The translations under genes and the position numbers were made by a program. The notes beneath the pieces were generated by a model. That model searched no databases, had not been told where the DNA came from, and saw nothing but the letters and a program-made list of their open reading frames with translations. A stretch of 64,000 bases of DNA from an uncultured Gemmatimonadales bacterium (GTDB taxonomy: Bacteria; Gemmatimonadota; Gemmatimonadetes; Gemmatimonadales; GWC2-71-9), in NCBI GenBank assembly GCA_963842945.1, contig CAWJIM010000006.1:110716-174715 (forward strand). Direction: 5' to 3'. Position 1 is the stretch's first letter. Each line of letters begins with the position of its first letter. Shown in pieces: positions 1 to 64,000 of this stretch.

Positions 1-418
1 GGAACAAGGCCATGTCAGCGCCCCATTCCAAGCCGAACAGCGTCGGTACTTTGACCGCCAGTGCGGCGAGTGCCGCCAGCGCCAGGGTGACGGCCGTCTC
101 GGTCTGCACCTCGGCACCGGGCCCGACCGTTGCGGCAGAGGACATCACCAGCTGCTTCCAGAGCCGCTCCGAGTGCTCGCGGGCGAACTCGTTGGAGATG
201 GCGTCCAGCGCACCCATCCGCTTTACCGCCACGAGGAACGCCTCGTTCTCGGACAGGCCGGCGCCACACAGGGCCGTCACCTCCCCCCGGAGGTGATCCT
301 CCAGCTCCTCCACGTCAACCGGGCGGATGGCCTGCCGGCGGCGAAGGTAGCTCCGCCACTGTTCGATCTGTCCTTCGAGCGAGTCGCTCGACCGGGCTTC
401 TCTGGCCGGCTCAGCCAT
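1..418 (-). CDS. permease-prefix domain 1-containing membrane protein, partial (runs off left edge)
   Basis: Manual translation from ATG at 418: MAEPAREARSSDSLEGQIEQWRSYLRRRQAIRPVDVEELEDHLRGEVTALCGAGLSENEAFLVAVKRMG..., then a hydrophobic segment; overlaps the PadR 3' end; absent from the ORF track because no stop lies in the window. Confidence 0.8.
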   Translation of the reverse strand, partial: MAEPAREARSSDSLEGQIEQWRSYLRRRQAIRPVDVEELEDHLRGEVTALCGAGLSENEAFLVAVKRMGALDAISNEFAREHSERLWKQLVMSSAATVGPGAEVQTETAVTLALAALAALAVKVPTLFGLEWGADMALF

Positions 419-785
419 GGGACGGCCGTGGTGACAGGGCCGACCGCGCCGGAAGCGAGACCGTGCGCCAGATGTTCCGCAGCGCGGAGTCCACCATCTG
501 CCACTGCTGGCGCTGGTCCGCCAGCTGTGCCTTGCCCTGTGCCGTGAGGTGGTAGTACTTGCGCTTTCGGCCGGTCTCAGAGGTGTCCCATTTGCCCCTG
601 ATATGACCCTGCCGCTCGAGGCGGTGGAGCACTGGGTACAGCATTCCGTCGGTCCATTGTAGATCTCCGCCGGAAAGCTCGTTTACCCGCTTGAGGATGG
701 CGTAGCCGTAGGAGTCGCCCTCGGCCAGGATAGCGAGGACCAAAGGTGTGGCGGAAGCGGCGACAAGATCCTTGTTGATGTCCAT
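411..785 (-). CDS. PadR-family transcriptional regulator
   Basis: MDINKDLVAASATPLVLAILAEGDSYGYAI...GMLYPVLHRLE...RKRKYYHLT; start taken at ATG 785. Confidence 0.92.
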   Translation of the reverse strand: MDINKDLVAASATPLVLAILAEGDSYGYAILKRVNELSGGDLQWTDGMLYPVLHRLERQGHIRGKWDTSETGRKRKYYHLTAQGKAQLADQRQQWQMVDSALRNIWRTVSLPARSALSPRPSHG

Positions 786-825
786 GGTTTTCTTCATGCA
801 TGGGTCGTCAGTACCTAGTTGTACT

Positions 826-846
826 ATACATTGTTCTTCTATGTAT
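826..846. promoter_or_regulatory. candidate PadR operator (ATACAT-N9-ATGTAT inverted repeat)
   Basis: Inverted repeat in the AT-rich divergent intergenic region upstream of padR; a 12-bp palindrome GACTAGCTAGTC also lies at 876-887. Confidence 0.45.
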
Positions 847-917
847 GTCGAGGCAGACGGGGAGAAGAACATCCTGACTAGCTAGTCCAATCAAGCCGTC
901 TCATTTTTGCAGTACCA

Positions 918-3901
918 ATGGGTGCCAGCTTGCCAGATTCCCTCGGCTCAGTTCAGGCAGCCCTCGGCGACCGCTATCGCTTGGAGCGCGAGCTGGGCCG
1001 CGGTGGGATGGCCATCGTTTACCTCGCCCGCGATCTGAAGCATGATCGCCTGGTCGCTCTCAAGCTCCTGCGCCATGAGCTCGGGGTCGCACTCGGCCCT
1101 GAGCGCTTTCTCCGGGAAATTGCCGTCACAGCCGGTCTGCAGCATCCACATATCCTTCCATTGCTTGATTCGGGAACGCTGCAGGCTGGCGGATCTCCCT
1201 ATTATGTCATGCCCTACGTCCAGGGCGAGTCACTTCGCGACCAGCTCGAACGTGAGCGGCAACTTCCGATAGACCAGGCCCTGCACATCACCCGGGATGT
1301 GGCGGCCGCACTGGGCTATGCCCACGCAACACGGCGTAGTGCATCGCGACATCAAGCCCGAGAACATCCTGCTGTCCGGCGGCCAGGCGGTCGTGGCGGA
1401 CTTCGGTATCGCACGAGCGCTTTCCGCCGCGGGCGCCGAGCGGCTGACGGAGACCGGGCTCGCGCTGGGCACACCGCACTATATGAGTCCCGAGCAGGCA
1501 GCCGGCGAGGCTCGCGTAGACGGCCGTGCGGACATCTACGCCCTCGGGTGCGTTCTGTACGAGATGCTCGCCGGAGAGCCGCCCTATACCGGGCCAACCG
1601 CCCAGGCGATCATCGCCAAACGCATGCTGGAGCCGGTACCCCGGATACGAACCGTCAGGGAGAGCGTTCCTCAGGAGCTGGAGCGTGCCATCATCCGGTC
1701 GCTGGCCAAGACGCCGGCCGACCGGTTCGGCACCGCGCAAGAGTTCGCGGACGCTCTCTCCCAAACGACGGGCAGCGCGCTGGTGCCTGGCTCGAGTGGT
1801 ATGGGCCGTCGCTGGCGAACCGCGGGAATGCTGGTCGCCGTTCTGGCCGCGGCCGGTCTTGTCCTTCGTCTCTGGTCGGGGCGATCCAGAGCGGGCGTCA
1901 GTCCTTCAGCGTCACGCATCGCAGTCCTGCCATTCACGCCGAGCGGGTCCGATACCGGGCTTTCCCGGTTGGGGCGCGACCTGGTGTTTACGCTGAGCGC
2001 AGAGCTGGACGGCCTGGGCGCCATCCGTGTGGTGGACGCCCACACCGTGCTTGCCCATTCGAAACAGGACGGCCTCTCCTCTCCCGCCGAAGGAGCGGCG
2101 CTGGCCCGCCGGTTCGGCGCGGGCAGCATCGTGCATGGCAGTCTCGTGCGAGAAGGCGCCGATGTGCGCCTGGACTTCGTGCTGCGCTCGACCGACAGCA
2201 GCGCCACCCCACTGGCTCGCGCATCGGTCTCCGGAGCATCCGATTCAGTCGCTGCGCTCACCGACTCCGCCGTCCACGTTCTCCTGCGACAGATCTGGAC
2301 TCGGGGATCTGCCCCTACTCCTAGCCTCGAGGCGGCACTCAAGACCCGCTCGGTTCCGGCGTTGCGCGCATTCCTGGAAGGGGAACGACAGATCGTCGGC
2401 GGTCGGTGGGACAGCGCATCGGCCTCATACGGTCGCGCCAGGGAAGCGGATCCAGCCTTCTGGCTGGCCTACGCCCGGCAGGACTATGCCCTGCACTGGT
2501 CAGTAAGACCACCGCTGGAAATGCTGATCGACTCACTCCAGCGCCATCGGTTCGAGCTGCCGGAATCCGAGCGTCTTTTGGCCGAGGCGATCATGCTCTG
2601 GTCGCGCGATAGCGTCGCCCTCGCCCTCGACCGTGCCCACCAACTCACTGAGCGAGATCCCAAGCTCGTGGTTCGGGTGGCTGAACTACGCCGACCAGCT
2701 GTTGCACAACGGCCCGCTGCTGGGCCGCTCGCGAGCCGAGGCCTGGTCTGGATTCCAGCGGGCTCTCGAGCTCAATCCGAACCTGATCCCGGTGCACGAA
2801 CACCTGATGCTGTTGGCGCTCGAGGACAGAGACACGGCTGCGGCCGGCCGGGGCCTGCGGGAGCTGAGCCGGCTCGACGCCGGCCCAAGCCTTACGGCCG
2901 ACGGCTACGGCAACAGAATGCTGCAGTTTCGCTTTCTCGCTGCAATTGAGCGGGGCGATAGCCTGCTCACTCGGGTTTTGGCCGACAGCATTGCCCAAGA
3001 CCCCGAGCCGGCAGCTGTGCCGGATGGGAGCTTTTACGACGCGTATCGCCATGGCCTGCCGGCGGAGCAGATTCAGGTCAGCGGGAAGGTGGTCCGGTCA
3101 CGGGCACGGCCGGCTCGCCGAGCAACACATGGTAGACTGCTGGCACTCTCGTGGGTGCAGCGGGGGGCGTGGGATTCGGCGTTGGTCGCCATGGACCATT
3201 TGGTGGCCAGCGAAACCGATTCGGCTGCGGCCCTCGAGTCGTATGGGTTGGCGGTCGTGGGGGCATGGCTCGGAGCCGTAGAGCAACGTGAAGCCGAGGT
3301 GCGGCGCCAGGCTGCGGTGACGCTGGCCGGAGCGGACGACACGGACCGCGCAGAAGTGGCCTGGCTCGACGGCTTGGCAGCGGCGGGTCGGCGCGACCGG
3401 CGTGCGCTAGCCGGGGCGCGTGCAGCACTTCGTGCGAGTGGAGACTCCAGCGCCAACGCGCTCGATCGCTCCCTCGCCGCCTTTGAGGCCGCGCTCACCG
3501 GAAACCCAAGGGCCGCCGGAAGGTCGATGGCGGACCTCGAATCGCAGGAGGCGGCGCTTTCCGCTCCGGATTTCACGCGCCATCCCTACACGATAGGCGT
3601 TGATCGATTGGCTGCCGGCCGATGGCTGGCGGCTTCGGGCGATTCCGAAAGGGCTCTTCGGCTGCTGACCTGGGTGGACGGCCCCTATTTCATTCATCCC
3701 AGTACGGTATACAGCCTGATGCTGACGCCTTTAGTCGACCTCGAGCGCGGCCGGATTGAGGAGCAGAGCGGACGCGCCGGTTCGGCCAGGAACTACTATC
3801 GCGAATTTCTGAGGCGCTATGACCGGCCAGTAATCGGCCATCGGCGACTCGTGGAGGAAGCGAGGAACGCCGTTGTCCGGCTGATGGACCGAGGCGATTA
3901 G
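918..3901 (+). CDS. Ser/Thr protein kinase K1 (kinase-TM-TolB_N-like-TPR), two frameshifts (~1325, ~2660)
   Basis: GRGGMA, VALK, HRDIKPEN, DFG, GTPHYMSPEQ across ORFs 918, 1297 and 2633; TM helix, then IAVLPF module and TPR-like helices. Confidence 0.88.
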
Positions 3902-3902
3902 G
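3840..3902 (+). repeat. 63-bp direct repeat copy 1 (3' end of K1)
   Basis: 60/63 identical to 10283-10345. Confidence 0.92.
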
Positions 3903-3904
3903 TC

Positions 3905-6886
3905 CTACCGCTCTTCCGCCGTCTCCCCCACCAGCCGGGCCAGCTCCTCCCGCACTTGCTTGACGACCCGCTGCACCCGAGGCTCCGGCCGATTCACCAG
4001 AGCCAAGTAGTGGGTGTATGCCCGCACGGCCGCTTCCCGCTCCCCGGCGGCCGCGGCCAGCCGGCCTTCCGTGCGCAAGCGAGTTGCCAGATAGGATGCG
4101 CCGCCAGGGTCGTCATATTCGAAGCGCCTCACTGCTTCGAGTGCCCGCGGCACGTCGCCCGCGGCTTCCCATAGCCGGGTCAGCACCACGTTTAGGGGTG
4201 CGGTAGCAAACCAGCCCAGTCCCACCAGTGAGTCCGCTCGGGCGATGACCGGCCGGGTGTCCGATCGACCCCGACCGACGGCCACCGACGCCTCGATCAC
4301 GCTGGCGCAGACCTCGCTTGGAGCCCACGCAGGGACCACTTCTTCCGGGATGCCCGGCTCCCGCATCCGCGCCAATGCCCGCCGTGCGACCCCCCACTCG
4401 CTCCGCTCGGCGTACCAGAGCCCAAGCACACACAGATCGGTATTCAGCTCCGCGCGACCGATCGAGCTGCGCGCCGGCGGTCCGGTTATGGCTGGTAGGA
4501 GGCGTCGCACCGCGTTGACTGCGCTGGCACTGTCACCCTCAGCGAGAAGCGCATTCAACACGTGATTCCAGAGCACGTCGTGCGTCGTGCCGAATCCGGC
4601 GAGCGCCTCGACGTCCTCACGTGCAAGGCTCGGACGCCCCTGGTTGAGTGCCGAACCGACTAGAGTCCAGTGGGCCCCTTCGGGATCGGCCGTCCTTTGG
4701 CCGACGGCCCGGCGCAGCGCGTCCGACGCCGGCTCCACGTCCTCTTCGCCGATCCCGCTCAGCTGCGCAAACGTCACGATGCGGGTGAGACTTCGGACGT
4801 TCGTCCGATCGAATCCGCGCCGCATCTGTGCCCGCGCCGAGTCGCTCCCCAGCACCGCGGTCAGCCGCCAGCGCACGAAATCGGAGAGCTCGGCCTCGGG
4901 GTAGCGGGCGAGGTAGAGGTCCCCCAGTCGGCGAACCTCTGCGGTGTCGCCATTCAGTACAGCGATCTCGACCAGATGGTCGAGCGGGGCCGCGAAGCTG
5001 GAGTCGAGCTCGAGGGCTCGGCGAAATGCGGCCGCTGAGCGCTGAAGCGGCCACCCGCCACCGGCGAGCGGTACCCGATGCAAGAGAACATCCGCCAGCT
5101 GATACCAGGTCTCGGGCGAGTCCCGCAACACGTCGGCTGCCCGCTCCCAACCGGCCAGCTGCTCCACAAAGGGGTAGGGGGCGGGATACCGCGGACCGGC
5201 GAAGGCAGCGAGGAGTACGCGGTCGCGGGGGCTGAGGCGATCCCGCCTACTGGTGGCGACGCGGAGCGCGCGATTGAATGTCTCCGGGGCCTCCCAGGTA
5301 CCGGCAAGCACCAACCCTAGCGCTGCGAGAGCAAAGGTCGAATCCTGTTCCAGCGCCCGGTCGAACCACTCGACTGCTTCACCGTAGCCTCCTCGCCGGT
5401 ATGCCGCTTGGCCCTGGAGGTAGGCTCGAAGCGCCGGAAGCGAAGTGCTGGTGAGCTCGGCCACTCGTCCGGTTGCCACGCCGGCCTCGCGCGCGAGAAG
5501 CTGGCTGGCGAGCCGGTCGATCAGGACCCCCAGACTGTCGGATTTCCCCGCAACGCTCGCAGCCGCGCGGGCGCCTCCACCCGGCACCTCCAGCAGCGAC
5601 GCGTTGATCACCAGCCGGTCTTGGGTGCCGACGATCCCGCCGAGCAGGAGCCGGCCGGCGCCGAGCTGGCGCGCAAGAAGCAGGGCTGAGTCCTGTGGCA
5701 GATCATCGTGCTCGTCCCCAACCTGGCGGCGCCAGATGCTCATGACGGAGCGGGCGTCTGTCGCCCGAGGCCCGCCATCTCCGGTGAGCTGGGCACCGAG
5801 CAGGTCCAGCATCCCCTCGCGCAGGTAGGCGAGTGATGCGTCGGCCCCCGCAATCCGGAAAGGCACCACGGCGACCAGATTGGGATCGAGCGGCTTTGCA
5901 CCTGTGGCCCGGGGCCAGAACAGCACCAGTCCGGCGAGCAGGAGCACCCCTACACCGATCGCAGCCTTCGATAACTCGCGACTCGAGACCCGCGACTTTC
6001 CCGCGAGTCGCGACTTCCCCGCCGGCTCGGGGGCGACGAGTGGCACAGCCTTCGTGGTCGAGATCGACTCCAGTTTGCCCAGCAGCGCCGCAGCTGTCGG
6101 CGGCCGATCGGCGGGATTCTTCTCCAGGCAGCGCATCACCAGCGCGGCAAGGTGGGGTGACACCGAAGGTCGCCGCTTCGAGATCGGCTCCGGCGTTGCG
6201 GTGGCGTGAGCGGCGAGCAACGCGTAGTGCGGCCTCCCTGTGAAGGGCGGGTCGCCGGCCAACATCTCGTAGAGGACGCAGCCGAGGGCGTACACATCGG
6301 TCCGGCCATCCACCGCGCTCCCGGTGGCTTGCTCGGGGCTCATGTATGCGGGTGTACCCAGCGCGAGTCCGGTCTCGGTCAACTCTTCCGCGCCGAGCGT
6401 GAGTGCTTTGGCCACCCCGAAATCCGCCACCCGCGCCTGGCCCTCACTGAGCAGGATGTTCTCCGGCTTGAGGTCCCGGTGCACGACGCCTTCGCGGTGG
6501 GCGTAGTCGAGGGCCGACGCCACTTGGCGGGTGATCTCCAGTGCCAGCTCCACCGGCAACTGGGTCTCGTGCCGCAATCGGTCGCGCAGCGACTCGCCGC
6601 GCACATACGGCATCGTGTACCAGAGCTGGCCCGCGGCGCTGCCGGAATCGAGAACGGGGAGGATGTGCGGGTGATCCAGTCGGGCGGTCAGGCGGATCTC
6701 GCGTTGGAACCGCTCGGGGCCGAGCGTCGCCGCAATTTCCGGGTGCAGCACCTTGAGCGCGACGGGTCGGTCGTGCTTGAGGTCGCGCGCCAGGTACACG
6801 GTCGCCATGCCACCGCGGCCGAGCTCGCCCTCGATCTCGTAGTGATCACGGAGTGCGTCGGCCACTGCGGAATTGCCTGCGGCCAC
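3905..6886 (-). CDS. Ser/Thr protein kinase K2 (kinase-TM-TolB_N-like-TPR)
   Basis: Intact 993-aa ORF; GRGGMA, HRDLKPEN, DFG, GTPAYMSPEQ, TM, VAVVPF, TSTSLPALRAYLQG. Confidence 0.93.
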   Translation of the reverse strand: MAAGNSAVADALRDHYEIEGELGRGGMATVYLARDLKHDRPVALKVLHPEIAATLGPERFQREIRLTARLDHPHILPVLDSGSAAGQLWYTMPYVRGESLRDRLRHETQLPVELALEITRQVASALDYAHREGVVHRDLKPENILLSEGQARVADFGVAKALTLGAEELTETGLALGTPAYMSPEQATGSAVDGRTDVYALGCVLYEMLAGDPPFTGRPHYALLAAHATATPEPISKRRPSVSPHLAALVMRCLEKNPADRPPTAAALLGKLESISTTKAVPLVAPEPAGKSRLAGKSRVSSRELSKAAIGVGVLLLAGLVLFWPRATGAKPLDPNLVAVVPFRIAGADASLAYLREGMLDLLGAQLTGDGGPRATDARSVMSIWRRQVGDEHDDLPQDSALLLARQLGAGRLLLGGIVGTQDRLVINASLLEVPGGGARAAASVAGKSDSLGVLIDRLASQLLAREAGVATGRVAELTSTSLPALRAYLQGQAAYRRGGYGEAVEWFDRALEQDSTFALAALGLVLAGTWEAPETFNRALRVATSRRDRLSPRDRVLLAAFAGPRYPAPYPFVEQLAGWERAADVLRDSPETWYQLADVLLHRVPLAGGGWPLQRSAAAFRRALELDSSFAAPLDHLVEIAVLNGDTAEVRRLGDLYLARYPEAELSDFVRWRLTAVLGSDSARAQMRRGFDRTNVRSLTRIVTFAQLSGIGEEDVEPASDALRRAVGQRTADPEGAHWTLVGSALNQGRPSLAREDVEALAGFGTTHDVLWNHVLNALLAEGDSASAVNAVRRLLPAITGPPARSSIGRAELNTDLCVLGLWYAERSEWGVARRALARMREPGIPEEVVPAWAPSEVCASVIEASVAVGRGRSDTRPVIARADSLVGLGWFATAPLNVVLTRLWEAAGDVPRALEAVRRFEYDDPGGASYLATRLRTEGRLAAAAGEREAAVRAYTHYLALVNRPEPRVQRVVKQVREELARLVGETAEER

Positions 6887-7024
6887 GGGAATTGCCGGAT
6901 GGGGAAGGGCTTGAATCTGACCCGAGGAGCGGGGGAATGCCAGGCGATACGCCCTCCCGCTCGGCTAGGGCCAGCCAGCTCGAAGGGTTCGGCTGGTCAA
7001 TACTTGAACCAGTCCCACAGCAAC

Positions 7025-9568
<2,544 letters not shown>

Positions 9569-9593
9569 CCCCAGTGCTGATGAAAGGAGGGTG

Positions 9594-10154
9594 TCAAGGC
9601 TCCTGCATGGCGCGATGCAGCAGCAGTCGGGCCTTGCGCCAGTCCCGCTGCACCGTACGCTCCGACACTCGCCGCAGCTCGGCCACCTCGGCGAACGAAA
9701 AGCCGCAGAAGAAGTGCAGGTCCACCAGTTGGGCCAGCCCGGGATCCGCTCCGGCGAGCGTGTCGAGCGCGCTACCGAGCTGCTCGAGGTTGTCAGAGGG
9801 AGCTCCGTCGAGGGCCGCCACTTCCGCGCCCGACGAAGTGATGTAGAACTCGCCACCCCGCTTCTTGGCCCGGCGGCTGCGGGCGTAGTCGATCATCAGT
9901 CCCCGCATCGCCCGGGCCGCATAAGTCAGGAACTGCGGCCGGCTGGCAAAGTGGACTCCTTCTCGCTCGGCGATGTTGAGGTAGGCTTCGTGCAGGAGGG
10001 TGGTCGTGCCGAGGGTGAGCTCGGCGCCGCTGCGATGAAGCTCGCGCTCGGCGATCGCGTGCAGCTCGCGATAGAGTACCGCGAACAGCGCGCTCGCCGC
10101 CGCTCCGTCACCGGTTTCGGCAGTGGAGATGAGCTGGCCGATGGGCGCGTCCAT
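9594..10154 (-). CDS. ECF sigma factor, kinase-associated type (TIGR02999/ECF43-like)
   Basis: LYRELHAIA, TLGTTTLLHEAYL, AARAMR..IDYARSRRAKKRGG, VSERTVQRDWRKAR. Confidence 0.93.
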   Translation of the reverse strand: MDAPIGQLISTAETGDGAAASALFAVLYRELHAIAERELHRSGAELTLGTTTLLHEAYLNIAEREGVHFASRPQFLTYAARAMRGLMIDYARSRRAKKRGGEFYITSSGAEVAALDGAPSDNLEQLGSALDTLAGADPGLAQLVDLHFFCGFSFAEVAELRRVSERTVQRDWRKARLLLHRAMQEP

Positions 10155-10186
10155 GCCCGCTTGCTCCCCGAACCACGATTGTGTCC

Positions 10187-10219
10187 GGAGAACTTACGGT
10201 TCTCCCGCGAGAGCGTCAA
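10187..10219 (-). promoter_or_regulatory. sigma70-like promoter of the ECF gene (TTGACG-N17-TAAGTT) overlapped by inverted repeat GGAGAAC-N5-GTTCTCC
   Basis: -35 at 10214-10219 and -10 at 10191-10196 on the minus strand; inverted repeat at 10187-10205. Confidence 0.55.
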
Positions 10220-10282
10220 ACAGGCTGCACTACGCAGTCGACACCGGTAACGGATCGCGGTCGCGAGAATGGCCTCTGTGGT

Positions 10283-10345
10283 ATCGGCGACTCGTGGAGG
10301 AAGCGAGGAACGCAGTTGTCCGGCTGACAGACCGAGGCGATTAGG
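10283..10345 (+). repeat. 63-bp direct repeat copy 2 (orphan copy of K1 3' end)
   Basis: Encodes RRLVEEARNAVVRLTDRGD* versus K1 RRLVEEARNAVVRLMDRGD*. Confidence 0.92.
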
Positions 10346-10347
10346 GC

Positions 10348-11074
10348 TTACGCTATGTCAGCCCCTACCTCGCCCGCGTTTTTAGCAGCTTCGGCAATGA
10401 GATCGACTACGGCTTCAGGGCGGGAAACGTAGACTGCGTGACTGCCGGGCACTTCCACGACGGTCGAACCAGCGCGCTGGGACATGGCGCGCTGTGCCGG
10501 CGGAGGTATCATGCGATCGTCCTTAGCGACCAAATACCAGCTTGGCTTGGACTTCCAGGCCGGCTCGCTGATCGCGCCCTGAAGCGCCTCTAACCCCCAC
10601 GGCACTTGAGCGTCGGCCATGAACGCGGCGAGCTCGGGGTCGACATCGGCAGCGAAGGAAGCAGCGAACTTCGCCTTGTCGAGTAGAAGGAAACCGTCTC
10701 GAGGTGGCAGGATAGGAGGCACCGGTGCTCCAGCCGGCGGGTCCTTGATCAACGAAGCCACCGACTCGCCAGCGTCCGGCGCGAACGCGGCAATGTAGAC
10801 CAGTCCTGCGACGCTGGGATCATTGCCGGCTTCCGTTACGACCACTCCACCGTACGAATGGCCAACCAGGATGACGGGGCCCTTCTGCTGCGACAGCACC
10901 CACCGGGTCGCCCTGACGTCGTCCGCCAGGGATGTAGTCGGATTCTGAACTATGCTGACGGTGAACCCTTGCTGAGCGCAGTTGCCGGTAAACTCCTTCC
11001 CAACCGGACCCGTCCACGAACCCTCCGTGAACCAGCACGATGTTCCTGATGGTACCGGCAGCTTGATCCGACAT
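10348..11074 (-). CDS. alpha/beta hydrolase (Abhydrolase_6), frameshifted near 10970-11000
   Basis: NIVLVHGGFVDGSGW, VILVGHSYGG nucleophile elbow, DRMIPP, GSHA. Confidence 0.88.
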
Positions 11075-11138
11075 AGATGAACCTCACAAAAGGATGGCGA
11101 CGGCCTACCGGCCGCCGCCCTGCGCGCAATAGCCGGTG

Positions 11139-11670
11139 CTAGTCCTCTTTGATGTCTACTTCAATGATCTCAGGAGTTCCCTGCCCACCCATCCCCAGGG
11201 TATGCTCCATCTCCGAGACGTTCGGCTTCGGCGAAATGAGGAGCACCGCGGATTCGCCGGGGTTCAACATGCCCGACCACCTTCTTTAAGTCCTTCTCCG
11301 ACAAGCGGCTGGCGGGCCCGCTCTTGGGCGCGTAGGCCTTCGCCGAATCTTCCGCATTCGCCGGCAACGCGCTCAGCCTTGCGATTGAGGTGTCGATGGT
11401 CTCGCTGGCTACCATTGCCCTGTCGGAGCCGCCGGCCTTATTGTGCCGCTGCGTGACCTCCACCTTGCCGGTCTTGTCCTTAACGAGGACGGCGTAGGCT
11501 TCGACCAAGTCATAGGTCTTCTTGTTCATGTTCCGCATTATGGTCGCCGCCGACCCTGGGTCTCCCCAGACGGCGTAGACCATCTTGAGGTCTTGGGCCA
11601 GTACCGCACGGGGGCCGGCGACCAGCATAAACGCGGTAAGTGACAGGTACCACGCGCGATAGGTTCTCAT
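11139..11670 (-). CDS. secreted hypothetical protein, DUF1269-like; frameshift near 11270
   Basis: GGAGG RBS, signal peptide, AVLVKDKTGKVEVTQ; shifted frame gives MLNPGESAVLLISP...EVDIKED*. Confidence 0.6.
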
Positions 11671-11773
11671 GCCCTCCTCCAAAGACTCAGTTGAAATGGG
11701 AGACCGAGTGGCCGGCTCACCCAATCTAGGGAGAAGGAGCTGGTCCGGCACCTCGATGTTAGTGTAGGTCCAA

Positions 11774-13105
11774 TTACCGAAACCGCGCTGACTCGAACTC
11801 CTTGGTGAGCCGATGCGGGGGGGCTTTCGGTAGCAACAGCGCTCCGACAAACGTCACCGCAGCGGCTCCGGTCAGATACAGCGCCGGCGCTAGGGGCAGC
11901 CCACTCCGGGAGACCATCCAGGCCGCGACCAGCGGAGTGGTCCCCCCGAGCACCGCCATCCCGATGTTGTACGCGACCGAAAGCACGGTGCAGCGCACCC
12001 GCCAGGGCGCCAGCTCGGCCATGGTGGCGGGCAACAGCCCGGCGTTTCCCGAAACCAGCAGGGCCAGCCCGGTTTGGCCCACGAGCATTCCGCCTGTCTT
12101 GCCCTGCGCCATGAGCACCATGAGCGGATACGCCAGCAGCGTAAACGCTGCGGCCGTCAGCAGGAATACGGGGCGCCGCCCCCATCGATCGCTTGCCAGC
12201 CCCGACAGGGGAAGCGCGAAAAGCGATAGTGCCATGGCCAGAGTGTTGATCTCGAGCGCGGTGCTGGACGGCACCCCGGTAACCTGGTGCAGCCAGGTAG
12301 GCGCGTACACGAAGGTGGTGTAGAAGCCGACGCTGATGGCGGAGACCAGCGCGACGAGGTGCAGCATCGTCCGCCAGTGGCTCCGGAACGCTTCGCCCAG
12401 AGGCGACTTGGCCGGCGCCTGGTGGGGCACCCGTTCGATGTAATGCCTTCGGATCGCGAGTCCCCCCAGCCCGACGCCGAGTCCGAGGATGAACGGGATG
12501 CGCCAGCCGTACGCCATCACCGCTGCGGGCGACATGGTGGCATTCACGATCGCGCCGGCCGCCGAGCCCAGCAGAACCCCTGTCGTCGCGCCGATCGGGC
12601 CCCAGCTTCCCATCCATCCCCGTCGCCCTGGATCGGCGCCCTCGACCAGGAACACGGCCGAGGCCATGTACTCGCCACCCACGGCGAGGCCCTGGAGAAG
12701 CCGGAACACCAGGAGCAGGATGGGCGCCGCGAGCCCGATGGTCGTCGTGCTCGGCAGGACTCCGATCAGGAAGGAAGGGATCGCCATAGCCAATACCGAC
12801 CAGATCAGCGCCTGCTTGCGGCCGTACCGGTCGCCGACCAAGCCAAACAGGGCCCCACCAACGGGTCGCATGAAAAACCCGGCGGCAAAGGTGCCGAAGG
12901 CAGCGAGGAGGGAAGCGGTGGGGTTATCGGCCGGGAAGAAGTGAGCCCCAATCTGCTGGGCGAAGAAACCGAAGAGAGCGAAGTCGTACCACTCGAGGAT
13001 GTTGCCCACGACCCCTGCGATGACTCCCCGGCGGACTGCGAGGGGGGTGCGGAACTCCTGCGTGATCACATCGGGCGGAGTGATCGAGGGTTCGATGACA
13101 GTCAT
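11774..13105 (-). CDS. MFS transporter, MHS (ProP-like) family
   Basis: GNILEWYDF, RPVGGALFG..GDRYGRK, RLLQGLAVGGEY, WRIPF. Confidence 0.93.
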   Translation of the reverse strand: MTVIEPSITPPDVITQEFRTPLAVRRGVIAGVVGNILEWYDFALFGFFAQQIGAHFFPADNPTASLLAAFGTFAAGFFMRPVGGALFGLVGDRYGRKQALIWSVLAMAIPSFLIGVLPSTTTIGLAAPILLLVFRLLQGLAVGGEYMASAVFLVEGADPGRRGWMGSWGPIGATTGVLLGSAAGAIVNATMSPAAVMAYGWRIPFILGLGVGLGGLAIRRHYIERVPHQAPAKSPLGEAFRSHWRTMLHLVALVSAISVGFYTTFVYAPTWLHQVTGVPSSTALEINTLAMALSLFALPLSGLASDRWGRRPVFLLTAAAFTLLAYPLMVLMAQGKTGGMLVGQTGLALLVSGNAGLLPATMAELAPWRVRCTVLSVAYNIGMAVLGGTTPLVAAWMVSRSGLPLAPALYLTGAAAVTFVGALLLPKAPPHRLTKEFESARFR

Positions 13106-13709
13106 GGCTACGGTCCCGCGAGGATGAAGGAGAACTGAGCGACCGCCTCGCTCGTACCAAAGTCCAGTATCTGACCCTCAGTCTCGCCACCATCTTGCTT
13201 TTTCGCCAGGATGTTCAGGCTTCGGCCTGCGGTTAGTCTCGATCACCAGAATGTGATACGTGAACGCCCCGCCTTCTTGAGACCAGGCTACCAAGAGCAT
13301 CAGCGCAGATCCAGCGAATGGTCCAGCGGGTGCGGGATCGTCACATAGAGCCGGGCCGTCGTGGCGGCCCCACATAGCCATGATGTGCAATCATTCTTAA
13401 GGAGACGGAGCAATGGCCGGGAGAAGCGCAGCGCCAGGGCCGGCTGAGCCTAAGGTGGCCAACAGTCGCCAACATCGGAGGAAGCCCGAGAACGGGTCTG
13501 AGACCACGGCGAACCACAGGAAAACCGAGAAGGACGTCGATAAGCTGATCCACTGTCTGGCCGAATGGACTGAGGATGTGCGAACAGCACGCTCCGCCGC
13601 CCCAGAAGCACCCCTGCGCAAAAGGCATCCCCCCTCCCACGGGCGAAGGGTTGTCCCTACCGTGTCACTGGCTCGGTTCTATCCGCGGGGGGATCCCCTC
13701 ACTCAATCC

Positions 13710-14177
13710 ATGGAATTCAAGGATCGGGACGGAGCGGTTTGGCTGGCGTACGTCGAGGGCGCTCCAGGGACTCCACGGCGGCAACGGGGACGGGTACGCG
13801 GCACCACTCTACCGGAACGCCACCTCCGCTTTGACTCGGCAACCGAGTCGCTATTCACGTCCGTTGTGCCCGCGGGCTCGCCGTTCCTGGCGGAAGCCCG
13901 GCTCCAATGCCTCTTGGACGAAGCCCGATCCGACCCACCCCTGGCCTCGACCAACCGCCCGCCGGCGCCAGCCATCTGGTATCGGCGGATTGAGTGGCCC
14001 ACTCGGGCCGTTGAATCGGGTCGTGAGGAGATAGCGGGCTGGGCCCGACGGTGGCAGCAGACAGCGAGTCGCAGGGAGGCACTGCGCCACCACTTCGTCG
14101 AGCTGCTGTCCGGAGCCGCCAACACGATGCACGGGATGCTCGAGGTCCTCCTGGGCCAGCGGCCGGCTCGGCCGTAG
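13710..14177 (+). CDS. hypothetical protein (ORF may start at 13413)
   Basis: MEFKDRDGAVWLAYVE...RHLRFDSATE; no recognisable family. Confidence 0.5.
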   Translation: MEFKDRDGAVWLAYVEGAPGTPRRQRGRVRGTTLPERHLRFDSATESLFTSVVPAGSPFLAEARLQCLLDEARSDPPLASTNRPPAPAIWYRRIEWPTRAVESGREEIAGWARRWQQTASRREALRHHFVELLSGAANTMHGMLEVLLGQRPARP

Positions 14178-14246
14178 GCCGGCCGTCCGCCCGGCGCAAA
14201 CCAGCCCAGCTCAGGAGTTGCCGCCGGAAGATGAGACCCAAACAAA

Positions 14247-14272
14247 ATGGCTCCCGCGATCGCGGGAGCCAT
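14247..14272. terminator. perfect 26-bp palindrome, intrinsic terminator-like
   Basis: ATGGCTCCCGCGATCGCGGGAGCCAT, followed by TTTGTTT on the minus strand; same stem as 43021-43042. Confidence 0.6.
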
Positions 14273-14467
14273 CGGCTCATGCATCAGTTCCGTTCCCAGG
14301 CAACCTCACACCCGCACCACGTTCTTTCCCACGCTCCGCCTGAGCTGCGCCGTCGCATATTTCCCCCGTATGGGATGCCTGAGCTAAAAAGATTGCAGGG
14401 CACTCGAGTCCGGCGAGAGACTCATCCGTAGAAACCTTGGCCTTCCGGGACCCTGGAGGATGCTGAA

Positions 14468-16033
14468 ATGACGTATGCGGCCCCGTCGAGATCCAACTCC
14501 CGTATGGTGGCGCTTTGCCTGTCGGTGGCCACTCTGTTGTACGCCAGGCAGATAGCCATGTGGGCCGTGCCTCGAAACCGGTTCTACACCCTCTGGCAGC
14601 GGACAGACACGTTGGTACTCTGCGTCAGTCTCCTGGGAATGGCGTTGTTGCTTTATCTCGCCGCCTGGATGGTGCTGCGAGCCTTTCGGGGCGGAAGAGT
14701 CCTACGCTGGCTCACCATCATTCTCCTAGCTGACATCCTCATCGGCTACGCCGGTGGGGGGAGGGCCAGCCGTCACGTCGCCGCGTTCACCGCGGCCTGG
14801 GCAGGCGTGGCGGGCGTCGGGCTCTATGCCGCGTCCCGCCCGGGCTCACGGCTGCTCGAGCGGGGCACAACCATCCTGGCCGCCCTGGCGTGGCTCGCGC
14901 CGATCTGCCTGTTGCAGATGCTGCTCTGGAAACCATGGGATGTGCGGACGACTATCGAACGGAGCGCACCAGGTCAGACGACAGGCACCCGGATACCGGT
15001 CTTCCTCTTCGTGTTTGACGAGTGGTCGTTTCAGCGTAGCTATGACCACAACGAGCTACAGCCGTTCTTTCGAAATCTCCGGAAGCTGGCCAGCCACTCT
15101 CTCGAGTTCACCAATGCCCACTCGCTTGCCGGATCGACCAACCCTTCCATACCCCGCTTGATCTTCCAGCGCGATGGCGTGCTGATACCGAAGAACGGTG
15201 TTGCCCTGTGGAGGCAAGGAGATACGACCCTGCCCTCCGCCAAGCTGCCTAGCATCTTCGCCGCCGCCCGAGAGCGCGGCTACCACACTTCACTTATCGG
15301 GTTCTACTTTCCCTACCGCGCGCTCCTGGGCGATCAAGTGGACCATATCGTCCATCAGTCCTACGACTCCAAAGGTCTGCGGTTGGGGCAACGGCTGCTG
15401 TTGTTCAGCGCCTGGAATCTTTATTTCCTGGCCGATCCCCTGAGCCAGCTCCTCTGGAAGACCTGGAACACCCCCCGGGTGAGCGAGAACTGGGTGGACA
15501 TCAATCAGGCCTGGCGCGGCTTCGTCCGCGAGCTCGTGCGGGGCTCCGATGCGAACACCTTCGCCATGGTACACTGGCCATTGCCCCACGGGCCCTTCGT
15601 CCTGAACGAGGACGGCACTTATCACGGGCCATTCAAGGTGAGCCGGGTGGAGGGCACACCGGAGGAGTACCGGCGGCATCTCGCTTTTCTGGATCGGGTA
15701 TTAGGCGAGGCGATTGCGGAGCTGGATTCAGCCGGCCTGCTGGATCGTGCGCTCGTGATCGTGACCTCCGACCACTCCTGGAAGACCGAAACCGACTCGG
15801 CGCTGTGGTCCGCTCCGGAGGCCAGGACCTGGGTGCCGCTCATCGTGAAGCTGCCGCACCAGACCACCGGCCTCCGGGTGCCGGAGCGGTTCTGTTTGGG
15901 CCAACTGGATGCGCTGCTGCAGCGGGTGATGGATACAACGCTGACCGAGCGGAGCGCGGCTGAGGAAGTCAGAACGCTACCGTCGAGCAGCCCGTGCATC
16001 CCACCCCGAGTCCGGCACCGGCAGCACCACTGA
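14468..16033 (+). CDS. membrane-anchored sulfatase-like hydrolase/transferase (alkaline phosphatase superfamily)
   Basis: N-terminal TM helices, FVFDE, STNPSIP, PHGPF, IVTSDH. Confidence 0.8.
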   Translation: MTYAAPSRSNSRMVALCLSVATLLYARQIAMWAVPRNRFYTLWQRTDTLVLCVSLLGMALLLYLAAWMVLRAFRGGRVLRWLTIILLADILIGYAGGGRASRHVAAFTAAWAGVAGVGLYAASRPGSRLLERGTTILAALAWLAPICLLQMLLWKPWDVRTTIERSAPGQTTGTRIPVFLFVFDEWSFQRSYDHNELQPFFRNLRKLASHSLEFTNAHSLAGSTNPSIPRLIFQRDGVLIPKNGVALWRQGDTTLPSAKLPSIFAAARERGYHTSLIGFYFPYRALLGDQVDHIVHQSYDSKGLRLGQRLLLFSAWNLYFLADPLSQLLWKTWNTPRVSENWVDINQAWRGFVRELVRGSDANTFAMVHWPLPHGPFVLNEDGTYHGPFKVSRVEGTPEEYRRHLAFLDRVLGEAIAELDSAGLLDRALVIVTSDHSWKTETDSALWSAPEARTWVPLIVKLPHQTTGLRVPERFCLGQLDALLQRVMDTTLTERSAAEEVRTLPSSSPCIPPRVRHRQHH

Positions 16034-16078
16034 ACAAACGCGCGAGACAGCCTTACGGTCGAACGGAAATTCTGCCTC

Positions 16079-16099
16079 TTCCGGACAGTCACAGTGACC
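16079..16099 (+). repeat. 21-bp exact repeat of the S9 peptidase 3' end
   Basis: TTCCGGACAGTCACAGTGACC also at 20164-20184. Confidence 0.8.
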
Positions 16100-16106
16100 C
16101 GGCGGC

Positions 16107-17270
16107 CTACAATATTTCCGGAACAGGATTCAGCTCCCCCTCCTGAAACCGGCTGGGTCGGAGAGGACGGACGTCCATCGTCGAGGCCGCGCCGTCGCTT
16201 ATTACCTCCGCCAGGAGCTGGCCCAGGGCCGGCGCATGCATCACTCCGTGCCCCGAGCAGCCATTCAACAGGAACAGGTTGGGGCAGCCCGGGGCGGCGC
16301 CGAGGATGGCGTGCTTGTCGGGCGAGACCTCGTAGAGTCCGGCCCAGCAGGCGTCTCGGTCGATAGTCGCGCGACGCAGGACCGGCACCCGCCGGTGTGC
16401 CTTTTCGACCACCGCCTCGATCCACTCACCGTCCACGCCAGTATCGAATGGTCGTCCCGGCACGCCGGGCGTGGGCCAGAGCAGCAGAATCCGCCCGTCC
16501 CGCACCCGCAGATGAAAGCCGTCGGCCGTGAAGATGGTCATCGGCATGGTGTCGGGCAGGAGGTCGGTCGGTGCGGTTGCGGCCACCTGTCGCCGGAGCG
16601 GGGCGACCGGCAGATCGAGACCGGTCCACTGCGCCACCTGGGCGGCCCACGGGCCGGCTGCGTTTACCACTGCCTCCGGGGAAACCGGACCCCGGGAGGT
16701 CTCCACGACGGCAATGCGATTGCTCTCCGCGAGCCTGAGCCCGGTGACCTCGACCTGCCATTCCAGCTCCGCCCCCAGCCTCCGGGCCGCGGCGAGATAC
16801 CCTTCAACGATGCCCAGGGGACGGATGAAACCGTCGCTGGGGCAGAACGCTCCCCCGATTACCTCATCGAGAGCGACTGCGGGATTGAGCCGCACAATCT
16901 CCTCCGGCCCCACCTCGACCGCCTCGGTCAGGCCCTCCTGGTGCTGAACTCTCCGCGCTGCCCGGAGTACCTCGAGCTCGCTGGCCGTGGAAGCGAGCCA
17001 GAGGTACCCCGCCGGAAGGTATCCCGCATTCCCACCCGTCTCCTCGGTAAAGCAGCGGAGCTTGTCGCGGGAGAGCAGCGACAGCCGCACATTGATCGGC
17101 GTGGCGTATTGGGCGCGGAACCCGCCGGTCGCCTTGCCGGTGCTGCCCTGCCCGGGGCCGTGGGAGCGGTCGAGCACCAGGATGTCGCGCCAGCCTCGGC
17201 GCGCGAGGTGATATGCCACGCTCGCGCCGATCACGCCGGCACCGATGATGACGACCGAGGCCGTCCTCAT
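16107..17270 (-). CDS. FAD-dependent oxidoreductase, DAO/sarcosine oxidase beta family
   Basis: [39 protein letters not shown]. Confidence 0.92.
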
Positions 17271-17684
17271 GCGGTGAAGACGTGCTCCGGATGTTTGAAG
17301 CTTTTGAACTCGAGCGCGTTCCCGCTGGGGTCGAGGAGGAACATGGTCGCCTGCTCTCCCGGCTGTCCCGCGTAGCGGATTCTGGGCTCGAGAATGAAGG
17401 CAATCCCCGCGCTGCGGATGCGGTCGGCCAAAGCCGAAAACGCACCCCACTCCAGCAGCGCCCCGAAATGCGGCATGGGCACCTGAACGCCCTCGACCTG
17501 CCCGGTATTCTGGGTCGGCAGTCACCGGCCCGGTGGTGTGCGCCGAGATCTGGTTGCCGAAGAAATCGAAGTCGACCCAGGTATCGGTGCTGCGTCCCTC
17601 GGTGCAGCCGAGGATGTCGCCGTAGAACCGGCGCGTGGTAGAGAGATCCCGGACGAAGAAGGCGTAATGGAATGGTTGCGGCAT
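17267..17684 (-). CDS. VOC/glyoxalase family protein, frameshift near 17520
   Basis: [28 protein letters not shown] plus [27 protein letters not shown] overlap with the oxidoreductase. Confidence 0.88.
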
Positions 17685-17772
17685 AGGAGGCGTACTCGTG
17701 GCCCGCAGGGATGATTGTTACTGCCTAGCTCGCTCCCAACCTAATCTGCACCCGTTCTGATGCTGGATGGGT

Positions 17773-17799
17773 TGTAACCTTCAGGTCACCTTTTGCGTA
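17773..17799 (+). promoter_or_regulatory. ECF-type promoter TGTAAC-N17-CGTA
   Basis: Boxes and spacing conserved upstream of the second S9 copy at 52906-52932. Confidence 0.65.
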
Positions 17800-17848
17800 G
17801 CTTTGGGCCGAACCAGTCGCCCTACCTACAGCCGCCCGGAGATGTCTG

Positions 17849-20235
17849 ATGTGCTGCTCTCGTCCTTTCGTCTGGGCCTTGGCCCTATTCCTGCCTTTCG
17901 CTTCCACCGTCGCCGCCCAGGACAGTCTTACGGTCGACCGGATCTTCAACTCCAAGGAGTTCGTCCCCGAGCAGCTGGGGCGGGTTCGCTGGCTGGAGAA
18001 GGAAGCCGCGTATGTCAAGCTGGAGACAGACAGCACCACACCCGGTGGTCAGGCGCTCGCGCGCTATGATGCCGCTACCGGTAGGCGTGAGGTCTGGGTA
18101 CCGGCCGCGCGGCTGGTGCCGCCGGGGGACTCGATGCCGCTCGCGGTGGAGGAATACACCGTCTCGCCGGATAAGCGCGGGCTCCTGATCTTCACCAACT
18201 CGCAGAAGGTCTGGCGGCTGAATACCCGAGGCGACTTCTGGTACCTCGACCTATCCACCTGGCGGCTGGGAAAGTTGGGCGGCGCTCAGGCCAAGCCTTC
18301 AACGCTCATGTTCGCCAAGTTCTCGCCGGATGGGAAACGGGTAGCGTATGTCCGGGAGAACAATCTGTACGTGGAGGACCTAGAAAATCATCGCATCACG
18401 CAGCTCACTCATGACGGGTCTCGCACGATCATCAATGGGACCTTCGACTGGGTTTATGAGGAGGAGCTGAATCTGCGTGACGGGTTCCGCTGGAGCCCCG
18501 ATGGCGCTCGCATCGCGTACTGGCAGCTCGATGCATCCGGGGTCCGCGATTTCCTCCTGATCAACAACACTGACTCGCTGTACTCCTTCACCATTCCAGT
18601 GCAGTACCCCAAGGCGGGCACCACCAACTCGGCCGCGCGGGTTGGCGTGGTGAGCGCGTCGGGCGGCAACACAGTCTGGCTCCGTGTTTCCGGCGATCCC
18701 CGCAACAACTACATCGCCCGCCTCGATTGGGCGGGAAGCTCGGCTGAGGTCGTACTCCAGCAGCTCAACCGGCTGCAGAATACGCTGGTGGTGATGCTGG
18801 GAGACGCCAGGACCGGCCAGGTGCGTACGGTGCACACCGAGCGGGATAGCGCCTGGGTGGATGTGGAGAACGACCTGCGCTGGCTCAATGGAGGAAAGAG
18901 CTTCACTTGGATCAGCGAACGGGACGGCTACCGCCACCTGTACCTCATCTCACGGGACGGGAAGCAGCAGCGCCTGCTCACCCAGGGAGACTTCGACCTG
19001 CATAATCCTGCGAGTGCCTTCGGTGAGCCGCTCGTGGTGGGACAGGATTCCGCCGGCGGTTGGATCTACTACACCGCATCGCCCGAGAACGCCACGCCAG
19101 CTGTACCTATTTCGTAGCCGTATCGACGGGAAGGGACCTCCCGAGCGACTGACTCCCAAGAATCAGTCCGGCTACCACCGATATTTCATCTCCGGCGATG
19201 GCCGGTGGGCAATTCACAACTACTCGTCCTTCGGCACTCCCCCCATCACCGATCTGGTCAGCCTTCCCGACCACAAGGTGATCCGGACCTTGGTGGATAA
19301 TCGGCGACTGCGAGACGCCATCGCGAAGCTGAGCCCGGGACGAGCCGAGTTCGTGAAGGTCGCGGCGGGGCCGGGCCTGCAACTGGATGGCTGGGTCATG
19401 AAACCCCCGAGCTTCGACTCCACCCGTCGGTATCCGGTCTTCTTCGAGGTCTATGGCGAGCCAGCGTCGCAGACCGTACTGGATCGCTGGAATGGTGCGC
19501 GGGTATCTCTGGGATCTGATGTTCACCCAGCAGGGGTACGTGGTAGCCTCGGTAGATAATCGCGGTACACCCGCTCCCCGCGGCCGCGCGTTTCGCAAAG
19601 CCATCTACCAGAAGGTCGGAGTGCTCAATGTCGGCGATCAGGCCGCGGCGCTTCGCACCATGCGGAGCTGGCCCTGGGTAGACTCGACCCGGATTGGCGT
19701 GTGGGGCTGGAGTGGCGGCGGTTCGATGACCTTGCATCTGATGTTCCGCCATCCCGAGCTCTACCAGACCGGCATGGCGGTGGCGCCCGAGGCCGACGTG
19801 CGGATGTATGACACGATCTATCAGGAGCGGTACCTCGGACTTCCGCAGCAGAGTCCCGAAGCCTACCGCGAGGCCTCGGCAGTGACCTATGCGGGCAAGC
19901 TCCGCGGCAACCTTCTGGTAGTGCACGGCCAGGGAGACGACAATGTGCACTATCAGGCGACCGAGCGGCTGATCAATGCACTGGTTACTGCCAACCGGCC
20001 GTTCACCATGATGGAATATCCCAACCGAAGCCACTGCATCTGCGAAGGGGACGGGACGACGCTCCATCTCTTCTCACTCCTGACCCGATATCTGGAGCAG
20101 AATCTGCCGCCGGGGCCCCGCCCCGCGGCTTCTGCAGGATCGACCGAAGCGACTTCTGTCCCGTTCCGGACAGTCACAGTGACCTCACGCCTCCCTCGGT
20201 GCAGCCGAGGATATCGCCGTAGACCGGCGGGTTGA
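17849..20235 (+). CDS. S9B dipeptidyl-peptidase IV-like peptidase copy 1 (frameshifts ~19095, ~19495; true stop may be ~20182)
   Basis: Signal peptide, DWVYEEE, YPKAG, GWSGGG, DDNVH, H triad. Confidence 0.9.
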
Positions 20236-20306
20236 GGAGAGATCCCGAACGAAGAAGGCGTAATGGAATGGTTGCGGCATACGTGGCATGCTCATGGCCG
20301 GCAGGG
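20192..20306 (-). pseudogene. decayed copy of the 5' end and upstream region of the glyoxalase gene
   Basis: Aligns with 17595-17710 (e.g. GAAGAAGGCGTAATGGAATGGTTGCGGCATA identical). Confidence 0.85.
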
Positions 20307-20323
20307 GTTACCAGGGAGTGGGG

Positions 20324-22732
20324 TCATTCGCGAATGCCGATCCGGCGCACGACTTCCCGAATCTGGGGCTGGTTCCGCAAGGCGGGATAGGACGTTGCGC
20401 AGCGAAGGTAGAGGACATGGCTCGCGCGCTGCTCGAAGGCGGACTGGACCATCGCGATGGCTCGTCCGGTGTCACCCAGCGCAGTGTAGAGATCAATCAG
20501 ATCAGCCGTGTACCGGTACCCCGGTCGCTGTTCGAGCCAAGGCACCAGTTGATATGCATCTCCCACGCGGCCGGCGCGAGCGTAAGCTTTGGGCGAGTAG
20601 GGCAACGAACCAGGGATTGCTGTCGCTCACCGTCACGGCGCTCTCCAAGGCGGCTGTCGCCTCGGGATACATCGATTTCATCAGGTACTCGTCGCCCGAA
20701 GGCTGCTCTGAGCCAGTCCGGGCTGTCGCCCAGGCGGGCCTGCAACTCCTGCAACTCAGCAATCGCTTGATCGTGGCGGCCGGCGCAGGAATAGGCCCAT
20801 GCCAGCTGGCGTTTAAGAAGCAGCGACAGCGGGTTCCGCTCCTGGGCCCGCTGGTAGTGAGTGGCCGCCTCCTCGTAGCGGCCCACCGCCATCAGGAACA
20901 GCGCATAAATCCACTGGTGCGAGTTCGGGTCGAGCGCCAGCGCCCGCTGGATCGACCGCTCCGCCCCCTCCCAATCCCACTCGCTGTTGAAGAGAACAAA
21001 ACCAAGCGACGCGTGGGCCTGGGCCTCACTCGGGTCGAGCTCCAGGGCGCGCAACGCGGCCATCTTCGACTTCGGATAGAACTCCGCGGCCAGATCCTCA
21101 TAGTTGCTGGCGATCCAATGGTAGGTCCGCGCCAGCTTGGCGTGGGCGGCGGCCCACTCGGGGAGCCAGCGCCACGGCCTTCTCCAGATTGGTGACGGCG
21201 GTGCGCAGTGCCTCCAGCCGGTCGGATCTGGTGAGCTCCGCCGCGACAATCTGCCGCTCCAGATGGTACAGACCCTGAAGATAGGCTTCCTGAGCCTCGG
21301 GGCTCACGGATGGCTGCGGCGAGTCGCGAATCCGGTTCGGGCGCGGCCCTCGCGTGGATGGCGCTGCCGACCGCGCGCGCGACCTCGCCCTGGAGCGCGA
21401 TGGCATTCCGGAGCGCCCCATGGTAGGTGCCGGCCCACATGTGCCCCTCGGGATCGGCGCGGATGAGCTGCACCGTGATCCGGACGCTGTCCTTGGCCCG
21501 AAAGACTGAGCCCTCGAGGAGCGCATCCACCCCCAGCTCGCGGGCGATCACGGGCACCGGTCGATCGGTCCCCTGGTACTGGACGGTCGATTGTCGCGAG
21601 ATCACCGTCAGCTCCGGTATCTGACTCAACTCGGTCACCAGGGCCTCGTGCATGCCATCCACGAAGTATTCCTGCCGTTCATCCCCGGTAAGGTTCGCCA
21701 GCGGCAGCACGGCCAGCCGGCGGATCTCCGGGAGTCGCGGGCCGGAGTTGATTCCTGATCGCCCAACCCGCGGCCATGAGTAGCGGCCAGCATCGCCGCC
21801 AGGATCCCGACCCTCTTCCAGAGAGGCCCGGGACCGCCTCAGCCAGGCGGGCACGACCCATCCGGCTTCCGGCCGGAAGCGTCGCTGCGGCGACTCCGGC
21901 AGGTGGGCCGGTCGAGGACCCTGCTACCCGCATGCCAGCCTTGGAATTCCGCTCCCGAGCCGCGGGAGCGAAGCCCACTTTGATGATCCAGTGCGGCCGC
22001 CTGACTCTCTCTGGATTCAGCGCGGATCCTCGCCACCAACGCCTGCGTCTCGGCCGACGGCTCCAGCTCGTACTCCCCCTCCAGCTTCCAGGCGAAGGCC
22101 TCGTAGGCCCGCACGGCGGCCGCCCGGTCACCCACGCGCTCCAGCAGGAGAATCAGCCGACGAAGCGCAGTCTCGTCGGTCGGAGAGAAGGCGACTGCAC
22201 GGCGCGCCGCCTCGACCGCGCCGGCAGCATCCCCCTCCCGCTCCCGCTCTGCCGCCAGCGCCCATCCCGCCTCTCCTGCCCGCTGCCTCAGTCGACTGCG
22301 CTCCTGGTCCAGCCAGCGCTCGAAATCCGGCGCGCCTGAGATGTGGAACCCCGCCAGCAGCTCGCCCCGATAGAGGGCGAGCGCATCGGCCGGTCGCCCC
22401 TGGTCTACCGCCGCTTCGAACGCCCAGACATCACAGCTGACCTGCTCGGGCGCGAGGGCCAGCTCTTCGTCGCCCCGGGACACGATCGTCTTGGGTCCCA
22501 GCGCGCGGCGCAGGAAATAGACCGACTGCCGGAGGGCATGCCGGGCCTGCTCGGCATCGTACTCCGGCCAGAAGAGGGCAAAGAGGGTGTCACGGCGGTG
22601 GAAGCCGCGGGGTGAGGCGAGAGCGAGATAGCAGAGGAGGGCGGCGCGTCGGGGCTGGGCGAGAACGGAACCGACGGCGCTGTTTTCGGCCGAGGTCAGC
22701 TCCAGGGCGCCCAGGGTACGCAGCTCGATCAT
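20324..22732 (-). CDS. BTAD/SARP-like regulator 1 (wHTH-BTAD-TM-TolB_N-TPR), multiple frameshifts
   Basis: MIELRTLGAL..LAQPRRAALLCYL..RRDTL..LYRGELLAGF..FERWL; LAVLPLANLTGD..YFVDGM..VISRQS; WDWEGAE TPRs. Confidence 0.82.
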
Positions 22733-22754
22733 TCCAGAGATCCGGCAGGCGGGG

Positions 22755-22843
22755 CGTCACCCGGCGGTGACGGTCGGAGGACTGCGAGGTGACGCGCGTC
22801 GCGGAGACTCTCCTAACCTAAGCCGCCGCACGCCCCCTGGCAA
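22755..22843. promoter_or_regulatory. divergent control region with GGTGACG heptamers (copy 1)
   Basis: CGTCACC 22755, GGTGACG 22766 and 22788; TTGCCA-N17-TAGGTT on minus strand; conserved at 26842-26929. Confidence 0.65.
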
Positions 22844-22923
22844 GCAGGAGCCGAGGTCAAGCGGCGTGCGGCCGAGGGCGCTCCTGCGCAGTTGGAGAAC
22901 CACCCTGTACCGGAAGGTGTCCC

Positions 22924-23455
22924 ATGTCACGGCTACACGTCTTGCTGCTGTTCTTGCTCGCTTGGGCGGGTGCTCGAGACGAGCCCGCCGCGCCAGCCGC
23001 CTCGGTCCCCCTCAGCCCACAGCTACACGATCGGCTCAGGAGTCGCCCGGACGGACCTCGGCCAAGCCACGTTCGACGTTGATAAGGTCAGGCGAAGTCA
23101 GCGACGACTGGCACTTCGATCCTGAACACCAAGAACGGCTTTGAGCTCGCGGTTCGAACATTCAAGTACGACCCAGGCTGCTTTCACGGGGTGGCACAAG
23201 CATCCCGGGCCCCGTCTTCATCCAGGTCGTCAGGGGCACGGTGACCTTTTACGAAGCGGATGACCCGAGCTGCAGCGCCTATCGTGGTGGATTCGGGCGA
23301 GCCTACCTGGACCTTGGCGCGCATGGTCACATCGGCCGGAATGAGACAGCCGATCACGGCGCAGGATGTAGACCGTCCTGTTCGGTCGACCGGGGACTGC
23401 GCCGTCCGACTTTCGCATCGATCTGAGCCCGGCACCAGGGAACTGCCCGTTCTAG
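22924..23455 (+). CDS. secreted cupin-domain protein, heavily frameshifted
   Basis: Manual reading across frames: signal peptide, TGWHKHPG, VFIQVVRGTVTFYEADDPSC, AYLDLGAHGHIGRNET, PAPGNCPF*. Confidence 0.7.
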
Positions 23456-23799
23456 AGTAGACCGATTTCGCAGGACTCAGACAAAACTCTGAGTGCTAAT
23501 TGCGAGTATCTCGTCGCCGGTCGCGGACTCAGCCCACGGGGCCGCGACCGGGCGACGCTTCCCACCATTTCAGCCGAGACCACCAGGCGAGCTTCGAGGT
23601 ATCGAGGCGATGCTACTGGAGGTGCATAATGACCCGCATTCCACCGCTCCCCGATCACTCCCGTAGCCCTTCTTCTACTCCTCGACTGTCACGACGCCCA
23701 GGCCCCCACTACACCCACTTCCGGGAACTGACTGCGGGGACGATCGCACCCACCGTTCACCGACCTTCGCGGGCTCAGGCGACAGATCGTCGGTATGCG

Positions 23800-26700
23800 T
23801 CATTCACGCCGCAGTCGCGTGAGCTCTCGCAGGGCGGCTTGCGCCTCCTCCAGCTTGGGCTGAAGCTCGGGATCGGCGTCCTGCCAGTTGTCGATGAAGA
23901 AAGCGTAAGCCTCTTGCGCTCGATCGAGCTCGCCCAGCTTTTCGTGGAGCCGGGCCCGATCGCGGGCGGCGAGTGGATCAACCTCATGACCACTGGAAGG
24001 ACTCGAAGTACGGCAGAGCGTCCCGCGGCCTTCCCACCTCCTCCAGGAGCAGGCCGAGCCAGCGCCGGAACAAAGCGTTCAAGATTTCACGCGAGCGATA
24101 CCCATTTGCTTCCCACCCAGTCGCCGTCCCGTTGAGCGAGGCTCAGCAGCTCCAGGGCCTTCTCTTTCTCGCCGCTCCTCCACCATCCATAGCCTTCGAG
24201 CCCGCGTGCCGCGGCATTCGCGAAGTCGGCTTTCACGGTATCGCCCGCATCGCGGAGACTGCGTGCGTGGGCACGCATGCGAGACAGTGCCCTGGCATGT
24301 TCATCCCACTGTGCCCGATCCACCGCGTAAGCTCCCCCGGAGAACAGCTGCACAATGTCCGAGCTGTCGACCCGCGAGACCGAGGAATCGAGCAGCTCGT
24401 TGGCGACGGGAAGATCCCAACTACGCAGGGGAATAAAGCATCCCCGCCTTCCATTCCGGCGGCCCCGAGCGTCGTTCCAGCTCCTGCATGGCCGAGCGCA
24501 TCTCGCCCCGGCCCATCCTGGCCCAGAAGAGATCGGCCGCGAGCAAGAGCGAAGCGTTCGCTACGTTTGGAGGCGAATCGCAGAAGGTCACCTCGCAACA
24601 ACGCCGATCGTGGACTACCTGGGCCGGAGAGCAGTGACCATAGCGCCAGAAGATGGCTCAGGAACTGGAGGAACCCCGAGATCGGCCCAGCCCTGTGCCC
24701 GCCCGGCAGTATCGCCAAAGGCGAAGGCGAAGCCTACGGTATAGGCAGCGCTGTACCAATCGTCGGGAGCCAGCTGCCGGTATTTTCCGAGCAGTCGGGC
24801 AGCTCTGGCGCTATCCCCGGCTGCGAAAGCATTCTCAATCAGGTGGATGTAGGCGGGGGCGAAGCTGGGATCCAGCTCGACGGCCTTCCCGAACGCGCGG
24901 TCGGCATCCTCCCGGCCTACGAGCGCCTGGGTTCCCAGGTGCTGGTAGTCCTCCCCTAGCAAGTACCAGGACTGGGCATCATCGGGATACTTCCGCACCT
25001 CGTCCTGGAGCACCCTCACCCCGCTCAACCTGCCCTCCCTCGAGGCGATCCCGGCTCGGATCAGAGCCGCCTCGTGGGCGGGGAGTCGTTCCGCGAGGCG
25101 GGCAGCGTTGATCAGTACGACCGAGTCGGGTGGATCCGTCCCGGCCCAGCTCTGGACCAGCCACAGTCGGGCCCAGGCCAGAGCGAAATTCGAATCGGCC
25201 TCGACCGCTCGACTGTATGCCCGGCCGGCACTCTCGAAATCGGACCCGCGGAACAGCGTCTCGCCCTCGAGGTAAGCCTTGAGTGCAGGTAGGGACGCCG
25301 TGGTTGCACGGACGAGCCCGAACCGCGACATGTCCTGCTTTCGCTCGGGGAGAGCCACGCGGAGGACCTCCAGCGACAGCTGATCCACGAGCCCGAAGAT
25401 GTACGCGGTCGGACCTTCGACCTGCCCGTACGGATCATCCTCCGCCGGGGCACATCGTAGACCCCAGCCGTGAGTCGCATGCCGCGACCGCTGGTCACGA
25501 CACTCCCGATCACCGCGTACCGAGCTCCGGTCCGACTTGCCACCTCGAGTGCCGTCTCCAGGTCCGCCGCCTGGGCGTCCTTCACGCGTTCGCGCCAGCG
25601 GGCGAGCACCGTCCGACTGTGCACTGCGCGGACGCCGGGCACGCCACTCAAGTTCGTGGAGAGGAGGTCCACCATCCCCTCGCGCCAAGTCTCAAAGCCA
25701 GCGCCACGGATCTCGAAGGGCAGGATCGCGATGCTGGAGCTCGCGTCCGCCGCCAGGGCTTCCGCGGGGCCAGATCCTGGCCCTCGCTGATGGGAGAAGA
25801 GATAGAGTCCGATCAGGACCAGGAGGCCGAGAGCAGCTACACCGAGCAGAACGGACCGTGGTGGGTGTCGGACGGCGGGTTCGAGGCTTGCCGGCTCGTC
25901 CAACGCAGTTCGCGACCCCCGGCCAGCCCGAAGAGGGGGCGTGAGTTGCACAGCCGTCTTTTGGTTCCGGGCGGACCCGTTCAGCACAAGGGTGTTGCCC
26001 GACGGAACCAGATCTGGAGCGATGCCAGCATTGGGGTCCCCGTTCCCAGCCGCAGGACTGAGCCGATCGTCCCGCTCCCTTGCGGCCGCCTGGTTCTGTC
26101 CGGGCCCGGCGCGGATCCTTGCCAGTAACGCCTGCGTCTCGGGCGACGGCTCCAGCTCATACTCCGCATTCAGCTTACAGGCAAACGCCTCATAGGCGCG
26201 CACGGCGGCCGCCCGGTCACCCACCCGCTCCAGCAAGAGCACCAGGCGACGAAGCTCAGTCTCATCGATCGGGGAGAGCGCGGCTGCACGGCGGCCCGCC
26301 TCCACCGCACCGGCAGCATCTCCCGCTCGCTCCCGCTGTTCGGCCAGCGCCCAGGCCGCCTCTCCGGCTCGCTGCCTCAGCCGGCTGCGCTCCTCATCCA
26401 TCCAGTGCTCGAAGTCCGGAGCATCTGAGATGTGAAATCCGGCGAGCAGCTCGCCCCGATAAAGGGCCAGCGCAGCAGCCGGCCGCCCTTGCTCTATCGC
26501 TGCATCGAAAGCCCAGACGTCACACCGCACCTGTTCGAGCGCGAGGGCGAGCTCCTCGTCGCCACGTGCCACGATAGTCGTTGTGCCCAAGGCCCTACGA
26601 AGGAAATAGACCGACTGCCGGAGGGCATGCCGGGCCTGCTCGGCGTCGTACTCGGGCCAGAAGAGGGCAAACAGCGTGTCACGGCGTTGGAAACCGCGGG

Positions 26701-26821
26701 GCGACGCGAGGGCGAGATAGCAGAGGAGGGCTGCACGGCGGGGCTGCGCCAAAACCGAACCGACGGCTGTGCTGTCGGCCGAGGTCAGCTCCAGGGCCCC
26801 CAGAGTACGCAATTCGACCAT
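23800..26821 (-). CDS. BTAD/SARP-like regulator 2 (wHTH-BTAD-TM-TolB_N-like-TPR), multiple frameshifts
   Basis: N-terminus closely similar to regulator 1; IAILPFE, TTASLPALKAYLEG; C-term NWQDADPELQPKLEEAQAALRELTRLRRE*. Confidence 0.82.
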
Positions 26822-26841
26822 TGCAGAGCCAGCAGACGGGG

Positions 26842-26929
26842 CGTCACCCAGTGGTGACGGTCAGAGGACTGCGAGGTGACGCGTGGCGCAAAGACTGTCT
26901 TAAGCTAAGCCGCCACGGAGTCCTGGCAA
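26842..26929. promoter_or_regulatory. divergent control region with GGTGACG heptamers (copy 2)
   Basis: CGTCACC 26842, GGTGACG 26853 and 26875. Confidence 0.65.
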
Positions 26930-27016
26930 GCAGAATCGAGATCGAGAGCAGGTCCAGTGACGGCGGAGAAACCCAACCTGGTTGGAAACTGCGCTGAGTC
27001 TTCCCGTGAGGTCCAC

Positions 27017-27160
27017 ATGCGCACCGCCAAGAAGTCTCCAGAGCCAGCCACTTTGCCCCGAGCCCCGCTACTCGTTCTGCTGGCGGGCCTGGCCGCCTGC
27101 GGCGAACAGGCGAGGGTCGCATTTCGAGCTCGGCTTCCAGCACGGCATTCAGGGAGTTGA
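27017..27160 (+). pseudogene. truncated lipoprotein gene (signal peptide only) or micro-lipoprotein
   Basis: MRTAKKS...LLVLLAGLAAC lipobox, then a stop about 20 codons later, close to the tRNA fragment. Confidence 0.5.
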
Positions 27161-27204
27161 GCACCTACATTGGTCGACAAACTGCGGCACGCGGGTAAAT
27201 GGAC

Positions 27205-27238
27205 GAAGCCGGCAACCTCCAACTCATTGCCGGGCTTC
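27205..27238 (-). terminator. hairpin directly downstream of tRNA fragment
   Basis: GAAGCCGGCAA...TTGCCGGGCTTC. Confidence 0.5.
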
Positions 27239-27239
27239 A

Positions 27240-27258
27240 TTGCCCCTCCTGGGCTCGA
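27240..27258 (-). mobile_element. att-like tRNA-Gln 3' fragment (T-loop to discriminator)
   Basis: 19/19 identical to 60893-60911. Confidence 0.7.
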
Positions 27259-27895
27259 GCCGCCAGGCCGAGCCCCAAAGAAAATAGCCGGTGCTCTTCC
27301 ACCGGCCATATGGCTGCGCCCAATCAGGACCGGCTTTCTCACGCCGCGTCACGCTTCCGGCGCTTTGCCCCTTTTCTGATTCGCTGCTGCTCGCCGTACC
27401 ACTCCTCGCTTCGGTCGTCGGCCGCGCCTCCCGCGACAAAGATCGCGCAGATCGCCACGACCAGAAGGAGCCACACGCACGCGCCAAGAAGAATGAGCAC
27501 GCTTTGAGCACCGCAATGTGAGTGCCCGCACGCGAGTATCCTACCAGCAGGATCGACAAGGATATCGAGCAGGAAACAGGTCAAGCCTTGGGGGTTGTTC
27601 TCTCAGGTTGCGAGGCCATGAGTTACGACGCGATGCAGCGACTTGCAGGAACCCCAGGGAAGGTCCGTGGCCCGGGTGATCTCCATAGAATTCGAGAACT
27701 ATCCCCAGCCCTGCGCTTGTCCCCAAGAACTATTCCAAAACGTAGATGGACACCTTAATCTCGGCAGATACTCTACTCTGGGAACGCCAATGCCATGACA
27801 TCGAACCGAACAACGCGGCCGCACTTTAAAGTTGACGAAAGCGAGGGTAAGTAAACCCGGACCAGCCTGTGGGCGCACGCGGTTCCGTGCGTCGC

Positions 27896-28366
27896 CTAGT
27901 TCTGGGGATCGTCGGCCGGATTCACGTAGATGACCTTCCACGGTCCCATCCCGCTCACCTGGGTTACGGTGGGTCCTTTCGCTTCGACGAAGTGATGGGT
28001 GCCCGGCGGCATCACGGCGAAGCTTCCGGCCGGGAGCGACTTCAGCGCGGCAGCGTCGAACTTATCGCCCACCCCCCAGCGGTAAGTCCCTTGGAGCACC
28101 GTCACCCGTTCGGCTACCGGGTGGAAATGGGGACCGATTCGATAACCATCCGGAAACGAGACCCGCATCGTGAAGGGACCAGCCTTCTGGGGGTCCCCCT
28201 CGAGGACCGACATTTTCGCCCCGGGCGGAATCCTGGGCGATGCCGGTGACCAGGTGACTTGGTCGGGCGTCAGCATGACGGCGCGGTGCCCGGCCGTGGG
28301 CGCATCCTGTGCGAGGGCTATTCCGGCGTAAAGGGAAAAGCCGAAGACAAAGAGAATCGGTCGCAT
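27896..28366 (-). CDS. secreted cupin-domain protein (DUF4437-like)
   Basis: Signal peptide; VLEGDP..GPFTMR..PDGYRIGPHFHP..ERVTVLQG..HH. Confidence 0.88.
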   Translation of the reverse strand: MRPILFVFGFSLYAGIALAQDAPTAGHRAVMLTPDQVTWSPASPRIPPGAKMSVLEGDPQKAGPFTMRVSFPDGYRIGPHFHPVAERVTVLQGTYRWGVGDKFDAAALKSLPAGSFAVMPPGTHHFVEAKGPTVTQVSGMGPWKVIYVNPADDPQN

Positions 28367-28571
28367 GGCAGGCTTCCAGTAGCAGATGACTGTCAGTCGC
28401 GAAGACAATCTGCGAAGCGGTTTCCGAGATGGCCAGCACGCGGTCTCTCCATGTCGGGCCTGCAGAGATGGTAATCAGCTTCCAGCCGGCCGCCATGCGC
28501 GCTGATGCCGCGCCCTTGTGTGGCTCCGCCTTACGCGGCAAATTGGCCAGAGGCTCCCATCTGGCTTCGCC

Positions 28572-29146
28572 ATGGACAATCCCCAGCCCGATATCGGTGA
28601 GGTCACGCGGCTGCTTCGGAGCGCGCGGGCGGGGACCGGCCGCGCTCGAACTGCTGGTCCCCCTGGTCTACGAGGATCTGCGCCGGCTGGCCCGGCTGCA
28701 GCTGGGGCACGAGTTCGGCGAGCGCACCCTGAACGCCACCGCGCTGGTGCATGAGTCCTACCTCAAGCTCGGCGCGGGAGCATTCGCCGCCACTGATCGG
28801 GCCCACTTTCTCGCCATCGCGGCCCGCGCGATGCGCCAGGTGCTGGTCGATCACGCCCGCGACCGCAAAGCCGCCAAACGCGGTGGCGGGTCATGGGAGC
28901 GCACCACGCTGACCGACGGCGCCTGGGTAGCGGGAGTTCGATCCTGACGGCGTTCTCCAGCTGGAAGAGGCCGTCGCCGCCTTGGAGCCACGCCAGCGGC
29001 AAGTCGTCGAGTGCCGATTCTTCGGTGGCATGGAAGAGCAGGAGATCGCAGAGGCCCTCGGCGTCTCCGAGCGCACGGTGCACCGCGACTGGATGAAGGC
29101 GCGTGCCTGGCTCTACCGCTACTTCTACCCCGAGTCCACCCGGTGA
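28572..29146 (+). CDS. ECF sigma factor, kinase-associated type, frameshifted
   Basis: EVTRLL, PLVYEDLRRLA, TLNATALVHESYL, AMRQVLVDHAR..KRGG, VSERTVHRDWMKARAWL. Confidence 0.85.
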
Positions 29147-32100
29147 GCGCAGCCCTCGATCAGACAATCCGCTTTTGCACCTCCGCCGACGGCGCGCGCA
29201 TCGCCTACGCGACCGTCGGGAGCGGGCCGCCCGCTGGTCAAGGCCGCCAACTGGCTCAGTCACCTGGAGTTCGACAACAACAGCCCGGTGTGGCGTCACT
29301 GGATCCGGGAACTTTCCCGGTCCCACACGCTGGTCCGCTACGACGAGCGCGGCTGCGGCCTCTCCGACTGGCAGGTCGACGAGTTCTCGCTCGATGCCTG
29401 GGTGCGGGATCTCGAGGCCGTGGTGGACGCCCTGGAGCTGGAGCGGTTTCCGCTCCTCGGTATCTCGCAGGGTGGCGCCATCGCGATCGCCTACGCCACC
29501 CGCCATCCCGAGCGGGTCAGCCACCTCATACTGTATGGGAGCTACGCCCGGGGTCAGTCTCACCGCGGACTCTCTGATCGCGAGCGCGAGGAGCGTGAGC
29601 TCCTCCTCAGCCTGATCCGGGTCGGCTGGGGCAAGGACCATCCGGCCTTCCGCCAGGTCTTCACCAGCCTGTTCATCCCCGACGGGACACCCGAGCAGGT
29701 CAACTGGTTCAACGAGCTCCAGCGGATTTCGGCGCACGCCTGAGAACGCCGCCCGCATGTGCGCCGCTTCTTCACATGCCTTGGACGTGCGGGAGCTGGC
29801 TCCCCAAATCCGAATCCCGACTCTGGTGCTGCACGGCACGGGCGACCTGCGGATTCCCTTTGCCGAGGGTCGTCTGCTGGCCTCGCTGATTCCGGGTGCC
29901 CGGCTGGTGCCGATCGAGAGCCGCAATCATCTCATCCTCGAGTCCGAGCCGGGGTGGCGCCGTTTTCTCGCGGAGGTGCGGAGCTTCCTCGGCGTTCCGC
30001 CGAGGCCCCCGAGCGGCCCCGCATCGCGGCGGCAACGGATCGAGGCGCTGTTCGACGAGGCACTCGATCTCGCAGCCCGGCGATCGCGCGCGAGCTCCTG
30101 GCCCGGGACTGCGCAGGGCGACCCGGAGCTCCGGCGCGAGGTGGAGGCGCTGCTGGCGGCCGCTGAACGGAGTGGCGTGACCGCCAGCTTGCCGGATGCC
30201 GTGGCGGGTCCCGCAGCGCAACCCACCGTCGCCGCCGGCCCGGACGATCTCCCAGTATGAGATCGTCGACCAGCTTGGGGCGGCGGCATGGGAGTGGTCT
30301 ACAAGGCGCGGGACCGGCGGCTGCAGCGGTTGCGTGGCGCTCAAGTTTCTTTCGCCATCGTTGAGCGCCGATCAGGAGCTGAAGCTCCGCTTCCTGCAGG
30401 AGGCCAAGGCGATCGCCTCACTCGACCACCCCAACCTCTGCACCATCTTCGAGATCGCGGAGCCGGAGGACGGGCAGCTCGTGCATCGTCATGCCCTTTT
30501 ATGAGGGCGAGACCCTCAAGCAGAAGCTTGCCCGCGGGCCGCTGCCGGTGTCCCAGGCGCTCGACTACGCGCTCCAGATCGCCGAGAGGGCTGGCCCATG
30601 CCCACGCCGCCGGCGTCGTGCATCGGGACATCAAGCCTGCCAACATCGTGGTGACGTCCGGCGGCCGGGTGAAGATCCTCGACTTCGGCATCGCCAAGGT
30701 ATCCCACGCCGACGCGAATCTCACCCGGACGGGCGCGGTGCTGGGTACGGTCGCCTACATGAGCCCGGAACAGTCGCGCGGCGAGCCGGTGGACCAGCGA
30801 AGCGATCTGTGGGCACTCGGCGTGGTGCTCTACGAGATGATCACGGGCCGGGCCCCATTCACGGCCGACTCCCTCGAGGCGCTGTTCTACGCCGTCCAAT
30901 GGCGGCACCCGGAGGAGCATCACGGCGCTCCGCCCGGAGGTGCCGCCCGCGCTGGAGGCACTGGTGCACCGCCTCCTAGAGAAGGAGCCGGTTCATCGCT
31001 ACCAGGACGCCATCACTGTCGCCGCAGAGCTCGACATACTCCGCACCGAACTGAACGCATCCTCAACCCAGGATCCGAGGCCAGTACGCGCGCGGTCGCA
31101 TGGCTCGTCATCGATGGTGGGTGGCGACTCACCCGCGGGGGCGCGGGCGGCTCCAGCCGGGGTCGACCATCTGGAGCGTGCAAGGTCGGCCTTCGCGCGC
31201 GCGGACTGGCGAGAGGCGTACTCGGCCCTGGCTGCAGCGGATGTGGAGGGCTCGCTGCAGGCCGAAGATCTGGAGCGGTTCGCAGAAGCCGCCTGGTGGC
31301 TGTCGAATGGACCGGCGTGCGTACGCGCTCGGGAACGGGCGTACCGGCAGTACGTCCAACGTGGCGAGCCTCGCGCCGCAGCGTCGGTCGCGCTCGCCCT
31401 GGCGGAGGATCATTTTCACCGCCTGGCGCGGTCAGTCGGGCAAGGATGGCTTCGGCGGGCTGAGCGACACTTGAAGGGGCTGCCGGACCGCTCCGAGCAC
31501 GGCTGGCTCAACCGACTCCGGTTCGTGGTCGCGTTGGACGAGGGAAGGCCGGACGCAGCCGTGGAATACGCCGACCGGGCTCTCGAGATCGCACGGCGTG
31601 TCGGCGACGCCGACCTCGAGGCCCTGGCCTTGCAGGACCGGGGTCGGGCCCTGGTGACGCTCGGCCAGGTGAAGGAAGGCATGGCACTCATCGACGAGGC
31701 GATGACCGCAGCGACCGCCGGTGAGCTGACGCCGCGTACCACCGGCAGGGCCTACTGCAACATGCTCAGTATCTGCAAGCGGCTGGGAGACTTCGGGCGG
31801 GCGGCGGAGTGGTCCGAGGCCGCGCAGACCTGGTGTGAGCCCCACGCCGAGTCCGGATATCCGGGTATCTGCCGGGTTCATCGTGCCGGAATACTTCGGC
31901 TCCGAGGTGCCCTGACGAAAGCGGAGCACGAGGCGCGGCGCGCGGCGACGGAGCTGGAGGATTTCCTGACCGACGTGGCAGGCGAGGCGTTCTACGAGCT
32001 GGGTGAGATCCGCCTGCGCATGGGCGATCTGCCCGCCGCGGCCGAGATGTTCGGTCAGGCACACTCGCGGGGCCGCGACCCGCAGCCGGGCCTTGCCCTC

Positions 32101-32554
32101 CTGCGAATGGCAGAGGGAAAGGTCGAGGCTGCGCGTTCCATGATCGAGCGCGCCCTGGTCGAGCTGGGGCTCACGATACTGGACCGGGCCAAACTGCTGC
32201 CCTCCGCAGTGGAGATCAGAGTCGCCTGCGATGACATCCCGGGGGCTGATGATGCAGCATCCGCGCTGGAAACCATCACCGCCACCTACACCGCACCCGC
32301 ACTCGTGGCCTTCGCCACTCAGGCGCGGGAGGGTCCAGCTCGCGCGAGGACAGGCCCAGCAAGCCATCTGGAACCTTCGGCGCGCCTGCCGGATCTGGAC
32401 TGAGATCGACCTGCCGGTGGAGCTGGCCCAAACCAGGCTCCTGCTCTCTCGAGCATACTCAGCGCTGGGGAACATCGACGAGGCGGAACTGGAGGAGCGC
32501 ACGGCGGAGGCAGCCATGGAACGCATCTTAAGGCAGCTCCGCTCGATGACCTGA
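29143..32554 (+). CDS. multidomain protein K4: alpha/beta hydrolase - Ser/Thr kinase - MalT-like TPR, many frameshifts
   Basis: GTGA overlap with [88 protein letters not shown] region. Confidence 0.75.
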
Positions 32555-32645
32555 CCACTCCCCCGTGGGGCATGTCTGCTGGAATGTCATTCCTGCGCAG
32601 ATACCTGGTGAGGACCACAATGCACCCGAACCAGGAGCGACAACC

Positions 32646-34058
32646 ATGGCACGCCTGCGTCCCGACCCATCCTTCTACCCCTCCCCCAAGCTGGCCATGG
32701 AGGCCCCGCGCGAACGGCTGGCGTACGTGGCCCTGCTCAGCAGCAGCGAGAACGGCCAGCGCGACGCCATCGGCGTCGTGGATACCGATCCCGATAGCCC
32801 CGCGTTCGGTCGACTGGTGGGGCGCACCGAGTTCCCTCAGGGCGGCAACGAGCTGCACCACTTCGGCTGGAATGCCTGCAGCTCGCACTTGTGTCCCTGG
32901 GCGGCCAACGCCCATGTCGAGCGGCGATACCTCATCGTGCCGGGGACCCACTCTTCGCGGATTCATATCCTCGATACCCAGCCCAATCCAAGGCAGCCCG
33001 CCCTGGTGAAGGTGATCGAGGGCGACGAAGTGATGAAGAAGACCGGCTATGCCGCGCCGCACACGGTGCACTGCGGGCCCGATGGGATCTACCTGAATGC
33101 CCTCGGGGCCCCCGATGGGAACGGCCCCGGCGGCATCTTCACCCTCGACCATGAGACCTTCGAGGTGAAGGGCCGGTGGGAGCAGGACCGCGGGCCGCAG
33201 TATCTGGCCTACGATTTCTTCTGGCACCTGGGTCACGACACCATGATCACCAGCGAGTGGGGTACGCCCAACATGGTCAAGGATGGGGTGAACCCCGAGC
33301 TGCTGCTGGCGGGCAAGTACGGCCGACAAGCTGCACGTCTGGGACCTGCGCAAGCGGACGCACCTCCAGGAGCTCGACCTCGGCGCCGAGCAGCAGATGG
33401 TGCTCGAGCTCCGGCCGGCGCACGACCCGACCTGTGCCTACGGCTTCGTCGGTGTCGTGCTGTCGCTCGCCGACTTGTCCAGCTCGATCTTCCTCTGGTA
33501 CCTCGACGGCTCCAGCGGGAACGGGGGCGAGTGGAAGGCGAAGAAGGTGATCACGATTCCGGCGATCCCCGCCGATGAGGCCGATCTGCCGCCGCTTCTC
33601 AAGGGATTCAAGGCCGTGCCCCCGCTGGTCACCGACATCAACCTGTCGGTCGACGACCGGTTCCTCTACGTGTCGTGCTATGGCACCGGCGAGCTCCTGC
33701 AGTACGACGTTCGCGATCCGTTCAATCCGGTCTTCACCGGCAGCGTGAAGCTCGGTGGCATCGTGGCACGCAGCGCCCACAGCTCCGCGCCCGATCGGCC
33801 GCTCAACGGCGGTCCGCAGATGGTGGAGGTGAGCCGCGATGGCAGGCGAGTATACGTCACCAACTCGCTCTACACCCCGTGGGACGCCCAGTTCTACCCC
33901 GACGGTATCAAGGGCTGGATGGCCAAGCTCGATGCGGCGCCGGGTGGCGGCATTGCTGCCGATCCGGGTTCTTCGTCGAGTTCGAGGATGGGCTTCGTCC
34001 CCACCAGGTGCGGCTGCAGGGCGGTGACGCGTCATCCGATTCCTTCTGCTACTCCTGA
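32646..34058 (+). CDS. selenium-binding protein SBP56 family (methanethiol oxidase-like), frameshifts ~33325, ~33965
   Basis: DPSFYPSP, NELHHFGWNACSS, PHTVHC, YDFFW, SEWG, GGPQMVEVSRDG, WDAQFYP, GGDASSD. Confidence 0.92.
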
Positions 34059-34074
34059 CGCGGAGGCACGGCAG

Positions 34075-34726
34075 ATGACCTGGACCTGGTGGGCGCTGTC
34101 GGCCCTGGGCGCTGGACACGGGCTCAACCCCGGGATGGGCTGGCTCTTCGCTGTCGCGCTCGGAATGCAGGAAAAGAGGAGCCGCGCCGTGTGGCGCGCG
34201 CTCCCGCCGCTCGCGCTGGGTCATGCGCTGGCGGTCGGCGCCGCCGCTCTCGCGGCGGCGGCGCTGGGCCAGATCGTGTCGGTTGATGCGCTGAAGTACA
34301 TCGTTGCCGCTTGCCTTCTCGCCTTGGCAGGTGTCCGGCTCGGCGGCACCGACACCCGCGCTACGGCGGCATGCGGGTCGGATTTCGGGAGTTGACCACC
34401 TGGTCATTCCTGATGGCCACAGCCCACGGAGCCGGCCTCATGGTGCTGCCGCTGCTCGTCCGGAAACAGATATCACGGCCGTGGGAGTCACATGCAGGGC
34501 ACGCCGCCTACGCCGCATCTGCAATTCCGCCGCTATCCGGGGCTCATGGAGGCGAGCCTCTGGGCCACTATTCGTCCACACCGCTGGCTACCTGCTCGTC
34601 ACCGGCTCATCGCGGTGATCGTCTACCAAAGCTCGGACTTCGACTCTGCGAACGATGTGGATCAATCTCGATCTCATTTGGGGTGGCGCGCTCCTCATGA
34701 CCGGCGCGCTCACGCTGATCCTCTGA
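34075..34726 (+). CDS. membrane protein co-encoded with SBP56, frameshifted
   Basis: LGAGHGLNPGMGWLFAVALG, LGHALA, WSFLMATAHGAGLMVLP, VHTAGYL. Confidence 0.75.
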
Positions 34727-34888
34727 CCTGGAGATGAGCCGGTAAAACGCACAGTGATGCGTTACGATTCGACATGGCGGCGCTCGAGGGCGCCGAGGAT
34801 TTGCCCGACGACAGCAAGAAACGGCTCCGGGTCAAATGGCTGCGGCAAGAAAAGCCCTCCTCTTGAGACCATCCGGTAGGGGGTGCGT

Positions 34889-35764
34889 ATGATCCGAAAT
34901 CTGGTGCTCACCCTTCTGCTGATCGTAGTAGGCGTGATCGGGGTTGTCTTCCTGGGTAGTAATTACCGACTCAATCGGAAATACTCGGTCGCGACAAGCC
35001 CGGTGTCCGAGCGGAGTGATAGCGCCTCGCTGGCGCGGGGGGACCATCTCTACCACAGTATCGGCTGCGCGATCTGTCACGGCGTAGATGGTGGTGGTGC
35101 GCTGTACCTGGACGCAGGCCCGATCGGGCTCGCCGCCGGGCCGAACCTCACTCGCGGTCGTGGCGGCATTGGGAGCAGCCGCTCCAACGGCGACCTGGTG
35201 CGAGCCATCCGCCACGGCGTACGCCCGGACAGTTCATCGCTGATCCTCATGCCGAGTGAGGTCTACGTGCACCTCACCGACGAAGATCTCGGGGAGATGA
35301 TCGGCTACCTCCGCCGGCTACCCCCCGTAGACCGGAAGCTGCCGGCGACCCATCTCCGGCTCCTGGGCCGGGCTTTACTAGCAGTAGGCAAGCTCAATCT
35401 GCTGGCCGCGCCCAAGACGCCTCCGTTTGCTCACCCCGCTGGAATCAGCCCCGGACCGACCGTCGCGTATGGCCGCTATCTGGCCGACATCGCCTCATGC
35501 CGCTCCTGTCACGGATCGGGGCTGTCCGGTGGTCCCATGGCCGCGCCCGGCGCGCCGCCGTCGTCCAACCTTACGCCCGCAGGGCTTTCGGCATGGAGCG
35601 AGAAGGACTTCTTCACCGCCATGCGCCGGGGGCGTCGCCCGGGCGGATCGATGCTGCACGAGATCATGCCGTGGAAGGAGTTCCGCAACATGACCGACGA
35701 GGAGTTGGCGGCACTCTGGCAGTACCTCCGGTCGGTTCCCGCCAAGCCGTCTGGTGAGAGGTGA
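34889..35764 (+). CDS. di-heme cytochrome c
   Basis: N-terminal TM anchor; CAICH and CRSCH; PNLT motifs; distal MP residues. Confidence 0.92.
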   Translation: MIRNLVLTLLLIVVGVIGVVFLGSNYRLNRKYSVATSPVSERSDSASLARGDHLYHSIGCAICHGVDGGGALYLDAGPIGLAAGPNLTRGRGGIGSSRSNGDLVRAIRHGVRPDSSSLILMPSEVYVHLTDEDLGEMIGYLRRLPPVDRKLPATHLRLLGRALLAVGKLNLLAAPKTPPFAHPAGISPGPTVAYGRYLADIASCRSCHGSGLSGGPMAAPGAPPSSNLTPAGLSAWSEKDFFTAMRRGRRPGGSMLHEIMPWKEFRNMTDEELAALWQYLRSVPAKPSGER

Positions 35765-35978
35765 CTACCGGCCACCCGATGTACCGGGTAGCGTCGCCAC
35801 CGGACTTGCCAAGAGCTCCTGAGGTCGGGCTGAGCAGGCTGCTGGCGTAGACAACCTGGATGGTGGCTTGTGACACGTGCGACGGAGGTGGGCCAGCTTG
35901 CGGAAGGATCTGTTGCTCACCCGAATATCGGAGTTTGCCGGCTGCCTTCCAGTTGTGTGTGCGCGGCTCGCGAATTGC

Positions 35979-37277
35979 TCACGTGCCACCACCCCGCCCC
36001 ACCGAGTCCCCCGCCTGTTGGTCCTCCGCCACCTTCTCCACCGAAAACTCGCCCGTTACATCGGCGGACGACACGGTCAGGACCGCGACTGAGGCGGGGG
36101 ATTCGGGCGGCAATGAATCGGCCAGTCCCCAGGCGAACGGCAGAGTAGCCAGTACCAGGAGTCCCGCAATCCAGAACGGCACACCCACCCCGAGGCGATC
36201 CATAAGGATGCCCGCGGCGACAGGGAATAGCACCCGCGAAACCCCACCGAAGGTGTGTTGGACCCCCATGTATAGCCCGCGCTGGTTGCCTGGGACTACC
36301 CGAGACAGGAGCCCGCTGACGCAAGGGAAGAGGAATGCGGTGCCGAGCGGCATCAGAGTAAAGCCGAGGAGGAGAATGCCGCCGTGTTTGGCCAGGCCGG
36401 TGCAGCCGAGGCCCATCGCCAACAAGACGAGCCCCAGCCTGGAGAGCCGCGCCTCACCCAGCAATTCCACCATGCGCCCTAGCAGGAGTGAGCGCACCAC
36501 CACGCCCATGCCGCCCAAGTACATGACGAAGTAGCCGATGTTCCGCTCGGTGACATCCAGCCGGTTCATGAGCAGGAGCGGCACGACCTGGATGGTTCCA
36601 TAGAAGGCTCCGATGCCAATGGTGTAGATCCAGATGAGCCGCGAGGCCGGCTCATACCAGTGGGAGAGTACCCGTCCGATTGCCTGGCGCGGGCTGGTGC
36701 TGGAGGGGGCAGCGTGGGATCCGGCCGGCCGAGGCTGGTACGACTCGACCAGGAAGCGCGCGGCGAAACCCGCGACCAGGAGCGCCAGCGCGGCCGCGCC
36801 GATCCCGGGCGCCGCCCGGCCTCCCACGCTGATCATCACCGACCCGAACGCCGGGCCGGCCACGGCGCCTAGACTGGTCACGGCCGAGAGCCAGCCCAGG
36901 CTCTTGGTCCGCTCCTCCGGGGGTGAGGCATCGGCCACGTACGCCTGCACCACCCCGATCGTGCCGCCACCCAATCCTTGCACCAGCCGGGAGAGGAGCA
37001 GTACCAGCACCGATCCGGCGAAGGCGAAGATGACATAGGCACAGCTGGTGAGCAGCAGCCCCGCGAGTATGGCGGGCCGGCGGCCGTAGCGGTCGGAGAA
37101 GCTGCCCCACACCGGGGCCACAACCAGCTGAGCGACCGAGAAGGCGGAGACCAGCAGTCCCACCACCGTTGCGCTGGCACCCAGCTCGGTGGCATAGAAC
37201 GGCAGCAGGGGGACGATCATGGTGAGCCCCACCATGTCGACGAAGGCGGTCACGAACAGCACAAGCAGTCGCGCCAT
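35979..37277 (-). CDS. MFS transporter, DHA1/TetA-like
   Basis: FVDMVG..PLLPFYA, WGSFSDRYGRRP, QAYVAD. Confidence 0.9.
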   Translation of the reverse strand: MARLLVLFVTAFVDMVGLTMIVPLLPFYATELGASATVVGLLVSAFSVAQLVVAPVWGSFSDRYGRRPAILAGLLLTSCAYVIFAFAGSVLVLLLSRLVQGLGGGTIGVVQAYVADASPPEERTKSLGWLSAVTSLGAVAGPAFGSVMISVGGRAAPGIGAAALALLVAGFAARFLVESYQPRPAGSHAAPSSTSPRQAIGRVLSHWYEPASRLIWIYTIGIGAFYGTIQVVPLLLMNRLDVTERNIGYFVMYLGGMGVVVRSLLLGRMVELLGEARLSRLGLVLLAMGLGCTGLAKHGGILLLGFTLMPLGTAFLFPCVSGLLSRVVPGNQRGLYMGVQHTFGGVSRVLFPVAAGILMDRLGVGVPFWIAGLLVLATLPFAWGLADSLPPESPASVAVLTVSSADVTGEFSVEKVAEDQQAGDSVGRGGGT

Positions 37278-37457
37278 GGTTAGAGCTCCCGAGGCACCAG
37301 CTCCACGCCCCGTTCCCCTTCTGCGATTGCCTCGGGTGCAGCGCGGGCTAGGAGATGGTTGCAGGAACAGCTCAACTCTTTGTCGGCGGTTGGACGGTCG
37401 AACAGCTGCTTGGGCCACCATCTGGCCTCGAGCGGAGGCCGAAGTACCTTAGACTCC

Positions 37458-39381
37458 ATGCCACCAACATACCAAGAAGTCTACGCCCGCTGGCGCGCCG
37501 AGCCCGAGGCCTTCTGGGCCGAGGCGGCGGAGGCGGTCCACTGGTACCGCAAGTGGGACGCGGTGCTGGATCAGCTCCCGCGCTCCCTTCTACCGCTGGT
37601 ATCCCGGCGGCCAGACCAACAGCTGCTACAACGCGCTCGACCGCCACGTCGAGAACGGCCGCGCCGACCAGGTCGCCCTGATCTACGACAGCCCGGTCAC
37701 CTCGACGGTGCGCAGCTTCACCTATCGCGAGCTCAGGGACGAGGTGGCCCGGTTCGCCGGTGTGCTGGCGAAGCGCGGCGTCAACCGGGGCGACCGGGTC
37801 ATCATCTACATGCCTATGGTCCCCGAGACCGTCATCGCGATGCTGGCCTGCGCCCGGATCGGCGCCATCCACTCGGTAGTGTTCGGCGGCTTCGCGTCGC
37901 CCGAGCTGGCCAGCCGGATCACCGATGCTCGACCCAAGGCGATCCTCACCGCCTCCTGCGGGATCGAGATCGACCGGGTGGTGCCGTACAAGCCGCTGCT
38001 CGACCGCGCCATCGAGCTGGCCACGTTCAAGCCTGAGTGCTGCATCGTGCTCCAGCGTCCCCAGTGTATGGCGACGCTCGTCTCGGGACGGGACCACGAC
38101 TGGGCTGACCTCTTGGCTAGGGCGTCGCCCGTGGACTGCGTCCCGCTCCTCGCCACCGATCCGCTCTACATCCTCTATACCTCCGGCACGACGGGAAATC
38201 CCAAGGGCATCGTGCGCGACAACGGCGGCCACCTGGTCGCGCTCACCTGGAGCATGCGCAACATCTATGGCGTGGAGCCGGGCGAGGTGTACTGGGCCGC
38301 GTCCGACCTGGGCTGGACCGTGGGCCACTCGTACATCGTCTACGGCCCGCTGTTCCATGGCAACACGACCATCCTATATGAAGGAAAGCCGGTGGGCACC
38401 CCCGACGCGGGCGCCTTCTGGCGGGTCATCGCGCAGCACGGGGTGCGGGCATTCTTCACCGCGCCGACCGCGTTTCGCGCCATCAAGCGGGACGACCCCA
38501 GGGGCGAGCACGTCCGCCGCTATGACCTGAGTAAGCTCCGCACCCTGTTCCTGGCCGGCGAGCGCTGCGACCCGGCGACGCTGGCGTGGGCGGAGCAGCA
38601 GCTCCACATCCCGGTGATCGATCACTGGTGGCAGACCGAGACCGGCTGGCCGGTCGGCTGCAACTGCGTGGGACTGGGACTGCTGCCGGTGAAGCCGGGG
38701 TCGTGCGCGGTGCCGGTGCCGGGCTACGACGTGCGGGTGCTGACCGACGAGGGCGCCGAGGCGAAGACCGGCGACACCGGCAACGTCGTCATCAAACTGC
38801 CCCTGCCGCCGGGCTGCTCGCCTACCCTGTGGAACAACGACCAGGGCTACCGCGACACCTATCTCAGCGCCTATCCCGGCTACTATCTCACGGCCGACGC
38901 CGGCTTCAAGGACGAGGATGGCTACCTCTGGATCATGAGCCGCACCGACGACGTGATCAACGTCGCCGGGCACCGGCTCTCGACCGGGGCGATGGAGGAG
39001 GTGCTGGCGGCGCATCCGGACGTCGCCGAGTGCGCGGTGGTTGGAGTCAACGACACGCTCAAGGGCGAAGTCCCGCTGGGTCTTGTTGTGCTCAAGGCCG
39101 GAGCTGCGCGGGCACGCGAGGAGCTGGTGAGTGAGCTGGTGGAGCTCGTGCGGCAGAGGATCGGCCCGGTGGCGTCATTCAAGACCGCAACTCAGGTCAA
39201 GCGGCTACCCAAGACGCGCTCAGGGAAGATCGTGCGCGGCACCATCAAGAAGATCGCCGATGGTGTGCCGTATACCATCCCGCCGACCATCGATGATCCC
39301 GCCATCCTCGACGAAATCGCCGCGGATCTCGCGGCGATCGGCTATCCCCAGAGCGCTCGGGCCTTCGCTGAACGGATGTGA
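37458..39381 (+). CDS. prpE: propionyl-CoA synthetase / acyl-CoA ligase, frameshift near 37580
   Basis: ACARIGAIHSVVFGGF, YTSGTTGNPKGIVRDNGGH, DHWWQTETGW, LPKTRSGKI. Confidence 0.85.
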
Positions 39382-39428
39382 ATCGTGACGGTCCCGACCG
39401 GTACGGGTAACCCGATAGGGGGTGTTGC

Positions 39429-40493
39429 ATGAAGACGAATACGATCACCCGTCGCCTTGTGCTGTCCGCGTTGCTCGGCCTTCTCGCCTGCTCCAAGGAC
39501 CGCGATAGCGATCAGCCGGGCTCGGCTCGCAAGCCCGCTCCCTTCGACGCTGGGCCGGTAGCAATCGCCCTGGTCCAGAACAGCGGCGCCGGTGACTACT
39601 TCGAGCAGTGGACCGCCGGCGCTCGGCAGCAGGCGGACGCGGCCGGACTCAGGATGCAGGTCTACGACGCGAAGGCCGACCCTGCCAAACAGGCCAGCGA
39701 CATGAAGGCGGCCATCGAGTCCGGCGTCAAAGGGATTATCGTCGATCACGGTCTGGCCGGCACCATGTGCCCGCTGCTCCAGCAGGCCACCGACGCCGGT
39801 ATCGCCGTCGTGGTCTACGACATCGAGATCACCGAGTGCGCCCCAAAGGCCATCGAGACCGCGCAGGACGACGCCGATCTTGCCACGCTCTTGCTCACGC
39901 AGATGGCCCAGGACCTTGGGGACGGCGTCCCAGTCGGCTATGTCAACGTGCTTGGCATCGCCCCGTTCGACCGGCGCGACGTCGTGTGGAAGAAGTTTGT
40001 GGCCCAGCACAAGTGGGCGCCAAAGTTCTTCGTCGGCAAGTTCACCCACACCGTGGCCACTGACAACGCGCGGCTCGCCGATGCCGCGCTGAAAGCCAAT
40101 CCCCAGGTGAAAGCGATCTTCGCTGCCTACGACGAGCTGGCCAAGGGCGCCGTCTCAGCCATCGATCAGCGTGGCCTTGCAGCCAAGGTGGCGACGTACG
40201 GCATCGACATCTCGAATGCAGACATCGAGCTGATGAGGAAGGAGGACAGCCCCTGGAAGGCGACTGCAACTACCGATCCGAGTGCCGTCGGCGCCGCCGT
40301 CACTCGGACGCTCGCCCTACAAATGGCCGGCCAACTCGGACGCAAGGAGGTCGTTTTTCCCGGCGTCCTCGTCACCCAGTCGTTTCTTCGGGAAAATCAG
40401 ATCAAGAGCATGGGCGACTTGCGGGCCAAGATGCCCCAATTGAATCTCGCAAACGTGAGCTCGGCCGGCTGGCTGCGGTCGGTCACCTTCTGA
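39429..40493 (+). CDS. sugar-type (class I) substrate-binding lipoprotein
   Basis: LLAC lipobox; GIIVDHG, AIFAAYDELAKGA, YGIDIS. Confidence 0.85.
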   Translation: MKTNTITRRLVLSALLGLLACSKDRDSDQPGSARKPAPFDAGPVAIALVQNSGAGDYFEQWTAGARQQADAAGLRMQVYDAKADPAKQASDMKAAIESGVKGIIVDHGLAGTMCPLLQQATDAGIAVVVYDIEITECAPKAIETAQDDADLATLLLTQMAQDLGDGVPVGYVNVLGIAPFDRRDVVWKKFVAQHKWAPKFFVGKFTHTVATDNARLADAALKANPQVKAIFAAYDELAKGAVSAIDQRGLAAKVATYGIDISNADIELMRKEDSPWKATATTDPSAVGAAVTRTLALQMAGQLGRKEVVFPGVLVTQSFLRENQIKSMGDLRAKMPQLNLANVSSAGWLRSVTF

Positions 40494-40661
40494 GCTCCAC
40501 GTCGGCCAAGGCGGCGGCGAATTGCTGCTGCCTCCTGCGGTCCAGTAGCGCCGCTGACGGGAGCAGGAAAGCGAAACGGTGCGAGACCCGTCAGGGCTTC
40601 GCACCGTTTTTTTCTCGGGACCGCCGCGCTGTTATGAGATCGCTGCCCAGGCTCCTCGGCT

Positions 40662-41243
40662 TTAGCTGCCGCCGCCCAATCGAATGCCGATGGTGATCGG
40701 GACGAAGCTTGCGGTCGCGTCATCCAGGGTCTCGGGATCCACGGTGCCACCGAAGATGGCGTTGTATCGGCCCTCGATGAAGGCAGCGAGATTACCGAGA
40801 TCGAAATCGAACCCCAGGCCGGCGTTCACTCCGAAGTCCGTCTCGTCCGAGTCGATGCCCTCCGCATCGTCGCCCACGGCTTTCACGTTGTATGCGCCGA
40901 CACCCCCGATAAGGTAGGGATGGAACTTGCTTTCCTCGGACCTATTGAACATGAACACAGCGTTTGCGGTGCCCTGGATCATCTGCCAGTCAGCGTCCAC
41001 AGCCTCTGCCTCGAAACCGAAGCGGTGGTACGTCCCATCAATCTGAAAACCAATGGGGAAATCGGCCGGCTGGAAGCCGATCGCCGCCCCACCGTGCCAA
41101 CCGGTGCTCGCCACGTCACCGAAGGTGCCGACGGGCACAGTGGCACCACCACCGATGGAAAATCTGAGCTGGGCCCCTGCCGGGGCGGCCAGTGCCATCG
41201 CGAGAAGAACCGCCCCGAGTACGCCAATCCTGAGTCCTCGCAT
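40662..41243 (-). CDS. outer-membrane beta-barrel protein
   Basis: Signal peptide, alternating beta strands, PYLIGGVG, FGVNAGLG, FIEGRY. Confidence 0.85.
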   Translation of the reverse strand: MRGLRIGVLGAVLLAMALAAPAGAQLRFSIGGGATVPVGTFGDVASTGWHGGAAIGFQPADFPIGFQIDGTYHRFGFEAEAVDADWQMIQGTANAVFMFNRSEESKFHPYLIGGVGAYNVKAVGDDAEGIDSDETDFGVNAGLGFDFDLGNLAAFIEGRYNAIFGGTVDPETLDDATASFVPITIGIRLGGGS

Positions 41244-41372
41244 AAACTCTCCTATTGTCGCGTACCGTTGTAAAATGGTGACAGCCTCCATGACCGCCGC
41301 CCCGCAGTCACAGCGTTTGCCTATTGCAGGATGTTCACTTCAACGACCCTCGGGGGCACCCTGCCCCCTCCA

Positions 41373-41524
41373 GCGACCAGCAGGAGCGCGGCAAGTGACA
41401 GCTATCACGCTAGATAGGTCTCATGCCCTCGGCCAAAGACTCAGTTGAAGTGGGAGAACCGACTGCTCCTGGTCGAATGTAGGAAGACGGAGCGGGGCGA
41501 ACACCTTGGACGTTAGTGTAGGTC
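41373..41524 (-). pseudogene. decayed copy of the promoter and 5' end of the DUF1269-like gene
   Basis: Aligns with 11618-11770; identical blocks CCAAAGACTCAGTTGAA and GTTAGTGTAGGTC; RBS mutated and frame closed after 4 codons. Confidence 0.8.
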
Positions 41525-41606
41525 GGGCAAAGAAACGGCCGCGCTTTCTGCGGCCGTTGGCAGGAGCGCCCCGCGGCCACCGAAGCGACCACGGAGCGTA
41601 GGATCG

Positions 41607-42071
41607 TCACTCCTTGTAGAAGCCGACCCCGCAGTTCTGACCTACAACCTGGGTATAGAAGGTATGTTTCTCGAACGGCTTGTCCGAGCCGCCCGGGCGA
41701 GGCCACCAATAGGTAATCTCCTTGATCTTTCCTTCCGCGGCGTTCCCCATGATCTCTTTCCCGAGCGGATACCCCTTCTTGCCTACGATCTCCTGCAGGT
41801 GTTGACCTCTCAAAGAGGGATGCGCGGTGAGAACGCCATCCGAGGCGTTGGCGCAGAACACATAGAGATCACGATCCTTGAACCCGCCTTCGCCTTTATT
41901 GAACATCTCCAGGGCTTTCTCCTTGTTCTCTTTCATTGCGACAACCGCTCTTTCCAGCATTGACCTAGCTTCCTTTTCACCGCCAAAGGCCTGAGCGACC
42001 AGGCTTGAGGTTGGAGTGAGAAGAGCCAGAATCGCGGCCTGTCCAATGGGGAATGCTAGATGGCGCCTCAT
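41607..42071 (-). CDS. stand-alone single Cache domain protein
   Basis: Signal peptide; FKDRDLYVF, AHP, YWWPRPG..K..Y, CGVGFYK. Confidence 0.85.
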   Translation of the reverse strand: MRRHLAFPIGQAAILALLTPTSSLVAQAFGGEKEARSMLERAVVAMKENKEKALEMFNKGEGGFKDRDLYVFCANASDGVLTAHPSLRGQHLQEIVGKKGYPLGKEIMGNAAEGKIKEITYWWPRPGGSDKPFEKHTFYTQVVGQNCGVGFYKE

Positions 42072-42146
42072 GACTTCCTCCCTGGGCCAGCATGAGATAA
42101 AATTTGCGTAGAACTTCTTCATGGATCTGCATTCGGCTGCCAAGGA

Positions 42147-42980
42147 TTGATCCTGGGTGTGTGGCTGTCAATCCCACCGATCGAGACGCCAGGCGATGAG
42201 ATAAATAAGAGCCTCCTTCACGTGCTAGGTCCCGACGAGGAATCGTCCGTGCGGATTCACACTTCCCGGTGGCACGGGTTCACCTTCCATCATCGAAATG
42301 AGCCCGAATTCGAGCTCCTGTCTCGGGAGATCTTTGAGGGAGGGGAATACTGGTTCGCTTCTGATAAGGCCGATCCCACCATCCTGGACTGTGGCAGTCA
42401 TATCGGCCTTTCTGTCGCCTGGTTCAAGCGGCGTTTCCCAAAGGCTCAAATCATCGCGTTCGAGCCTGATCCCGACACCTTTCGGCTCCTGCAGACCAAT
42501 GTCGCTGTCAACGGATTCCAAAATGTAGAGCTGCTGAATGTGGCTGTCTCATCCCGGAGGGGCACGGCTCGCCTGTACGGAGAGTTCGGAGTTGCGGCTC
42601 CCATGGCCTCGGCTCACTCGCTGCGGCAGGAATGGGGCAGCCAGAGGTCCGAACAATCGATCCTCGTGAACACAGTTCCTTTGGCCGACTACATCACGGG
42701 ACCGGTCGACTATCTCAAGCTCGACATCGAGGGAGCGGAGACCGAAGTGATGAAGTCGATCACGCAGCACCTGCACCTCGTCCGAGCAGTTGGTCTCGAG
42801 TTTCATGGGACGGGCAGCCAGGCCGGGGCAGACGAGGAGGATCTCATGCGCCTGCTGCGGGAGAACGGGTTCGAGGTTTCGATCACCCACAAGACGAGAT
42901 CCATTTTCCCGTCAGAGATAGATGCCTGGGTGAAACGGGTCCAACCTTGCGTCTCGGTGATCAAGGCGACCCGCACATGA
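42147..42980 (+). CDS. FkbM-family methyltransferase (start uncertain)
   Basis: ILDCGSHIG, AFEPDP, YLKLDIEGAE, LEFH. Confidence 0.88.
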   Translation: MILGVWLSIPPIETPGDEINKSLLHVLGPDEESSVRIHTSRWHGFTFHHRNEPEFELLSREIFEGGEYWFASDKADPTILDCGSHIGLSVAWFKRRFPKAQIIAFEPDPDTFRLLQTNVAVNGFQNVELLNVAVSSRRGTARLYGEFGVAAPMASAHSLRQEWGSQRSEQSILVNTVPLADYITGPVDYLKLDIEGAETEVMKSITQHLHLVRAVGLEFHGTGSQAGADEEDLMRLLRENGFEVSITHKTRSIFPSEIDAWVKRVQPCVSVIKATRT

Positions 42981-43020
42981 TGGCGGCGAGGCCACTCACA
43001 AAGGAGTACCCAAGGGCAAA

Positions 43021-43042
43021 GGCTCCCGCCATGGCGGGAGCC
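43021..43042. terminator. palindromic terminator between convergent genes
   Basis: GGCTCCCGCCATGGCGGGAGCC. Confidence 0.65.
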
Positions 43043-43053
43043 AGAATGAGGAC

Positions 43054-44646
43054 TTAGAACCTCGACGCCTTGAGGGTCACATCCGCGGTTGCCCACGCTT
43101 TACGGAATCGCTCATCCACAGTTGAGGCCTCGGCAGCCTTGCCTGAGGCTCGCAGCGCCTCTCGAAGTCCGAACAAGGCCCAGCCGTTTTCGGGGAAGCG
43201 CTTCAGATCCTCCCGGTAGGCCGCCTCCGCCTCGGCCGTCCGGCCTGCTCGAAGCAGGACTGCTCCGAGTGAGTGGCGGATCGGATAGTACCAACTCGGC
43301 GGCTCGAAGTAGAGAATGCCGTCCTCGATCTGCTTCGCTTTCTGAAAGTGAGTGATGGATTCGCTCAGCTCGCCCTTCCGCCCGGCGATCTCTCCCCGGA
43401 GTGCATGCATCGCGATGTCGAACACAGGCTTGTTCTCTGCCGGTGCCGCTCCGGCCAGCTTCTCGACTGCATCGAGTTCGGCTTCCGACTCAGACCACTG
43501 CCCGGTTGCCGCAAAGGCCACACCGCGGGCGTAGTGAGCCATAACGCTGGCATACGAGAGATCCGCCGGCGGAAGTGGCTGCTGCAGCACTTCCTTCCAT
43601 CGGCCGAAAGTGACGAGTGTCAAATCCAGAAAGGGGACGAATGACTGCACCATCGGCACCTGACGGGCAACCTGAAGATCCGCCTTGGATAACAGCCCTC
43701 GTGCGGCATCGATGGCCTGCGCACTTCGGCCGGCCATCGTCGCTGCGAACGAAAGGAAGTGGAGATTGTGCGGGAAATAGGCGATGGGGTACACGCCAAC
43801 CGGACGTTGGTCCTGGATATACGACTCGTCGGTATGGACCGCGTGTATGTTGCTTTCGATGGCATCGGCGTAGCGACCAACCCGGATGTAGATGTGCCCC
43901 GGCATGTGCACCATGTGCCCGTCCCCCGGCATCAGATTGGCCAGGCGTTCCGCGCAGGCTACCGCCTTCTGCGGCTGCACGGCCTCGACGGCGTGAATGT
44001 AAAAGTGGCACGCCCCCGGGTGGTTCGGGTTGGTCTGTAGCACCCGCTCCAGCTGGGCAACAATCTCCAGGGTGCCGGGGTATGGCTCGCCCGACGGCTG
44101 CTTCCAGTAATTCCACGGCCGCAGATCCATCAGCGCTTCAGCGTAAAGCGTCGCTGCGTCGAGGTCATCCGGGTACTTTCTGACCAGCTCACCCATGGCT
44201 TTCGCGTAGGCTGAATCCAGCCCTGCACGATTAGTCGGAGGCATTGGTGCGTAGCGCGTCGCCACGGCGCGTATGTAGGCCTGTTCCCTCGGGCTCTCGG
44301 CTGGTTGGGCAAGAGCCTTTTGCACAGCGGCGTACGCGGCGACACTGCTTGCGGAATCCGTGGGGGCGTTGACGTGGGGCCCATAGGCAAGGGCAATTCC
44401 CCAATAACACATCGCACATGCGGGGTCCAGCCGGGCGCTTTCCTTGAAGGCACGGATGGCCTCCGCGTGATTGAAGCCGAACACCAGGCGCAGTCCCTGA
44501 TCGAAGTAAAGCTGAGCCTTGGCGACCCGGGTCGAGATCTCGTGGTGATGCTTGCCGAGGTTCGTGTACAAGGGGACAGAGTCGGCGGGCGCTCGGGTGG
44601 TCGGTAGGGCAAGAAGCGCGAACGTCGCCAGATGCAGCGGATACAT
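43054..44646 (-). CDS. secreted TPR protein with His-rich motifs
   Basis: FDQGL..GFNHAEA, DPACAMCYWG, HPGACHFYIH, HMVHMPGHIY, PENGWALFGL. Confidence 0.88.
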   Translation of the reverse strand: MYPLHLATFALLALPTTRAPADSVPLYTNLGKHHHEISTRVAKAQLYFDQGLRLVFGFNHAEAIRAFKESARLDPACAMCYWGIALAYGPHVNAPTDSASSVAAYAAVQKALAQPAESPREQAYIRAVATRYAPMPPTNRAGLDSAYAKAMGELVRKYPDDLDAATLYAEALMDLRPWNYWKQPSGEPYPGTLEIVAQLERVLQTNPNHPGACHFYIHAVEAVQPQKAVACAERLANLMPGDGHMVHMPGHIYIRVGRYADAIESNIHAVHTDESYIQDQRPVGVYPIAYFPHNLHFLSFAATMAGRSAQAIDAARGLLSKADLQVARQVPMVQSFVPFLDLTLVTFGRWKEVLQQPLPPADLSYASVMAHYARGVAFAATGQWSESEAELDAVEKLAGAAPAENKPVFDIAMHALRGEIAGRKGELSESITHFQKAKQIEDGILYFEPPSWYYPIRHSLGAVLLRAGRTAEAEAAYREDLKRFPENGWALFGLREALRASGKAAEASTVDERFRKAWATADVTLKASRF

Positions 44647-44678
44647 GGTTGGGCTCCAGGGCCGAAGTGAGCTGCTAA

Positions 44679-44698
44679 TGTACCGAACGCTCGGTACA
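44679..44698. promoter_or_regulatory. TetR operator candidate TGTACCGA-N4-TCGGTACA
   Basis: Perfect inverted repeat upstream of the TPR gene; related site at 45347. Confidence 0.75.
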
Positions 44699-44740
44699 AT
44701 GCAAGACCCCTCTCTTTATGGCCACCGCTCCCGCCCCAGC

Positions 44741-45310
44741 TTACCCCTGCCTCGGCGCCAGGAGTTCGGCCGGTAGCTGCTTTAGTGTCCGGCTGAAGAG
44801 CGATACGTCATCCATCGCAGCGCCTAGAACCAGGGCCCCCTGGATCCGCATCACTGCATCCTCCGCCCGAACCCGCGCGAGAGCTCGAGAGAGCCCGCTA
44901 TCGACGAGGACCGTGGCGAGCGCATCGATCCATTCATCGAAGATCGCACGGAGTTGGTTGCGGAAACGAGCCCGGCTTGTGCCCACCACCAAGTTGCCGA
45001 GCACACAGGCCTCGTGCCCGCCTCGGTAGAGGGTGTCCACTGTCCGGACCATGGTGTCGACTCGCCGCTTGGCCGGCCCCGGGGCGCGAAGCGGGGTGAA
45101 GAGGACAGCACGGAGCTGCGACTCGAGGTGCTCGAGGGCCGCCCGCACCATGTCGTCCTTTCCCGCGGGGAAATAATGGTATAGGCTCGACTTGCCCAAG
45201 CCTGTCGCCTTGGATAGCTCGGTGAGCGAGGCGCCGTCGTATCCGTAGCGCCGGACCACGAGCATCAGGCGCTCGACGACCTCTTCGCGGGAAAGGAGGG
45301 CTGCAGGCAT
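44741..45310 (-). CDS. TetR/AcrR-family regulator
   Basis: GYDGASLTELSKATGLGKSSLYHYFPAGK. Confidence 0.93.
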   Translation of the reverse strand: MPAALLSREEVVERLMLVVRRYGYDGASLTELSKATGLGKSSLYHYFPAGKDDMVRAALEHLESQLRAVLFTPLRAPGPAKRRVDTMVRTVDTLYRGGHEACVLGNLVVGTSRARFRNQLRAIFDEWIDALATVLVDSGLSRALARVRAEDAVMRIQGALVLGAAMDDVSLFSRTLKQLPAELLAPRQG

Positions 45311-45346
45311 GAGGGTCCGCCTATACCAATTTGGAGAAGGCTGTAC

Positions 45347-45362
45347 TGTACCGACCGGTACA
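45347..45362. promoter_or_regulatory. TetR operator candidate TGTACCG-AC-CGGTACA
   Basis: Inverted repeat upstream of tetR. Confidence 0.7.
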
Positions 45363-45517
45363 ATGTACGACCCTCCGCGGCGAGGATCAATCCAGCCGAA
45401 GGTGAACCATGCCCCCCTTCAAATACTTCAAGAGTCCGAGGCGTTAAGGCGAGCGACACTTCCTGGCAATCTGCGATCATCCACGACACATTCTAGTCAT
45501 CCCCGCCAGGCCGTGTT

Positions 45518-48181
45518 GTGACCGCAGTCGACTCACTCCTCACCGATGCCCTGCGCGACCGCTACGTGATCGAGCGGGAGCTCGGCCAGGGTGGCATGGC
45601 GTCGGTTTACCTGGCCAACGACCTGCGCCACCACCGCCAGGTGGCCATCAAGGTGCTTCGCCCCGAGCTCGCGGCGGTGATCGGGGCCGAGCGCTTCCTA
45701 GCCGAGATCCGCACTACTGCCAATCTACAGCACCCGCACATTCTGCCACTGCACGACTCGGGTGAAGCGGGTTCATTCCTCTACTACGTGATGCCCTTTG
45801 TGGAGGGCGAATCGCTCCGCGACCGACTCAGGCGCGAGAAGCAGCTTCCCATTCCTGATGCCGTGCGGATCGCCACCGAGGTGGCCAGTGCCCTCGACTA
45901 CGCGCATCGGCACCACGTCATCCACCGCGACATCAAGCCGGAAAACATCCTGCTCCATGATGGCAGCGCTCTGGTGGCGGACTTCGGCATCGCGCTGGCG
46001 GTCTCCAGCGCCGGCGGTGGGACGCGGATGACCGAGACCGGCATGTCGCTCGGCACCCCGCACTACATGAGCCCCGAGCAGGCCATGGGCGAGCGCGAGA
46101 TCACGGCACGGTCCGATGTATACGCTTTGGGCGCCGTTCTCTATGAGATGCTGGTGGGCGAGCCGCCGTTCACGGGCTCGACTGCCCGGGCGGTGGTGGC
46201 GAAAGTCGTTACCGAAGAGCCGCGACCGCTGGTCCCCAAACGGCACACGATCCCCTCTCATGTGGAAGCGACGGTGCTGACCGCGCTGCAAAAGCTCCCG
46301 GCCGACCGTTTCACCAGCGCGGCGGACTTCGCCATGGCCTTGAGAAATCCAGATTTCGGCGGAAGCACGGCGGCAATTCAGACCATGGCTCTTCCCGCCC
46401 TGCGGCGATCCATGGCCCGGCGGAAAGCGCTTGCCCTCGCGCTCGTTGCGAGCCTCGCCGGCCTCGTCGTGGGCGCTTTGCTTGTGCTCTCGTGGCTGCG
46501 CGGGGGCCAGATGGCTCCCCAGGTCGCCCGTCTCTTGCTCGCGCTCCCATCGGAGCAAGCACTCCACCTCGAGCTCCCGTTCGCCATCTCCAAGGACGGG
46601 TCCCGGATCGCGTATCATGGCGATGATGGCGAGGGGTGGCTTCGCGAACTGAACCGACTGGACGCGACTCGGATTCCCGAAATCGACGGTGGGTGCTGTC
46701 CATTCTTCTCTCCGGATGGCCGGACCGTAGGGGCATTCACTGCATTCCCCGGGGACTTGATCCTTGCTCCGCTCGCTGGCGGTCTCCGCAGTACGATCGT
46801 ACGAGACTCGGTGTGGAGCGACGGAGGTGCCTGGAGTGGAGGCGGGTGGATCTACTTCATGATGGGTACCGGCCACAAGTTGGCGCGGGTCCGGCCGAAC
46901 GGGGAATCGCTCCAGGTCCTGGCCAGGCCCGATAGCAGTCGTGGGGAAGGCACTTTCGCCTTTCCCGATCCTCTGCCGGGTGACCGAGCAGCCCTTCTGA
47001 CGATCTGGCGGCGCAAGGGGGGATCGGACATCGCAGCCGTGGACTTCGCCACTCGCGAGATCAGGACGCTTGTGCGGGGAGCCTACGCCCGGTATCTCGC
47101 GTCGGGCCACCTCCTCGTTGTGCGCGCTAACGGAACAGCGATAGCGGCCCCGTTCGACCCGAAACGGCTGATCGTGACCGGCCCCCCGACGGAAGTGCTG
47201 GCCCGTGTAGCTCTGGGAGACGGACTTGCAGGCCTACTCGCGGCCTCGGCTTCGGGAACCCTGCTGTACAACACTTCCTCGTCGCCGGAGGGCCAGGTAG
47301 TACGAGTCGCACGGGACGGCAGGAGCATGCCAGTCGATCCTGCATGGAAGGGCAGGATGTTTTCCCTTTCCCTCTCGCCCGATGGGACACGGCTAGCGGT
47401 CAGCATCATGCGGGAAAGCGGCGGCCTCGAGGTCTGGGTCAAACAGCTGGCGACGGGGCCGCTCGCACGCCTGGCATTCGACGGCTTGGTTTCCTATAGA
47501 CCGGCCTGGGCCCCGGATGGCCGAGCAGTCACCTATATCTCCGATATCACCGAAGGCAGCGGGCTACTGGAGCGACCCGCCGATGGCAGCGGCTCAGCCA
47601 CCGTTCTGGCGCAAATGCCCCGGGGAATCGACGAAGGGTTTCGCTCCCGCGACGGACGGTGGCTCATCCTGCGCGTGGGCGTGGGCGGCGGCCGCGACAT
47701 CTACGGTCTGCGGCCCGGGATCGACAGCGCTCCTGTCGCGCTGATCGCCACCGAATTCCAGGAGCACTCCCCCGCACTCTCGCCGGACGGGCATTGGCTC
47801 GCCTATGTCTCCAACGAATCCGGACGGCACGAGGTGTATGTGCGCCCCTTCCCCAATGTCGGCGCCGCCAAATGGCAAGTTTCGACCTCGGGAGGAAGCG
47901 AGCCGCTCTGGGCGAACGGCGGTCGCGAGCTGTTCTTCAAGAACCGAAACGCAGAACTGATGGCGGTCTCGGTGCAAACCCGCCCGGCGTTCCGAATCCT
48001 GAGCTCTCAGCCGCTCTTCTCGGTCCGCGGGTATTACACCGAAAGGTTGCATACCAGCTATGCCGTGAGCCCGGACGACCGATCGTTCATTTTCGTGCGG
48101 CAGCTGGGCCCCGATGAGGGGCGGCTGGTGCTGGTGCTCAACTGGTTCGAGGAGCTCAAGAGCAAGGTGCCCCGCCCTTGA
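45518..48181 (+). CDS. Ser/Thr protein kinase K5 (kinase-TM-TolB/PD40 propellers)
   Basis: Intact 887-aa ORF; HRDIKPEN, DFG; SPDG repeats; WLAYVSNESG, LVLNWFEELK. Confidence 0.93.
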   Translation: MTAVDSLLTDALRDRYVIERELGQGGMASVYLANDLRHHRQVAIKVLRPELAAVIGAERFLAEIRTTANLQHPHILPLHDSGEAGSFLYYVMPFVEGESLRDRLRREKQLPIPDAVRIATEVASALDYAHRHHVIHRDIKPENILLHDGSALVADFGIALAVSSAGGGTRMTETGMSLGTPHYMSPEQAMGEREITARSDVYALGAVLYEMLVGEPPFTGSTARAVVAKVVTEEPRPLVPKRHTIPSHVEATVLTALQKLPADRFTSAADFAMALRNPDFGGSTAAIQTMALPALRRSMARRKALALALVASLAGLVVGALLVLSWLRGGQMAPQVARLLLALPSEQALHLELPFAISKDGSRIAYHGDDGEGWLRELNRLDATRIPEIDGGCCPFFSPDGRTVGAFTAFPGDLILAPLAGGLRSTIVRDSVWSDGGAWSGGGWIYFMMGTGHKLARVRPNGESLQVLARPDSSRGEGTFAFPDPLPGDRAALLTIWRRKGGSDIAAVDFATREIRTLVRGAYARYLASGHLLVVRANGTAIAAPFDPKRLIVTGPPTEVLARVALGDGLAGLLAASASGTLLYNTSSSPEGQVVRVARDGRSMPVDPAWKGRMFSLSLSPDGTRLAVSIMRESGGLEVWVKQLATGPLARLAFDGLVSYRPAWAPDGRAVTYISDITEGSGLLERPADGSGSATVLAQMPRGIDEGFRSRDGRWLILRVGVGGGRDIYGLRPGIDSAPVALIATEFQEHSPALSPDGHWLAYVSNESGRHEVYVRPFPNVGAAKWQVSTSGGSEPLWANGGRELFFKNRNAELMAVSVQTRPAFRILSSQPLFSVRGYYTERLHTSYAVSPDDRSFIFVRQLGPDEGRLVLVLNWFEELKSKVPRP

Positions 48182-50532
48182 CACTCCTCGAGCAGCTCAC
48201 GGCGGTGCTGGGCGAGCGATACCGAGTCGAGCGCGAACTCGGTCAGGGAGGAATGGCAGTCGTCTTTCTCGCCCAGGATTTGAAGCACCGGCGTCGCGTC
48301 GCCATTAAGCTCCTCAGGCCCGAGCTCTCGGCCGTCCTTGGCAGCGACCGATTCCTCCGCGAAATAGAAATCGCCGCGGCCCTTCAGCATCCCCACATTC
48401 TCCCACTCTATGACTCGGGTGAGGCCGGCGGCTTGCTGTACTACGTCATGCCGTTCGCCGAGGGCGAGTCGCTCAGGCAGCGACTCGGCCGGGAGCAGCA
48501 GCTTCCGCTCGACGCCGCGCTCCAGATCACTCGGGAAGTAGGCAGTGCCCTGCAGTATGCCCACGAGCACGGAGTGGTGCACCGCGATATCAAGCCGGAT
48601 AACATCATGCTGTCGGGGGGCCAGGCCGTCGTCGCCGACTTCGGCATCGCCCGTGCGCTGGAGGCGGCGAGTCCGGAGCGACTCACCCAGAGCGGAATGG
48701 CGGTGGGCACACCGCAGTATATGAGCCCCGAGCAGGCCGCGGCCGGGACGGTGGACGCTCGCAGCGACCAATACAGCCTGGCGTGTACCCTGTACGAAAT
48801 GCTGATCGGCGAGCCTCCTTTCAGCGGACCGTCGGCCAATGCCGTCATCGCCCGACACTCGCTCGAGCCGGTCCCGAGTCTCCGAGTGGTTCGCCAGGCG
48901 GTGCCGGCGGCGGTGGAGACGGCCATCATGCGAGCCATGGCAAAAGTGCCGGCCGACCGCTTCGCCTCGATTCAACGGTTTCTGGAGGCGCTCGCTTCCC
49001 CGGAGATCCCGTCGTTGGCGACGACCGTGCCCAGCAGACCGGGGCACCGGTCCCCAGCCCGCCCGAGCCGGCGACTGATGATCGGCCTGGCCGGCGGCGT
49101 GCTGGTGGCAGCGGCAGCGTGGTGGCTACTGGAAGGCCGCATAGCCCCGGGGGCACGCGCAGCGCCGGCCGGGGTGGCGGCGGTCGCGGTCCTCCCGTTT
49201 CAGGAGGTGGCGGGTGACCCGGACAGCTCCTATCTCGCTGAGGGAATGACGGAAGGGCTCATTGCCGACCTGTCCGAGATTGGCTCGTTGAAGGTGATCT
49301 CGCGCTCATCGGGCGCCGCAGCACAAGGAGCGATGAGATCGTTGGCCGAGCTGGCGAGTGACCTCGGCGTAGACGCCGTGGTGAAGGGCTCGATTCGAAA
49401 GGCTGGCGACAGCGTACGAGTAAATGTGCGACTCCTGCAGGCGCGGGACAGCACGGTCCTCTTCGCGCGGGATTATCAGGGCGGCATGGGAGAATTGCCG
49501 GACCTGCAACGGCAGATCACGCTCGCCATTACCGGCTCTATCAAGGCCGACGTCAAGGGGGCCGAGCGAAGCCGTCTCGATCTGCGGCGCAAGGTAGATC
49601 AACGGGCATACGACGCCTACCTGCGCGGCCGCTTCTTTCTGGATCGCGGTGAGCTAGGCCAGGCACGGAAGCTGTTCGAGGACGCCGGCCGGATCGCCCC
49701 GGATTGGGCGCCTCCCTACGTCGGCCTGGCCAACTACTACGCTGCACTTCCTTTTTACAGCAACGTCTCGCCGGCCGAGGTACTGCCCCAGGCCCGCTCG
49801 GCGCTGGTTCAGGCTCTCAGGCTGGATGAGACGCTGGCAGAAGCGCATGCGGTCAACGGCTACATTCGGGCCTACTACGAGTGGGATTGGCGGGCCGCCG
49901 AGCAGGAGTTCAGGCGCGCGCTCGAGCTGAGGCCCAACTACGCCGACGCCTACTTCTCCTACAGCCGCTTTCTGGCGTCGCGCCGCCGGCTCGACGAGGC
50001 CATCGGGCAACTCGGCCGGGCAGTAGAGCTGGATCCGCTGTCACTCTCGCTCCAAGCCAACCGCGCCCTGCTCGACTATTTCGCGGGCCGTTACGAACAG
50101 GCGGACAGCCGGCTGCGGGACGTTCTCAAGAGCGACTCCAGCGATGTGCTGGCCAAATGGGGACTGGCGCTGGTGGCCGAGCAGGAGGGGAAACTCGAAA
50201 AGGCCATCGCGCTTCTGGAGCCGATCAGCGGCAGTAGCATGCTCCGCAAATCCTCGCTCGGTCATGCCTACGCCCTCGCCGGCAACACGGCCCAATCGCG
50301 GAGGATCCTCGCCGAGCTCCGTCAGGCGGCGGCCCGCAGCTACGTACCCTCCTACTGGTTCGCTGTGGTGTACATCGGCCTGGGCGAGCGCGAGCTAGCC
50401 CTGCGCCATCTCGAGCGAGCGTACGAGGAGCGTTCGACGGTGCTGGCCTACCTGTTGATCGATCCCCGGCTCGCACCGCTCCGGGGCGACTCCCGGTTTC
50501 TTGCACTGGCCCAGCGACTCCGAGGCGAGTAG
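48178..50532 (+). CDS. Ser/Thr protein kinase K6 (kinase-TM-TolB_N-TPR)
   Basis: Intact 784-aa ORF; TTGA overlap with K5; HRDIKPDN, VAVLPF..EGMTEGLI..VISRSS, WDWRAAE. Confidence 0.93.
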   Translation: MTLLEQLTAVLGERYRVERELGQGGMAVVFLAQDLKHRRRVAIKLLRPELSAVLGSDRFLREIEIAAALQHPHILPLYDSGEAGGLLYYVMPFAEGESLRQRLGREQQLPLDAALQITREVGSALQYAHEHGVVHRDIKPDNIMLSGGQAVVADFGIARALEAASPERLTQSGMAVGTPQYMSPEQAAAGTVDARSDQYSLACTLYEMLIGEPPFSGPSANAVIARHSLEPVPSLRVVRQAVPAAVETAIMRAMAKVPADRFASIQRFLEALASPEIPSLATTVPSRPGHRSPARPSRRLMIGLAGGVLVAAAAWWLLEGRIAPGARAAPAGVAAVAVLPFQEVAGDPDSSYLAEGMTEGLIADLSEIGSLKVISRSSGAAAQGAMRSLAELASDLGVDAVVKGSIRKAGDSVRVNVRLLQARDSTVLFARDYQGGMGELPDLQRQITLAITGSIKADVKGAERSRLDLRRKVDQRAYDAYLRGRFFLDRGELGQARKLFEDAGRIAPDWAPPYVGLANYYAALPFYSNVSPAEVLPQARSALVQALRLDETLAEAHAVNGYIRAYYEWDWRAAEQEFRRALELRPNYADAYFSYSRFLASRRRLDEAIGQLGRAVELDPLSLSLQANRALLDYFAGRYEQADSRLRDVLKSDSSDVLAKWGLALVAEQEGKLEKAIALLEPISGSSMLRKSSLGHAYALAGNTAQSRRILAELRQAAARSYVPSYWFAVVYIGLGERELALRHLERAYEERSTVLAYLLIDPRLAPLRGDSRFLALAQRLRGE

Positions 50533-50543
50533 GTAGCAGCAGC

Positions 50544-50715
50544 TCAGTCTCCGTCGGCGTCCGACTTCTCCGTTTCGAGCACGGCTCCATCGCGGGCAAG
50601 CTTGACCTCCCACAGGACGTCGCCGGCGAGCACCTGCACTTCACGGAGGCATTGGTCGTCATCGTCAGGACTGGACGGCAGACGGAGACAGTTCCGGGGA
50701 CCAGCTTTCGATGGC
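50544..50715 (-). pseudogene. possible decayed PepSY-like domain remnant
   Basis: Manual reading KLVPGTVSV / DDDDQCLREVQVLAGDVLWEVKLARDGAVLETEKSDADGD*. Confidence 0.4.
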
Positions 50716-51428
50716 ACGCTGACGTAAGGTGCGGGTCATGGTTGAGCTCAGCTGCCAAGGTCCAGCGCCAACCATTCATCCGCGCCTCCGCGATGGCGAT
50801 GAGCGTCGGCGACCGGGATCGAGCCGGGGCACGGGTCGGCCAGCCCGCCTACGAAGCGGGACTCGACACGGAGCCGCTCACGATGTCGCAAGCTCCAGAC
50901 GCTTCATGGAGTGTGACCAGGCGTTTCCAGGGCGACGCGACCGAGTACTCGGGAGCGGCGATCCACCAAGAGGGCGGCCTTGACGGCCTTACCACCAGTC
51001 ACGCTCGCTTCCCGACGACTTCAACTGACTGCCGGAGCGATACTTTCGCCTGCGTGAGGGCATCCTGCAGCTGGCGGTGACCCGGGGCCCCGTCCCGTCG
51101 GCTCCGGAGCAGCGGCGAGGAGCGAGGCGGCGGAGTCCCGTAAACCAGAGTAAAAAGGTGGCTCATTGCCTCCGGTCGCCCTCGCGGACCTGGAGGAGAA
51201 GCTCAGTTATCGATGAGCGATCGGCTGCCTGTTCAACGGGGGCATTGGATAGCGGCTAACCGGCACGTAAGTGACGCGAGTGTTCACAGTGAAGGGAACA
51301 AGGCAAAGATTTGTGACAGGGGCTGCGGTCACCGCCAGCCTGTGCTCTGCTGGACTTCGCCGTACAACTGCAGCATCCTCGATGTCGAATATCAAGCCGC
51401 ACCCACCCCCTTCCACCGGAGCGTCACG

Positions 51429-51752
51429 ATGCTGCTGATCCGCGAGGTGTTCCACTGCCGGCCCGGCAAGGTCCGTCCCCTACTCGAGAAGTTTCAGGCG
51501 ATGAACCGCATCATGGCCAATGCCGGCCAGGGCAACATGCGCCTGATGACCGACTTCAGCGGCGAGCGCTACTGGACTCTGGTCGCCGAGTTCGAGACAC
51601 CCGGCATGGCCGAGTTCGAGAAGATGATGCAGGGCGAGGGGATGAGCGAGGCGGATACGAAGGAGTTCGAGCGCCTCATGCAGGGGTACCATGACCTGAT
51701 CGACAGCGGGCACCGGGAAATCTACCGGCTGGAGCCGGCCACGAAGGGGTGA
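51429..51752 (+). CDS. small dimeric alpha-beta barrel (NIPSNAP-like) protein
   Basis: MLLIREVFHCRPGK..RLMTD.SGERYWTLV.E..YHDLIDSGHREIY. Confidence 0.75.
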   Translation: MLLIREVFHCRPGKVRPLLEKFQAMNRIMANAGQGNMRLMTDFSGERYWTLVAEFETPGMAEFEKMMQGEGMSEADTKEFERLMQGYHDLIDSGHREIYRLEPATKG

Positions 51753-51769
51753 TCGGAGTCGCGGAGATC

Positions 51770-52768
51770 CTAGCTCTCCAGCACGAGACCCATCGCGACA
51801 TCTCTTCTCCTGACCCGCTCGATGGCTTCGTTCACTCGTGCGAGCGGCATGACATCGACGATAGCCGCGATGCCATGCCTCGACGAGAACGCGAGCATCT
51901 GCGTTGTATCCGCACGACTCCCTATGTAATTCCCGTAGATGGATCGCCGAGAATTGTTCAATAGCCCGCCGCTCAGCGACAGCTGCTTCAACGGGGACGC
52001 CACCAGGCAGAGCTGGCCCTGTGGCGTCAGCATTCTCACAAAGGAGTCAATGTCGAAGGCGACATTCAGCGTCGAGAGGATGAAGTCGAACTCCCCCTGG
52101 TACTCGGTCAGGCGCTCCGGGTCCGAGCTGTCCGCGAATGCGCCTCCCAGCCGCTCGATCAGCGCTCTCTTGGCTGGCGAATGCGAAAACGCCGTCACGC
52201 GGTGCCCCATCTTGTGGAGGAACTGTATGGCCAGGTGACCGAGCCCTCCGGCACCCAGCACCGCCACTCGAGAACCGTCGGCCAGTCCGGCCCGAAGAAT
52301 GCCTGCGTACACCGTCAGGCCGGACGAGAGCAGAGGGGTTGATGTGGCCGAATCGAGCTGCGGCGGGAGCCGGAAAGCGAACCGAGCATCGACAATGATG
52401 TGTTCGGCCAGGCCGCCGTATCGGTCGACGGCAATGACTTTCTGACTGGCGCAGAGTTGCTCGATGCCCCGCTGGCAGAAGGAGCAGTCGAAACACGCCT
52501 CCTGCTGGTACCCGATACCAACGCGATCGCCGGTGTGGAGGTCGGCGACCTCGGAACCGGCCTCTTCGACGATTCCAACGATCTCGTGGCCGGGGACCAG
52601 CGGATACCGCGCGTCACCCCAATCATTATCGATGAACTGGATGTCGCCCCTCGCGAGGCTACGATGCGTGATCCTCACCAGGACGTCACGGCCGCCGAGA
52701 GTCCTCTCATACAGGAAGGGCTCCGCCGTGCCGCCTTTCTCTCTGATCGCGTATGCTCTGATCTGCAT
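51770..52768 (-). CDS. MDR-family (cinnamyl alcohol dehydrogenase/Ahr-like) oxidoreductase
   Basis: PLVPGHEIVG, GDRVG, CFDCSFC..C, GAGGLG. Confidence 0.9.
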   Translation of the reverse strand: MQIRAYAIREKGGTAEPFLYERTLGGRDVLVRITHRSLARGDIQFIDNDWGDARYPLVPGHEIVGIVEEAGSEVADLHTGDRVGIGYQQEACFDCSFCQRGIEQLCASQKVIAVDRYGGLAEHIIVDARFAFRLPPQLDSATSTPLLSSGLTVYAGILRAGLADGSRVAVLGAGGLGHLAIQFLHKMGHRVTAFSHSPAKRALIERLGGAFADSSDPERLTEYQGEFDFILSTLNVAFDIDSFVRMLTPQGQLCLVASPLKQLSLSGGLLNNSRRSIYGNYIGSRADTTQMLAFSSRHGIAAIVDVMPLARVNEAIERVRRRDVAMGLVLES

Positions 52769-52905
52769 GATTCACTCGGGTTCCATGGCCCGTGCTGAAA
52801 ATACCCCCCACCTTGCGCGCGGTCGTGGGCCCGCTGCTGGAGATTTGCCGGCTTGGGCTAAGCAACTATCCACCCCAGCGGTATGTCTCACACTTCTGCC
52901 CGACG

Positions 52906-52932
52906 TGTAACCTTCAGCTGGGCTTTTGCGTA
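52906..52932 (+). promoter_or_regulatory. ECF-type promoter TGTAAC-N17-CGTA
   Basis: Same boxes and spacing as 17773-17799. Confidence 0.65.
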
Positions 52933-52982
52933 GCTACTGAGCCGAGCCGGTCGCGACACCTACACCCGTGCGGAGAATTTCG

Positions 52983-55305
52983 ATGTCCGTCTCTCATTCT
53001 TTCGTCTGGGCCTTGGCCCTGCTGTTGTTCTCTTCAAGCGTTGCCGCCCAGGACAGTCTCACAGTCGACCGGATCTTCAACTCCAAGGACTTCGCCCCAG
53101 AGCAGCTGGGTCGGGTTCGCTGGCTGGAAAGGGAAGCAGCATACCTCAGGCTGGAGGCGGACAGTGCCACGCCCGCAGGTCAGGCGCTCGTCCGCGATGA
53201 TGCCGCGACCGGCAGGCGTGCCGTTTGGATACCGGCCGCAAGGCTGGTACCACGCGGGGACTCGATTCCGTTGACGGTGGAGGACTACACGGTCTCGCCG
53301 AATGAGCGCAGGCTCCTGATTTTCACCAATTCGGAGAAGGTCTGGCGACAGAACACCCGAGGCGACTTCTGGTCGCTCGATTTATCAACCTGGCAGCTTC
53401 GAAAGCTGGGCGGCGCTCAGGCCAAGCCTTCCACGCTGATGTTCGCCAAGTTCTCGCCCGATGGAAATCGGGTCGCCTATGTCCGGGAAAACAATCTGTA
53501 CGTGGAGAATCTCGACGACCAGCACATCACTCAGCTCACCCATGACGGCTCTCGCACGGTCATCAACGGGACCTTCGACTGGGTCTATGAGGAGGAGTTG
53601 AATCTGCGCGATGGCTTCGTCTGGAGCCCCGATGGCGCTCGCATCGCGTACTGGCAGCTCGATGCATCCGGGGTCCGCGATTTCCTCCTGATCAATAACA
53701 CTGACTCGCTGTACTCCTTCACCATTCCAGTGCAGTACCCCAAGGCGGGCACCACGAACTCGGCCGCGCGGGTTGGGGTGGTGAGCGCGTCGGGCGGCAA
53801 CACCGTCTGGCTCCGTGTTCCCGGCGATCCCCGCAACAACTACATCGCCCGCCTCGATTGGGCGGGAAGCTCGGCTGAGGTCGTGGTCCAGCAGCTCAAC
53901 CGGCTGCAGAATACGCTGGTGGTGATGCTGGGGGATGCCGGGACCGGCCAAGTGCGTACCGTACACACCGAGAGGGATAGCGCCTGGGTGGATGTGGGGA
54001 ATGACCTACGCTGGCTACAGGGAGGAAAGAGCTTCACCTGGATCAGCGAACGGGACGGCTACCGGCACCTGTACCTCATCTCACGGGATGGGAAGCAGCA
54101 GCGCCTGCTCACTCCAGGCAGCTTCGACCTGCACAATCCTGCCAGCCCCTTTGGCGACCCGCTGGTGGTGGGACAGGATTCAGCCCGTGGTTGGATCTAC
54201 TACACTGCATCGCCCGAGAACGCCACCCAACTGTATCTCTTTCGAAGCCGTATCGACGGAAAGGGCCGACCGGAGCGACTGACTCCCAGGGACCAGTCCG
54301 GCTACCACCGATATTTCATCTCCAGCGATGGCCGGTGGGCAATCCACAACTTCTCTTCCTTCGGCACTCCCCCCATCACCGACCTGGTCACCCTTCCCGA
54401 GCACAAAGTGATCCGGACCCTGGTGGACAATCGGAGGCTGCGAGATGCTGTAGCCAAGCTGAGCCGGGGCCGAGCGGAGTTCGTGAAGGTAGCCGCCGGG
54501 CCGGGACTGCAACTGGATGCCTGGGTGATGAAACCGCCAGGCTTCGACTCCACCCGGCGGTACCCGGTCTTCTTCGAGGTCTACGGCGAGCCGGCGGCGC
54601 AGACCGTCCTCGATATCTGGAAGGGCGAAGGGTACCTCTGGGATCTGATGCTGACCCAGAAGGGATACGTGGTCGCCTCGGTCGATAATCGCGGTACGCC
54701 GGCTCCCCGCGGCCGCGCGTTTCGCAAAGCCATCTACCAGAAGATTGGAGTACTCAACGTCGGCGATCATGCGGCAGCGCTCCGCACCATGCGGAGCTGG
54801 CCCTGGGTAGACTCGACCCGAATCGGCGTGTGGGGCTGGAGCGGCGGCGGTTCGATGACCTTGCATCTGATGTTCCGCCACCCCGAGCTCTATCAGACCG
54901 GCATGGCGGTAGCGCCTGAAGCCGACGTGCGGATGTATGACACGATTTATCAGGAGCGTTACCTCGGACTACCGCAGCAGAGTCCCGAGGCGTACCGCGA
55001 GGCCTCAGCAATCAGCTACGCGGACAAGCTCCGCGGCAACCTGCTGGTGGTGCACGGCCAGGGAGACGACAACGTGCACTATCAGGCGACCGAGCGGCTG
55101 ATCAATGCACTGGTTGCGGCCAACCGGCAGTTCACCATGATGGAGTATCCCAATCGGAGTCACTGCATCTGCGAAGGGGACGGAACGACGCTGCATCTCT
55201 TTTCGCTCCTGACGCGATATCTGGAGCAGAATTTGTCCGCCGGGACCCCGCCCTGCGGCAACTGCACCGTCACCCGAGTCGACTTCGGCACGTTCCGGAC
55301 ACTGA
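52983..55305 (+). CDS. S9B dipeptidyl-peptidase IV-like peptidase copy 2 (1-nt shift near 55233)
   Basis: Close paralog of 17849; correcting the frame against copy 1 (NLPPGPRPA) gives TGA at 55303-55305. Confidence 0.9.
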
Positions 55306-55308
55306 GCG

Positions 55309-56553
55309 ATGGACCCAGCCACAATCCTTCATGCGGACCTGGACGCGTTCTACGCCTCCGTCGAGCAGATGCTCGACCCGTCGCTCAAGGGGAGGCCGAT
55401 CGCAGTCGGGGGCGGCGTGGTGCTCGCGGCCTCCTACGAAGCGAAGGCCTTCGGTGTCCACGGCGGCATGCCGGGTCGGCGGGCGCGAGAGCTTTGCCCC
55501 GACCTGGTCTTCGTCGGCGGGCACTTCAAGGAGTACCAACGGCTCGGCGACGCCGCGATCAGGATACTGGGCGACTTCACGCCGCTGGTCGAACGGATCT
55601 CGATCGACGAGGCTTTCGCCGACGTCGCAGGCTGCACCCACCTCTTCGGCACGCCGGCCGACATCGCCGCAGCGATCCGCCGACGGGTGCGCGACGAACT
55701 GGCCCTTCCCATCTCCATCGGCGTCGCCCGCACCAAGCACCTCGCCAAGATCGCCTCGCAGGTCGCCAAGCCAGACGGGCTGGTTGTCGTCGACCCGGAG
55801 ACCGAGCTCGCCTTCCTTCATGATTTGCCGGTGGAGATGATGTGGGGCGTCGGCCCGGCGACCAGGGCGCGACTCGCCGAAAGAGGCATCGCTACCATCG
55901 GCGACCTGGCGAAGAGCTCCCCAGGCGCGATTGCCCGGCTTCTCGGCCGTGCCGCGGGCGAGAGGCTGGCCGCCCTCGCCTGGAACCGCGATCCTCGTGC
56001 TATCCGGACCCATGTACACGCCCACTCGGTCGGAGCGCAATCGGCGCTCGGCCGAAGGCCCGTGGAGGACCCGGTCATCCGCCGGTCGCTCCGCCACCTT
56101 GCCGACCGGGTCGGCTCGCGCCTGCGGGCGAAGGGCAAGTGCGGGCGGACCGTGACGGTGCGGGTGCGCTTCGGCGACCTCCGCTCGGTTACACACGCCG
56201 TGACGCTGCCGCAACCTGTCGCCGCGACTGCAATCCTCGCCGAGATCGCCGAGGACCTGGTGCGAGCCGTCCTCAGGAGCCATCCCCAAGAACGCGCGAT
56301 CTCTCTCGTTGCCATCTCGGTATCGCATATCGAGGAGCAGCCGGCGGTGCAACTCGATCTGCCGCTCGGCCTCGCCGACGAGGCGTGGCGCCCGGGCGCT
56401 AAGGGAGGGATGGCGCACCTCCTCGCCGACCGCGCCATCGACGCGATCCGCGACCGTTTCGGCTGGGAATCCGTTGGCTACGCCTCGGTCGCCCTCGACG
56501 CCCGCCGCTCCGTTCCCGACGCCTTCCGCGAGCTGGCGGAGCGGCAGTTGTAG
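55309..56553 (+). CDS. dinB: DNA polymerase IV (Y family)
   Basis: ILHADLDAFYASVE, AASYEA, SIDEAF, LAKIAS..AKPDG, WGVG. Confidence 0.95.
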   Translation: MDPATILHADLDAFYASVEQMLDPSLKGRPIAVGGGVVLAASYEAKAFGVHGGMPGRRARELCPDLVFVGGHFKEYQRLGDAAIRILGDFTPLVERISIDEAFADVAGCTHLFGTPADIAAAIRRRVRDELALPISIGVARTKHLAKIASQVAKPDGLVVVDPETELAFLHDLPVEMMWGVGPATRARLAERGIATIGDLAKSSPGAIARLLGRAAGERLAALAWNRDPRAIRTHVHAHSVGAQSALGRRPVEDPVIRRSLRHLADRVGSRLRAKGKCGRTVTVRVRFGDLRSVTHAVTLPQPVAATAILAEIAEDLVRAVLRSHPQERAISLVAISVSHIEEQPAVQLDLPLGLADEAWRPGAKGGMAHLLADRAIDAIRDRFGWESVGYASVALDARRSVPDAFRELAERQL

Positions 56554-56621
56554 GGACTACGCCGGCGCCGTCACCGGAAAATCCTATGCGGCGTCTTGAG
56601 TCGTACCGTGCCCCCGCATGC

Positions 56622-57257
56622 TCAGTGTCCCGTCGCGTCCACCAGCTTCGGCGCCTGCTCGGTGAACGAGTAGCTCCCCTTGGGGCACTTGATCGCCGGG
56701 TTCGTCGGCGAGAACACGCCCGCCGGATTGTCCTTCCAGAGCCAGACGTGCAGGTCGTAGTGGTGGAGACCCTTCGGCTGCAGGGGCACGTGCCCCTCCA
56801 TCGGGCCCTGGAGCTCCTGGCCAAAAATCGCGGGACGAGCCGTGCCGGCTACCTCGGTCGGCACGAACCACTCCGCCGCGGCCAGACGCAGCCGGTCCCC
56901 GACCGGCTCGTAGATCAGCACCTGAGGCTTGGCTGGATCCAGCGTGGGACTGATGACCTGCAGGTTGAGGAAGTGCACGCCCATCCCGCCCGGCGTGTAG
57001 TGAATGCTACCGGCACCGCCCTTCACGTACTCCACGCAGGCGAGAGTCGAGAAGTAGCCGTCACGGATCGCAACTATCGGGTCTTGGTACTTCTCCAGCC
57101 CGGCGCGGGCATGCTGGAGCTCGGGTGACAACTCGGTGGGTCCGGCGGAGTACCCGTCGCTCTGGGCGACAGCCGAACAGGGGTAGCTCAACAGCGCCAC
57201 CAGGCCGAGGACAGGCACGAGAGGGCTGAAGAATCGGCGCTGGGCCGAGGTTCGCAT
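56622..57257 (-). CDS. secreted hypothetical protein with MGVHF / HYDLHVW motifs
   Basis: Signal peptide; GGMGVHFLN, PQVLIYE, HYDLHVWLWKDNPAGVF. Confidence 0.8.
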   Translation of the reverse strand: MRTSAQRRFFSPLVPVLGLVALLSYPCSAVAQSDGYSAGPTELSPELQHARAGLEKYQDPIVAIRDGYFSTLACVEYVKGGAGSIHYTPGGMGVHFLNLQVISPTLDPAKPQVLIYEPVGDRLRLAAAEWFVPTEVAGTARPAIFGQELQGPMEGHVPLQPKGLHHYDLHVWLWKDNPAGVFSPTNPAIKCPKGSYSFTEQAPKLVDATGH

Positions 57258-57281
57258 GGGGCCTCGATGGAAAGTATGCCG

Positions 57282-57306
57282 TACGGTGCGGGCAAATATC
57301 GGTTCC
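57282..57306 (-). promoter_or_regulatory. ECF-type promoter GGAAC-N16-CGTA
   Basis: Canonical ECF box pattern about 25 nt upstream of ATG 57257. Confidence 0.55.
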
Positions 57307-57455
57307 GTCAAGCGACCCGACCTCGCTGGTGCCGCGTACGACCACTGGACGGCAGAGGATCCGCGCCGCAAGTTGACGACTCGCATCAGACCCAGCGCAT
57401 CGAAGTTGTCGCTGGCTATCCCGAACTCCCGATCGCGCTGTGGAGGAGACTAACT

Positions 57456-57983
57456 ATGGACAAGGCCACCCTCGATCAAATGTGGGACCAGTTCCGCCAG
57501 AAATACGGCGTGTATCTCCGCCTGCTCGAGGCGATACCGGCCGAGCGCTACGCCACCCACCCGGTCCCCGGCATGCGCACGCCGCAGGAGCTGGCGGTAC
57601 ACACCTCATCGATCGTGCGCGACATCGCCGAGGGCGTGGCTAAGGGCCGCATCACGGCCGACGAATCATCGGAAGAGAAGTTCGCGGCGGAGCTAGGCAA
57701 TAAGGCCGCGCTTGTGGCCTTTGCCCGGCAGTGCTTCGAGCAGGCGGACGCGGCGGTCAAGCGGATCGGCGACGCGGAACTTGCGGCGATGGTGCCCACA
57801 CCGTGGAACGCGACCTGGCCCGGCTATGTCGCCCTCCACGTTCTGCAGGACGAGTTCCTCCACCACCGCGGCCAGCTCTATGCGTTCGCCCGCTGCTGCG
57901 GCGCAGAGCCGCCGTTCATGTGGGGGTACGCCGACAACGCTCCCGAGTACCAGCCACGCGCGGTCGCTGAGGCTGGGGCTTAG
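57456..57983 (+). CDS. DinB/YfiT-like four-helix-bundle protein
   Basis: GGAGGAG RBS; MRTPQELAVH, EFLHHRGQL. Confidence 0.88.
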   Translation: MDKATLDQMWDQFRQKYGVYLRLLEAIPAERYATHPVPGMRTPQELAVHTSSIVRDIAEGVAKGRITADESSEEKFAAELGNKAALVAFARQCFEQADAAVKRIGDAELAAMVPTPWNATWPGYVALHVLQDEFLHHRGQLYAFARCCGAEPPFMWGYADNAPEYQPRAVAEAGA

Positions 57984-58082
57984 CCGGCTAGCTAGGAAAA
58001 TCGAAGGGACGCCACCGAAGTAGAGTTGGGCCTTTCCAGTTCCACTCGAGGTCCTGAGCCCAAGGACGAGATCCAAATAAAC

Positions 58083-58104
58083 GGCCGGTGCGCTTGCACC
58101 GGCC
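58083..58104 (-). terminator. 9-bp hairpin downstream of tRNA fragment
   Basis: GGCCGGTGC-N4-GCACCGGCC followed by GTTTATTT on the minus strand. Confidence 0.6.
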
Positions 58105-58137
58105 TATTGCCCTCCCCTCGCTTGCTCGGGGCAGGCT

Positions 58138-58170
58138 CTGGGCTCGAACCAGGACTCTCCTGATCCAGAG
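58138..58170 (-). mobile_element. att-like tRNA-Gln fragment (anticodon loop to T arm)
   Basis: 33/33 identical to 60902-60934. Confidence 0.85.
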
Positions 58171-58189
58171 GGGCCGCAGTAACCAGCCG

Positions 58190-58301
58190 AAACTCCAGCA
58201 ACTTGCCACAATTTACGCGAGTTCGTGTCACCCGATGCTGGAGTTTGTTGGGTTTCATGCTGGACTTTGCTCGTACTTTACTCACTCAAATGTTAGAGTT
58301 T
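58190..58301. repeat. arm-type repeat array (TGCTGGAGTTT family)
   Basis: Inverted copy 58190-58200; direct copies at 58236 (exact), 58258 (1 mismatch), 58291 (2 mismatches). Confidence 0.7.
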
Positions 58302-58344
58302 GTCACACTCTCAACCGAGAGGCTTTGCGCTGATCTCATGTCAG

Positions 58345-58565
58345 AGGTCTTCTACGCGGGCGACGACGCCGGCGCCAAGGATACGGTGCGCCGGCTGGCC
58401 GGGAGCATCGGGTTCGAGCCGGTGGATGGCGGCCCGCTAGCCAACGCTCGCTACCTGGAGCCGCTCGGCATGCTCAACATCTGGTTCGGCTACGTGGGCG
58501 GCCGGGGCACGAACATCGCGCCGCGGTGGGACACCGCCGCGTCAGTTGTCCCTGTGGCCGTCTGA
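58345..58565 (+). pseudogene. C-terminal remnant of NADPH-dependent F420 reductase-like oxidoreductase
   Basis: VFYAGDDAGAKDTVRRLAGSIGFEPVDGGPLANARYLEP; no N-terminal Rossmann GxGxxG. Confidence 0.75.
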
Positions 58566-58595
58566 GGCAACGTCCTCGCGCGGTCGTCTTCCCCC

Positions 58596-59090
58596 TTACT
58601 TCCCGTCAATAGTCATGTTGCCGTCGATGTCACTGAGCGAGCCGTAGGGTCCGAAGTCGAGCACCCGGCTGGTGGTCTCGACCCGACGCCCCTTGTTGGC
58701 GCCTTCGGTGATCTTGCCGACCAGGTGGGTTTGACCCGAGACCACCTCGACGGTTCCACTCAACTTTGCTTTGAACGATTCTGAAGCCGGCACCGCGGTG
58801 ACGACCCAGGATGAATGAATCAGTGCCTTGCCGGCTTCCCCCGACGACCCCTCGTCGAAGCCGAACACGAGGGTTGCCTTCCCCTGCCGCTCGCCAGTCA
58901 CAGTACCCGTCATCGTGTACTGTCCCGAGCTGTCCCGCTTGATCGCTTTCACGTGATAGGACAACTCGATCTTATTATCCTGACTTGCCGTATCGGCCGG
59001 AGTCACACTCTGACCGTGCAGCGAGTTTCCGATGGGTACGAGCCCCAGGCTCAGCACCACAAATGCACGACTCTGGATTCTGGTGAACAT
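58596..59090 (-). CDS. secreted beta-rich hypothetical protein
   Basis: AGGAGG RBS, signal peptide, beta-strand-like composition. Confidence 0.7.
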   Translation of the reverse strand: MFTRIQSRAFVVLSLGLVPIGNSLHGQSVTPADTASQDNKIELSYHVKAIKRDSSGQYTMTGTVTGERQGKATLVFGFDEGSSGEAGKALIHSSWVVTAVPASESFKAKLSGTVEVVSGQTHLVGKITEGANKGRRVETTSRVLDFGPYGSLSDIDGNMTIDGK

Positions 59091-59234
59091 TGGTGGCCTC
59101 CTTAGGAGTATCGTCAATAGCTTCGGCTCAGCCGAACCTCCTCGGTTAAGCCGGGGCCCCCACTCGCCAACGTACGGTGCGGGACGCCCATTCTCAATGT
59201 TCGCTCAAGCTGACCCTTCTCTCCGTCACTCGAG

Positions 59235-60101
59235 CTATGCGGGCAGGCGCATCTGTTTCCGCAGACTCTTGTCGAACGCCGCGGTGGGAACAAAGCGCCG
59301 GAGCAGACTGATCTGGCGCGCGGCCCGTCCTGCGGTGTAGCGGCGGCGCGGATTGAGCTCGGTGGAGGCCTTCACCACAGCGCTCGCGACCAGCTCCGGC
59401 GTGTCGGCGGTCTTCATCCCATCCCGCAGGACTCCCTCCGCGTTGGTGCGTGCCGATCGATACACGTCGAGCTGCTGGTCTGCCTGGTAGACATTGCCCT
59501 CGAAAGACGTCCGGGTGTAGGCGGGCTCGACCAGCACAACTCGGACACCCGAACCCCTGATCTCATGATCCAGCGACTCGGAATAGCCTTCCACCGCGTG
59601 CTTGCTGGCTGCGTACAGCGCCATGAACGGCGCCGGGATCAGGCCCATGACCGAGCTGAGGTTGACGATCCGTCCCGCCCGCTGCTTCCGCATGGTGGGA
59701 AGGACGGCCTTGGTCATGCGAATCAGGCCGAACAGGTTGACGTCGAAGAGGGACTTCGCCTGTTCTAGCGACGACTCCTCCGCGCCGGCGACCAATCCCA
59801 CCCCGGCGTTGTTGACCAGGAGATCGACCCGGCCGGCCTTGGACAGCACTTCACCGACCGCGGCCTTCACCGACTCGTCGCTGGTCACATCGCACACCAG
59901 GTATTCGATACCCGGCGATTTCGTCGCCGGCGCCCGGCGTGAGGTGCCGAACACCCGATAGCCGGCCGCGTGAAGCGCCCGCGCGGTGGCCTCGCCGATC
60001 CCTCCCGATGCGCCCGTCACGATCGCCACGGGCCGAGTCTGCTGCTCTGATTGTTTGACATACCGTGCTCGCTTTCCGTTGAGGTCTACTTTCCATTGCA
60101 T
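59235..60101 (-). CDS. SDR-family oxidoreductase (start uncertain)
   Basis: VTGASGGIG, LVNNAG, YAASK. Confidence 0.92.
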   Translation of the reverse strand: MQWKVDLNGKRARYVKQSEQQTRPVAIVTGASGGIGEATARALHAAGYRVFGTSRRAPATKSPGIEYLVCDVTSDESVKAAVGEVLSKAGRVDLLVNNAGVGLVAGAEESSLEQAKSLFDVNLFGLIRMTKAVLPTMRKQRAGRIVNLSSVMGLIPAPFMALYAASKHAVEGYSESLDHEIRGSGVRVVLVEPAYTRTSFEGNVYQADQQLDVYRSARTNAEGVLRDGMKTADTPELVASAVVKASTELNPRRRYTAGRAARQISLLRRFVPTAAFDKSLRKQMRLPA

Positions 60102-60119
60102 ATATGACGATCATCATAT
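60102..60119. promoter_or_regulatory. TetR operator ATATGA-CGATCA-TCATAT
   Basis: 17-bp identity with 60752-60768. Confidence 0.8.
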
Positions 60120-60158
60120 TTCTAGGCAAACGCGAACCCGGCACGGTTGCATAGGGTA

Positions 60159-60753
60159 TCAGCCTGTTGGGGTGAGGTGGTTCAGCGCGGCCTCGCGCAC
60201 CGCATCGGAGAGCTTGGGGTCGTCCACGGCGCGGGCCAGGACCAGCGCGCCGAGCGCGGTGGCTACGGTAACGAGTGCGCGCTCGTGCGCCCCAGGCTGC
60301 CCCCAGTCAGGCGACTGGCGAGCGACCAGATCGATCATCTCCTTGATCCGGCGGGTGGCGGCCCGGCGCACCTTGGCCGACTGGCGTGGCATCTCCGAGC
60401 CGAGCGCGGCGACAGCGCACCCAGTCTCCAGCGCTTGCCACGTGCTCCTTTGAGAGATAGGTGCGGAGCATGGCCTCGAGCGCCTTCTTGGGCGTTGCCT
60501 CGGCGGCGACCCGCGTCAGGGAGGCCACTGTATCGGCGCCGGCCCGGTCGGCGGCCTCGGCCAGCATCCCCTCGCGCGAGTCGAAGTGAGCGTAGAAGCC
60601 ACCATGGGTGAGGCCGGCCTCGTTCATGATGTCGGCCACGCCCGTGCCGCCGTAGCCGCTGCGCCGAATGGCGCGGGCGGCGGTCTCCACGATGCGCTCG
60701 TGGGTGGCTTCCTTGCGGCTGGGGGCGGGTCGTCTCGAGGTGGCTGCGCTCAT
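60159..60753 (-). CDS. TetR-family regulator, frameshift near 60430
   Basis: GTGVADIMNEAGLTHGGFYAHF; C-term GALVLARAVDDPKLSD. Confidence 0.88.
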
Positions 60754-60768
60754 ATGACGATCATCATA
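60752..60768. promoter_or_regulatory. TetR autoregulatory operator overlapping the start codon
   Basis: ATATGACGATCATCATA. Confidence 0.8.
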
Positions 60769-60848
60769 CAACTGTGACGACTTAAGCGCAAGGGATAGGA
60801 ATTAACGTAACGGTGTACTGCTAGCAGAAATGGTAGCAGTGGGTATAG

Positions 60849-60889
60849 AAACGAAAAGGCCCGACCCACCGAAGTAGTATCGGACCTTC
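60849..60889 (-). terminator. intrinsic terminator after tRNA fragment
   Basis: GAAGGTCCGATACTAC-TTCG-GTGGGTCGGGCC-TTTTCGTTT on the minus strand; degenerate copy near 57997-58041. Confidence 0.7.
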
Positions 60890-60892
60890 AAG

Positions 60893-60936
60893 TTGCCCCT
60901 CCTGGGCTCGAACCAGGACTCTCCTGATCCAGAGTC
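60893..60936 (-). mobile_element. att-like 3' half of tRNA-Gln(CTG)
   Basis: GA-CTCTGGA-TCAGG-AGAGT-CCTGG-TTCGAGC-CCAGG-AGGGGCA-A: anticodon loop, T arm, acceptor 3' strand; 5' half absent. Confidence 0.88.
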
Positions 60937-61010
60937 CTCCGGCCGGGGCAACCTTTCCGGACAACTGGTTGGGAATCGGCCATTTCCCGAGCATCGGTGC
61001 CCGCTTCCCT

Positions 61011-61059
61011 GCCGTAGTTTGCCCGCTCATGCCCGGAGAAACTACGGCAAAACTACGGC
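61011..61059. repeat. arm-type repeat array (AAACTACGGC x3)
   Basis: Inverted copy 61011-61020; direct copies 61039-61048 and 61050-61059, all exact. Confidence 0.8.
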
Positions 61060-61082
61060 GGATCTCCTATAGTTTCCGCCCT

Positions 61083-61718
61083 ATGCGGGCATGGCGACTG
61101 CTCCCTTGGCTGGTCACTTACGCGGTAGCGATGGCCTACGTCGAGTCGGCAGTCGTGGTGTACCTGCGAGCCATCTATTACCCGCGCGGCTTTTCCTTTC
61201 CGCTGGCCCCCATGCCCCCGGACATGGTCGCGGTCGAGATAGGTCGGGAGGTCGCTACACTAGTAATGTTGCTCGGCGTGGCCATGCTGGCCGGAACGGA
61301 GCGGTGGGATCGCTTCCTCGCGTTTTGCGTGAGCTTCGGCGTCTGGGATCTCTTCTATTACGTCTGGCTGTGGCTTCTACTTGGGTGGCCGCCGTCCCTG
61401 CTTACCTGGGATGTGCTCTTTCTGATTCCGGTGCCGTGGATCGGGCCGGTGCTCGCCCCGGCGGTCGTGAGTAGCGCGCTGGTGATCGGGGGACTGCTCC
61501 TGTTGCGCGAGGGGGCGCGGGGTGATCCCGTCAACCTTTCGGTCCCGCTGTGGATTCTGCTAGTCACCGGGGGGCTGCTGGTGCTCAGTTCCTTTGTGCT
61601 CGACTTCGGCGTTGCCCTGCTCCAACTGGAGCCGCCACCCTTTCGGTGGGGATTGTTCGGCACCGGCGTGGCCCTCGGCGTGGTCGCCTTGGTCCTGGCG
61701 CTTCAGAGGAGGTCGTGA
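61083..61718 (+). CDS. conserved hypothetical membrane protein
   Basis: AMAYVESAVVVYLR, EIGREVATLVML, FGVWDLFYY, WDVLFLIPVPW. Confidence 0.85.
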   Translation: MRAWRLLPWLVTYAVAMAYVESAVVVYLRAIYYPRGFSFPLAPMPPDMVAVEIGREVATLVMLLGVAMLAGTERWDRFLAFCVSFGVWDLFYYVWLWLLLGWPPSLLTWDVLFLIPVPWIGPVLAPAVVSSALVIGGLLLLREGARGDPVNLSVPLWILLVTGGLLVLSSFVLDFGVALLQLEPPPFRWGLFGTGVALGVVALVLALQRRS

Positions 61719-61977
61719 CGCGAAGGCTTCGCTCCCTCCAAGGGAGCTGTCCGACGTGCCCGCTGCGACGCCAAAGAGACCGAACTCCGAAGGCGCCTCC
61801 AGCAACTGGTGCCCGGATTCGCTCCGCTCTCCGGAAAACGGCACTCCCCACCGGAGGCCCTAATGACCTGGCACCTTAGGGGAAGATAGAGCTTCAGCCT
61901 GCGACACGCCCCGGCCGCTCTCTTCGATCGACTGAGCAAGTCATTCGGGCGTTGCCCGAGAGTACCGAGAGTGTGCG

Positions 61978-62070
61978 TACCAGAGCCACGACTTCGGCAA
62001 CTACTTCCAGCTGATGAAGATCGACGGGCGCTGGCGGATCATGAGCAAGCTGTTCCACGATATGGTTAGG
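61978..62070 (+). pseudogene. C-terminal remnant of NTF2-like (lumazine-binding 2) protein
   Basis: Manual reading DFGNYFQLMKIDGRWRIMSKLFH with no upstream ORF. Confidence 0.5.
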
Positions 62071-62194
62071 TCGACGTCGGCGCTCGCCGGCGTTGGCGAA
62101 CCCGCGGCGGTTGTCGGCGTAGAGCATCCGTTTGTCGGTTGCGTCTGTTCCCGCACCACGACTACCCTCCATCGTTACTAATTCGGAGATGCAT

Positions 62195-63642
62195 ATGACC
62201 ACCTCAGCGCTGACTGACCTCCAACAAGATTTCCGAGGAACGCTGATTCTACCGGCGGATGCGCACTACGAAGTCGCCCGCAAGGTTTTCAACGGCATGA
62301 TCGATCGGCGGCCTGCGATCATCGTTCAGTGTGAGGGCGTGGACGACGTGAAGCGCGCCATCCGGTTCGGTCAAGAGGCCGGCCTCCTTGTCGCTGTTCG
62401 CGGTGGAGGTCACGGGGTGGCAGGTCATGGCACGTGCGATGGCGGGCTTGTCATCGACCTCTCGAGCATGAAAGGCATCCGCGTCGACCCAGCCGGAAGA
62501 AAGTTCGCACCGACCCTGGTCTCACTTGGGGTGAGTTCGACGAGGCAACGCAGGCGCACGGCCTGGCAACCACGGGCGGCGAAATTTCCTCGACAGGCAT
62601 TGCCGGTCTCACACTTGGCGGTGGCTTCGGCTGGCTGATGCGCAAGTATGGGCTGGTCTGCGACAATCTGATCTCGGTTGACTTAGTTACTGCTGACGGA
62701 GAGTCGGTCCGCGCGACCGCGTCCGAGAATGCAGACCTCTTCTGGGGGGTTCGCGGCGGAGGTGGCAACTTCGGCATCGTCACATCGTTTGAGTACCGAC
62801 TTCACCCGGTCGGCCCCGTGCTCGCCGGAATGATTCTTCATCCACTGGCGCGGGCGCCGGAAGTAGTGCGCTTTTGGCGTGACTATGCGCGGGAGGCGCC
62901 TGACGAGCTGACCTCCACCGCGGCGTTTGTCAGCTCGCCCGATGGCTCGCCGGTGCTGGCGATCGCCCTCTGCTGCGTGGGATCAATCGAAGCGGCGGAA
63001 CGAACGGTCCGGCCACTCCGCGCCTTCGGCTCGCCGCTCGCAGACATGGTCCGCCCGATGAGCTACAATCGCGAGCTGCAAACCATGCTTGACCCTGGAT
63101 TTCCGGCCGGTCGCCATCACTTTTGGAAATCGAGCCTCATGGGCGAGCTCTCGGATCCGGCAATCGAGATGGTCGTGGACCAGTTCTCTCGAGTGACGTC
63201 GCCTCAGACGGCGATCCTCATCGAACACCTCGAGGGAGCTGTTGGCCGCGTTGGGCCGGAAGAGACTGCGTTTGACGGACGCGCGGCACAGTTCAGCCTG
63301 GGCATCTTTTCGTCATGGCCGCACGGCGAAGAGTCAGAGCGACATATCCGCTGGACGCGCGAATTCTTCGCCGCGATGCGGCCGTTCGTGGCCGAAGGCG
63401 TGTACGTGAACTACGTAGGCGGCGATGAAGGTGACGAGCGTGTGAGGGCCGCGTACGGTCGTATCAAGTATGATCGACTTGTCGCACTGAAGACGAAATA
63501 CGATCCGACAAACTTCTTCCGGCTCAACCAGAACATTGCGCCTGGGCCAACGGTGAGGCCCTCCCTTACTGGAACGGGGGAGACGAAGCGAACGGGGGTG
63601 ACCCGGCCAGCGGGACTGCAATGGGCGCTCGGTTGTAATTAA
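62195..63642 (+). CDS. FAD-binding oxidoreductase, BBE/PCMH type, frameshift near 62500
   Basis: FNGMIDRRPA, VRGGGH, GLTLGGGFGWL, LFWGVRGGGGNFGIV, YVNY, KYDPTNFF. Confidence 0.9.
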
Positions 63643-63651
63643 ATTTTAGGT

Positions 63652-63924
63652 ATGAACAAAACGCTTTCGATGGCAATCGCCGTTGTGGCGGCTCAATTGG
63701 CCGCATATCACCTCGGTCAGCCCGATGACTGCAAGTGTGCACAGCAGCACGTTGGGCCGGTACCTGCCGATCCAGCACAGCAGCCAGAGAATTGGCCGGA
63801 GTCTCCCCGGCTCTCCCTTGAAAGACCCAGTGCTGGCAGCAGCAGCACGGTAATCTCTGCCATCGGTAGCGATGGGATTAAGGGCTCGGATTTCAGCTCA
63901 TTGGATACTTTCTCGGTGAGCTGA
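63652..63924 (+). CDS. hypothetical small protein
   Basis: Signal-like N-terminus only; a competing minus-strand frame is also open. Confidence 0.25.
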   Translation: MNKTLSMAIAVVAAQLAAYHLGQPDDCKCAQQHVGPVPADPAQQPENWPESPRLSLERPSAGSSSTVISAIGSDGIKGSDFSSLDTFSVS

Positions 63925-64000
63925 TCAAGCTGGAGCACAAACTGGAGCACGGCACCAAGAATGAGAGCGCCGCCGCAGCCCAAAGCTGTGACGGCGCTTT

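Follow-up and report, generated by a model that had tools for sequence, protein, structure and literature searches.

Integrons and integrase-less attC clusters are arrays of short one-gene cassettes that grow from one end. CIMEs of the ICESt1 family, in the available part of their description, have lost the integration and transfer genes while keeping attL and attR, stack as further elements insert site-specifically into one and the same gene, and can be transferred together with an ICE as CIME-ICE tandems (PMC5704250). The ssrA islands of Dehalococcoides leave multiple direct repeats within 100 kb behind ssrA, 15 islands being devoid of an integration module and 16 keeping theirs (PMC3146451). 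Islander, which requires an integrase per island, reports, for 2168 genomes, only four tandems with at least three members (PMC4383910), and the tycheposons of Prochlorococcus carry their integrase (10.1101/2020.12.28.424599).

Here, we analyzed a stretch of 64,000 nucleotides (the window) from an uncultured Gemmatimonadales bacterium. The site is a stack of small one-to-three-gene cassettes behind one tRNA gene, without an integrase of its own, in a genus of Gemmatimonadales. Like CIMEs, its units keep their att ends, are devoid of integration and transfer genes and are stacked at one gene (PMC5704250); integrase 3' stubs are present only in some cassettes of relatives, and cassettes 1 and 2 of the window retain attL and attR as judged from their predicted ends. 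In contrast to the CIMEs of that report, there are up to 19 units per array, with a median of 2.7 kb and often a single gene, a genus-wide common arm and no adjacent ICE, and near-identical single cassettes occupy different slots in different species (PMC5704250). As with the Dehalococcoides islands, repeats lie behind one structural RNA gene with a conserved motif upstream of the repeat, module-less members occur, and an older fixed region is found past the last repeat. However, the target is the anticodon loop of tRNA-Gln(CTG) and the enzyme a tyrosine recombinase, instead of ssrA and a serine-recombinase module, nearly all units are module-less, and the cargo consists of kinases, regulators and oxidoreductases (PMC3146451).

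As in Islander-type islands, the tDNA and a co-oriented displaced 3' fragment mark the ends, with anticodon-loop and T-loop sub-sites. In contrast to them, the array has no tyrosine integrase gene of its own; such arrays would be filtered out by Islander, which demands an integrase in each island (PMC4383910). Tycheposons are likewise tRNA-adjacent and seeded by integrative elements, newcomers push older ones outward, and partial tRNAs and integrase fragments are left behind; in contrast, each tycheposon has an integrase, which the units here do not, and no conserved integrase-free cassette appears in the available part of that report (10.1101/2020.12.28.424599). The array resembles integrons in its short cassettes, one-gene cargo and growth from one end, but its joints are tRNA-derived att sites with arms of a predicted protein-binding type, and neither IntI nor any other PF00589 integrase lies next to the array (five long arrays, contigs C3 and C6). 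A full-text search, with most subscription journals and supplements outside its coverage, returned no description of this array.

Fragments of tRNA-Gln(CTG) in the window

The features of the window, from its right end leftwards, are as follows.

63901-64000, minus strand: left end of cassette 1, a terminator-like hairpin and direct repeats, truncated by the contig end
61094-63900, plus strand: cargo of cassette 1
60935-61093, minus strand: arm B, attR-type, of cassette 1
60893-60936, minus strand: piece 1, tRNA-Gln(CTG) 3' half starting just before the anticodon loop
60811-60892, minus strand: left end of cassette 2, type B, a hairpin and two direct repeats (~60822-60838)
58310-60810, minus strand: cargo of cassette 2
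58171-58309, minus strand: arm A, attR-type, of cassette 2
58107-58170, minus strand: piece 2, with a 23-nt hairpin insert and a decayed tRNA end
57990-58104, minus strand: terminator-like hairpin (58083-58104), with decayed remains of a long T-loop unit and of a type-B left end
3884-57989, no strand: older, decayed part of the variable region, with accessory genes
27259-27308, minus strand: long T-loop unit without its first 19 nt (hairpin, T-run, palindrome)
27240-27258, minus strand: piece 3, tRNA-Gln 3' end from the T-loop, closing the hairpin unit
27174-27239, minus strand: left end, type A, of another cassette that has decayed

The original prediction placed three minus-strand pieces of the tRNA-Gln(CTG) 3' part at 60893-60936 (44 nt), 58138-58170 and 27240-27258, each with a hairpin downstream, and all of this is confirmed, with identities of 33/33 for the second and 19/19 for the third; the expected numbers of chance copies in the window are 3e-15 for the 33-mer and 1.7e-6 for the 19-mer. 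Piece 2 is longer than first noted, since a 23-nt hairpin insert (58115-58137) separates 58138-58170 from a resumed tRNA segment (58107-58114), and a comparable insert occurs at the same position in four other loci. A conserved arm of 140-160 bp stands before each of pieces 1 and 2 (type B and type A, respectively). The proposal that the three pieces are genuine att-type joints, left by tandem accretion at tRNA-Gln(CTG), is supported. A decayed copy of the terminator at 60849 was also correctly located (57990-58046), as none of 1000 random window stretches scores as high.

With ARAGORN, the window yields no tRNA, and tRNA-Gln(CTG) is nowhere intact in the assembly. The 5' part of the gene (51 nt) is located at G000:C3:1-51, directly behind tRNA-Ala(CGC), and is truncated by the contig end. 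The window stops at the end of contig C6, and the 5' part on C3 lies across the assembly gap to its right. The last bases of the window, comprising the left end of cassette 1 and the start of its cargo, match at 92% over 405 bp their counterpart in G015, which begins a few bases past the tRNA-Gln 3' end, where this sequence normally starts. In G120 and G123, the C3 flank, the tRNA and the window genes all reside on one contig, in agreement with the expected position of the intact tRNA to the right of the window. Pfam analysis of the 66 window ORFs reports no tyrosine integrase, as anticipated, and none of the four PF00589 matches in this genome is on C6 or C3.

Cassettes and older region of the window

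A profile built from the left ends of 14 relatives recognizes that of cassette 1 (E 1.3e-9), the cargo of which encodes a 195-aa protein without any Pfam match (61131-61718) and an FAD-binding/BBE oxidase split over two frames (62132-63642). Its arm B comprises direct repeats (61039-61059) and a box (60987-60997) that recurs upstream of the type-B integrase gene of G090; the score of this copy against the arm-B profile is not independent, because the profile includes it. A weak Rfam microRNA match over the arm B repeats is a single match and was taken as chance; at gathering level, Rfam returns no match in the window.

Cassette 2 has a left end that fits a profile of nine relatives' left ends (E 6.7e-20) and encodes a TetR regulator (60307-60753), an SDR oxidoreductase (59235-60101), a 164-aa protein (58596-59090) and, on the plus strand, a short oxidoreductase-like piece (58338-58565). 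The TetR-SDR unit is found in different array slots of G119, G122, G090 and others, with 82-91% identity to the window. Arm A of this cassette, the only copy in this genome, reaches 129.5 bits against a profile built without the window and exhibits a TGAG repeat (58276-58288), an inverted repeat (58236-58246 / 58189-58200) and a box (58217-58233) that recurs upstream of type-A integrase genes. The two ends of cassette 2 therefore disagree, the left being of type B and the right arm of type A. No sigma-70-type promoter was found in 57900-61300.

Beyond cassette 2, Pfam analysis of the older region reports Ser/Thr kinases, ECF sigma factors, peptidases and transporters, and 56565-56593 is a possible left-end remnant. 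This region is partly collinear with close relatives, and the conserved backbone resumes only near position 3,884 (comparison with G120), so that most of the window is variable DNA, as foreseen. The 31 kb between pieces 2 and 3 contain gene blocks collinear in G120 and G123. The stretch from 27 to 58 kb is a mosaic partly collinear with relatives and not one island, and the division of the window into three discrete islands is not supported. The conserved arms, the small size of the actual units and their occurrence in several species were absent from the original prediction.

Arrays in relatives and their cargo

The longest array, in G119, extends over 62.9 kb with 19 displaced junctions. The median cassette length is 2,722 bp; 38 of 82 cassettes contain a single called gene and 22 of 82 a Ser/Thr kinase, and the arm-proximal gene is antisense to the tRNA in 51/75. 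PF00589 returns no match inside or beside the five long arrays, and three of these five genomes are devoid of any match to the integrase family. Just inside the left ends of a minority of cassettes sit integrase 3' stubs that vary in length (about six of them in G119), which suggests trimming by deletion. Of the 31 classifiable cassettes, 10 have a left and a right end of different type, cassette 2 of the window included (56 of 87 are not classifiable). No transfer genes were detected among the 66 window ORFs (Pfam) or among 89 proteins of relatives (NCBIfam, 1e-25).

Arms A and B and their integrases

Across 43 loci, the ~140-bp arm A precedes 81 of 107 junctions and arm B six of 107; of the 103 genus genomes, 53 possess arm A. 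In 69 of 80 arms, the box and the crossover core are 57-58 bp apart, a spacing kept within 1 bp while the spacer sequence varies. Both arms match attR arms of rare integrase-bearing elements at tRNA-Gln(CTG) in relatives. In these elements, the arm box recurs just upstream of the element's own integrase start, with the own arm being best or tied in 6/8, and lies 59-65 bp from the tRNA fragment in 6/8; because of this recurrence, the arms are assigned as attR arms of the integrase family. Two types of integrase do use this tRNA, as first suggested, but both at the anticodon loop and not one at each sub-site. Among the best 30 loci of a search of 103 genomes, a single integrase at tRNA-Gln is intact (G090, type B), three are broken (G019, G052, G092) and one more is interrupted where its contig stops. 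None of type A was found intact there within the genus, and an intact type-A-like one resides in another genus (G034). A metagenome scan for the type-A integrase yielded one locus from 187 candidates, split over two frames.

The helper recombinase belongs to PF00589 / phrog_1; matches of the helper ORFs scanned are confined to families of integrases, regulators and methyltransferases, with neither relaxases nor mating-pair families among them. A PDB sequence search with the G090 integrase returned no match. A phage helper was rejected, since the arm-A pattern has 0 matches in viral contigs, and a dif-like (Xer) reading of the arm, considered by eye against a consensus, was dropped. One arm A position covaries with its inverted partner, and pair counts favor a 12-bp stem; RNAalifold does not report this stem (five pairs, none covarying) and the window arm is no more stably folded than shuffled sequences (z -1.34 and -0.93), so that a structured RNA is a lead only. 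The trend towards decayed arms at higher slot numbers is weak (rho -0.28, p 0.05, n 49, without correction for kinship).

Sharing of cassettes between species

Between G119 (slot 3) and G122 (slot 1), the TetR-SDR cassette shows 99.15% identity over 2,716 bp, for a recA identity of 88.6%, and the match begins exactly at the core in both. A kinase cassette common to G104, G088, G119 and G002 shows 94.9-97.8% identity (recA 85.8-93.0%), and G017 and G024 have 1,393 bp in common at 97.1% (recA 87.3%). Being near-identical across species, the trimmed cassettes remain mobile between them. For the two closest shared pairs, identity is only 84% and 69% over the 45 nt of arm next to the core, against 97.5% over the distal arm, which fits an exchange inside the arm and not a clean core-to-core event. 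Accessory genes with 94-98% identity are also shared where no att boundary exists, and G004, G120 and G123 contain the TetR-SDR unit devoid of arms. No circle, empty site or excision was seen; assembly of reads from four runs (at most 27% of words) gave only contigs of other organisms from other samples, without a usable joint.

T-loop hairpin units

Piece 3 terminates a hairpin unit of ~70 nt, similar units being found after many joints in relatives, and the island of a T-loop integrase class envisaged at this position is not borne out. The 3' arm of the palindrome in this unit is the start of piece 3. The adjacent type-A left end has E 4.6e-8 against a profile of 17 relatives' left ends; the right arm of this decayed cassette is no longer found on C6, and the flanks of piece 3 have no match in any of 102 relatives. 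Piece 3 probably belongs to a separate layer of tiny hairpin units whose point of entry is the T-loop, either in the tRNA itself or in a displaced piece. In relatives, 21-24-nt hairpin units are inserted at the tRNA-Gln T-loop only, 29 of 29 matches in five genomes residing within tRNA-Gln arrays. G119, G120 and G121, among others, contain numerous units, and G122 has an array devoid of them. Single matches of a genus-wide pattern search were left uncounted because true and chance matches mix, the backward control yielding 0-4 per genome. REPs are palindromes of 20-40 nt, also found in tandem, dispersed and tagged by GTAG or CGTC (PMC3733652). The T-loop units resemble them in being short palindromes with tandem occurrence, but reside at one target instead of being dispersed genome-wide with such tags (PMC3733652).

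Origin of the array

We consider it probable that the site is a CIME-type accretion array, comparable to that at Dehalococcoides ssrA, in which trimmed cassettes are still moved by an integrase borrowed from elsewhere and by homologous exchange at the arms. On the right, the window would contain the array behind tRNA-Gln(CTG), a hotspot for one tyrosine integrase family crossing over in the anticodon loop. Rare integrase-bearing elements of 12-22 kb, which exist in relatives, would insert at the tRNA, and deletion would trim them to cassettes of ~1-5 kb that keep both att ends and lose the integrase. New insertions would push older cassettes outward, where their arms decay, and the cassettes would most likely move by helper-supplied site-specific recombination together with homologous exchange between the repeated arms. 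A possible, more tentative reading is a working integrase-free cassette system, with att-flanked one-gene cassettes moved by a borrowed integrase and traded across species, and a single-strand mechanism writing the T-loop units. Its T-loop part concerns dumbbell-shaped units of 21-24 nt and forms of 67-87 nt that restore the tRNA end; the units would go to one position, with a single shared base, by an undescribed mechanism, and build short lineage-typical tandem tracts at older joints.

The accretion array with trimmed, still mobile cassettes has to be weighed against other explanations. Each cassette might be the dead remnant of a separate full element, with arms kept solely by descent and later movement solely by RecA-type exchange after DNA uptake, the repeated junctions serving as homology. 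The stubs of different lengths, the mismatched cassette ends, the accessory genes shared independently of att, ComEC in the five genomes checked (5/5), and the arm chimerism of the shared pairs all speak for it, as does a proximal arm slightly more similar within a genome (0.758 vs 0.738, permutation p 0.036). However, the box-to-core spacing is kept despite a variable spacer, one arm position covaries with its inverted partner, arms are 80-93% alike across species although recA differs by 7-16%, the best shared pair begins exactly at the core and stubs are confined to a minority of cassettes, which makes this explanation rather unlikely. A resident chromosomal enzyme that turns captured genes into cassettes for insertion at the tRNA, as in integrons, would account for the single-gene cassettes, their orientation bias, arrays of up to 19 and a genus-restricted expansion (the box is in 13/21 genus genomes, often in several copies, against single matches in 18/280 others). 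It is improbable, given that no recombinase gene lies in or beside the arrays, that three of five long-array genomes are devoid of a family match and that the arms belong to integrases of mobile elements. Lastly, the three large islands of the original prediction, inserted by anticodon-loop and T-loop integrase classes and filling most of the window, are very improbable, since piece 3 closes a ~70-nt unit, and are largely refuted by the partial collinearity with G120 and G123 between pieces 2 and 3, even if the pieces start at two tRNA sub-sites and a long T-loop unit may enclose ~4.7 kb in the relative locus L067.

Significance

Because its units are integrase-less and sometimes near-unchanged between species, the site is a gene-swapping hotspot missed by standard island finders. 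Such arrays may be common and unrecorded, since integrase-dependent finders drop them by design, as the available description of Islander indicates (PMC4383910). The arms and the two helper integrases are now defined, as is one cassette known to have passed between species, and whether the cassettes are dead or trans-mobile remnants is therefore directly testable. The T-loop hairpin units represent a precise, site-specific insertion for which no enzyme is known. Altogether, the array suggests how an uncultured Gemmatimonadales genus stocks and swaps accessory genes, many Ser/Thr kinases among them.

The tRNA-Gln(CTG) gene and the assembly gap

Three minus-strand 3' parts of tRNA-Gln(CTG), pieces 1 to 3 (60893-60936, 58138-58170 and 27240-27258), lie in the window where they were first predicted, far above chance expectation, and the hairpins beside them and a decayed terminator copy are confirmed. 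The original prediction also placed the intact gene right of the window, with no integrase in view, and both points are borne out. The complete gene is absent from the assembly (G000; 4.3 Mb in 24 contigs, 86.9% complete, 6.0% contaminated), but one end of contig C3 is formed by the 5'-most 51 nt of it, behind tRNA-Ala(CGC). The window's own contig, C6, of which the window is the final 64 kb, terminates in the typical left end of a cassette, the unit of left end, cargo and right arm between two tRNA-Gln junctions. In the relatives G120 and G123, the tRNA lies on one contig together with the C3 flank and genes of the window. The C3 5' part, the C6 left end and this linkage together place tRNA-Gln(CTG) in the assembly gap immediately beyond the window's right end. 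Neither the window nor C3 holds an integrase; the genome has four PF00589 matches, two partial ones adjoining tRNA-Leu genes and two that presumably resemble XerC and XerD, and a short stub of the tRNA-Gln integrase family lies on C24. Two tmRNA genes with differing tags and duplicated tRNA-SeC and tRNA-Pro(TGG) genes (C10, C15, C16 and C1) agree with the 6% contamination given for the assembly.

Accretion in itself is nothing unusual in this genome, since other tRNAs also have 1-3 fragments each. A second stack comprises three co-oriented tRNA-Leu-like 3' fragments (C19:553729, 557247 and 558874; spacings 3.5 and 1.6 kb); in its first interval lies a kinase gene with 82-92% identity to tRNA-Gln cassette kinases of G119, G120, G122 and G020. 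Further 3' fragments, of tRNA-Cys (2), Phe (2), Leu(CAA) (2), Leu(TAA), Met, Ala(TGC) and Ile, are either tRNA-targeted islands or remnants:

C19:273686-279405
C5:247-6641
C16:27277-72622
C18:68060-68104 and 141192-141235
C24:159016-159059 and 493013-493054

Conserved arms and cassette arrays in relatives

The piece-1 query reports stacked copies in many relatives (a match in 36 of 41 genomes, the intact gene counted, with up to nine matches per genome). Two conserved arms are found upstream of the fragment copies:

Window 58171-58309, arm A (129.5 bits with a profile from which the window was left out)
Window 60935-61093, arm B

Arm A occurs in 53 of the 103 genus genomes (the unpublished G047 among the 53) and is multi-copy in this genus only; records with its pattern are mostly from Gemmatimonadales. 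Across 43 loci, 87 of the 107 inter-junction segments (median 2,722 bp) end in an arm, 81 in A and 6 in B, and displaced junctions number 19 in 62.9 kb in G119 and eight each in G120 and G122. Among 82 cassettes no longer than 8 kb, a simple purpose-made gene caller returns a single gene for 38 and a Ser/Thr kinase for 22, and in 51 of 75 cases the arm-proximal gene runs antisense to the tRNA, all counts that ignore kinship. In the G119 array (L129-L130), one cassette encodes the arsenical pump ATPase ArsA, a match that passes the family cut-off; the cargo of other cassettes includes transporters and glycosidase-like and peroxiredoxin-like genes. The G104 array contains a second complete tRNA-Gln(CTG) gene (L197:14431-14504). 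Off the main arrays, an intact tRNA-Lys is followed at 300-450 bp by arm A and/or a tRNA-Gln fragment at two loci of G119 and one of G104, and near-identical orphan junctions (arm A, fragment and left end) lie beside tRNA-Ala(CGC) in G090 and G104:

L143:7256-7698, behind tRNA-Lys
L148:7659-8188, behind tRNA-Lys
L209:11264-11831, behind tRNA-Lys
L194:8203-8725, orphan junction at tRNA-Ala(CGC)
L195:7956-8479, orphan junction at tRNA-Ala(CGC)

The same arm with fragments on L060 and L084, short contigs filed under other phyla, reflects either mis-binning or cross-phylum transfer.

The integrase family and the arm/leader box

A tyrosine integrase family is convergent with tRNA-Gln(CTG) in G090 and in G034, the latter of another genus. 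It is common (53 of 301 genomes of the order), with Pro, Arg, Ala and Ile tRNAs as further targets, and matches 38 of the 103 genus genomes, in most cases through short 3' stubs. Of the 30 best genus loci, G090 alone retains an intact gene at tRNA-Gln(CTG), those of G019, G052 and G092 being broken and the G072 copy truncated by the contig end; some breaks may be assembly errors. The integrase-bearing elements span about 12 (G090), 12 (G092), 16 (G052) and 22 kb (G034), and relaxase or capsid families were not found in them. No PF00589 match was found in any of five long arrays, and the family is unmatched in three of these five genomes. Some PF00589 matches with no link to the arrays are ~30 residues longer than usual, presumably the length of integron integrases (G017:C96:4542-5144, G007:C144, G007:C38, G009:C160, G012:C204, G014:C7 and G022:C384).

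A shared box ties the arms to this family. Arm A has a 12-nt box that is repeated upstream of three type-A integrase starts (0/500 shuffles each), the arm-B box also recurs upstream of the G090 start (5/500 shuffles), and in G092 the box is altered both in the arm and in the integrase leader. Twelve further elements were compared, four having no attR in the retrieved stretch; the own arm is the best or tied match to the own leader in six of the eight with a located attR. Since the box recurs in arm and leader, there downstream of what by eye would be a -35/-10 pair, it is probably either the operator of an element-encoded protein, for instance the excisionase, or an antisense RNA seed. The antisense RNA is favoured by a 12-bp stem in arm A, on the strand antisense to the tRNA, with 94.8% of cells paired (94 arms; slid controls 20-47%), 18 double changes (0/500 shuffles) and mismatches mostly of the kind G-T on that strand; against it, RNAalifold does not predict the stem and single-sequence folding of arm A is unremarkable.

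Movement of cassettes between species

The window's TetR-SDR cassette (58171-60892) is also present in the G119 array (slot 3) and the G122 array (slot 1). These two copies, both beginning exactly at the anticodon-loop core, the presumed crossover, share 99.15% identity over 2,716 bp, whereas the recA genes are 88.6% identical; the window copy is 89-91% identical to them. A kinase cassette is common to G104, G088, G119 and G002 (94.9-97.8%; recA 85.8-93.0%), and another cassette to G017 and G024 (97.1%; recA 87.3%). Because these identities are far above those of recA, integrase-free cassettes must have passed between species in recent times.

The varied length of integrase stubs within left ends points to an origin of cassettes by deletion from full elements. 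As to how they move, sequence comparison argues that homologous exchange contributes. In eight pairs with shared cargo, mean identity is 0.90 for the distal arm and 0.81 for the core-proximal 45 nt (backgrounds 0.71 and 0.74), the latter being 0.84 and 0.69 in the two closest pairs, which suggests chimeric arms; left and right end types mismatch in 10 of 31 classifiable cassettes; accessory genes without att boundaries are likewise shared between genomes at 94-98% identity; ComEC is found in five of five genomes; and the TetR-SDR unit is armless in G004, G120 and G123. From the constant box-to-core spacing (69/80), the conserved arms and the core-exact boundary, we infer that site-specific remobilisation would also be at work.

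T-loop units and the rest of the window

Piece 3 had been taken for the T-loop end of an island; instead, T-loop pieces in relatives nearly always form the terminal part of a small hairpin unit (45 cases). Long units (67-87 nt) open with the final 19 nt of the tRNA itself and are therefore able to occupy an intact gene, and short ones (21-24 nt) consist of a T, a 4-bp stem-loop and a 3-bp stem capped by a T-N-C loop. A complementary stem, of five types, is present in 51 of 57 parsed units (42 interrupted junctions), and the pattern has 29 matches in five genomes, every one at a tRNA-Gln T-loop within the arrays. The units are tandem, usually of one kind per genome, and have a single base in common with the target, which the overlap of a classical integrase does not fit; we infer a single-strand mechanism. 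On the opposite strand their loops are G-N-A, and such loops form stable DNA mini-hairpins. In the window, piece 3 is preceded by a single long unit and piece 2 is followed by a decayed one, and short units are absent; relatives match only a ~130-nt junction module around piece 3 (10 of 102 genomes). The T-stem of piece 2 is interrupted by a 23-nt hairpin insert (58115-58137), which is similar to a repeat family that has 64 pattern matches in the genome; comparable inserts occur at the same place in L077, L078, L094 and L207.

The expectation that most of the window is mobile cargo stands in that most of it is variable DNA. In comparison with G120, the conserved backbone picks up again near 3,884 and continues from there at 83-89% identity, and seven blocks between 3,884 and 58 kb are collinear:

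57983-52898
51762-51405
41523-40667
37289-36022
17709-16108
14272-13143
11769-11086

Positions 57985-51400 are common to G123 at 98% (recA 94%). The stretch from 3,884 to 58 kb makes up an old, eroding part of the hotspot rather than a single island. Many window genes, including kinases, SBP56, DPP IV and FAD oxidase, lie in two frames (several ORFs, 918-63642); these splits may be assembly indel or read errors rather than pseudogenes, since even recA (C24:41541-42161) matches positions 1-206 of 262 only. The variable region also has two related DPP IV/S9 peptidase genes (17879-20235 and 52983-55823) and two BTAD regulators (21839-22732 and 25112-26821).

Comparison with known systems

CIME accretion (PMC5704250) works alike, and the Dehalococcoides ssrA islands (PMC3146451) and tycheposon-seeded islands (10.1101/2020.12.28.424599) are close parallels. 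The cassettes lack the integrase that belongs to integrons, to Islander islands (PMC4383910) and to tycheposons, and are none of these. No description of such a tRNA-Gln array was found in the full-text literature searched. New are the density and small size of the integrase-free units and their genus-wide arm, single cassettes near-identical across species, the arm/leader box and the T-loop units; the array of the window's genome is a short, worn example of this type.
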